Position numbers and translations under genes: made by a program
In this document: piece by piece, positions 1-32,000 of the stretch
How the letters are laid out: every line of letters begins with the position of its first letter
Position numbering within the stretch: position 1 is the first letter of the stretch
The notes under the pieces: generated by a model
The model's input: only the letters and a program-made list of their open reading frames with translations
Told to the model about the DNA's origin: nothing
Database searches by the model: none
Source of the DNA: Candidatus Saccharimonadota bacterium
GTDB taxonomy: Bacteria; Patescibacteriota; Gracilibacteria; BD1-5; UBA6164
NCBI GenBank assembly: GCA_965227835.1
Contig: OZ245768.1
Location: 1,260,001 to 1,292,000, forward strand
Length of the DNA: 32,000 nucleotides
Direction of reading: 5' to 3'

Positions 1-1
1 C

Positions 2-508
2 ACAATATCAAGAGGTTTGAACTATTATACATGAACCGTAATGGAAACTTTTATAGTTTGAGCTGAAAATATATGAAGTATAGCTTCTGGTGGTAGGTAT
101 GAAAATTTATGTTCTAGTTTTTCTTGAGACAAATATCCTTGAGTATGATGTAGTATTTGATTATCAAGATTAATATCAATATTATCAGGTTTGTGAAAGA
201 TAAATTATGATATTAAAACTGTAAGTAGTGTTTTGGTCTTAAACACATGAAAGGAATTTCTTCAAAAAAATTTAGAAATAGTTAAATATCTAAGGGAAGA
301 GTGAATAAATACAGAGTTTTATTTAGATAGTGAGACAAAATTAGCCAAACAAATTAAGTATGCTGATAAAAAATGAATAAGGTTTGTGATAATCAATTGA
401 GAAGATGAAATGGAGAAGAACCTAATGAGTATAAAAGATTTAAAAAAGGGTGAACAATACAGTATGAAAATAAATGAAGTTAAAAGTGTAATTTTAGGCA
501 CTAAATAA
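2..508 (+). CDS. hisS: histidine--tRNA ligase, C-terminal part (5' end outside window)
   Basis: The frame is open from the window edge if TGA=Gly. Translation [88 protein letters not shown] matches the class-II HisRS motif-3 region plus the anticodon-binding domain. TAA stop at 506-508. 13 in-frame TGA by hand count. Confidence 0.9.
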
Positions 509-650
509 AAACATATTAACATATACTATATATAAGTAGTTTTATTATGATATGTATAAATAACAAGTAAAATTAAAAATATCCTCATTATAAACTGGGG
601 ATATTTCTTCAAAAATAGAAACTTTTTAGACTTTTCATAAACCTTAATAG

Positions 651-675
651 CAAAAGGCTAAAGTCCTTTGTTGAC
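651..675. repeat. short palindromic intergenic repeat (GCTAAAGC-core family), copy 1
   Basis: CAAAAGGCTAAAGTCCTTTGTTGAC, abutting the AI-2E gene stop. Confidence 0.7.
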
Positions 676-681
676 AAAAAA

Positions 682-1842
682 CTACTTCTTACTAGCTATA
701 GCCTTTTTCGTTTTTAGCTTACTTATAGCTCCATCAAAATCTTTTAATAGCTCTGCTATAAAATAAAACAAACTTACTCATATAAGAAGCCCTGCTATTC
801 AAAATAGTCTTTCTCAAATAAAAAGTATCAAGAAAGTCAAGCTTAGAGGAAGTTTTAAAAAATTAGAAAATATTTTAGGGTTTAGGTAATATGCTTCTAT
901 GGTGTGTATTATTATTATAAGAAGTATTATTGCTATTACCATAGCAATTGATCCAGTTGAAGAATAAGCTACTATCAAAATAGGTATACTAGATAAAAAC
1001 ACTCAAAGTACAGGTACAAATCAAAATATAAAAACAACTAGTCAAAGTGTCAGTAAATAGGGAAATCATATTCACTGCATAAAAACACTTCATATTATAA
1101 ATAAACCTATAGATGTTAAAACAGTATTAATGAGAGCAATTAATGATTGAGCTTTTATTATTAATCCAAAACTTCTTATTATTTTGTCAAAAATAATCTT
1201 GTACTCATTATATAAAAAAGAGAAGTTAGATTTTTTTATTCATGATAAATAACTTTTTAATCTTTTTCTATCAAGTAAAAAAACCAAACTTAAAATCAAA
1301 GAAAAAACTATTTGCAAGAGTACTATTCAAGCACTTTTAGCTCTATTAAAAATTTCTATAAAGAGTTTGTAGTCACTACTTGAAAAAGCCTCTTTCAAGG
1401 TAGAACCTATTTCTGTATAATCCTTGTTTATATTTCATAAAAAAGCTTTTATATTGTTAAGCTGGTCTTGTAGTATGGGTATAGTATTAGCTAAACCTGT
1501 TAATTCTGATTGAATTTTTGGTACAGCCCCACTTATTATAGAAATAAAAATAAGTAAAAATAAAAAGTACTCTATTACTATTATTAGGTTTAAACTGAAA
1601 TATTTTTTGAAAATTGTTTTACTTGAATTACTTTTTAATTTTTTACAAATTATATCTTCTACTTTCTCTTTTAAAAATTTAGCAATAGAGTAAAAAAGGT
1701 AAGCAAATATAAATGTTAGAAAAAATATTATTATAAAATCACTAAAAGAAAACAAAATCAGTAATAAAATACCATAAGATATAGCTTTGTAGTAAAAAGA
1801 TTTTGTGAAAATAAGCGATGTGATTTTATTTAATTCTTTCAT
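682..1842 (-). CDS. AI-2E family (PerM/UPF0118-like) membrane transporter
   Basis: Track ORFs 1435-1842 and 814-1002 plus the gaps between them share one frame and are interrupted only by TGA. 386 aa, multi-TM. FVPVLGVFLSSIPILIVAY..IIHTIEAYYLNPKIF resembles the conserved C-terminal core of AI-2E permeases. TAG stop at 682-684. Confidence 0.75.
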
Positions 1843-1954
1843 ATTTAATTTAAATATTCTAATTTAAAAAATTATTTTTTGATATATTTCTTGATTTATA
1901 GAATGAGAAATTTGAAATAATAAGTTTTTTGCCTAAACATAATAAAACAAAAAT

Positions 1955-3289
1955 TTAAAAAAACTTAATTTTATCTGCATTTGGATGTTCTTTTAATTTT
2001 TCAAGTGTTTTTGCCTCAATTTGCCTTATTCTCTCTCTTGTAACTCAAAAATCTCTTCAAACTTCTTCAAGGGTATGAACATCTCAACCATCAAGTCAAA
2101 ACCTCATTATTATTATCTTTTTTTCCCTTGGAGACAAGAAATCAAGCATTTCATACAGGTTTTCTTTCAATAAGTTCATATTTGTTTGATCATCTGGAGA
2201 AACATTTTTATCGTCTTCAATAAAATCTCATAAACTTGTATCTTCTTCTGATCATACAGGAGAATCTAAAGACAATATATCCTGAGATATTCTCATTATT
2301 TGTCTTATTTTTTTTATATCTAAATCAAGCTCCGTTGCCAACTCTTCCAAAAGGGGTTCTCTTGTAAGTTCCTGAGTCAGTCTCCTATAGGTGTGAGTGA
2401 ATTTATTTATAGTCTCAATCATATGTACAGGAACTCTAATTGTTCTTGATTGATCTGCTATTGCTCTTGTAACTCATTGACGAATCCACCATGTTGCATA
2501 TGTGGAAAACTTAAATCATTTATCAGGATCAAATTTATCAACTGCCCTGAATAGTCATACATTTCATTCCTGTATTAAATCAAGAAGTCAAAGTCATCTT
2601 CACATATATTTTTTAGCAATTGACACAACAAGTCTTAGATTTGCTGCTGCTAATTTTTTTCTAGCTTCTTGATCACCTGCTCTTATTTTTTTTCAAAGTG
2701 TTATTTCTTCTTCTCAAGTCAAAAGCTCTACTCTACCTATTTCATTTAAATACATTCTTATAGAATCATCGCTTATTTCTGTAAGAGATATAGATTCTTT
2801 TTTTTCTTTTTTTCATTTTTTGTCTAGTTCAAATAGATTTGCTTTTTCTAAATTATCAACTATATCAACTTTTAACTGAAGAAACCTTATATAAACTTCA
2901 TCAAGTAAGTCTAGATCTTCTTCTGCATTTGGTATAGCAGACATAAGTTCATCTTGTGTAATCCTACCTTCTTTTTTCCCTTTTATCATCAGTTCTTGAA
3001 TTCACTCAGGCATATCTTCCAAAAACTTTTTAGGTACTTCTATATCAATAAATTTTTGCAATCATTTACCTATTCTTCTTCTATCTTCACTTCTATCTTT
3101 AAGCATTTTATCTCATTTTCTTTCTTTTCTACCTGATCATACAATACTAGTTTTTTCAACTAGTTTTCAGTTTTCAATACTAACATCAACCATTTCTTCT
3201 TCAGGTTTTAGATTATCTAAAAGTAAAGAATCTAAGTCAATTTCTTCTATGTTGTCTAGATTTTGATTATCATCTTTTTGTTTTGTCAT
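1955..3289 (-). CDS. rpoD: RNA polymerase primary sigma factor
   Basis: 444 aa when TGA=Gly. Motifs: [66 protein letters not shown] (regions 2-3) and [48 protein letters not shown] (region 4). ATG at 3289, TAA at 1955-1957. Confidence 0.93.
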
Positions 3290-3566
3290 TGGTATTTTTA
3301 AGTAATTATAATATTTTTGTTTAATTTAAATTTTTTATATCAAGGGATCAAAATTTGAGAAAGGAGTTCAAAGTTTCAAACTAACTTTATACTTAGGAGT
3401 TAGAAAAATAATCAGGCTTTTATTTGGAAGAAGTTAATATGAGGCATTAAATAGGAAATTAAAGTAATTTAAGGAAGGTGCGGAAAAGTTCATTTAAAAG
3501 AAAAAATAGGGTAGAAAAAAATTGATTTAAAAAAATAATTTTTGTTTTTTAAATATTTTCTTAAAT

Positions 3567-4112
3567 CTATATTTTCATTATATCTTCTGTTTTCTTTTTC
3601 AGGTGATTATCTATATCTTTGTTTGCTTCATCTACTAGTTTTTGTAACTCTGCTTCTAGGTCTTTTTTTTCATCTTGGGAAATTTCTTTTTCATCTTCCG
3701 AGGTTTTTACTTTTTTCATAACATCTGCTCTGTAGTTTCTTACAGATATTTTAGCTTCTTCTGCCATTTTTTTTGCTACTTTTGATAATTCAATTCTTCT
3801 ATCTTCCGTCAAACTAGGAATTTTTATAATTATACTGTCTGCCATAGTTTGAGGGTTTAATCAAAGTCCTGATTCTGTTATTGATTTTGCTATAGCTCAT
3901 AGTATAGTTTTATCCCAAGGTTTTATATTTAGGGTTTGAGAATCCATACAGGAAACAGAAGCAGTATTTTTTATGGCTTGCATACTTCAATACTGTTCTA
4001 CCATTATTCATTCTACAAGATTTGGGTTTGCTCTTCCTAGCTGTAGTTTAGAAAATTCTATTTCTAGGTGATTAATTGATTTCTTAATACCTTCTTTTAG
4101 TTTTTCAAGCAT
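3567..4112 (-). CDS. frr: ribosome recycling factor
   Basis: Track ORF 3567-3845 (IKIPSLTEDRRIELSKVAKKMAEEAKISVRNYRADVMKK) extends upstream through 4 TGA codons to ATG 4112. The N-terminus LQLGRANPNLVEGIMVEQYGSMQAIKNTASVS..LNIKPWDK is typical of RRF. 181 aa. Confidence 0.9.
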
Positions 4113-4174
4113 AAGTTTTTATTATTTTTAGTTGGCAGGCATTATATAAAATTAGCCCTTATTGTAAAGAAAAT

Positions 4175-4202
4175 TTGACTGTAAGTTTATTTTTTATAGA
4201 AT
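4175..4202 (+). promoter_or_regulatory. candidate sigma-70 promoter for the tRNA (TTGACT-16 nt-TAGAAT)
   Basis: TTGACT at 4175-4180 and TAGAAT at 4197-4202, about 65 nt upstream of the tRNA 5' end. Such hexamers arise easily in an AT-rich background. Confidence 0.25.
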
Positions 4203-4267
4203 TGTTTCCACAAATTTTTTTTGAAAATCAACTATTTTAGCCTATTTTGAAAGGTTTTTATAGTGTT

Positions 4268-4346
4268 GCGGGGGTAACATAACAGAGTGAGTGTACTAAG
4301 GCTTCAACCCTTGGGTGTGCGAGTTCAAACCTCGTCCCCCGCTCCA
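4268..4346 (+). tRNA. tRNA-Gly(UCA), the TGA-decoding tRNA of genetic code 25 (CCA encoded)
   Basis: Cloverleaf folded by hand. Acceptor GCGGGGG/CCCCCGC, discriminator T then CCA. T arm GCGAG-TTCAAAC-CTCGT. Anticodon arm TAAGG-CTTCAAC-CCTTG with anticodon TCA at 4304-4306, U33 and A37. 5-nt variable loop. G1:C72, C2:G71, G3:C70 and U73 are the bacterial GlyRS identity set. Confidence 0.85.
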
Positions 4347-4358
4347 AATAATAAACTA

Positions 4359-4398
4359 AATAATTTCTTAATTCTTAAAGACTGAGAAATTATTTTTT
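4359..4398 (+). terminator. intrinsic terminator after the tRNA
   Basis: 10-bp stem AATAATTTCT/AGAAATTATT followed by a T-run at 4393-4398. Confidence 0.5.
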
Positions 4399-4426
4399 AA
4401 ATTTATTTAATTAAAAAATATTTAAG

Positions 4427-4858
4427 ATGATAAATCTCAAACCTTATATATGACTTACAAATATGATGGTTCTTGCTACAAAAGATACATTAGGAAATCC
4501 ATATACTTCAAATGTCTATTTTAAATGTGATGAATGATATAAGTTTTACTTTGAATCAAAAATAGATAGGGAACATTCAAAGCATATTTTAGACAATTGA
4601 TTGGTAGCTTGGAGTGTTTTGAATACTGAAAAATATAAAGAAAGCGATAAAGATAAAAAATGATTACAATTTCAATGAAAAGCTCGTGTTCTTGTTTGAG
4701 ATGAAGCTGAAGAAATTAGCAAGAAAATATATTGAGCAAATGTAAGTTTTACTGAAATGCAAGAAGATGGTCATCATATATTTGAATGTAATCCCGAAAA
4801 GGTAAAAATATGGGATGAAGAAATATATAATGGTGATGGAAAATTGTTTAAATTTTAA
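4427..4858 (+). CDS. pyridoxamine 5'-phosphate oxidase-like FMN-binding split-barrel family protein
   Basis: 143 aa with TGA=Gly. MMVLATKDTLGNPYTSNVYF..FESKIDREHSKHILDNGLVAWSVL..GLQFQGKARVL resembles the PNPOx-like fold family. Assigned from motif memory only. Confidence 0.6.
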
Positions 4859-4865
4859 GAAAATT

Positions 4866-5489
4866 ATGAAAAAAATATTTTTAGCTTCCCAAGCATGGGA
4901 AACAATGGATAAATTTATAGATTTTTTTCAATGTATACCTTGAGAAATGATAGTTTGATTTATCTCTACAGCTGGAGATGTTTATAGAAATAAATCATTT
5001 ATTGAAAAAGATAGAAATAAGCTTTTGGAACTATGATTTAATGTTATTGACATAAATATAGATTGAGAAAAAAGAGAGTCTATTGAAGAAAAAATGAAAA
5101 ATATAAATATTATTTTTGTGGCATGAGGAAATACTTTTTATTTATTGGAGAAAGTAGTTTCTTCGGGTTTTGATAATATAATTCGTGAATTTGTAGAAAA
5201 TTGAGGTTATTATATAGGTTCAAGTGCCGGTTCAGTTATCGTATGAACAGATATTGAATTAGTAAAATCAATTGATAATCCTGATGAGGCAAATATTTCA
5301 AACTTTGAAGGGATAAAACTATTTGATAAGATGATATTACCTCATTATGATAAGGGATGATATCAAGATAAGATGAACAAAATAATACAAAAATATGGAA
5401 ATTTAAAAGGATGAATTGTTACATTAAATGATAATCAAGCTTTGGCTATTAAATGAGATTATACTCAAATGCTATTTGCAGACTCTTAA
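4866..5489 (+). CDS. peptidase S51 (dipeptidase E-like)
   Basis: 207 aa. IIFVAGGNTFYLLEKVVSSGFDNIIREFVENGGYYIGSSAGSVIVGTDI carries the GGNT and G-S-S-A-G nucleophile-elbow signature of the PepE family. TAA stop at 5487-5489. Confidence 0.8.
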
Positions 5490-5510
5490 TTATTTCTAAA
5501 TTAAAACAAT

Positions 5511-5538
5511 AAAAAAGAGTGGTTTTTCGGCACCACTC
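5511..5538 (-). terminator. rho-independent terminator (minus strand), followed by a second hairpin at 5543-5567
   Basis: The minus strand reads GAGTGGTGCCGAAAAACCACTC followed by TTTTTT. It lies just downstream of ORF 5595-5777, between convergent genes. Confidence 0.7.
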
Positions 5539-5594
5539 ATTGCCGTCCACTTGATTGTGGAATACGGTTGAAAAGCATTAAATTTGCTTTGCTA

Positions 5595-5777
5595 TTAAGC
5601 TGGTTTAGTTCTACCTGCTGACTTCATTTTTTCTTGTATATCAGAGATTGTTTTTTGAGTATTTAATCTATGCAATTTAGCTTGCTTCATCATTGGATGT
5701 ACAAGAAAAATATAAGCTAATACAGAAAATAAAATCATTAAAGATATTGTAACAAGTAAATAAATCCAAGGTTCCAT
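5595..5777 (-). CDS. small membrane protein (60 aa, one TM helix)
   Basis: Uninterrupted ORF with an N-terminal hydrophobic helix (WIYLLVTISLMILFSVLAYIFLV). AGGAG lies upstream of the ATG, about 12 nt away. Strong terminator downstream. No homolog recognised. Confidence 0.5.
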   Translation of the reverse strand: MEPWIYLLVTISLMILFSVLAYIFLVHPMMKQAKLHRLNTQKTISDIQEKMKSAGRTKPA

Positions 5778-6253
5778 AAGTATATATTACTCCTTTTTTT
5801 GAAAAATTTTAAAGATTAGCCAAAGGTAAATATTACTCCTGACGAAAATAATTGTATTTTAATATATGTTTTTGTCAATATTTAAATTTGTGCAATCACT
5901 TTTATAATTTAGATATATTTATTATGATTCTCTACAAAAGGTAAGTATAATAACTCAATGTTTTCCATTTTTTTGTACTTTATAATGCCTATTATATCTT
6001 TATATAGATAGAAACAAAGTCTTTACATTGATTGAGTTTTATAATAATTAAATTATCTTTTAGAGTATATCGTATCTTTCTAAAAACTGCATTTCGTGAT
6101 AGATTCTATAAATTAACCTTTTACTTAAAATAAAAACTAAGTATGTCTTTTATGGAAAATTTCTATTATTGAATAAATGAGTACTAATAAATTGTCAGAG
6201 TTATTTTTATTTAATTTTTCCACCTATTTATTTTTATAAATACCCTAATTATT

Positions 6254-7486
6254 ATGAGTCTTTTAAAAAATCTTAGTAAACATTTAAAGGCTTTTTTGGT
6301 TACAAAATTTTTTGCATACAGCCAAGAGGCATTTTTTAAATTTTTAATAAATATCTACTTTTGGAGAATAACCAATGATATATCATTTCTTATCCTGTAT
6401 AATATTATATTTGAGTTTGCTCATACCTTGACTTACTTTCCTTCCTGAAAAATTAGTAAAGAGTATAATAGGTTTTTTCCTTTACGTATAGGTCTAGTTT
6501 TACAGTTTGTTTTTCTTGGTTTGATCCTTTTTCTTAAAGAAGATATTATTCAATACATAATTCCAGTCGCATTAATTGGAGGTATTGCACATGGAGCTTA
6601 TTGGAGTTCAGATAATCTATTAAAATTTGACCTTACAAATCCTAAAAATAGATTAAAGTTTACAGCAATACACCATATATTAAAGCAAATAGCTTATTCA
6701 TTGGTTCCTTTAATAGCAAGCTTATTGGTTATTAATAACTGAAATATTGTTTCTTCTTATGCAGAAATTTTTACTGCTTCAATGATTTTTACCTTCTTGG
6801 CATTAATTTCAACCTTCTTTATTTCAAAACAAAATAGCTTTGTTAAAAATAAATATTCCCCAATAAAAACATGAACTGCCTTGCTAAAAGATAAAAATAT
6901 TAGGACTGCTTTTATATCCACATTTTTGAGTTATATTGCGGACATATTACCCCTATTATTAGGACTTGTTTTATTTTTTTCTAGTGGAACTGAGCTTTCA
7001 ATTGGTAGTTATCAATTTATTACAGTTTTAATGGCTGTTATAGTTAACTACTTAGTAGGAAAATATTACTCGCAAAAAGATTATAAAAAGTTATTAATAT
7101 ATTGAGGGCTAATAAATTTTGCACTAATCTTTATTCTACTAATTAAGCAGGATTTCATTTCCATTTTGATTTATGGAATTTTAAGTAGCATTTTTTCGGT
7201 TGCCAATAATCCTTTTTACCCCTTGATTCAAGATTCATTGAGTATGTATGCCAAGAATAAAAAACATTTACTGGACATCAGAGTTGAGTTCATGACTTTG
7301 ATAGAAATTTCTGTTATGCTTGGTAAAATTTCAGGTCTATTATTTTTATTAATAATTCATTTTAATTTAGGTTTTAATACTATAGCTATAACAGCAATTA
7401 TCTTTGCCTTTGCTAAATTACTATCAAATTTCTATGTAACAAAAATCAAAGGAGATAAATTTATTACAATAGATTCCATAAATTAA
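6254..7486 (+). CDS. MFS-type multi-TM transporter
   Basis: Four track ORFs (6254, 6521, 6881, 7166) are in one frame, separated only by TGA. 410 aa and about 12 hydrophobic segments. The family call is generic. Confidence 0.65.
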
Positions 7487-7494
7487 TTAATCCA

Positions 7495-8100
7495 ACACTA
7501 AACCACCAGCTCTGCTGGTGCGAGTAGTGCAGGTTTTACCGTTCCGGTAGTTGTGTATAATCTTCTAGGAAGCACCTAGGAGGGGAATAACTTTTTAAAA
7601 ATATGTCCCACAAATACGCAAAGCAGTCCCATGTGAATTGGGACTGCACTTACCACATAGTGGTGGTACCAAAGTACCGAAAAAAAATACTTTTTCAATC
7701 AGTTAGAAAAGATATACGAGACACATTTCATGAACTTGCAAAGAGATATGATTTTGAGATATTAAAATGAAATATAACGATAGATCATGTTCATCTCGTT
7801 TTGAGGATATCTCCAAAATACTCTGTTGCAGAAATTCTGTGAAGATTGAAATGAAAGAGTGCAATAATACTTCATAACAAACATAGTAAGAAGAAATGAC
7901 TGTACTCGAAGAATTTCTGGAGTAGATGATACTATGTAAGTACAGTTTGACTTGACTTGGATATGATAAAAAATTATGTTCAACATCAGCAACATAAGGA
8001 TAAAACCATTGATGGAAATCAGTTAGATTTAAACTGGTAAAAACTATTTTAGCCCCTTCTAGGGGCTTCCATTTAAAGCTACCAGTTCTACTGGTAGATA
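7495..8100 (+). mobile_element. IS200/IS605-family element A (TnpA only; ends approximate)
   Basis: The tnpA gene is flanked by related subterminal hairpins: CACCAG-CTCTG-CTGGTG (7504-7520) and TACCG-TTC-CGGTA (7537-7549) on the left, AGCCCC-TTCT-AGGGGCT (8051-8067) and CTACCAG-TTCT-ACTGGTAG (8079-8097) on the right. There are no terminal inverted repeats, as expected for this family. Confidence 0.7.
7603..8040 (+). CDS. tnpA: IS200/IS605 family Y1 (HUH) transposase TnpA
   Basis: 145 aa. HVNWDCTYHIVVVPKYRKK..ITIDHVHLVLRISPKYSVAEILGRLKGKSA..FWSRGYYVSTVGLD shows the HUH motif and the catalytic Tyr region. 6 TGA=Gly codons. Confidence 0.9.
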
Positions 8101-8124
8101 TTTACTAAAAACCAAAAAGTCATT

Positions 8125-8823
8125 TTTATTTCAACACATCGGGATAAAAACCCCTATCTTTAGATAGTTAAGACACGGAAGGTGTAAGTGATAGAAATTG
8201 AATAAATGAGATGTGTTGTGACATAGGGTTTTAAACCCCGTTGCCTTCAGGCCGATTCTAAAGAAAAAAGTGTAAAAAATCAATAGAATAAATAAAATAG
8301 TGTTAAAAACTAACACTAGAGAGAATGAAATACCAAAAAAGTAGTCATGCGACATATGATGTCAGATACCATATAGTATGGATAACAAAATACAGAAATC
8401 CATTCATGACAAAAGAGATACAAGATAGATTGGAAAAGATCATAAGATGAATAAGTAAAAAGCTATGAGTAATAATAATAAAGATATGAATGGAAGAAGA
8501 TCATGTACATATGTATTGTAGGATACCGTTAACTAAACCAATATCTACAATAGTATGACATATAAAGTGAGAAAGTTCTAAGGCAATAAAGAGGTATTTT
8601 TACAAAGAAATTAAGAGATGGTATTGGAAGACATGAAATATATGGTGAGTATGATATTTTGTATCTAGTGTATGAGAGATAAATTGAGAAATAATATCTA
8701 ATTATGTGGAACAACAGTGAGAAGAAGAGAATAAGATTGAAGAGATAGAGCTTTAAATTTCAGTACAAATAAAAGCCCCGTGCCTTCAGGCCGGGGTAGA
8801 AGAAAAGCTAAAACTTTTTTACT
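8125..8823 (+). mobile_element. IS200-like element B, copy 1 (apparently intact)
   Basis: 699 bp repeated at 12066-12763 with only 3 differences by eye. Related imperfect hairpins around GCC-TTCA-GGC lie near both ends (about 8237-8254 and 8776-8797). Stem-loop AGTGTTA-AAAAC-TAACACT (8299-8317) sits just before the tnpA start. Confidence 0.85.
8325..8756 (+). CDS. tnpA: IS200 family Y1 (HUH) transposase TnpA
   Basis: 143 aa. SSHATYDVRYHIVWITKYRNPF..MEEDHVHMYCRIPLTKPISTIVGHIKGESSKAI..NIWGVGYFVSSVGEINGEIISNYVEQQ. 12 TGA=Gly codons. TAA stop at 8754-8756. Confidence 0.9.
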
Positions 8824-8956
8824 TGTAAAAATAAAGTTTTATATATTTACCCACTTAGTTCAACCTAATTCAAATTTTTTAAAAAACTGATTTTCATGAA
8901 TCCAGAAATATCAAAAAAAGAAAAAAAGGTAGATTTTCAAACCAAATGTTTATTTT

Positions 8957-9853
8957 CTAAACAATAAAATAAATACCGGATAAGATTATAATTATTGAAA
9001 ATCATTTCCTAAAAAGCTCTTTTTTAGATAAGTCTTCTTTTATATATTTAGGGAAAATCAAAGATAAAATAATTCCTAAAATGAAGATAAAAACATACTG
9101 TATGTTTGTAATTGAATGTGACAAAGAAACAATAGATATTGTAAAAACGAAATTTAAGAGTATGGCTGCACATACATCTAAAAAATCATTTAACACAAAT
9201 AAAGACAATGTCTTTTTTGAGAATTTTTTGTAACATCTTATAATTTCTTCTCTTTCTTTTTTCAATAAAAGAAGAATTAGAAAAGCAAGAAAACTACCTA
9301 AAGTTATATAAGTTTGAATTGATAAAAAATCATAAAAAATTGATAAATATTTAATTGAGGCATAATGTGATGCTAGCAAAAAAGTACAAATTAGCATGTA
9401 AAATAATACTTTTCTTATCTTAAATATTGATAAAAGGTTTTTACTTGTAATTAGAATTGAGCCAAATAAGACTACAAAAATTCCTACAATTTGTAAAAAT
9501 TCAATCTCTTCTTTCAGCAAAAAAATATCAAATATAAATGTAAAAATAGTAACTAAACTAAAAAGTGGGAGTACTTTTGTCGTTTCTTCTATTTCTAATG
9601 ATTTTACATAAAAGATAAAACAATATATGTATATTATCCCTGAAATTATTGAAATAAGTATGTGTTTTAGCTTTATAATCTCAAAACCATTTATTAAGAT
9701 TAAAAGTATTAGTGTTGGTAATAGAAGTAGTCTTGTATAAAATATAAATGATGTTTGTCTTTTGATGTGAGATGTTATCAAAAATTTATCTAAAAAGCTT
9801 AAAATACTCCAAATAAGAGGTGGTATTAAAGATAAAATAATCCAAAGTTCCAT
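8957..9853 (-). CDS. EamA/DMT family transporter with a 15-aa read-through tail
   Basis: Track ORF 9002-9853 (283 aa, about 10 TM, EamA-like) has no internal TGA and ends at TGA 9002-9004. Under code 25 it continues as G-FSIIIILSGIYFIV to TAG 8957-8959. Confidence 0.7.
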
Positions 9854-9864
9854 ATAAAATATTC

Positions 9865-10014
9865 TTATTTTCTAAATTCACTCCTACATTTTTTGGAGCA
9901 AAATTTGATCTCTTCAAAATTGTTTTTCCATTTTTTTCTTATCGTAAAATCCCTTTCACAATTTAAACATTTTTTATATTCTTTGAATTGTCCTCTATCT
10001 AGGATTTTAGTCAT
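9865..10014 (-). CDS. DUF2256-like small zinc-binding protein
   Basis: 49 aa. KKCLNCERDFTIRKKWKNNFEEIKFCSKKCRSEF matches the C-x2-C..RKKW..W..CS-x2-CR pattern of DUF2256. It ends 11 nt upstream of the EamA start. Confidence 0.7.
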   Translation of the reverse strand: MTKILDRGQFKEYKKCLNCERDFTIRKKWKNNFEEIKFCSKKCRSEFRK

Positions 10015-10079
10015 TTTGTTGTTTCTTAGTTTGATAAAAATTGAGAATAGTTATTAATTTTTTATTTTCTCCCACCTTT

Positions 10080-10409
10080 TTATAATATTTCTTTTATCTT
10101 CTTTTTCATTTCTGCTGTTTCTCCTGAATCTATAATTTTTTCATCAAGAAGTATCCTAGAAGTTCCATTTTCACTGTCTTTTACAAGTATGTAGATTTTC
10201 CATCATTTTAGCTTACATACTTTTTCCCATAAATTTCTAAGATTTACTCTATCTTTTGATGTTATTTCTAGATATTTTTTCTTTAGTGCATTTTCATATT
10301 TTATATTTTCATACTTATACAAGTGATGAGGAACTCATCTTGATCCTATTTTTGATCATGATTTTTTACCTCTTTTTAAGTTATCTATATGTTCAAGTTT
10401 TATTTTCAT
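10080..10409 (-). CDS. hypothetical protein (109 aa)
   Basis: Open frame with 3 TGA=Gly codons. No motif recognised. Confidence 0.45.
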
Positions 10410-10561
10410 TTTCGTTTTTCTTTAGATTTCCATGTTCATCAGTATGAATAATATTCTGATTTTTTTGCTTTTATAAGGCATTTTGGGCAAACAATAATCC
10501 ATTCTATATTTTGGTTTTGTTTTATTCGATATCAATGATTAAAACTAACTTTACATAAAGG

Positions 10562-11761
10562 GTCTGTTGCGTTTTGATTTTAAAAAGAGTTTTAATTAAA
10601 AAATGTAGTAAATAGATGAAAAATTTATAAGTTTCATCTATTTTTTGTTAAATTATAATCATATTTATATAAAATTTAGGATTTTAGACACAATCCACCT
10701 AAGGAAACTAACCTAGGTTATTCGGATTTCCTCTAAAACAACCAATCTTTTGAGATTAAAAGATATAGCCTCCATAAATGCAGTAAACTGGTTTTTTACT
10801 ACAGACTTATACCTCACTCTATGATTCATTTTTGAAAATACCCTCTCATAAGGAGATCTAAGTTTAGAATAAAACTTATCTTTATCCTTGTTCTTATCTT
10901 TCATATTATTTTTCTTTATTGCACATAGATGTAATCACTTCTTTTTTGTTGATATTACAGCCGGTCAAATACAATATCACTTATCAGCATATACTGCTCA
11001 TGAACTTGGTAATACATGCTTCATTCACTTTGCATCTGTTACATTAGCTTGAGTTATAGCTATCTTGTTTATCATTCAAGATTGCATATCAACACTAGCA
11101 TGTTTTTTATAACCATACCAAAATTTATTTTTTCACTTAGATCAAATTTTAGCTTCCTTATCATTAGCAACTTTTGGAAGAGTTTCATTATTCATTTTTT
11201 CATATCATTCTTTTATTCATTTATCTCTTTCTTCCCATAAATTAGCTTTAGTAACTAAATGAGAAGCATCTACAAATGTAAACACTTCACTCATATAACC
11301 CTTATTTGATAATTGATTTTTTAAATCTTCAAATATCTTTGATAGTTCTTTTGTTCATATCTTTTTTCTTGCTCTTGAGAATATACTATGATCTGGAGTT
11401 TTATCTGTTAATTTAAATCAGCAAAACCATTTACCAGCTAAATTTTCTGCAAGATATTTCTCTAACTCTCTATCTGATAGATCTTCCATAAACTGGATTA
11501 GTAAACATAGAAATAATTTTTTTACTCAATATCATACATGAGTTTTTCATAGATCTATATTTTTTAGTATTTTATTTACTCAATCAAAGTTCCACAATTT
11601 CTTAAATTTACGATATTGATGATTTTCTGGAATTAGCTCGTTTAGGATAACAAAACTTATTTGATTTGATTCTCACATAGGTATTTTCTTAGAATATAAT
11701 TACTATCTAATTATATCTCTTTTTTCTCTTTTTAATAGTCAAAGTTTAATTTACAACAAGC
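10562..11761 (-). mobile_element. IS5-family insertion sequence (IS903-group-like), 1200 bp
   Basis: Imperfect terminal repeats GTCTGTTGCG (left) and GCTTGTTGTA (right, reverse complement). It is flanked by 9-bp direct repeats ACATAAAGG (10553-10561) and TCATAAAGG (11762-11770), 8/9 identical. A 12-bp-stem hairpin at 10610-10643 lies downstream of the transposase stop. Confidence 0.8.
10713..11678 (-). CDS. IS5 family DDE transposase
   Basis: 321 aa with TGA=Gly. LIQFMEDLSDRELEKYLAENLAGKWFCGFKL..PDHSIFSRARKKIG (DUF772-like N-terminus), FVDASHLV, KFWYGYKKHASVD..ITQANVTDAK, AVYADKGY, RSPYERVFSKMN..NQFTAFMEAISFNLKRL. Confidence 0.9.
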
Positions 11762-11823
11762 TCATAAAGGACAGATTTTATTTGGCATATTAATTCATTT
11801 TTAGAGTTTATATTGATATATTT

Positions 11824-11847
11824 CAAAAGGCTAAAGCCTTCTGTTGA
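11824..11847. repeat. palindromic repeat family, copy 2
   Basis: CAAAAGGCTAAAGCCTTCTGTTGA. Confidence 0.7.
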
Positions 11848-11940
11848 TTTAGAAATTTTAAATATTTATAGTAATCTCACTTGCAATTTAGAATATTTTA
11901 AAATAAAATTTTTAATTTGGAAAATAATTTTTGTTATTTG

Positions 11941-11965
11941 TCAACAAAGGGCTTTAGCCCTTTGA
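11941..11965. repeat. palindromic repeat family, copy 3 (inverted)
   Basis: TCAACAAAGGGCTTTAGCCCTTTGA. Confidence 0.7.
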
Positions 11966-12023
11966 TCTTGTGAGAAGTTTATCTTTTTGAAAAAATATTA
12001 CCCAGTTTATTTATCATATATAT

Positions 12024-12051
12024 AGTAAACTAACTTGCAAGTTAGTTTACT
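12024..12051. repeat. 28-nt perfect palindrome
   Basis: AGTAAACTAACTTG/CAAGTTAGTTTACT, 14 nt from the left end of IS200-B copy 2. A degenerate relative (ACTTACAAGTTAGTTTA) lies at about 26599-26615. Confidence 0.8.
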
Positions 12052-12065
12052 GTAATAGCAAATTC

Positions 12066-12763
12066 TTTATTTCAACACATCGGGATAAAAACCCCTATCT
12101 TTAGATAGTTAAGACACCGAAGGTGTAAGTGATAGAAATTGAATAAATGAGATGTGTTGTGACATAGGGTTTTAAACCCCGTTGCCTTCAGGCCGATTCT
12201 AAAGAAAAAAGTGTAAAAAATCAATAGAATAAATAAAATAGTGTTAAAAACTAACACTAGAGAGAATGAAATACCAAAAAAGTAGTCATGCGACATATGA
12301 TGTCAGATACCATATAGTATGGATAACAAAATACAGAAATCCATTCATGAAAAAGAGATACAAGATAGATTGGAAAAGATCATAAGATGAATAAGTAAAA
12401 AGCTATGAGTAATAATAATAAAGATATGAATGGAAGAAGATAATGTACATATGTATTGTAGGATACCGTTAACTAAACCAATATCTACAATAGTATGACA
12501 TATAAAGTGAGAAAGTTCTAAGGCAATAAAGAGGTATTTTTACAAAGAAATTAAGAGATGGTATTGGAAGACATGAAATATATGGTGAGTATGATATTTT
12601 GTATCTAGTGTATGAGAGATAAATTGAGAAATAATATCTAATTATGTGGAACAACAGTGAGAAGAAGAGAATAAGATTGAAGAGATAGAGCTTTAAATTT
12701 CAGTACAAATAAAAGCCCCGTGCCTTCAGGCCGGGGTAGAAGAAAAGCTAAAACTTTTTTACT
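12066..12763 (+). mobile_element. IS200-like element B, copy 2 (ends intact, transposase dead)
   Basis: 698 bp, collinear with 8125-8823. The differences are G/C at 8177 vs 12118, a 1-nt deletion (C8410 missing between 12350 and 12351), and C/A at 8502 vs 12442. Confidence 0.85.
12266..12696 (+). pseudogene. tnpA pseudogene (frameshift plus HUH His-to-Asn)
   Basis: The 1-nt deletion after codon 28 runs into a TAA about 10 codons later. Independently, the first His of DHVH is changed to Asn (CAT to AAT at 12441-12443). Confidence 0.8.
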
Positions 12764-12832
12764 CCTATAAACTCGCTTGCAATTTTTTCACCTCTTTCAT
12801 TTCTTTACCTAGATTTAAAATAGTTCTAAAAA

Positions 12833-14116
12833 CTATTCCTTAGGTATAGATATAGCAGGATTTAGATTTATACTTGTTTTATCATTTTTGTTTGAACCAC
12901 AAAACACAACTTTTGAAATATCAGGTAGAAATAAATCAAGATCTTTTTGTTCTATACTATTTTCTTTACCTTCCTCTCTATCTTTTCTTATTGCCACATA
13001 CATTTCATAAACTTTTAATCTATTGAGAGTTTCTATTCTTAGTTTTTTAGTAGAAATATAGTTGTAAATTAAAAAAGATAAAAGAGTAAAAAAGAGCAAA
13101 GAGCTAGGAAGTAGAAAATAAATAAATTTATTAGAGGTTTCTATAAAATCTTTTATTTCTTGAAAATGGAATATGACTAAACTAACACTTAAAATTAAAT
13201 AAATTATTAATGCTAAAAGCCAGATTCTCTCTGCTCCAAAAAAACCAGAATCAAGAAAAAATTTTTTAGTTTTTCCCCAAAAATTTTCCCCTTTCTTCTC
13301 TCCATATAAAAGTTCTTTTAGTGGTTTTGAGAAGCCTTTAACACTTTCTAATTTTTCTTGGTCTTTCTTAAAAATTTCCCATAATTCTTTATATTCATTT
13401 GAAGATTTTGAGATTTCTTTTTCTGCTTCTTCATATTTTCCAAGTTTATCTAGATAAATAGCTTTATGGTAATAAGCCTTATAGTAATATGGATTTATTT
13501 TTATTGCTTTTTCATATTGTTCTACTGCTTCTTCATATTTCCAGAGTTCAGCCAAAGTATTCCCCTTATTATGGTAGGCTTCAGCATAACTTGAATTTAT
13601 TTCTATAGCTTTATCATATTCTTTTATTGCATCTCCATATCTTTTAAGGTTCTTTAACGATATACCTCTATTATTATAAGCCTCAAAATAATCTTTTTTT
13701 ATTTTTATAGCTTTATCAAGCTCTATTATAGCTTCCTCAAATTTTTTAAGTTTATTTAGGCAAAGCCCCTTATTATTATAAGGAAACACAAATTCAGAAT
13801 TTATTTTTATAGCTTTATCATACTCTTTTATTGCCTCTTCATATTTTCCAATTTCTTCAAGACAGTATCCTTTGTTATTATAAGCATAATGAGATTCAGG
13901 ATTTATTTTTATAGCTTTATCATACTCCTCTATAGCTTCCTCATATTTTCTAAGTTCAGACAAAGAAACACCTTTCCAATAATAAGCTTCAAAATAATCT
14001 TCTTTTATTTTTATAGCTTCATCATATTTTTTTATAGCTTCTTGGTGATTTCCTAAAGTACCCAAAGAATAACCCTCATCAAAATATTTCTTAGCATTAT
14101 CATTTACTTCACTCAT
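12833..14116 (-). CDS. TPR-repeat protein with C-terminal transmembrane segments
   Basis: 427-aa uninterrupted ORF. About 7 tandem 34-aa repeats (EEAIKEYDKAIKINP..AYNNKG.), then two hydrophobic helices. 19 Gly, none encoded by TGA. Confidence 0.85.
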   Translation of the reverse strand: MSEVNDNAKKYFDEGYSLGTLGNHQEAIKKYDEAIKIKEDYFEAYYWKGVSLSELRKYEEAIEEYDKAIKINPESHYAYNNKGYCLEEIGKYEEAIKEYDKAIKINSEFVFPYNNKGLCLNKLKKFEEAIIELDKAIKIKKDYFEAYNNRGISLKNLKRYGDAIKEYDKAIEINSSYAEAYHNKGNTLAELWKYEEAVEQYEKAIKINPYYYKAYYHKAIYLDKLGKYEEAEKEISKSSNEYKELWEIFKKDQEKLESVKGFSKPLKELLYGEKKGENFWGKTKKFFLDSGFFGAERIWLLALIIYLILSVSLVIFHFQEIKDFIETSNKFIYFLLPSSLLFFTLLSFLIYNYISTKKLRIETLNRLKVYEMYVAIRKDREEGKENSIEQKDLDLFLPDISKVVFCGSNKNDKTSINLNPAISIPKE

Positions 14117-14133
14117 ATTTCTATTAATTAATT

Positions 14134-15612
14134 CTAAAAAGTATTTCTCTCTATAAATTCACTTGCAATTTTTTTCATCTCTATCAATTCCTCTTCACCC
14201 TTTTTTTCAAGCATTTTCGTCATCATACTCATCCTGACATTTTTCTCAAAAACTTTTTTATTATCATCTATAAAACTCCAATAAAGTGAATCCAAAACTC
14301 TACACCAGCTGTCTTTTTTATAATTAGACATCTTTAAAATATAGTTACTCCCACAAATATAAGGCTTTGTAGCAAAAACTCATCCATCACTATATTGCCC
14401 CATCCCATAAACATTTCCATACATAACCCAATCCAAACTATCTACAAACATTTCCATAAACCACCTATAAACCTCATCAGGTTTAATTCTACACAAAAGC
14501 ATAATATTTGAAACAACCATAAGCCTGTCAATATGGTTTAAATAACCGTATTTAACTACCTTTTTAATAGTATTATCAAGAGGTAATATCCCAGTTTTAC
14601 CATTGTACCAGTTATTATTTAGTCTATTCTTATGATTAAAAAAATTCTTATTTAAAGAGAAATTGTTATAAACTCCCCTCATAAACTCCCTCCATCCAAT
14701 TACTTGTCTTATAAAACCCTCAATATTGTTTATCTCAACATTATTTTGTGTAAAATATTCAAGTATTCTTGAAACCACATATTTTGGAGATAAAAGCCCA
14801 GAGTTTAGATAAGGAGAAATAACACTATGAAACAAAAAAGTTTCTTCATCTATTGAATCTTGATATTTTCCAAAATATTGAAACCTCTCATCCAAAAACT
14901 TATCAAACCATACTTTGCAAGTCTCAAAATCAGTTGCCAAATAAAAACTATCACTCTCTCAAAAATTATCCTTGAAATATTTATCGACTATTTTTTTCAC
15001 ATCTTCTAAATTCCTGTTTTCTATATCCATTTTAATTTGAGGGATAAAAGTGTTTTTTGGAAGTTTTTTTCTATTCTCACTATCAAAACTCCATTTATTA
15101 AAAAGAGGTTTTTTGTTATCATCTACCAATACATTTAGCTTTTTTCTCATCAAAATATAAAACGAATTCATAAAAGGTTTATTTAAAGCATCTTTTAAAT
15201 ATTGTCTGAAATCATCATTTGAACATAAAAAATTTGGACTTTCAATCATTTCAAGATCAATTTTTTTTGTATTACAAAAACTCTCAATCCTATTTCTAAA
15301 AAACTTATCTTCTATAAAATAAGTTTTTATTTTTTCTATGTTTTTTTCCAAACAAACCTTTTCAAGTTTTCCCTCAAAACTCAAATTAAAATCTTCTTCA
15401 ATTTCTATATAGCTAAGATTAAAATTTTGAGAAATAAGAAAATCTCTATAATTTCTCATAGAAGCAAGAAAGAAGATTATTTTGTGTTTATGAAATTTAA
15501 AATGAGTGCAAAGACCATAATCTTCACACATAAAAAATAAATCTTTTCTTTTTGGATTTAAAAAGCTCAAATCAGAAAAAAGCTGGTTACCTAAAATTAA
15601 ATTTAGATTCAT
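14134..15612 (-). CDS. cryptochrome/photolyase-related protein (COG3046-like)
   Basis: Track ORFs 14959-15612, 14380-14940 and 14134-14331 are in one frame, joined by 2 TGA codons. 492 aa. FGKYQDSI..LFHSVISPYLNSGLLSP..IRQVIGWREFMRGVY..GYLNHIDRLMV..ATKPYICGSNYILKMS..WCRVLDSLYWSFI fits the photolyase-related family. Confidence 0.8.
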
Positions 15613-15635
15613 AAAAACATTTAATAAAAATACAC

Positions 15636-16421
15636 ATGAAAGATTTTATAATTTTACTCCCAAATTCCAAGTCTAAAAATCCAGATAACAAATTTGAAAA
15701 ATACGAAAAAGTGCTTGAAGACAAAAAAGATAATTTTTTTATTGAGCTAAAAAATCAAAGAAAACTAGTTTATGAAAGTTTGTTTGAGTTAATAAACAAT
15801 AATTCTTTTGAAACACTTAAAAAAATCTTTGAACTAAAAGATGATAATAAGCTGGAAAGAGAAATACACCAAATTAAAAACTTTTTCTCAAATGAGACAA
15901 ACTATTCTATATTTAAATTCAGTTGAGTTATGTTTAAAGCAATAGATTATAATTCTTTAAAAGAAAACCAAAAAGAGAATTTCAACGATAAAGTTATTTT
16001 TATAGATTCTCTTTTTGGTCTTTTAAAACCACTTGATAAAATCCCAAACTATAAACTAGAATTTACAACAAGATTTAGTTTTAATCTAAAAAATTTTTGG
16101 GAAAAAGATTTAGAAAGCTTTTTTGAAACTACCATAAAAAAAGACTTTTTAATAATTGATTTACTTCCCCAAACACACAAGGTTTTTAATAAAAAAATCT
16201 CTCAAAATAAAAACTATTTTGAGATAAATTTTTTTGAAGAGAAAAGCTGAGTATTCAAAAATGTATGACATAAATCTAAAAAACTAAAATGAGAACTAAT
16301 AAACTATTTATGTAGTTTTGATAAAATAGACTTAAACATTTTGAAGGAATTTAAACACAGTGAAGGTTTTGAAATCAATATAGGTCTTTGAGATGAAAAC
16401 AGAATTATTTTTAGTAAGTAG
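15636..16421 (+). CDS. yaaA: YaaA/UPF0246 (DUF328) peroxide-stress family protein
   Basis: 261 aa with 5 TGA=Gly codons. IILLPNSKSK.., FSGVMFKAIDY.., VIFIDSLFGLLKPLDKIPNYKLEF.., NFWEKDL.., IIDLLPQTH fit the YaaA pattern. Confidence 0.75.
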
Positions 16422-16440
16422 TTTCATTCTTTTCTAAAAC

Positions 16441-16472
16441 TAAAGACAAGGGGTCTTGACCCCTTGCTAATA
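16441..16472. repeat. 32-nt direct repeat, copy 1 (contains terminator-like palindrome CAAGGGGTC-TT-GACCCCTTG)
   Basis: TAAAGACAAGGGGTCTTGACCCCTTGCTAATA is 31/32 identical to 18021-18052. Confidence 0.85.
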
Positions 16473-16524
16473 CTCAATCTAAAGGACGAATTTATGTTTT
16501 GGAAAATTTAATTTTTATCCCTTT

Positions 16525-17517
16525 TTATACGATAGAAATTGATTCATTCTTGAAATTTGAATTTACTTTTTCCAAAATTACTGTTGCCGTTTCCGTTTCA
16601 TTATTACAATCTTCACTTTTCTTTACAATTTCCCAATACCCAGCACCACTTGTTTCACCATCAGCTATATTTTGATATATTCCTATTTTTCCCCTTGGAA
16701 TTTCTTTTAACGATGTTACATATATCATATCAACTAGTTTAGAGTCCCCAATCTTAATCCTCAAAGTATCTCCAATAAGCTTATTTCCAAATTTATTTTT
16801 AAACTTATTGTTATCTTTTACAGAAATTCTAACATTACCAAATTTGTCGGAGAAGGCAAACTCTGCGAGATTTTTTTGTTGCGGAATTACATCTGGATGT
16901 TGTCCTGATTTTTTTCTTTCTAATAATTCTTCCACACTCTCGTATTGAAAGATTGGCTCTAAGATTTCGGGGAAGTATCTTGTTGTTGCAATAATAGAAG
17001 AACGAAATTGTTCACGAGTTCAGTCGGTAACATATAGCTTTTCATTTGGAATGCGATACAAGGCAAGAATTTTATTTCGTGTTTCAAGGGCCTGCAACCT
17101 TGTTAGTGGTACAGCATAGATTTCTAACCCGTTGTTTGTAATTGCCAAATGAAAATTTTCACCGTTTTTACCACCAGCAGTTGTATGGCTATTTCTATCT
17201 GCTTTGTTCACAATAGAAATTACTGCTTTGCCCGAGAAATCTCGATTAACTACTTTTCCAGTTTTTTTCTGAATTAGTTTGATAATTCTCTGTTGTTCTG
17301 CGATCAAGTCATTGAGCAAATTTATTCCATAGTCAGCCAGTTTTGGATTTTGACCAATAGGAAATCTTAAATCTGAAAAATTTCCAAGATTGCGAGTTGT
17401 GGCTGTTAATTCTGCATCTAGATCTATAGGATTTTCTGCAAAAACATCGTTAAAATGAACTATCCCACTTGTTGAACGTTCAAGTAAGTATTGATATGGT
17501 TTTATTATTTTTGTCAT
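16525..17517 (-). CDS. hypothetical protein, 330 aa (the C-terminal part is faintly like the DUF62 SAM-hydrolase beta-barrel)
   Basis: Track ORFs 17020-17517 and 16525-16935 are in frame, joined by a single TGA at 17020-17022. It looks visibly more G+C-rich than its surroundings. SDKFGNVRISV..GDTLRIKIG..IPRGKIGIYQN recalls the D-x-FGN C-terminal domain, but this is a weak motif-level impression only. Confidence 0.65.
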
Positions 17518-17586
17518 GGTTTTTAAAAAATTAAAAATAAAATAACATGTAGTAAATAAGTTGCTTTATGTCCTTATTTGTTGAAA

Positions 17587-17611
17587 TAAAAAATCAGCCC
17601 CTAGGGGCTGA
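17587..17611 (-). terminator. rho-independent terminator (minus strand)
   Basis: The minus strand reads TCAGCCCC-TAG-GGGCTGA followed by TTTTTT. Confidence 0.6.
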
Positions 17612-17859
17612 TCTTTGTTTACTTACATTAATAACTACACAAAAACTAACTCAGCCCGAGGCAAAGAATTATCATTTGCATAGTCATTGAATTAGTTTGT
17701 TTTTTAAATTTCATAATTTGTGCAGTTACTTTTAAATTTTACCAAAAATTAAATTTCCCAAAACATTAAAATTTTCGTGAAAAATTTTACTTTTTAGTAT
17801 ATTTTATGCTTACTTTGTTTCTTTATTCTATAAATCTATTTTATGAAAGCAAATTTTTG

Positions 17860-18006
17860 TGGTTCTATTTTTTATACAGTAAGTAAGAGGTTTTTTGATA
17901 TATCTTTCCTTTTATATAAATAAGTAATGTTTTTAAAAAGTTTAGCATTAGTATTTTTCACCCAGAAAAAGCATTCTTAAAATCAGTTGCCAAATAAGAA
18001 CTATCA
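17860..18006 (-). pseudogene. decayed fragment of a photolyase-related paralog
   Basis: 17979-18006 is 27/28 identical to 14926-14953 inside the intact gene. In the same frame it reads DSSYLATDFKNAFSGGKILMLNFLKTLLIYIKGKIYQ, against DSFYLATDFETCKVWFDKFLDERFQYFGKYQ in the intact gene, then hits a stop. Confidence 0.35.
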
Positions 18007-18020
18007 TTTTACACAAAAAT

Positions 18021-18052
18021 TAAAAACAAGGGGTCTTGACCCCTTGCTAATA
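18021..18052. repeat. 32-nt direct repeat, copy 2
   Basis: TAAAAACAAGGGGTCTTGACCCCTTGCTAATA. On the minus strand the hairpin is followed by a T-run, so it is the likely terminator of the 21166-18183 operon. Confidence 0.85.
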
Positions 18053-18125
18053 ATAACACACTTTTTTGTTCTTGCCCTTTGCTATTTTTTAAAATCCAAA
18101 GTTCTTGGTTACCCCTTAATTTCTT

Positions 18126-18149
18126 TCAACAGAAGGCTTTAGCCTTTTG
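18126..18149. repeat. palindromic repeat family, copy 4 (inverted)
   Basis: TCAACAGAAGGCTTTAGCCTTTTG. Confidence 0.7.
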
Positions 18150-18182
18150 CAACATTTAGAGGCTTCTCAAATTTTTTTAAAA

Positions 18183-18410
18183 CTATAAATCACCCAATCA
18201 AGACCCACTCTCTACAGAATCAGAAGCTCCAGAAAATACTTCTAAATCCCTTGATTCTATAAGCCTTTGCAATTCTTCTGGAGTTAGAGAATGTTCTACA
18301 GGATAGCTATGATTTCAAAAAAACATCAAAATTCAAACCCCTACAACAGATACAATTATTCAAAACAAAGCCAAAAAAGCAAAAATTTTTACCACTGCAT
18401 TTCTTTTCAT
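18183..18410 (-). CDS. small membrane protein (75 aa)
   Basis: MKRNAVVKIFAFLALFGIIVSVVGVGILMFFG.. has one TM region and 5 TGA=Gly codons. It starts 26 nt after the stop of the upstream 909-aa gene. Confidence 0.5.
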
Positions 18411-18436
18411 AATTTTTATTTTAATTTATTCAATAT

Positions 18437-21166
18437 TTTAGACACCTCCCTTGCTTCTATACTGAAATCAAGGATTTCTTTTCAATTAACCTCTATTGAT
18501 TCTATTTTTCAATCCTTAGTTTTCATACTAACATTTTTTCATCCATTATCAAACTTTAAATTAATATATCAGTTATCATAAGAAATTACAGCATTTGATA
18601 ATATAATATCTGATCTTATGGGAGAATAAAACTTATTTATTCACTCTATATCACTCAAAACCTGACTCACAAAATTTTTCAAATTAGTTAAATAAACTCT
18701 TTTAGAACCAAACTCAAATTTCGCACCATCATATAGATAACTCCCTTTTTCTTTATCTTCTTTTATTTTAAAAGATATATCGTAAAATTCATGATTCTCC
18801 AAATCATACAAAGACCTCATTTCAGCTATATATTTTTTATCACTAGTTCATTTTTTTATACTAGAATTTATACTAGCTTTTAATATTTCTATAAAAGCAT
18901 CTCATCAGTCTACAGTTACATATAAATCTTCATATTTTATCTTGAAAAAATCTTTTATAACTCTAAATTCCTGTCATATCAGTTTATCCCTCTTTATAAC
19001 TGTAATAGCAGGACTATCTTGCACCATATCCTTACAACCTCACATTCAATCAGAAACTTTATTCTCAAAATAACACTTATCATAAGAAGAATTTGATTTT
19101 TTATCTGTTCATATCTTAAACCTCTCTACAAAAAAATTCTTAAACTCGTATTTATATTTTTCTTCTTCTCAAGCTCACTTCAACCTTTCATCTAAAAGCA
19201 TTTTCATCTCACTTAGATTATACGAAGCAACCATATTTTGAGATTTATCATCAAATATTTTTACTATATTTCAAGCATAAGGATCAAGGGACATTGTGTA
19301 TGGTTTTCATAAAATAGAAATATTTTTTATATCAAAAACACTTCCAGATTTTGTAATATTTTTTATAGAAAAATCCAATCATTCAAAAGGCAACAAATAC
19401 CTTACAATATCTAGTTTGTTATATTGTTTTACTGAATTATATCAAAAAGTAGTTAGATCATAGAGTTCTTTTAACTCTTTGTTATTTTCAAGTTTATAAT
19501 TATCATAATCTCACAAAGCAAATAGTTTCTCCTCCAAAGAAATACTTAATTTTTTATACTCATCTATTATATTATAGCTTTTTGCTTTCTCTAAAATAGA
19601 TACATTATCTTGAAGAAGTTTAAATATTTTGTTTACTTGATTTTCAAAATCTATTATAAATTTGTAGTTTACTTTGTTTTGATTCAAAAGTAAAAGGTCT
19701 GTATTTTCTTCTCTCTCATCTTCAAAAAAATTGTTTTTTAGATATCATTCTAAGTTTTGTAATATTTTCAAGTTTTGAGTCAAGCTAGTTTTTATTTTGG
19801 TAGCATCTGTTTTTCCAGAGAAATATATCATCTTGTTTAGGTTTATGTATTTAGACAATATATAAACATCTGATTCTATATTTTCTATCTTATCCGAGAA
19901 AGAATTAGCATATATATATTCTCTCAAGAAAAATACAAAAGCCTCTATTTCTGATAATTTCTCTTTTTTATTCAATGTAAAGTTTTCATTTTCTTCTTTT
20001 ATTCAGCTTTTAGCTAGATATCAATCCAAAAATATACTAAAATATTGTCCTAGATTGTCTGAAATTAAAAAATCATAATTAAAATATATATTTTTTAAAT
20101 TTATATAATTCTCCAGTTCATCCAAATTTGACTCTTTTGATCTTAGTTCTAGGAAACTAGATAATATTTTGTTTTTCTCAATATCATTTTTCAAAACCAA
20201 CACCTTGTAAAATTCATCTATTAAACTCAATATATTTTTGTGTTTTTCTTCGTCTAAACTCTTTAACTTTTCTAAATCAGACTCTATTTCCATTAAAAAA
20301 TTACTATCTTCTACTTTAGACTTAAACAATTTTATTAGCTTATTATACAAATTGTTTTGTAGGTAACTCAACTTCTTTTTTTCATTTATGAAATATTGAT
20401 AGTATTTTTCTATATAATAAGAAAATGGGAAAGAGGGGATTTTTATAGAATTTATTTTATTGTAAACCAAATTGTTTGAATCTGTGAGATTTTTTTTGTA
20501 ATTGGTATAATATTTAAAGATACTGGAGTTTTTATCTCAAACCAAAAGCGATATTTTTGATTTTTCTCCATTATCTGCTAAGAGTTTATATTGGAAATAC
20601 CCATTTTTAGTTATAGTTCTTATTCTATATAAATCTACATTTCTGTACCTAGAGTTTTGATTATTGTTAAATTTTATAAACTCATGGGGATATAGAAAAT
20701 AAGAATTTACAAGACTATCTCTATCATCCAAGAAATTTAAAACCAAAGAAGAGTTAATAGAAAATATAGTAACTCTATCTTTTTTGTTTTCTATGTAAAA
20801 ACTTCAAATTCATTTTAAATCAATACTAAAATTATATTTCTTTGACTCTATTTTATAGGTTTTTGATAAATCATTCAAATCTAGGATAAAACTTCAGTCT
20901 TTCAAATCTATTTTTAGATTTTTTCATTTAGTTTCTAAATCAAAACTATCTTTTTTTAAATGAAAAATATTATCTAAAAAGTCTATACTTGTAGTATTTA
21001 TTTCATCTTGTGACTCAAAATCCTGTGATTTTTTATTTTCTTGTAAAAACAAAAGATCTTCTTTATCAGTTTTTGCAGATGAGAAAAAACTTATATTTAT
21101 TAAAAATACAAGAATTACTATTGATATTACAGCGAGAAAACCTTTAAAAAATTTATACATAAACAA
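18437..21166 (-). CDS. large orphan protein, 909 aa, N-terminal signal/anchor
   Basis: Track ORFs 20924-21166, 20537-20746, 20021-20470 and 19745-19975, plus about 1.3 kb more, are all in one frame broken only by TGA (translated codon by codon). TAA stop at 18437-18439. N-terminus FLAVISIVILVFLINISFF. No known domain recognised. Confidence 0.75.
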
Positions 21167-21213
21167 TTATTTTTCTTTTAAATAAATTTAATCAGACTAT
21201 TCTTAAATTTTTT

Positions 21214-21241
21214 TCAACAAAGAGCTTTAGCTCTTTGTTGA
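21214..21241. repeat. palindromic repeat family, copy 5 (perfect 12-bp arms)
   Basis: TCAACAAAGAGC-TTTA-GCTCTTTGTTGA. Confidence 0.75.
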
Positions 21242-21250
21242 ACTATTAAT

Positions 21251-21274
21251 AAAAGGCTAAAGCCTTCTGTTGAC
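21251..21274. repeat. palindromic repeat family, copy 6
   Basis: AAAAGGCTAAAGCCTTCTGTTGAC, 9 nt from copy 5. Confidence 0.7.
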
Positions 21275-21384
21275 AATATTATAATAATTCTAATTATTTC
21301 ATTTCTCTAAAAAATCAGCATTATATATATTCTCAAAAAACACAAATTAATTTTATCATAAACTTTTACTTTTCGCAAAAAAGA

Positions 21385-23436
21385 CTATTTTTCACTAGGC
21401 TTTACTTTCCTAGGTCTACCTGATGATCTTTTTATAGCTTTTGGCTTTTGATTTTTTTTGATTCTCATATATCAAATATAAAAAGCTAACGCTAATAACA
21501 AATAAGACATCAATAAGTAGTGTATTCAAAAGCTTTTATCCCACCATTTTATCTCTTTTACCTCTGGAAGATAATCTTGCCTTACATCTATATATTTTGG
21601 TGTGTTAACAACCTTTTGTTTTTCAACATCTTGTCTTCTAAGATTTTCAATAAATATAGATGCTATACTGGAATATAGTTTTTGGTTTTTATATTCTTTA
21701 TAATCCTTTTCTATTTGCAATTTTGTTTTCGGTCAAAAATATCAATATCATCTTTCAGACTCATTTTTTACTATACCTTTGTCAATTTGGTATTTTTTTA
21801 CTATATCTATTATAGTATTGTAATCTCCGTTTATATCTCCACTATAAAGCCCTATATCTTTTAAAATCTTTTGAGCCTTTTCTATATCTTCTTTACTTGA
21901 ATTTATATAAACACTTTTTGACTTAAAGCTAAAATCTATTTCATCTTTATAATCTTTCAAAGATTCTTCTATTTTAGGCATTATTTTTTCTAAAATTTCT
22001 GTATCTTCTAAATCTTTTATTTTTTCTTTTATAGTATCTACAGCAATCTCAGGAGCAGAATCCAGTTCTATCTCATCTAATATTTCTTTTTTATAATTAG
22101 GGTTTTGTGTATTATCTTCAGTTACAAAATCATCTTTTACAGACTCCAATTCTTTATTCTCGTCTAATATTTCTTCCAAATTTTTCTCATCTTTTTCTTG
22201 GTTTTTATTATCTTCCAAATCTATAACAATAAAATCATTTTCCTTCTCTTCATTTAAATCTTCATCTATTCTTTCATCAATATATTCATATAAATCTATA
22301 ATTTCATCCTTTTCTTCGCTTATATCTTCACTGCTTTCATTATCTAATTCATTTATATCCTCATCATCTTGTTTTTCTCAACATTCATCATCATAAAAAT
22401 CTCCTGAATAATCTCAATTGCTACATTGGTCTTTCAATTTACTCCTTGAACTTGAACTGCTACTAGAACTACTAGAGTTTGAACTAGAGCTACTACTTGA
22501 ATTTGAGTTGCCACTATTATTAGATGTTTGATTTAAAATCACAGGTCATGCAGGATCTACTATAAATCAGTTTGCAACTCAGTCATCATCATAAGGTCAT
22601 CAATCTAAAACAGAGTAAGTTACAGTTGTAACCGTAGATCATCCTACGATAGCACTAGAATATGTTACTATATCTGATATATCTGTATATATTTTAGTAG
22701 CTTTATTATATTTTCTATAAACCCAAGAAGATGTATCATAGACTTTGTCAAGATATATTAGTATATCAAGTTCTTCTCAAGGATTAGAACATTCTGCCTC
22801 TATATCCCAAAATCAAAGAGGAAAATCATCATTGTTTGGATTTGATAAACTATCTCAATTTATACTTTCAAATCCTTTAATTTTTATACATTTATTTCAT
22901 GAGCTTTCAATAGTATTATAATTATTGGTTTCTAGATTTATTATAGAGGAAACATAAGTTTGCATAGAATCTTTTATTCCATCAGAATTTGCATCTCAAT
23001 TATTTGGGGAATTGTCTTCTATTTCATTTGATATTTGATCTCAATCTATATCAACATCACTTTCATCGTTGTATCAGTCTTCATCTAAATCATTACCATT
23101 ATCATTAATTCAATCACCATCCATATCTGAATCTTCACCATCTATAATACCATCATCATCTACATCAGGATTATTATCATCCAAATCAAAATCAGCAAAA
23201 AGTCAGTCTTCATCAAAATCTTGTTTGTAAGATAAGTTTAAGTCTCAGTTTATAGAATAATTACTAGAAGTTCAATTTAGATATGAAGAATCTGAATTTT
23301 TGGCAGTATAACTATCAGAACTACCATTTTGAAATGTAGCTCATATACTTGAATCTTTTATGGAATATTGGGAATAAGTTTGATTTAAAAGTATTATGCT
23401 AATCAACACAAAACTAAAAATATTTTTAGATCTCAT
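21385..23436 (-). CDS. cell-surface protein: signal peptide, Ca-binding Asp-rich repeats, poly-Ser linker, peptidoglycan-binding domain, C-terminal TM anchor
   Basis: 683 aa with TGA=Gly. MRSKNIFSFVLISIILL (signal). DVDDDGIIDGEDSDMDGDGINDNGNDLDEDGYNDESDVDIDGD (TSP3-like). LDGGPYDDDGVANGFIVDPAGP motif. A run of Ser/Asn. IEKAQKILKDIGLYSGDINGDYNTIIDIVKKYQIDKGIV..GYFGPKTK (PG_binding_1-like). LLMSYLLLALAFYIG followed by a basic tail. Confidence 0.8.
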
Positions 23437-23897
23437 TTTTTTATTTAAAAATTAAATATTTGAGGAGGTTTATATTTTGCAGAGTTTCAAAAATTAAAGT
23501 TTAGAGGTTATAAGTCTTTTAATTTTTGTACAAATAATAGATTAACATAGTTTTTTTTTCCAAGCAAAACTTTTGTCTTTACATAAAGCTAAACAAGTGG
23601 TTTAGATTAGTTTTTGAGATTCTACAAAAAGAATTATTTTCCATTTAAATGATTTTTTGCTTTTTCTTTGAAATCGTCCCATTTCATTTGATCTTATTTA
23701 GAATTTTAGAATGATTAGAAATTAAGATGTTTTTATACCAAAACATCCCTAAAAGATACCAAAATCATCAAAAAAAGTACTTTTTGTAGTCTATTTTTTT
23801 GACTACACACAAATTAAACATATAATCCTACTTGACTAATGTTACTAAGAAATAAAGTAACATTTTTTTAATTTTATTTTAATAAACAAATACCCAA

Positions 23898-24080
23898 ATG
23901 AATTTTTTGAAAGACTCTATTAGAGAGTTAAAACATGTAGTTTGGCCAACCAAAAAAGAAACAACGAGATTTTTTGCTATAGTAATTATCACTCTAACCC
24001 TTTTTGGAATATACCTTTTCATAGCAGAAACAATTTTTGCTGAAGCTCTATTTGCATTAAAAGAAATGTTTTGAAAATAA
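23898..24080 (+). CDS. secE: preprotein translocase subunit SecE
   Basis: 60 aa. SIRELKHVVWPTKKETTRFFAIVIITLTLFGIYLFI has the SecE signature, and it sits immediately upstream of nusG. Confidence 0.8.
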
Positions 24081-24118
24081 AAAACTCACCTAATTTTACT
24101 TTTATAAAAATATAAAAT

Positions 24119-24664
24119 ATGGCACAAAAAAAACCTGAATGGTATGTAATACAAGTTATATCTTGAACAGAAGAAAATGTAAAATCATCTATATTCCAAA
24201 GAAGAGAAAGTCTAGATATGGAAGAATATATATTAGATGTTTTTATCCCTACTCACGAAGTTATTTCTACAAGGGTATCATGAGAACAAGTAAGTAAACA
24301 AAAAAATATTTTACCATGATATATACTTGTAAATATGATTGTTACAAATGAGAGTTGGTATATAGTTAGAAACACTCCAAATGTTACATGATTTCTAGGA
24401 GCATGAAATATACCAGTACCTGTTTCTGGAGAAGAACTTGAAAAATTAAAATGAAAAATAGAAGAAAATGCTACAGTATACAATACAAAATTTTCTAAAT
24501 GAGATCAAGTTGTTATAAGATGAGGAAGTTTTGAATGAAATACATGAGTTATATCAAAAATAAATGATAAAAAAGCTACAGTAACGGTTATAATAAGTTT
24601 ACTTTGAAGAGATACACCATTAGAATTAGATTTTTCTGAAGTACAACTAAAGAATAAAAAATAA
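24119..24664 (+). CDS. nusG: transcription termination/antitermination factor NusG
   Basis: 181 aa. PEWYVIQVISGTEENV..ILPGYILVNM..WYIVRNTPNVTGFLGAGNIPVPVS..FSKGDQVVIRGGSFEGNTGVISKI (KOW). 12 TGA=Gly codons. Confidence 0.92.
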
Positions 24665-24677
24665 AATTAAAAAATTG

Positions 24678-25439
24678 ATGACTAAAAAAATACACATATT
24701 TTTATTAGTTTTTGCTTGATTTATACTAAATATATTTCTTTTTATATTTAGTGATAATTATAGATATTTCTTACAAAGTCTTAGACACAGTGATACAATA
24801 CAATGAAATACAGACGATAGATACAAAATATCTATAGAAAATGATTATAGTAGACAAAACATTAATGATGATATTTGAGACGATATATTTTCATGATTGG
24901 CAGGTGGCAACATCTTAAAAAGAAATGAAGAAGAAAAAAAAGATAGGGATGAAAAAGTTATTTTAAACAAAAAAGAAGAAGAAGAAGTTAAAACTCCTTG
25001 AATACAAGAAGAAAAAAAAGTAGAATTTTCAAATCAAAGAGAAGAAATTAAACTTAGTAATATAGAGATAGAAGTACTTAATAGATTTAAAAAATATGAT
25101 CTAAAAGAAATAGAACTCCAACCTAGATTGTTTGGTTTGACATGAGAATATCCACATAAATATTTCGAGTATTACAACAGGGATATAAATTTGTATTTTT
25201 TTTGAAACAAAATATACTCAGACATCAAGGATATATTTGAAGTTTTGACATATGAGCTACCTTTTAGTACAAATGAGGTTAATAATTTTTGAGATAAATC
25301 TTTTTACATAAATCTTAACCCTTGATTTGAAGACTGATATGTGAGGGTAGTTTTGGAAAAATCAAATAGAATTTTTTGATTTAAAATAAAAAGAAACCTT
25401 TATGAAGACATAAAAAATGATTTAGGGGCTACATTTTAA
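24678..25439 (+). CDS. hypothetical membrane-anchored protein (253 aa)
   Basis: N-terminal TM (IHIFLLVFAGFILNIFLFIF), then a Lys/Glu-rich linker and a C-terminal globular part. Open only with TGA=Gly. Confidence 0.55.
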
Positions 25440-25480
25440 ATTAAAATATTATTTTTACTTAAATATTAATTAAAAAAATT

Positions 25481-25960
25481 ATGGCAGAAAAAATACTTGT
25501 TACCAAGGAATGATTAATAAAGTTAGAAAAAGAACTAAAGCATTTAAAAGAAGTAAAGAGAAAGGAAATAGCTGAAAAATTGAAAGAAGCGATATCTTTT
25601 TGAGATTTATCAGAGAATTCTGAATATGAAGATGCTAGAAATGAGCAAGCAGCAATAGAAAAAAGAATACTTGATATAGAAACAGATCTTAAAAATATTG
25701 AAATAATAAGTGAAGATAATAGTTCAAAAGATAAAGTTACAGTATGAAGTACGGTTGAAATAGAAAATATTTCAAATAAAGAGAAAGAAGAATTTAAAAT
25801 AGTTGGTTCAACAGAAGCAAATATATTATCAGAACCTCCTAGAATATCAAATGAATCATCTATATGAAAAGTTCTTTTATGAAAAAAGAAGTGAGATACA
25901 GTTAAAGTCGTTTCCAATGCTTGAACGATCCAATATAAGATAAATACTATTAAAAAATAG
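25481..25960 (+). CDS. greA: transcription elongation factor GreA
   Basis: 159 aa. [101 protein letters not shown]. Confidence 0.92.
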
Positions 25961-25976
25961 TTTATATTAAAAAAGG

Positions 25977-26393
25977 ATGAGTATGAATTTTTATTACGAA
26001 TATATACTGATAATACCTTTTATAGCTTTTGCTCTAAGCATATTTATAAAGGGTTTATTTTCATATTTATCAAAATGAAAACTTGATTTAAGCATAGCTT
26101 TTTGAAGTTGATGAATGCCATCTGCACATACTGCCGTATCTGTATCTCTTACTACTGCATTTGCTTTGAAATATTGAATAACAAGTGATTTATTTGCTTT
26201 GGCACTTTCATTTACTTTGATAATAATATATGATGCTATAAATGTTAGATATGAAGCATGACTCCATGCTTGAGCATTAAATAAGCATATTTGAGAAAGA
26301 AGATTTAGGGAATCTTTGGGGCATTTACCAAGTGAAGCTTTTGCCTGAAGCCTTGTGTGAATTGTTGTAGCTACAATACTTTATTATTTGTAG
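25977..26393 (+). CDS. divergent PAP2 (DUF212/YuiD-like) membrane protein
   Basis: 138 aa. FGSGGMPSAHTAVSVSLTTA..IIIYDAINVRYEAGLHAGALNKHI..ESLGHLPSEAFAGSLVG matches the GGMPSSH..YDA.GVR..GH.P.EV pattern. Confidence 0.8.
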
Positions 26394-26410
26394 AATATGG
26401 TGCTAGATTA

Positions 26411-26449
26411 AAAAAAATTCCAAAAGCATATGTTTTTGGAATTTTTTTA
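26411..26449 (+). terminator. rho-independent terminator
   Basis: AATTCCAAAA-GCATATG-TTTTGGAATT followed by a T-run. Confidence 0.7.
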
Positions 26450-26537
26450 ATCTATAAAATAATAAGAATATTTCAATATCTTCTTATTTAAAGTAAACAA
26501 ACTAGATATTCTCTTTTCAAAAATAAAAATTTCTACT

Positions 26538-26564
26538 AGACAAAGGGCTAAAATCCTTTGTTGA
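26538..26564. repeat. palindromic repeat family, copy 7
   Basis: GACAAAGGGCTAAAATCCTTTGTTGAC. Confidence 0.7.
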
Positions 26565-26733
26565 CAAAAAATAAAAATTACTTATTTAAAATAGTCTGAC
26601 TTACAAGTTAGTTTAATATAAAGTAAAAATTAAGTATATTTTTTATAAAAATTTTGGTAGATTTGATGAAGAAGTTTTTTATTTGACTTAAATCTCAAAA
26701 ACAATATAATATATTAATTAAAAATATAATAAT

Positions 26734-27156
26734 ATGTTAGAAACAAATAATTTAGAAAAACAAAAAGTGAGTTTTTTTGTTGAGCACTTGTCCGGAGCTA
26801 CAGATTGTATAATAAAAGATTTTAGGGATATCGTTTCTTGATTAATCCCATATGATAATAAACAAGATTTTGAATCGGTAATAGGAGATTTTGAATCAGT
26901 AAAACAAAGAATGTCTAAAGTTATGGGAAAATACAAAGATGAGTATATGACTTTTCAAGAGTTTGTAGATAAAGCTAAAGAAGAAATGGAAATTGACCGT
27001 AAAAAAGAAATAGAAGCTCAAAGAAAAAGGCATGAGGAGGAATTAGCTTCATATAGATCAGTTTGGAGATCAAAATACTTTTTGAAATGAGTCCTTTCTG
27101 TTTTATCAGGAGACTTTCATTGAAACTACCCTTACATAAAAAACAAAAACAAGTAA
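26734..27156 (+). CDS. hypothetical protein (140 aa)
   Basis: Open frame with 3 TGA=Gly codons. TAA stop at 27154-27156. No motif recognised. Confidence 0.5.
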
Positions 27157-27186
27157 AAAACTTTTCAAAAAATATCTATTAAGCCT

Positions 27187-28308
27187 TTATATCTTTAAAG
27201 GCATTATTATATGAGTGAAATCTCAAGACTTTTTGTTTTTAGAATCATCTATAGGCTCTATTAGTATAGGTGATAATGCTGATTCAAAACTTATAGATAT
27301 ATGAGTTGCGTCTATTACTCAAAGAACCTCTAAAAAATATACAGAATTAATTCAAACTATATTATCTTCTCACTGTATAGATCAATTTAGTCTTGTCTCT
27401 CATTCTCAAATTTGAGTCTCATTAGTCTCCAAAACAATTCAATTTTCTCAACTAAAACTCATTTTTATAGAATAGTTATTCTCACGACTAAAAAGGTTTA
27501 TTTTTTTAAGAGCTTGTATTAAATCCGTTTTATTTACTTCAGCTTTTGTAGAATATGAATCTGGAAAAAACCTCTTATAATCTGGGAAATTTCAGTTTAA
27601 CAACCTAGAATAAAATTTGATATTTTGCGAAAAAAAAGCTAATCATGACTCTCAAGATACTATTTTTACATCATCTTCTGGTTTTATTATATTTTTAATT
27701 TCTCAAGCTGTTTTACTAGGTATTATAGCACTAAAGCTTGTTGAATTTTTATCTTTTAAACTTTTTTTGTATTCGCTCAATCTAAGCGTATCAGTAGAAG
27801 CAAAAACTGCTTCTTTTTCATCTATATTTACAAATATTCATGCTAAAGTAGGTCTTATATTTCATTCTGCTGATGAAAAAAGAGTCTTTTGTATTGATTC
27901 TATAAGGGTTTCTCATTTTATATTCAAAGATAGTTCTTCTTTTATACTTGGTATCAAAGGAAACTCTTCTGACTCTATTCATTTTATCTTTATTTTAGAA
28001 CTTTCAGAAATTACTTCGATACTACTACCTTTAAGTTCAATTTCTACCTCATTATCAAGTAGTAAACTTATATAGTTTGTAAAAAGTTTTGAAGGCAAAC
28101 AATAAGAACCTTCCAATGCTACCTCTAAATCTTCTTTTATTACATATTCTATTGCTGTATCTAAATTGTTTGATATTAAAACTATGTTATCAAAGTTTAC
28201 TTTTACAAGTATATTTTCAAGAATAGGTGTTGTTGATATAGAAGAAACAGCATGATTTACTATATCTAAACCTTTTTTTAATTCTTTGGTGTTTATTTTA
28301 AACTTCAT
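27187..28308 (-). CDS. dnaN: DNA polymerase III subunit beta (sliding clamp)
   Basis: Track ORF 27979-28308 (MKFKINTKELKKGLDIVNHAVSS..TPILENILVKV) continues through 17 TGA codons to TAA 27187-27189. 373 aa. GIESEEFPLIP, RPTLAGIFV, ASTDTLRLSEY, LNGNFPDYKRFFP, FTHIIMPLKI. Confidence 0.92.
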
Positions 28309-28681
28309 TTTCTAAATTACTTTTTAAATTAGTGAGCTCTACGAAATTTCTTTGTTAAGGAAAGGCTGAAGAATTCTTTAATTTCTACTAAAATAATAAA
28401 TTTTTTAAATAATTTTTGAGTGAAAATTAGCAAAAAAGATTATTTTTTTCAAATGCTCCTCTGTTCTAATTTATATAAAAAACAACTATTTTTTCAAGAT
28501 ACAAAAAAATTTTTATGTTAAAAAACCATTTAATACTTATCTTATTTAATCCAAAATCTGATAAAAATGTATGATTTTTCAAATAAGAATTATTATTTAT
28601 AAATTTTTAATGTACATATTTTTGAAATAATTTTAATTATATGTTATATTTTTATTACTTTAATATTTAATATAATAAAAA

Positions 28682-29959
28682 ATGAATAAAAATATAGAAG
28701 ATGAAACTTCTCAAAGACCTGATGAAGATATAAATAAATCAGAAGGAATAGACACAACTAGAGAAATAAAACGTAGAATATTGGCTATTAGAGATTGAAA
28801 AAATCCAGAGAGTTGAGAAGAATCAATAGATAGATTCAGTAAATTAAAAATGTTGAAGCAAATAAAAGGTTCTTGGGATTATATATCTTATTATAAAGAT
28901 GATTTTATATTCGTCAGAAAAGGTAGAAAATGGTGATTTGTTGATAAAGAATGAGGCTTGATTTCAGATTTGTATGATGGGATAATGAGATTCTCAGAAG
29001 GTTTTGCTGTAGTTAGAAAAGAGGGAAAATGTGGACTTGTTGATAAAGAATGAAACTTAATTTCAGATTTGTATGATGAAATAACAAGATTCTCAGAAGA
29101 TTTTGCTGTAGTTGAAAAAGATGAAAAATGGTGATTTATTAATAAAAAATGAGAAGAGGTTTTAGGAGGTATAATCTATAATAATGTATGGTATTTTTCA
29201 GAAGGTCTTGCTCCGGTCGAAGAATATGGATGGTGATTCATTGATAAAAATTGAAAAAAAGTTTGAAAATGTTCTTATGATTATGTTAGTAATTTTTCAG
29301 GAGGTTTTGCTGCAGTTAAAAAAGGTAAAAAATGGGGATTTATTGACAAAGATTGAAATGAAGTTTTAGGAGGTATAATCTATAATCATGTATATAATAG
29401 TTTTTCAGGAGGTTTTGCTGCAGTTAAAAAAGGTGAAAAATGGGGATTTATTGACGAAGATTGAAATGAAGTTTTAGGAGGTTTTATCTATGATTATGTA
29501 TATAATGATTTTTCAAGAGGTTTTGCTGCAGTTGAAAAAAATGGAAAATGAGGATTCATTGATAAAGATTGAAATGAAGTTTTAGGAGGTTTCATCTATG
29601 ATCACATGGAAGGTTTTTCATGAGATTTTGCTATAGTTAAAAAAGATGGAAAATGGGGATTTGTTGACAAAGATTGAAATGAAGTCTTAGGGGACTTAAT
29701 CTATGATCGTATAGAAAATTTTTCAGGAGGTTTTGCTGCGGTTAAAAAAGGTGAAAAATGGTGATTTATTAATAAAAAATGAGAAGAGGTTTTAGGAGGT
29801 ATAATTTATGATTATGTATGAGATTTTTCATGAGGATGCAGTTTGGTTAAAAAATCTTGACAATTACCATTTTATATAAATAAAGATTGAGATATTCTTG
29901 AATATGAAGAGGGTGTAGGGATGGAACATATACACTACAAAATATTAAGTAAATACTAA
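28682..29959 (+). CDS. WG-repeat (KWG-type beta-propeller-like repeat) protein
   Basis: 425 aa. About 11 tandem units of the form Y(D/N)xVxxFSxGFAxVKKxGKWGFI(D/N)KxGxEVLGG. The G of KWG is TGA in several units (e.g. 28934-28936). Confidence 0.85.
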
Positions 29960-30264
29960 TTGTAAGAACTAAATTCTTAGTTAATATTTTTTTATCCTTA
30001 AAAATTAAGTCAAAATATCAATTAATTATATACACTCAAATCTCCCCAGTTTTTATGCTTTATAGTTTATTTTTTACCCTTATATAATTAAAAACTGGGG
30101 TTTTATATTGATTAAATTAGGTTAAATAAGTCACTTATAAAACACAAAAGATAGGAATATTTTCTATGAAAAGTAGATAGTTTTGATTTCATATATTTGC
30201 TTTTTTACACACATATATGTTAAAATTAAATTTAGTTAGATTTTTAATTTATAATTTTTTATAT

Positions 30265-32000
30265 ATGTCAGAAAATTTGTGATATAGAGAATCAAGAAAA
30301 ACTCAAAAAAACAAGGATTTTATACAATCATTAGAAAAAAGCTTAGAAGATTCAAATATAGATACTAGAGAAGCTAAAGAGCTGAGAGAAAAATATGAAG
30401 AAATAAGAGAGGCTAGAAATCAAATATTAGCAATAACAAAGGATGAACTGAAATCTCTTGCTAGATGATTAAACATTGATGAAAACTCTAGTTTGGGAAA
30501 AACTTTAAATAAGCTTATAGAAAAATCCCAAGATCAGGGTGAGGTAATTAGCAGTCCATCAGCAAGCACTGATGCAGGAATTGCTACCCCTGCACAGGAT
30601 ATTACTAATACAGAAAGTATAGAAGATGGGAAAGCGTCTGAACTAGCAAAATGAATAGATTGAGTAGAGTATGACACAGACACAAATAATTATATTTACA
30701 AATGAGAAAGAATAAGCAGAGATGATATTGAGAATAAAGATGATCTTATAAACTGGGTAGAAGAAATTGAAGATAAGATAGCCTTAGATTTAGCAAACTG
30801 AATAAACTGAGTGGAATATGATGAAAATGGAAATCAATATAAATATAAATTAGAAGAAATAAACAGAGGTGAAATTGAAAATGAAAATGATTTAGAAGCT
30901 TGGATAGACAACATAGAAGACAAAATAGCATTGGAACTAGCAAAATGAATAGATTGAGTGGAGTATAACAGAGATTCAAATATTTATACTTACAAATGAG
31001 AAGAAATAAACAGAGATGAAATTCAAGGTGAAGATGAGCTAAAAGCTTGGATTGAAGAGATGGATAAGAAAATAAGAGAATGATTAATAGCAGATTTTTG
31101 AATTGATGAAAACATATCAGAAATAGACAGTTTGGATAAAAGTTTTGCTGAATATGGTTTAGAGGGAGGGATTTTTAATCTTTTAGAAAAATATAATAGC
31201 TATATAGAAGATAAACTATCTTGATTAAAACCTGAAATTTTAGAAAAAATAAAACAATCTATATGAATAAGAATTCTAAATCTTAGGGAATCTATAAATG
31301 AAATGGAAGAAAGAATAGATAGCCTATGAGAACAAGATCAAAAGAGAAACTATCGTTGGATACTAAATTCTAAAATTCAAGAACATTTTTCTGAAATAAA
31401 CAACAAAATACTTCCAAGCGCATTATTATTACTTCAACATACAAATTGAAATATAGATTATGATAAAATAGATTTGAAAAGACCTGTATATTCTAGTCCT
31501 AAAGGACCCTGAGATTTGGGTGGGCAGACTATTTTGAGATATGAAGAATTGAGCACAAAGAAAAAAGAAGAAAAAATAAAATACAAGATAGCACAAATAG
31601 AAGAAATGTTTTCAGCTAGTTTAGATTATAATTGAGAGTTTGATGAATTTTGAATAGAAACATTTAATCAGTCAGGTACTTTGGAAATAGATGAAGAAGA
31701 AGATTTGGCTATTTTTAAAGGTATATGATGAGATAGGGATTCTTTGGCAGATATTGATTTTTTAAATGAAGCGGACAAAGAAATTGAAACTGAGGCTACT
31801 ATCGCATATTTTTCATATGTACTTATTTGTTTGGTTCCCTATATATGAGCTGCTGCAGCTGTTCCTAGTGATTTAGTAGATTTATTCTCAAATGAAGAAT
31901 GAGTATCAAAAATTTTAAGAGAGATGTGAGCTATAAATGAGGATTACAGAATGGAGAAATCTCTAATTGATAATATTTTATGATGAGTTTGATTACTATT
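30265..32000 (+). CDS. large repeat-containing hypothetical protein (3' end outside window)
   Basis: Open to the window edge with TGA=Gly (more than 578 codons). Coiled-coil-like N-terminus, three 49-aa tandem repeats, and a hydrophobic segment IAYFSYVLICLVPYIGAAAAV near the edge. Confidence 0.7.
30640..31080 (+). repeat. 3 x 147-bp in-frame tandem repeat inside the 30265 gene
   Basis: Units are 30640-30786, 30787-30933 and 30934-31080. Each encodes (E/D)LAxGIxGVEY(D/N)xxxNxYxYKxExIxRxxIxxExxLxxW(I/V)xxxExKI. Confidence 0.8.

Follow-up and report, generated by a model that had tools for sequence, protein, structure and literature searches.

Evidence that a 32-kb window from a probable Candidatus Gracilibacteria genome uses genetic code 25, with a candidate tRNA-Gly(UCA) among its recoded genes

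We analyzed a window of 32,000 nucleotides, i.e., one whole stretch of DNA with a GC content of 26%, and conclude that it is almost certainly written in genetic code 25: it would belong to a Candidatus Gracilibacteria genome in which UGA is translated as glycine through a dedicated tRNA-Gly(UCA) and UAA and UAG are the stops. The original prediction had assigned the window to code 25 and not to codes 11 or 4. Its observation is confirmed and its interpretation as code 25 is supported, and the tests that it proposed, as run here, all favored table 25 over tables 11 and 4. The use of UGA for glycine as in NCBI table 25 has been known since 2013 and is not a new finding. Since the reassignment is established, with a table of its own and validation by proteomics, the worth of the window is practical: it offers a compact worked example in which recoded genes and the decoding tRNA are neighbors. 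In the mechanism that we propose, UGA would be decoded as glycine by the dedicated tRNA-Gly with anticodon UCA encoded at 4268-4346, and translation would be terminated by UAA and UAG only. Knowledge of the lineage suggests that this tRNA would be charged by GlyRS and that release factor 2 would be absent; no prfB was found in the 32-kb window, which is the part of the genome covered here. In this AT-rich genome, TGA has risen to the majority glycine codon, accounting for 56% of the Gly codons.

To quantify the effect of TGA on reading frames, we computed how many kb of the window are covered by stop-to-stop ORFs of at least 200 aa. Table 11 yields 3.5 kb; with TGA as sense the figure rises to 22.4 kb, and freeing one of the other stops brings far less, 8.4 kb (TAA) or 3.5 kb (TAG). 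Gene models with TGA as sense cover 81% of the window. The 27 models comprise 8467 codons, among which 287 (3.4%) are in-frame TGAs, with 4-21 of them per housekeeping gene (Table 1). TGA is the commonest glycine codon (287 TGA vs 227 GGN). When it is read as Gly, the models contain 6.1% Gly and 0.7% Trp; when it is read as Trp, these values become 2.7% and 4.1%. All 26 complete models end in TAA (16) or TAG (10), the only stops that had been predicted. Under the standard code, hisS, rpoD, frr, nusG, greA, and dnaN are broken, every break is a TGA, and the longest pieces left in these genes are 35-110 aa, within the bound of 160 aa given previously. The claim that table 11 shatters the genes holds for most of them, so that a table 11 annotation of the region would break most genes, but not for the TPR gene, which has no TGA, nor for the photolyase-related, orf16528, and EamA genes, which have one or two.

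Table 1. Features of the window and their in-frame TGA codons. Bits are Pfam scores with TGA read as Gly vs Trp.
Feature	Coordinates	Strand	Details
hisS, C-terminal part, cut by window edge	2..505	+	12 TGA, including 32-34; Pfam tRNA-synt_His, HGTP_anticodon
AI-2E family transporter	685..1863	-	12 TGA; 119.5 vs 80.1 bits
rpoD, primary sigma factor	1958..3325	-	21 TGA, including 2564-2566; 25-species panel, PDB alignments
frr, ribosome recycling factor	3570..4118	-	4 TGA
tRNA, anticodon UCA, putative UGA decoder	4268..4346	+	ARAGORN; Rfam tRNA model 46.2 bits
PNPOx-like protein	4415..4855	+	7 TGA; 44.6 vs 28.4 bits
Peptidase S51 (PepE-like)	4806..5486	+	10 TGA; 121.5 vs 96.4 bits
IS200-type Y1 transposase, copy a	7591..8037	+	ORF list; 6 TGA, two CGA
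IS200-type Y1 transposase, copy b	8307..8753	+	11 TGA, no GGN
IS5-type DDE transposase	10716..11699	-	17 TGA, including 10977-10979
Second copy of IS200 copy b, 5'-truncated	12286..12693	+	Direct repeat; ORF list
TPR-repeat protein	12836..14120	-	No TGA, 19 GGN
Photolyase-related protein (DPRP)	14137..15645	-	2 TGA, 17 GGN
YaaA	15615..16418	+	5 TGA
orf16528, conserved hypothetical protein	16528..17565	-	1 TGA, 20 GGN, GC 32%
nusG	24116..24661	+	11 TGA
greA	25463..25957	+	7 TGA
DUF212 (divergent PAP2)	25971..26390	+	10 TGA; 116.4 vs 79.5 bits
dnaN, sliding clamp	27190..28311	-	17 TGA, no TGG
WG-repeat protein	28679..29956	+	22 TGA, including 28934-28936; 41 GGN

The identity of the amino acid was assessed from homologs using the standard code. 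We aligned 66 in-frame TGAs of six housekeeping genes with such homologs; 26 of them sit where every reference sequence has Gly, and none sits on Trp. The original prediction placed TGAs on universally Gly residues, which is right for these 26; around 60% of the TGAs examined are in columns that vary and are uninformative either way, and a few coincide with a conserved residue other than Gly. The latter are an Ala at RpoD 95 and a Val and a Lys in DnaN, relative to distant homologs; the residues at RpoD 53 (Asn in 22 of 25) and 57 (Gln in 20 of 25) are majority residues, not invariant ones. For DnaN, the protein for which this was checked, Gly-type states predominate in the Val and Lys columns among Gracilibacteria orthologs. 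In the RpoD panel, which comprises 25 standard-code species, TGA occupies eight of the nine near-invariant Gly columns (P = 4e-11) and TGG both invariant Trp columns. PDB alignments of DnaN, NusG, Frr, GreA, and HisRS, with just 3-4 distinct species per protein, yielded another 19 TGAs at positions where only Gly occurs, and none at a Trp. In the PDB sequences shown, such invariant positions include six in HisRS, four in NusG, five in DnaN (110, 157, 240, 301, and 314), and two in Frr, at Y-Y-G and L-G-L-N-P; in GreA a TGA lies on the Gly of G-D-L-x-E-N and others fall on further conserved Gly positions. Taken as a whole, the homologs have mainly Gly and never Trp at in-frame TGAs, i.e., the columns point neither to Trp nor to an inconsistent set of residues. 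The four TGAs highlighted in the original prediction were found where they had been described (Table 1), in the contexts Y-Y-T-[TGA] (hisS), L-I-Q-E-[TGA]-N (rpoD), A-D-K-[TGA]-Y (IS5 transposase), and K-W-[TGA]-F (WG-repeat protein). The last of these proteins also contains its own comparison, since the codon of W-[G]-F in its eight sister repeats is split evenly between TGA and GGA, with four of each; the presence of GGA in sister units had been noticed.

Profile scores lead to the same amino acid. For 97 TGAs in 15 Pfam families, the summed bits are 1317 for Gly, 1200 for Ser, 1187 for Ala, 1120 for Cys, and 1060 for Trp, and Gly exceeds Trp in 21 of 21 families when six further ones are included. 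The WG_beta_rep profile scores 251.1 bits with Gly and 149.5 with Trp. A scan of the 20 amino acids on the RpoD panel gave 369 for Gly, 346 for the runner-up, and 329 for Trp.

We then compared codons with those of relatives. The closest one (L081) has 92-100% protein identity with TGA matched to TGA (76-95% by tblastn) and shows two TGA changes only. As it is too close to be informative, we used the more distant L001 and L083 for codon exchange. Against L083, which uses the standard code, TGA pairs five times with GGA, once with GGG, and once with TCT, while TGG pairs nine times with TGG and with nothing else. Four of the GGA pairings are in YaaA, whose ortholog on L083 is 76% identical. In the conserved part of rpoD from the Gracilibacteria L001, TGA corresponds to GGA or GGT seven times and to TGG never. 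Across 119 DnaN orthologs of the lineage, TGA and GGN states are mixed inside single columns. The best 120 DnaN matches have W in 91 cases and G in 28 at TGA, following the translation table of the source; since the residue depends on the table used, these matches are a readout of TGA/GGN exchange only.

The candidate decoder has a 7-bp acceptor stem, a 5-bp T stem, a short variable loop (4-5 nt), and an encoded CCA. Between its D stem and anticodon stem lies one additional nucleotide, which can lengthen the latter to 6 bp. ARAGORN, led by the anticodon alone, calls it 'SeC' with the bacterial table; with table 25 the label is 'Gly'. Bacterial tRNA-Sec has an 8/5 acceptor/T-arm form, with an 8-bp acceptor stem and a long extra arm. 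The 7-bp acceptor stem and the lack of a long arm in tRNA(UCA) do not fit this architecture. Selenocysteine recoding would also entail rare UGA at specific sites, unlike the 3.4% of codons counted here. Its identity elements are G1:C72, C2:G71, G3:C70, and a discriminator U73. Glycine acceptors are expected to carry G1:C72, C2:G71, G3:C70, and U73, whereas G73 is expected in a Trp acceptor (Shulgina & Eddy 2021, PMC8629427). Judged from its sequence, the tRNA matches the glycine rule exactly, in all four elements, and its U73 and G1:C72 do not agree with Trp identity. The related loci yielded no tRNA(UCA).

These data bear on other readings of TGA. In genetic code 4, used by Mycoplasma and some insect endosymbionts, TGA would be tryptophan. 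This code lengthens ORFs exactly as table 25 does, and a large public protein collection applies it to the source genome and its relatives. It is nevertheless extremely improbable here: the conserved Trp columns examined are all TGG, Trp scores below Gly in all 21 Pfam families (257 bits lower over the first 15), the Trp content would reach 4.1%, and the tRNA has U73 and G1:C72 instead of the G73 of a Trp acceptor. The column tallies, where TGA never falls on Trp, refute it. We consider it vanishingly improbable that the standard code applies, with the TGAs being true stops in pseudogenes, assembly errors, selenocysteine sites, or sites of programmed readthrough. The 'SeC' label of ARAGORN under the bacterial table would agree with recoding, but the geometry of the tRNA (7/5, with a short variable loop) is not that of tRNA-Sec, the 287 TGAs single out glycine positions in essential genes, identical TGAs are kept in relatives, and these genes contain no internal TAA or TAG. 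Damage or recoding is thereby refuted by the positional specificity of the TGAs and their conservation across genomes.

A dual use, where TGA is mostly Gly and yet terminates some genes depending on context, was considered because imported genes may originally have ended in TGA. The window itself offers nothing in its favor, every one of the 26 complete models runs to a TAA or TAG with no implausible extensions noticed, and the photolyase-related protein shares its end point with its standard-code ortholog. We regard this as highly unlikely, and keep code 25, with TGA as glycine throughout, as the reading of the window.

The mobile elements also favor Gly at TGA. The region 8125-8710 is repeated at 12066-12650 (direct repeat, 99-100% identical), giving a second copy of one IS200 transposase. 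This transposase (copy b) scores 107.7 bits with Gly and 76.3 with Trp against Y1_Tnp, and the IS5 transposase scores 55.6 vs 36.6 against DDE_Tnp_1 and 68.0 vs 58.0 against DUF772. A reassignment of CGA/CGG to Trp has been reported in Absconditabacteria and some Gracilibacteria (PMC8629427). We searched the gene models for these codons: CGG is absent and CGA occurs five times, always within IS elements or a TGA-poor gene. In IS200 copy a, a CGA is on the conserved Arg of P-K-Y-R.

TGA is unevenly distributed, and the TPR, photolyase-related, orf16528, EamA, and MFS genes form a TGA-poor set, which code 25 by itself does not account for and which calls for its own explanation. The photolyase-related gene has a 79% identical ortholog in a standard-code genome, where both of its TGAs are matched by the Gly codons GGA or GGG. 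At the single TGA of orf16528, some of whose relatives carry PF20257, 32 of 33 orthologs have Gly; this gene also has CGA and CGC codons. The EamA gene has one or two TGAs. The L083 organism, with the standard code and 25% GC, has two genes in common with the window at 76-79% identity. The TGA-poor genes might be recent imports from standard-code bacteria, a proposal to which we give slightly less than even chances. If so, code 25 would be no barrier to genes coming in, and the proportion of a gene's glycine codons that are TGA would record its residence time in the recoded genome; uneven TGA content may then help to spot recent imports in such genomes. A bolder version is that the L083 organism is a close relative of the window organism and not a donor, in which case the code would have changed recently or reverted.

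The choice of table has practical consequences. Under a table 4 annotation, more than half of the glycines become tryptophan, and such a translation corrupts searches for homologs, predicted structures, and compositional statistics in this lineage. In the large public protein collection mentioned above, the source genome and its relatives are translated in this way, with Trp where Gly belongs.

The best RpoD match is a Ca. Gracilibacteria MAG, and all organism names given among the best 120 DnaN matches are Ca. Gracilibacteria. Judging from these best matches, the window organism probably belongs to Gracilibacteria or Absconditabacteria, in line with the predicted lineage, and the closest named genomes are Candidatus Gracilibacteria. 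Among known systems, code 4 (Mycoplasmatales, Entomoplasmatales, and several insect endosymbionts) resembles the window in having UGA as sense, AT-rich genomes, and the anticodon UCA; in code 4, however, UGA stands for Trp and is read by a Trp-accepting tRNA, whereas in the window columns, profile scores, and tRNA identity point to Gly. The BD1-5/SN-2 bacterium (Hanke et al. 2014, PMC4032931) has the same candidate lineage and reassignment as the window. In this other member of the lineage, UGA as Gly was confirmed by proteomics, with 97 peptides unique to UGA-Gly vs 3 for UGA-Trp (PMC4032931). Its genome has 33% GC and its code is backed by peptides, while that of the window comes from computation. 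Table 25 itself, for which PMC8629427 cites Campbell et al. 2013 and Rinke et al. 2013, is the code of Candidate Division SR1 and Gracilibacteria. Like the window, it has in-frame UGA where glycine belongs, a tRNA(UCA) bearing glycine identity elements, low GC, stops restricted to TAA and TAG, and the Gracilibacteria lineage. No difference of substance separates the two; in the window, TGA makes up 56% of the Gly codons, and the tRNA has one extra nucleotide before the anticodon stem.

The window uses NCBI table 25, in which UGA encodes glycine. Under the standard bacterial code (table 11), the longest stop-to-stop ORF of the whole window (26% GC) has 441 aa and ORFs of at least 200 aa sum to 3.5 kb. 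With TGA as a sense codon these values rise to 916 aa and 22.4 kb, a clear coding gain in the comparison of tables that the original prediction of code 25 had proposed. The gain is specific to TGA, since freeing TAA or TAG gave just 8.4 and 3.5 kb in such ORFs, respectively. The TGA-sense ORFs recovered an ordinary bacterial gene set, comprising hisS, an AI-2E transporter, rpoD, frr, a PNPOx-like gene, a peptidase S51, MFS and EamA transporters, IS200 and IS5 transposases, a TPR protein, a photolyase-related protein, yaaA, nusG, greA, DUF212, dnaN and a WG-repeat protein, and the gene models cover 81% of the window. The four codons quoted in the original prediction are indeed TGA where it placed them, and the six housekeeping genes it named are broken under the standard code, the largest TGA-free pieces having 35-110 aa.

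For alignment with sequences of standard-code organisms, each TGA was translated as X. In RpoD, compared with 25 species of diverse phyla drawn from a genome scan, seven TGAs fell on columns with Gly in 25/25 species, and an eighth on one with Gly in 22/25. TGA occupies 8 of the 9 near-invariant Gly columns of this panel (hypergeometric P = 4e-11), GGN is left at none of them in the conserved part, and both invariant Trp columns are TGG in the window. The other proteins were compared with PDB sequences, in panels that are supporting and not decisive alone because each has three or four distinct species. TGAs lay on columns that are Gly in all PDB sequences shown in 5/17 cases for DnaN, 4/11 for NusG, 2/4 for Frr, 2/7 for GreA and 6/12 for HisRS. 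Pooled over these five proteins and RpoD, all-Gly columns hold 26 of the 66 TGAs examined. Variable columns take most of the others, and a few TGAs occupy positions at which a different residue is conserved, namely Ala, Asn or Gln in RpoD and Val or Lys in DnaN. None of the 66 was on a Trp column; the mainly-Trp alignment that the original prediction named as counting against it is thus absent.

Table 4, which reads TGA as Trp, was weighed against glycine by profile scoring. Nine conserved proteins with 97 TGAs were concatenated, one amino acid was put at every TGA, and Pfam scores were summed over the 15 families detected in all versions. Gly gave 1317 bits, followed by Ser (1200), Ala (1187), Cys (1120) and Trp (1060); it was top in 14/15 families and exceeded Trp in 15/15. 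It also exceeded Trp in six more families (AI-2E, PNPOx, DUF772, DDE_Tnp_1, YaaA and WG_beta_rep), the WG repeat scoring 251 bits with Gly vs 150 with Trp. When all 20 amino acids were scanned against an HMM from the RpoD panel, Gly came first (369 bits) and Asn second (346), with Trp at 329. Composition looks normal only with TGA as Gly, given that Trp makes up roughly 1% and Gly 6-8% of bacterial proteomes: the gene models contain 287 TGA, 227 GGN and 61 TGG codons, which makes 6.1% Gly and 0.7% Trp with TGA as Gly, and 2.7% Gly and 4.1% Trp with TGA as Trp.

Codon exchange between homologs agrees with glycine. In the conserved part of rpoD, a Gracilibacteria MAG has GGA or GGT opposite seven window TGAs, TCT opposite one and TGG opposite none. 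Against the standard-code contig L083, the photolyase-related gene and yaaA together exchange TGA with GGA five times and with GGG and TCT once each, and TGG is matched to TGG nine times. In the window itself, one Gly position shared by eight sister WG repeats is spelled TGA in four of them and GGA in four. Among 119 DnaN orthologs of the lineage, 91 appear translated with table 4 and mix W and G within single columns, including columns that are GGT in the window; the 28 translated as with table 25 have nearly all G there. TGA and GGN thus act as synonyms.

Two window proteins have 100% identical database entries, both on one contig that is presumably the source genome. Table 4 was applied to the source genome and its relatives in a public protein collection, which has Trp at every TGA. 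This is seen in three database proteins of the window (table below), and in dnaN of the closest relative, L081, where 19/19 TGA codons became Trp. One table-4 entry reads DNFWESD where a standard-code ortholog reads DNFG.

Between frr and the PNPOx-like gene the window encodes a tRNA whose anticodon is UCA. It folds into a normal cloverleaf; the acceptor stem has 7 bp, the T stem has 5 bp and the variable loop is short, and for these reasons we rejected a selenocysteine tRNA. Its acceptor stem has G1:C72, C2:G71 and G3:C70, with discriminator U73. By these four features Shulgina and Eddy (PMC8629427) call a tRNA(UCA) of Gracilibacteria and Absconditabacteria a glycine acceptor, and by G73 a tryptophan acceptor. 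From these identity elements we infer glycine as the amino acid that the window's tRNA carries. Its D loop has 10 nt. An additional nucleotide sits between the D stem and the anticodon stem and is able to pair with position 44, and in the ARAGORN drawing the anticodon stem has 6 bp.

Positions of features in the window and use of TGA among their glycine codons (TGA + GGN)
Feature	Position	Strand	TGA / all Gly codons	Table-4 database protein
rpoD	1958-3325	-
tRNA-Gly(UCA)	4268-4346	+
MFS transporter	6215-7483		4/19
IS200 copy a (third, divergent)	7591-8037	+
Direct repeat, copy 1	8125-8710
IS200 copy b	8307-8753	+	TGA 11, GGN 0
EamA transporter	8960-9871		1/8
IS5	10716-11699	-
Direct repeat, copy 2	12066-12650
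IS200, 5'-truncated copy	12286-12693
TPR protein	12836-14120	-	0/19
Photolyase-related protein	14137-15645	-	2/19	P0121
orf16528 (conserved hypothetical)	16528-17565	-	1/21	P0241
nusG	24116-24661	+
greA	25463-25957	+	TGA 7, GGN 1
Hypothetical ORF	26722-27153
dnaN	27190-28311			P0001
Remaining genes			0.43 to 1.0

The TGA share of Gly codons is very uneven among genes, and five of them (MFS, EamA, TPR, photolyase-related and orf16528) are TGA-poor. GGN is nearly displaced in core genes (TGA vs GGN: 17 vs 3 in dnaN, 7 vs 1 in greA), as in IS200 copy b. The TPR and photolyase-related genes (12836-15645) and orf16528 differ from the rest (Fisher P = 1.5e-18). The closest relative of the photolyase-related gene is on L083 (79% identity), where yaaA also has an ortholog (76%); beyond L083, identity is ~52% and named matches are from Bacteroidota, Gemmatimonadota and similar. 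Most orf16528 orthologs have just the one genuine Trp and are hence TGA-free. CGG is absent from the 8467 codons of the gene models, and every CGA (7678, 7717, 10722, 17077, 17242) and CGC (17053, 17392) lies in IS200 copy a, IS5 or orf16528, one CGA encoding the Arg that is conserved in the P-K-Y-R motif of IS200; native-looking genes have no CGA, CGC or CGG. CGA/CGG reassignment was reported for lineages related to the window organism (PMC8629427). IS200 and IS5 copies lie near the TGA-poor genes, which are probably recent imports from standard-code donors: the L083 homolog, the TGA-free orf16528 orthologs, the CGA/CGC distribution and the nearby insertion elements all fit. The yaaA gene of the window is equally close to its L083 ortholog yet its TGA share is native-like, which leaves this picture incomplete. 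The IS200-type gene (copy b) and its truncated copy form a direct repeat of ~590 bp, 99-100% identical and 3.9 kb apart, with IS5 in between.

L083 (1-21482; ENA ERZ25074195 ctg48402, 104 kb; 25% GC; contigs of cluster members reach 1.09 Mb) comes from an organism using the standard code, since 20 genes lack in-frame TGA and three of them use TGA as their stop codon. This organism could be a donor lineage or a standard-code relative. L083 and L081 come from the same metagenome.

Among 185,579 species genomes, the best RpoD locus is a Candidatus Gracilibacteria MAG (87% identity in the best segment), the next loci reaching at most 62%. The best 120 DnaN matches all have ~375 aa, and wherever they carry an organism name it is Candidatus Gracilibacteria. 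L081, an ENA metagenome contig, is collinear with the window at 21.4-28.3 kb, its proteins being mostly 92-100% identical, with TGA matched to TGA (78% for the hypothetical ORF). Gracilibacteria was among the lineages originally proposed, and the code-25 prediction, which was well argued, proves correct on alignments, profile scores, codon exchange, composition, tRNA(UCA) and lineage. The window adds no new code, as code 25 is already known in Gracilibacteria. It was put forward in 2013 for SR1 and Gracilibacteria (as cited in PMC8629427), proteomics of a BD1-5 bacterium found 97 peptides unique to UGA-Gly vs 3 for UGA-Trp (PMC4032931), and a Codetta screen recovered it in 13/15 Gracilibacteria species (PMC8629427). 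The window shares with NCBI table 25 every defining feature testable within 32 kb.

Follow-up and report, generated by a model that had tools for sequence, protein, structure and literature searches.

UGA is read as glycine (genetic code 25) in the SR1/Absconditabacteria and Gracilibacteria, which use a dedicated tRNA-Gly(UCA) (Campbell et al. 2013, Rinke et al. 2013); that such a tRNA exists, what its identity is, and how it functions are already established. The recoding has been traced to the lineage's last common ancestor (PMC13293708), and no available BD1-5 genome contains prfB (PMC6851277). As summarized in later papers, the reading of UGA as glycine was validated by proteomics (Hanke 2014, via PMC6851277) and the SR1 tRNA-Gly(UCA) was glycylated in vitro by GlyRS (Campbell 2013, via PMC13293708). 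The acceptor pairs G1:C72, C2:G71, and G3:C70, together with U73, form the rule by which a glycine-accepting tRNA-UCA is recognized (Shulgina & Eddy 2021). A tRNA gene at 4268–4346 of the window analyzed here (the whole stretch of 32,000 nucleotides) has the same anticodon, acceptor set, and U73 and a host in which TGA encodes glycine, and it belongs to this family.

Other tRNAs that read UGA provide useful points of comparison. The tRNA-Trp(UCA) of Mycoplasma and Spiroplasma (code 4) likewise reads UGA with a UCA anticodon in AT-rich genomes from which RF2 is absent, but it carries the tryptophan identity elements G73 and A1:U72, and reading UGG as well as UGA is harmless there; in the genome of the window, UGG must stay tryptophan while UGA is glycine. 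Both tRNA-Sec and tRNA-Pyl are readers of stop codons with a 6-bp anticodon stem and a non-canonical or reduced G18G19 region in the D-loop. The tRNA-Gly(UCA) differs from them in several ways: it has neither an 8/5 or 9/4 acceptor/T arrangement nor a long variable arm, its T-loop is canonical, and two nucleotides separate its acceptor stem from its D stem. Ordinary EF-Tu presumably brings it to every UGA, without a context of the SECIS or PYLIS type. UGA reassignment is also tied to a non-standard anticodon-stem length in the tRNA-Trp(CCA) with a 4-bp anticodon stem, which reads UGA (Blastocrithidia; bacterial survey, NAR 2026, PMC13092985). In that case, the stem has four base pairs rather than six, the anticodon is near-cognate rather than cognate, and the amino acid is a different one.

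TGA as a glycine codon in the window

The window has a G+C content of 26%. The combined length of stop-free stretches (100 codons or more) increased from approximately 10 kb with translation table 11 to approximately 36 kb with TGA as a sense codon, and a coherent gene map emerged once TGA was read through; annotation with table 11 places less than one third of the window inside ORFs. In 25 ORFs, in-frame TGA accounted for 273 of 8257 codons (3.3%) and GGN for 223 (2.7%), giving a combined 496 codons (6.0%) that corresponds to a normal glycine share, while TGG contributed 56 codons (0.7%). TGA is the most-used glycine codon in these ORFs, and it ended none of the 24 complete ORFs, all of which stop at TAA or TAG.

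The assignment was examined by translating TGA as X and aligning three proteins with solved homologues from standard-code organisms. Glycine was found opposite 11 of 16 aligned TGA positions in RpoD, 11 of 12 in HisRS, and 5 of 16 in DnaN (27 of 44 overall), and tryptophan was found opposite none in any of the three proteins; true tryptophan positions, such as those of TWW in RpoD, use TGG. In a second test, ten window proteins were compared with Pfam, with TGA translated as glycine and then as tryptophan. Glycine gave the higher score in 12 of 12 domain matches (for example, 251.1 versus 149.5 bits for WG_beta_rep, 122.4 versus 85.9 for DUF212, and 119.5 versus 80.1 for AI-2E), and the KOW match disappeared when TGA was read as tryptophan. 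Because TGA aligns with glycine and the Pfam matches improve with glycine, the code is 25 and not 4: the genome of the window reads TGA as glycine. CGA and CGG, for which reassignment to tryptophan is reported in Absconditabacteria, occur five times and not at all, which is too few codons for weighing that reassignment. No release factor gene and no GlyRS gene were found in the 32-kb window.

The distribution of TGA among individual genes is uneven. Five genes are poor in TGA even though it is the commonest glycine codon (12833–14116, 14134–15612, 16525–17517, 6254–7486, and 8957–9853); the TGA/GGN counts are 0/19 in a TPR protein, 2/17 in a photolyase-related DPRP protein, 1/20 in an unknown protein, 4/15 in an MFS transporter, and 1/7 in an EamA transporter. 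These genes may have been imported recently from standard-code donors, where TGA is a stop codon. Three transposase genes, two of the IS200-like Y1 type and one DDE (DUF772/DDE_Tnp_1), lie within 4 kb of each other (7603–8040, 8325–8756, and 10713–11678) and contain 6, 11, and 17 TGA codons; being TGA-rich, they are resident code-25 mobile elements. The first tnpA holds two of the five CGA codons of the window, one of them at a conserved KYR(R)K position with an arginine-like look. The ORF at 28682–29959 encodes a 425-amino acid protein composed of nine WG-containing beta repeats, with glycines specified by both TGA (22) and GGN (41). The segment 18416–23436 holds two large ORFs (914 and 683 amino acids) with Asp/Asn/Ser-rich low-complexity regions, and the 683-residue product gave no Pfam match.

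The tRNA gene at 4268–4346 and its glycine identity

The only tRNA that ARAGORN identified in the 32-kb window occupies exactly 4268–4346 on the forward strand and has the anticodon tca, and Rfam model RF00005 matched 4268–4343 with 46.2 bits and an E of 5.7e-7, against a gathering score of 29. The minimum free energy (MFE) fold of 4268–4346 is a cloverleaf, with an unremarkable z-score of −1.25, and a structural pattern written for tRNA-Gly(UCA) gave one match in the window and 0.00 per shuffle in 100 shuffles. These results bear out a sequence-only reading of this DNA, which had proposed a cloverleaf with the anticodon UCA at 4304–4306. The gene spans 79 nt including an encoded CCA end (4344–4346), leaving a body of 76 nt (4268–4343). 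Most parts can be read directly in the sequence. The acceptor stem pairs GCGGGGG with CCCCCGC (4268–4274/4336–4342), and the D-stem pairs ACAU with GUGU (4277–4280/4291–4294, 4 bp) around a 10-nt D-loop, AACAGAGTGA in the DNA and AACAGAGUGA in the RNA (4281–4290). After A26 (4295), the canonical 5-bp part of the anticodon stem pairs UAAGG with CCUUG (4297–4301/4309–4313) and encloses the loop CUUCAAC (4302–4308), whose anticodon U34 C35 A36 is complementary to UGA. G44 (4314) and the remaining 4-nt variable loop GUGU (4315–4318) are followed by the T-arm GCGAG-UUCAAAC-CUCGU (4319–4335) and the discriminator U73 (4343).

G1:C72, C2:G71, G3:C70, and U73, which the sequence-only reading had listed as the glycine acceptor set, are all present, so the tRNA satisfies the rule for a glycine-accepting tRNA-UCA (Shulgina & Eddy 2021). 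The same reading had stated that C35 and C36 of normal glycine anticodons are lacking. This is correct for C36, a known GlyRS determinant that is replaced by A36; C35 is retained. The canonical tRNA-Gly(GCC/UCC) shares the acceptor set, U73, C35, the encoded CCA, and the canonical T-loop with the window tRNA and differs in having C36 in place of A36. On the general tRNA model, members of the tRNA-Gly(UCA) family scored 43–47 bits and nine canonical neighbours 60–74, placing the family 20–30 bits below canonical tRNA-Gly. The body shares 50–68% identity with canonical tRNA-Gly from relatives and 61–64% with tRNA-Phe. Since these values are barely distinguishable, the glycine character depends on a small number of identity positions, and overall similarity would be a weak argument for descent from tRNA-Gly.

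Two other identities were considered for a tRNA with this anticodon. ARAGORN labeled 4268–4346 "tRNA-SeC", as it did 60 of 60 family members scanned, and a selenocysteine tRNA serving UGA codons recoded at special sites would account for both the UCA anticodon and the 6-bp anticodon stem described below. A stem of that length is also present in tRNA-Sec. The label is uninformative on identity because it is driven by the anticodon alone, and every other hallmark of bacterial tRNA-Sec is missing: the acceptor and T arms have 7 and 5 bp rather than 8 and 5, the D-stem has 4 bp with a 10-nt loop rather than 6 bp with a 4-nt loop, only a 4-nt variable loop follows G44 where a long arm would be expected, and position 73 is U, not G. 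The generic tRNA model was the match retained within Rfam clan CL00001, no sel genes were found in the 32-kb window by the Pfam scan, and the 273 TGA codons (3.3%) stand at glycine positions. A selenocysteine identity therefore has a negligible probability. A tRNA-Trp(UCA) operating under code 4, as in Mycoplasma, is just as hard to credit. It would be compatible with 26% G+C, with TGA as a sense codon, and with C35 and A36, which the UCA anticodon has in common with tRNA-Trp, but TGA aligned with tryptophan at 0 of 44 positions as against 27 of 44 for glycine, the TGA share of codons is far above that expected of tryptophan when TGG alone supplies its 0.7%, and 12 of 12 Pfam matches were worse with tryptophan. 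The tRNA itself combines U73 with G1:C72 in place of the bacterial tryptophan determinants G73 and A1:U72.

The gene at 4268–4346 is thus almost certainly the dedicated tRNA-Gly(UCA) of a code-25 bacterium (Gracilibacteria/BD1-5, GTDB class JAEDAM01) from a lineage without RF2, in which UGA is used as glycine and the tRNA has an ancient body with two insertions. The proposal that it is the adaptor required by code 25 gains support from three independent sources: the assignment of TGA in the window, the acceptor set with U73, and the near-identical tRNAs of Gracilibacteria and Patescibacteria. At this locus, decoding of UGA as glycine is visible at the level of genome coding. Because TGA is the most-used glycine codon, the tRNA is expected to be essential.

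The sequences around the gene suggest an independent transcription unit. A promoter-like element upstream (4175–4202) was detected by a consensus scan with 10 of 12 matches and consists of a −35 TTGACT (4175–4180), a 16-nt spacer, and a −10 TAGAAT (4197–4202) on the forward strand. TTGACT and TAGAAT are both invariant in the two syntenic loci described below (L093 and L021), while the surrounding spacer has diverged. Downstream, an A/U-rich hairpin followed by a U-run (4358–4395, forward strand) resembles a terminator (ΔG −9.7 kcal/mol, z −4.07), and none of 200 shuffles folded as well; it was not flagged by a G+C-biased scan, and its sequence is not conserved in L093 or L021. The neighbour of the tRNA gene is frr, encoding ribosome recycling factor, which is divergently transcribed. 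In the pathway that these features suggest, the tRNA would be transcribed from its own σ70-type promoter as a monocistronic precursor and trimmed to the encoded CCA end. GlyRS would then charge it through G1:C72, C2:G71, G3:C70, U73, and C35, as described in the literature for the SR1 homologue, and the UCA anticodon would pair with UGA in the ribosomal A site to insert glycine, in a lineage reported to be without RF2.

Two insertions in the tRNA body and their conservation

The sequence-only reading had drawn attention to three oddities of the molecule, and comparison with related tRNAs altered the picture of each. A MAFFT alignment with canonical tRNA-Gly(GCC/UCC) from the same genomes contained a 1-nt gap exactly between G18 and G19 and a second 1-nt gap at the 5′ side of the anticodon stem. 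The D-loop had been described as devoid of the GG dinucleotide; the anomaly is real, but the GG is better described as split. Given the gap in the alignment and a G-A-G that is invariant in 35 of 35 distinct family sequences, the most economical reading is that A4286 was inserted between G18 (4285) and G19 (4287). At the anticodon stem, the choice had been left between two linker nucleotides and a 6-bp stem. The extra C (26a, 4296) located between A26 and the usual anticodon stem is complementary to G44 at 4314, and both the MFE fold and covariation point to a 6-bp arm (4296–4301 with 4309–4314), whose sixth pair is never unpaired in the family; the linker option falls away. Canonical tRNA-Gly(GCC/UCC) has neither the inserted A nor the extra C and has a 5-bp stem. 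Intact GG was found in 24 of 24 tRNAs of other specificities encoded in the flanks of related loci, and both insertions were absent from all 24, so that only 1 of the 25 tRNAs sampled from these genomes has them. The genomically encoded CCA, the third supposed oddity, is indeed present but is the norm of the lineage, being found in at least 99 family members and in 24 of 24 other tRNAs of relatives. Judged from these alignments, the body is that of a standard class-I tRNA with two single-base insertions (76 versus 74 nt without CCA).

The distribution of this form was surveyed in a scan of one genome per bacterial and archaeal species. The search pattern set the glycine acceptor set, U73, U8, A14, an anticodon loop of YUUCAA, a T-loop of GUUCRANNC, and a length of approximately 70 to 82 nt; invariance at any position set in this way is consequently by construction. 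At least 120 loci were recovered, and at least 99 of these are 76-nt tRNAs nearly identical to that of the window, from MAGs and genomes labeled Gracilibacteria, Patescibacteria, or "Peribacteria" with a local GC of 0.19–0.57. Adding the window tRNA gives a set of 35 distinct sequences. The window tRNA is identical at 75 of 76 positions to the commonest variant, which is common to at least 15 species representatives and present in the oral Gracilibacteria HOT-871 (CP017714) and GN02-872; the proposed comparison with published Gracilibacteria sequences thus came out as a near-perfect match. The sole difference is a D-loop base at tRNA position 16, which is C in the window and A or T elsewhere. 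Among the matches listed, the two-insertion family is confined to code-25 bacteria, and none of the at least 120 comes from a genome labeled Absconditabacteria. The closest of the loci listed, L021 and L093, are contigs of Gracilibacteria MAGs whose rpoD DNA is 79–81% identical to that of the window (best 81%), and the gene order rpoD-frr-tRNA is kept only in these two nearest relatives.

The cloverleaf with a 6-bp anticodon stem was supported across the 35 distinct sequences, in which 99.4% of its positions are paired, whereas slid controls reached at most 57%. Eight pairs show compensatory double changes, and the covariation score of 0.242 (0.119 for shuffles) was reached by none of 500 shuffles. 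The acceptor stem is 100% paired, with covariation between G-C and A-U at pair 4:69; the invariance of pairs 1–3 is by construction, as these were set by the search pattern. At the sixth pair of the anticodon stem, 33 sequences have C-G and two have U-A, and these two may reflect one evolutionary event. The wobble pairs U27·G43 and U13·G22 are invariant in all 35. By comparison of sequences across the family, the unusual body is an ancient family trait under strong purifying selection and not a peculiarity of the window copy. To the tRNA-Gly(UCA) already known, these comparisons add the two-insertion anatomy, its invariance in at least 99 species, its specificity for this tRNA, and its absence from the putative phage versions discussed below. 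The anatomy is not mentioned in the accessible code-25 literature, a scope that does not include Campbell et al. 2013.

In seven relatives of higher GC (L005, L012, L025, L030, L054, L071, and L073), tRNA-Gly(UCA) lies 12–45 nt upstream of tRNA-Gly(GCC), a tandem position that hints at an origin by tandem duplication. A tRNA-Arg(GCG) follows the pair within 0.4–1.7 kb in L005, L012, L025, and L073. The L030 group has A3:U70 in its canonical tRNA-Gly(GCC), yet tRNA-Gly(UCA) keeps G3:C70.

The searches also returned tRNA-Gly-like genes of other kinds. A 72-nt gene with a 6-nt anticodon loop, CUUCAA, occurs in the myxobacterial Nannocystis pusilla (L053, GC 0.70); identical sequences were found on contigs of 24–33% GC, some of them megabases long (L186, L195, L209, L238, and L248), and near-identical ones on low-GC BNJS/BNJT/BNJU contigs (L167, L193, L240, L142, and L196). 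This gene looks like a tRNA-Gly(UCC) that has lost one C. Genes with a canonical body, a 7-nt loop, and UCA were present outside the Patescibacteria in an Anaerolineaceae genome (L004, GC 0.65), a member of the Gemmatimonadales (L063), Streptococcus sp. (L107), and Thalassotalea (L108), and may encode UGA suppressor tRNAs with glycine identity.

Retention of the insertions

A separate metagenome scan, from which members of the two-insertion family were left out, revealed low-GC, TGA-recoded contigs carrying UCA tRNAs of canonical length in which the glycine acceptor set is combined with an uninterrupted GG and an anticodon stem of 5 bp. In L213 (Ga0228670_1000016, a 144-kb contig), the tRNA(UCA) at 1552–1622 is accompanied by a sigma-like ORF with TGA at two region-4 glycine positions, and L216 carries its canonical-length tRNA(UCA) together with a terminase-like ORF. 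L207/L197 and L149 are likewise low in GC and TGA-recoded, and their canonical-length tRNA(UCA) has GCG...CGC-U73, a normal GG, and a 5-bp stem. All of these contigs probably represent code-25 phages or prophages that carry a UGA-Gly tRNA of their own, with a different build; code-25 phages have been documented (PMC10746230). The pattern scan found no member of the 76-nt two-insertion family in viral contigs.

Two explanations for the persistence of the insertions have to be weighed against these observations. They may be neutral, frozen accidents of the founding tRNA, retained only because altering an essential tRNA present in one copy would be risky; we give this somewhat less than an even chance. 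The apparent single origin of the family and the tracing of the recoding to the lineage's last common ancestor accord with it, as do the tRNAs of the putative phages L213 and L216, whose glycine acceptor set combined with a normal GG and a 5-bp stem implies that a tRNA of this kind can be built without the insertions. Neutrality is harder to reconcile with two insertions that stay invariant in at least 99 species over a GC range of 0.19–0.57 while stems elsewhere covary freely, with a sixth pair that is maintained by compensatory change, and with U27·G43 and U13·G22 wobbles that never turn into Watson-Crick pairs. The strict conservation and the compensatory change are what one would predict if the insertions had a function, as is their restriction to tRNA-Gly(UCA) among the 25 tRNAs sampled. 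They might tune the hinge and elbow of the molecule so that U34 reads UGA and not UGG, or act as anti-determinants against TrpRS. The TrpRS determinants C35 and A36 are common to the UCA anticodon. The hazard of U34 wobble in code 25 has been noted (Shulgina & Eddy 2021), and the length of the anticodon stem affects UGA reading in other systems, where tRNA-Trp(CCA) reads UGA with a stem of 4 bp. The putative phage tRNAs, which lack both insertions, speak against a functional role, and its mechanism is drawn by analogy only; we regard such a role as possible, with the balance of probability on the other side.

In its most explicit form, the functional explanation would make the insertions a fidelity device, in which a stiffer or re-angled hinge and elbow permits the reading of UGA and suppresses U·G wobble on UGG, or in which mischarging by TrpRS is blocked. 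This form is conceivable but unlikely. If true, it would be the converse of the tRNA-Trp(CCA) that gains the reading of UGA with a 4-bp stem.

For the organism itself, the consequence is that this contig of 26% GC comes from a code-25 bacterium and requires translation table 25 for its annotation. For the family, the two-insertion body offers a testable handle on how these bacteria keep UGA (glycine) and UGG (tryptophan) separate although the decoding anticodon has U34.

Follow-up and report, generated by a model that had tools for sequence, protein, structure and literature searches.

TGA-poor genes clustered in a mosaic accessory island of a code-25 bacterium, most likely recent imports from standard-code organisms

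INTRODUCTION

Lawrence and Ochman are said to have described the amelioration of codon usage in horizontally acquired genes of genomic islands, which carry the donor codon signature on arrival and drift toward that of the host, the extent of the drift being read as time. For bacteria in which TGA encodes glycine (code 25), Moreira et al. (2021) presented a phylogeny-based inventory of horizontal gene transfer in Vampirococcus lugosii (Absconditabacteria), with 126 acquired genes detected by gene trees (PMC8080830), an article that also cites Campbell et al. (2013) for an argument of evolutionary isolation. In this article, code-25 bacteria gain genes from diverse donors and the code is treated as a direction-dependent barrier, as proposed here for the locus under study; a term search of its text showed no per-gene TGA-Gly fraction for detecting or dating transfers. 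Furthermore, TGA-free phages compatible with code 11 were predicted to infect Gracilibacteria and Absconditabacteria, whereas prophages of these bacteria were reported to be TGA-dense (Liu et al., 2023; PMC10746230). Such phages resemble the genes described below in that sequences without in-frame TGA work in a code-25 host, which the authors read as compatibility with both codes (PMC10746230). However, the present genes are chromosomal genes of the cell (for transporters, a photolyase homologue, a TPR protein, and a DUF62-like protein), have no phage genes nearby, gave no close relatives in scans of viral contigs, and in some cases contain a few TGA codons. The idea of a one-way leak and the occurrence of TGA-free elements in code-25 hosts are already published (PMC8080830, PMC10746230).

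RESULTS

The window, a stretch of 32,000 nucleotides, has a GC content of 26% and uses code 25. ORFs of at least 100 amino acids cover 81% of it with translation table 25 and 30% with table 11, conserved glycine positions are occupied by in-frame TGA (for example, rpoD ...LIQEgNVgL...), and 7 of 8 in-frame TGA sites align with glycine codons of standard-code orthologues. A tRNA with anticodon UCA is located at 4268-4346 on the plus strand (ARAGORN anticodon tca, labelled SeC; 46 bits with the Rfam tRNA model). Its acceptor stem starts with GCG... and a T precedes CCA, which we take to be Gly-like identity elements; this tRNA, which lies outside the island and provides context for the code, is presumed from its sequence to decode TGA as glycine.

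About 69% of the glycines are TGA-encoded in most window genes. The earlier note had reported, from hand counts, a set of TGA-poor genes in this TGA-preferring genome, and a recount bears this out, differing by at most 1. The TGA/GGN counts are 12/6 for hisS, 17/3 for dnaN, 11/3 for nusG, and 7/1 for greA among the core genes, as opposed to 0/19 for the TPR gene, 2/17 for the photolyase-related gene (PhrRel), 1/20 for the gene termed the orphan, 1/7 for the EamA gene, and 0/1 for the DUF2256 gene, with yaaA at 5/3 and orf109 at 3/4. Expressed as TGA shares, the low outliers are TPR (0/19), PhrRel (2/19), the orphan (1/21), EamA (1/8), DUF2256 (0/1), and an MFS transporter gene (4/19). The TGA fraction is heterogeneous among the 26 window genes (chi2 = 137, df 25, p = 2e-17), and once the five low genes and the WG-repeat gene are removed, the remainder is homogeneous at 0.69 (p = 0.14). 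Against 0.69, the binomial tails are P(0/19) = 2e-10 for TPR, P(<=2/19) = 2e-7 for PhrRel, P(<=1/21) = 1e-9 for the orphan, P(<=4/19) = 2e-5 for MFS, and P(<=1/8) = 0.0016 for EamA. The bimodality that had been proposed depends on the sample. For the window genes only, a two-binomial mixture fits no better than a single beta-binomial, whereas in a pool of 48 genes, made up of window genes and 26 ORFs on six sister code-25 contigs, two modes are preferred to a single beta-binomial (LRT 15.2, p about 5e-4), namely, a low component with p = 0.08 that holds 12% of the genes and a main mode at 0.70. One sister contig carries a TGA-free accessory gene of its own (0/11).

The clustering of the TGA-poor genes in an IS-rich accessory stretch was also upheld, since every low gene lies within 6254-17517, at about 6.2-17.5 kb, with IS200 and IS5 elements in between. 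The earlier note had placed the set at 8957-17517, which holds for its five listed genes, but the set reaches further left, to the MFS gene at 6254-7486.

Codon turnover was assessed at conserved glycine sites of rpoD, frr, and dnaN by comparing the window with the sister code-25 contigs (66-88% amino acid identity), which are short and syntenic with the window only over rpoD-frr. The TGA/GGN state was discordant at 40% of the sites, compared with 45.6% expected (Fisher p = 0.21), and is thus essentially randomised between sister lineages, so that long-resident genes should be at equilibrium. In rpoD, dnaN, greA, and hisS, GGA has been wholly replaced by TGA, and it persists in some other native genes. 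The TGA-poor genes would have resided in the host for about 0.08 turnover time constants, as compared to about 1 for the split from the sampled sisters.

PhrRel (14134-15612, minus strand) is a member of the DPRP family and a homologue of CryPro/(6-4) photolyases (Pfam DPRP E = 6e-56; PDB PhrB 4dja E = 3e-71). It is 79% identical to P0053 on contig L005, and the DUF2256 zinc-ribbon gene (9865-10014, minus strand; Pfam DUF2256 E = 1e-12) is likewise 79% identical to an L005 gene. The gene of the peroxide-stress protein family, yaaA (15636-16421, plus strand; Pfam H2O2_YaaD E = 2e-33), had been regarded as native, but despite its TGA share of 5/8 it belongs to the same block: it is 77% identical to L005:1941-2735, and L005 has the gene order and orientation of the window, with yaaA divergent from PhrRel and DUF2256 following in the direction of PhrRel. 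L005 has a GC content of 24.8% and six genes that use TGA as stop, hence the standard code; it looks archaeal in its gene content, with a uL15 whose best match was to archaeal ribosome chains and with HerA- and Mre11-type genes. Other PhrRel matches did not exceed 53% identity among 8000 database candidates scored, nor 52% in the best 80 loci listed from species-representative genomes, among which the genome of the window was not included. DUF2256 adjoins PhrRel in 38 of 81 loci. Since the two form a conserved pair elsewhere, the 4.1 kb that separate them in the window (TPR, IS200, IS5, and orf109) appear to be later insertions.

The orphan (16525-17517, minus strand; 48 homologues) has a GC content of 33% and foreign non-Gly codon usage (z = -6.8). 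Its nearest relatives are on L086 (75% identity, GC 32%), L001 (71%, GC 35%), and L002-4 (64%, GC 38%), two of these contigs being from assemblies named Patescibacteria. Table 11 ORF coverage of L086, L001, and L002-4 is 81-91% and L086 carries a gene that ends in a TGA stop, indicating the standard code.

The remaining low genes are the MFS transporter gene (plus strand; Pfam MFS_1 E = 1.5e-15), with atypical non-Gly codon usage (z = -4.8), the EamA-family transporter gene (8957-9853, minus strand; Pfam EamA E = 8e-15), and the gene of a TPR protein with a C-terminal membrane domain (12833-14116, minus strand; Pfam TPR_1 E = 2.5e-45). A homologue search with the C-terminal half of the TPR protein found no relative. 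Its 19 glycine codons comprise 8 GGA, 7 GGT, 1 GGC, 3 GGG, and no TGA, and the probability of 0 TGA among the 8 TGA and GGA codons is 1.4e-7. Such variation of the third position in the absence of TGA is as expected if the gene diverged where TGA is lethal. Because its non-Gly codon usage is host-like (z = +1.4), the sole foreign signal of TPR is its TGA poverty, that is, the very thing being explained.

The mobile elements of the island have the opposite glycine codon habit. IS200_A, an IS200/IS605-type transposase gene (7603-8040, plus strand) assigned by reading its translation, is TGA-rich (6/7; GC3 0.32), though atypical in non-Gly codon usage (z = -6.4). An IS200-type element at 8123-8823 on the plus strand (transposase 8325-8756, TGA 11/11; repeat families D2-D4, right end set by alignment A1) recurs at 12062-12763 on the plus strand with 99-100% identity (repeats D2 and D3, spacing 3940 versus 3941), and the transposase of this second copy is frameshifted owing to a 1-nt indel relative to the first. 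An IS5/IS1182-type DDE transposase gene is located at 10713-11678 on the minus strand (Pfam DUF772 and DDE_Tnp_1; TGA 17/20). The 109-amino-acid orf109 (10080-10409, minus strand) had no Pfam match and shows intermediate TGA use (3/7). Two fragments of PhrRel are present on the minus strand. A degenerate second copy of its 3' end at 12748-12803 (blastn 77% over 57 nt, E = 2e-6; alignment A1) sits just downstream of TPR and, together with 14134-14190, flanks TPR on both sides; a 48-nt interior fragment is found at 17975-18022 (87.5% identity, blastn E = 1e-8; repeat D7).

DISCUSSION

The 6.2-17.5 kb region is probably a mosaic accessory island of a code-25 CPR-type bacterium, several genes of which came from standard-code organisms, and the TGA-poor cluster most likely represents recent imports that have yet to acquire the codon habit of the host. 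Donors that use the standard code would purge any in-frame TGA as a nonsense mutation, so that imported genes would reach the host with zero TGA and be read correctly at once. In the host, AT-biased mutation would turn GGA into TGA by a single G-to-T change, to which selection for an abundant tRNA-Gly(UCA) perhaps adds; long residents would arrive at about 69% TGA with GGA nearly gone, and TGA-poor genes would have had little time. The glycine codon counts, the genetic code in use on each contig, the identities, and the gene order were established directly; the direction and timing of transfer and the neutrality of this GGA-to-TGA drift are inferred. The import from standard-code donors put forward in the earlier note, together with its expectation of relatives outside code-25 lineages, agrees with the findings for the orphan, PhrRel, and DUF2256, whose nearest relatives (64-79% identity) are all on TGA-stop contigs; TPR and EamA have no such homologue support, and a foreign origin of TPR, EamA, and MFS is suggested by their codon counts. 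At this level of identity the nearest relatives need not be the actual donors. Of the expected deviations, the orphan shows those in codon usage and GC content and MFS shows that in codon usage, whereas TPR and PhrRel are indistinguishable from host genes in their non-Gly codons (z = -0.7 for PhrRel). At least two separate sources appear to be visible: the yaaA/PhrRel/DUF2256 block has its counterpart in an AT-rich organism that looks archaeal and uses the standard code, and the DUF62-like gene has relatives on standard-code contigs, of which two belong to assemblies named Patescibacteria. TPR appears to have been inserted later between PhrRel and DUF2256, and the TGA-dense IS200 and IS5 elements, locked into code 25, would have followed the imports.

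An unlikely alternative to one recent import is that code neutrality is maintained in an accessory pool, or on a phage or mobile element free of TGA, that shuttles between hosts of the standard code and of code 25. Re-export would be open only to copies free of TGA, which would keep replacing local alleles, so that TGA poverty would reflect repeated transfer or selection and not simply one recent arrival. The predicted TGA-free phages have been argued to stay so for a broad host range (PMC10746230), mobile elements abound in the island, the PhrRel fragments suggest repeated recombination with this gene, and one neutral clock does not easily account for the contrast of yaaA with PhrRel. However, neither the ORF translations nor the Pfam scan of the window revealed phage structural, integrase, or conjugation genes, and scans of viral contigs yielded no relative of the orphan family, EamA, or yaaA and a single PhrRel match of 48% identity. 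Moreover, PhrRel, the orphan, EamA, and MFS contain 1-4 TGA codons and are therefore no longer exportable intact, and the TGA-dense IS elements would be non-functional in standard-code hosts.

It is quite improbable that these are native genes that avoid TGA, without transfer, for a gene-specific reason such as sequence context or weak expression without selection for tRNA-Gly(UCA). TPR and PhrRel are host-like in their non-Gly codons, the complete replacement of GGA in likely highly expressed core genes, as opposed to some other native genes, hints at a selective component in TGA use, and yaaA and PhrRel are unlike in TGA despite their common L005 link. Transposase genes, however, are usually weakly expressed, and those of the island are 85-100% TGA, so that neither the region nor presumed low expression alone accounts for the avoidance. 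AT-biased mutation should push toward TGA over GGN, old genes should not remain at 0-10% where the state is randomised between sister lineages, and the orphan, PhrRel, and DUF2256 have their nearest relatives in standard-code organisms of other lineages. Strand is no explanation either, as the minus strand carries TGA-poor genes together with rpoD, dnaN, and IS5, which are TGA-rich. Sampling from the tail of a broad distribution, or a mis-assembled standard-code piece, is disfavoured as highly improbable. There are only 8-21 glycine codons per gene and a single beta-binomial equals the mixture within the window, but the tail probabilities for four genes are 2e-10 to 2e-5 and pooling to 48 genes favours the mixture. 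An artefact is further opposed by the interleaved TGA-dense IS200, IS5, and yaaA, by the 1-4 sense TGAs at glycine positions in TGA-poor genes, which mark them as code-25 translated and not as a foreign contig, and by the database record, in which the locus is part of one 1.49-Mb contig.

Reading the TGA fraction as a measure of residence is a variant of codon amelioration, and here, too, the putatively foreign genes share an accessory region with IS elements. It differs in using as its marker a stop codon that has been reassigned and is impossible in the donor frame, so that the start value is exactly zero; the signal is independent of a GC difference and picks out PhrRel and TPR, both overlooked by ordinary tests of codon usage; and the barrier is asymmetric, as a gene that has acquired TGA is not exportable intact. 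The earlier note knew of no such clock in recoded CPR genomes. A non-exhaustive full-text literature search did not find the TGA-Gly fraction being used as a clock for horizontal transfer, but the leak itself is prior knowledge. The TGA shares of yaaA (5/8) and PhrRel (2/19) differ (Fisher p = 0.011), as do the sites with GGA in L005 that are now TGA (4/5 versus 1/11, p = 0.013), so that a single transfer with neutral drift fits poorly for two genes with the same L005 link, although the 95% intervals of their residence still overlap, at 0.44-0.65 tau. The TGA fraction is not a clean per-gene clock but is noisy or affected by selection.

Two of the putative imports resemble characterized protein families. 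PhrRel aligns over its full length with DPRP and PhrB and shares the DUF2256 neighbour with related loci of the bacterial (6-4) photolyases/CryPro (PhrB 4dja, CryB 3zxs), but the pair is split in the window, and the CxxC...C motif of the aligned solved structure, which binds the Fe-S cluster, is missing from PhrRel and its closest relatives. The orphan is predicted to be a divergent protein with the DUF62/SAM hydrolase-halogenase fold. For its AlphaFold model (pLDDT 91.6), Foldseek returned 32 matches with probability 1.0 and TM-scores of up to 0.64 (target-normalised), and the only significant ones were to the DUF62 superfamily of SAM hydroxide adenosyltransferases, SAM hydrolases, fluorinases, and chlorinases. 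The identity of these proteins to the orphan is 9-15%, the orphan is about 70 residues longer with no sequence match found for the N-terminal domain, and it scores below the Pfam threshold (13.8 versus 25.5 bits), but a weak SAM_HAT_C match is present in 36 of 46 members of its family.

Genetic code and gene content of the window

The window has a GC content of 26%, and ORFs of at least 100 amino acids cover 30% of it under translation table 11 versus 81% under table 25. In-frame TGA codons fall at conserved glycines, for example in regions 2 and 4 of rpoD, and at 7 of 8 sites the standard-code orthologues carry a glycine (GGN) codon opposite the TGA of the window, not a tryptophan codon. The sister contigs that were compared with the window use code 25 as well. 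A tRNA with the anticodon UCA is encoded at 4268-4346. It was labeled as a selenocysteine tRNA by ARAGORN; its length is normal and it matches the Rfam tRNA model with 46 bits. Its GCG acceptor stem and U73, read from the sequence, are features that we take to be glycine identity elements. Given the Rfam match, the normal length, and the glycine-like acceptor stem, this tRNA is almost certainly the decoder of TGA as glycine. The public protein of the photolyase-related gene, P0052, which is the one public protein of the source genome with a readable TGA site, has tryptophan at this site (KYFKDNFW versus KYFKDNFG from the DNA under code 25), and the public gene call was therefore made under code 4 instead of code 25. 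If this applies to the entire genome, the public proteins carry the wrong residue at most glycine positions.

A set of 27 to 28 genes was defined in the window. The left flank contains a hisS fragment, a permease gene, rpoD, frr, the tRNA(UCA) gene, and genes for two small enzymes. The accessory stretch comprises a major facilitator superfamily (MFS) gene (6254-7486, plus strand), the transposase elements IS200_A and IS200_B, EamA (8957-9853, minus strand), DUF2256 (9865-10014, minus strand), orf109 (10080-10409, minus strand), an IS5-type element, a second IS200_B copy, a tetratricopeptide repeat (TPR) gene (12833-14116, minus strand), the photolyase-related gene PhrRel (14134-15612, minus strand), yaaA (15636-16421, plus strand), and a gene initially termed the orphan (16525-17517, minus strand). 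Two large surface-type proteins, secE-nusG, greA, dnaN, a WG-repeat protein, and others are encoded in the right flank.

Glycine codon usage separates resident from TGA-poor genes

The hand counts of TGA versus GGN codons on which the earlier note was based were reproduced to within one codon. TGA accounts for none of the 19 glycine codons of the TPR gene, 2 of 19 in PhrRel, 1 of 21 in the orphan, 1 of 8 in EamA, and 0 of 1 in DUF2256. The MFS gene, outside the span considered in that note, has 4 TGA among 19 glycine codons. Heterogeneity in the TGA share between genes is strong (chi2 = 137, df 25, p = 2e-17), and once the TGA-poor set and the WG-repeat gene are removed, the remaining genes are homogeneous at 0.69 (p = 0.14). 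Against this value, the tail probabilities of the four larger TGA-poor genes range from 2e-10 to 2e-5. The glycine codons of resident genes are 69% TGA, 11% GGA, and 15% GGT, and those of the TGA-poor set 9% TGA, 37% GGA, 34% GGT, and 16% GGG. GGA is entirely absent from rpoD, dnaN, hisS, greA, and the IS5-type gene, and the use of GGA versus TGA provides a sharper contrast between resident and TGA-poor genes than the TGA share does. Strand bias was considered as a cause of TGA poverty and was rejected on the per-gene codon counts.

The bimodality suspected in the earlier note is not proven by the window alone but is favored in a pooled sample of 48 genes with at least 8 glycine codons each, which consists of window genes and 26 ORFs of six sister code-25 contigs. 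In this pool, a mixture of a low component (12%, p = 0.08) and a main mode at 0.70 outperforms a single beta-binomial (LRT 15.2, p about 5e-4). One of the sister contigs, L089, extends the phenomenon to a related genome: a gene for a secreted HExxHxxGxxH metalloprotease (5274-5945) has no TGA among 11 glycine codons, and its neighbors have 50-100%.

The WG-repeat protein (28682-29959; TGA 22/63) has a middle value that might be read as an intermediate age. Its codon choice is fixed by the position within the repeat; for example, ..KD[TGA]NE.. always has TGA and ..VL[GGA][GGT].. always GGN. The repeats were thus copied later than their codons were set, the 63 codons are not independent observations, and the intermediate-age reading was rejected.

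Usage of the non-glycine codons is atypical for only two of the six TGA-poor genes, namely, the orphan (z = -6.8), in which it is foreign, and the MFS gene (z = -4.8). The TPR gene (z = +1.4) and PhrRel are host-like in this respect.

A three-gene block shared with an archaeal-looking contig

The most notable single result is a block of three genes, of 77-79% identity and conserved order, that is present in this code-25 bacterium and on an archaeal-looking standard-code contig. Apart from itself, PhrRel has a single close relative, P0053, with 79% identity; the other relatives among the matches listed reach at most 53% and belong to Bacteroidota, Pelagibacteraceae, Bdellovibrionota, and a few archaea. 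P0053 is encoded on contig L005 (ERZ25074195, ctg48402), which measures 103.8 kb, has a GC content of 24.8%, and contains six genes that end in a TGA stop. The uL15 protein of L005 best matches archaeal ribosome chains and next eukaryotic L27a, whereas its match to bacterial L15 is much poorer, and HerA- and Mre11-type genes are present, so that the contig looks archaeal by its gene content. It also carries relatives of DUF2256 (79% identity) and of yaaA (77%). In L005:1941-13099 and in the window at 9865-16421, the order and orientation are identical (yaaA<- ->PhrRel ->DUF2256), and the insertions within the block differ per genome, those in L005 being NAD-salvage genes and a PLD-type nuclease gene. 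DUF2256 is the usual partner of PhrRel, with the pair found in 38 of 81 loci, whereas yaaA lies beside PhrRel in the window and L005 only. These findings point to transfer of the block between the two lineages or from a common donor, and the three genes look like a case of inter-domain exchange or of a shared donor. A gene with sense TGA codons is nonfunctional in a standard-code cell, which leaves entry into the code-25 lineage as the workable direction; we infer that the transfer took this direction.

PhrRel matches PF04244 (DPRP N-terminal; E = 6e-56), PF03441 (photolyase FAD-binding; E = 3e-7), and the PhrB structure 4dja (E = 3e-71), and is a homologue of CryB and of PhrB, a bacterial (6-4) photolyase. 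The CxxC...C motif is absent from PhrRel at residues about 415-445, a region that has been deleted or replaced, and it is also missing from the nearest relatives (L005, Bacteroidota, Pelagibacter, and Woesearchaeota). Together they form a subgroup without this motif of the solved PhrB/CryPro-type structures, the cysteines of which are ligands of the [4Fe-4S] cluster. The divergent genes PhrRel and yaaA have annotated starts only 23 bp apart (15612-15636), almost too short a distance for two promoters, and one or both starts may therefore be located further in.

Provenance of the other TGA-poor genes

Import from standard-code donors, as proposed in the earlier note, is supported for the orphan, PhrRel, and DUF2256, whose nearest relatives lie on standard-code contigs; the TPR, EamA, and MFS genes are candidate imports. 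The code was checked on the contigs of the three nearest orphan homologues, which share 75% (L086; GC 32%, one gene with a TGA stop), 71% (L001; GC 35%, assembly named Patescibacteria group bacterium), and 64% identity (L002-4; GC 38%, assembly named Patescibacteria) with the orphan. ORF coverage of these contigs under table 11 is 81-91%. The GC content of the orphan, 33%, is the highest of the genes in the window. With 48 homologues and a predicted superfamily fold, the gene does not merit the label of orphan. Its product is predicted with high confidence to adopt the DUF62/SAM hydrolase/fluorinase-chlorinase fold: the model has a pLDDT of 91.6, and all 32 significant Foldseek matches belong to the DUF62/SAM hydroxide adenosyltransferase superfamily, although the sequence identity to solved superfamily members is only 9-15%. 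SAM_HAT_C scored 13.8 bits on the window protein, against a cut-off of 25.5, and matched 36 of 46 relatives weakly. About 48 proteins make up the family that this gene defines, and two named members are assigned, with their standard-code contigs, to Patescibacteria.

A scan of the JGI metagenomes returned no relatives of the C-terminal half of the TPR protein, and an exhaustive representative search returned generic multi-repeat TPR proteins, none of which covered residues 250-427 among the matches listed. Two intrinsic arguments for import of this gene are the variety of third positions without TGA and the bracketed site. Its 19 glycine codons are 8 GGA, 7 GGT, 1 GGC, and 3 GGG, and the absence of TGA among the 8 TGA and GGA codons has a probability of 1.4e-7. 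It is located between PhrRel and DUF2256, flanked by the true 3' end of PhrRel and, just downstream, by a degenerate copy of that end (12748-12803); this position and the bracketing repeats fit an insertion that would have taken place later than that of the PhrRel block. Import of EamA (1/8, z = -1.8) is weakly supported. EamA and MFS are predicted transporters, and yaaA belongs to a peroxide-stress family (Pfam). With its repair, stress, and transporter cargo, the island would mostly add damage-repair, stress, and transport functions.

Proposed timing of arrival and limits of the codon clock

Conserved glycine sites of rpoD, frr, and dnaN were compared between the window and sister code-25 contigs at 66-88% amino acid identity. 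The states in window and sister were TGA/TGA at 53 sites, TGA/GGN at 28, GGN/TGA at 18, and GGN/GGN at 17; the 40% of discordant sites compares with 45.6% expected under independence (Fisher p = 0.21). The states are thus nearly independent, and turnover between TGA and GGN is therefore about as fast as the divergence of these lineages. With tau as the time constant of this turnover, a two-state model places the sister split at about 1.0 tau per lineage (95% lower bound 0.57) and the TPR gene, PhrRel, and the orphan, pooled at 3 TGA of 59, at 0.08 tau (0.015-0.23). Under neutrality, the arrival of these three genes postdates the separation from the sampled sisters by a wide margin. The identity to L005 of 77-79%, above the 66-75% between window and sisters for frr and dnaN, fits a late arrival. 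The six sister contigs have only rpoD-frr in common with the window, then diverge, and end short of the island locus.

The yaaA gene, with TGA at 5 of 8 glycine codons, had been taken as native; it proved to be linked to L005 just as PhrRel is. Where L005 has GGA, TGA occupies 4 of 5 sites in yaaA and 1 of 11 in PhrRel, the others being GGA, GGT, or GGG (Fisher p 0.011-0.013). Either the two genes arrived separately, or some genes convert to TGA faster, possibly through selection for the codon of tRNA-UCA, or the contrast is small-number noise. The TGA clock is unreliable for one gene alone; given the yaaA result, the number of glycine codons in each gene (8-20), and the possibility that TGA is selected for, it is usable on pooled genes only.

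Mobile elements and classes of genes

The mobility genes of the island are three IS200-type copies and one IS5-type transposase gene. IS200_B (TGA 11/11) and the IS5-type transposase (17/20) are locked into code 25. The two IS200_B copies (8123-8823 and 12062-12763) are in direct orientation, 3.94 kb apart, and flank EamA-DUF2256-orf109-IS5; they are 99-100% identical, and their movement is therefore recent. In the second copy, a 1-nt indel breaks the transposase. The IS200_A transposase (7603-8040) differs from IS200_B and combines a high TGA share (6/7) with foreign non-glycine codon usage (z = -6.4, GC3 0.32), a combination that suggests passage between code-25 organisms differing in composition. 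Four classes of genes emerge when the TGA fraction is combined with ordinary codon usage, namely, native genes, imports from other code-25 genomes, imports from compositionally similar standard-code donors (PhrRel and probably the TPR gene), and imports from dissimilar standard-code donors (the orphan and MFS).

Alternative explanations and significance

TGA-poor genes could also be maintained in a code-neutral state, as in the published TGA-free phages that are functional under both codes (PMC10746230). This explanation lacks support: the genes are without phage genes or close viral relatives, and several of them already hold TGA codons. Phage hallmarks (terminase, portal, capsid, and integrase) were recognized neither in the code-25 translations of the window nor in the ten proteins scanned with Pfam, and scans of viral contigs returned no relatives of the orphan family, EamA, or yaaA and one distant match to PhrRel. 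A phage vector was rejected for this lack of support. That the genes are native and avoid TGA is contradicted by the TGA-dense transposases, the fast turnover, and the homology links. Chance or misassembly is contradicted by the statistics, as well as by the way TGA-dense genes are interspersed with TGA-poor ones on a single 1.49-Mb contig.

Recoded genomes are often portrayed as genetically isolated. The present locus shows that import from the standard code into a recoded genome does happen, apparently with the archaeal gene pool included. Passages of a study of Vampirococcus (PMC8080830) report horizontal transfer into Absconditabacteria (126 genes) and make the argument of a direction-dependent code barrier. 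A full-text literature search, which was not exhaustive, found no use of the per-gene TGA-glycine fraction to detect or date transfers; the signal represents a variant of the established concept of amelioration, used here on a real HGT island. In its full form, our reading is that the share of TGA among glycine codons, or TGA/(TGA+GGA), acts as an arrival clock with a zero baseline that is valid even at equal composition of donor and host, that several independent arrivals took place here well after the sister split, and that gene flow has recently linked a recoded CPR bacterium with a DPANN-like archaeon (or a shared donor); as a whole, we put this forward tentatively, as possible rather than probable. 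If true, codon reassignment is a one-way valve and not a wall, with the genes inside becoming locked in as TGA accrues. Counting sense TGA per glycine flags imports that escape tests of GC content and of ordinary codon usage, as for PhrRel and the TPR gene. If the signal holds genome-wide, acquisitions could be listed cheaply and dated roughly in all Gracilibacteria and Absconditabacteria genomes, and the asymmetry of the code barrier would become measurable.

Repeats and hairpins

Two families of repeated GC-rich hairpins were identified against the AT-rich background. Copies of the first (AAGGGGTCTTGACCCCTT; 16446-16467 and 18025-18048), which follow the orphan and a small ORF (18183-18410), are scored as minus-strand intrinsic terminators; the second (AAGGCTAAAGCCTT) has three copies (11824-11847, 18126-18149, and 21251-21273). 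Near the orphan, a 58-nt direct repeat and a 26-nt inverted repeat were considered as insertion scars. Since the direct repeat of 58 nt consists of a recurrent terminator hairpin of the minus strand, it was discounted as evidence of insertion. Upstream of the orphan, a 48-nt internal fragment derived from PhrRel (17975-18022) is 87.5% identical to its source, and this fragment and that at 12748-12803 suggest a past duplication or recombination of PhrRel.
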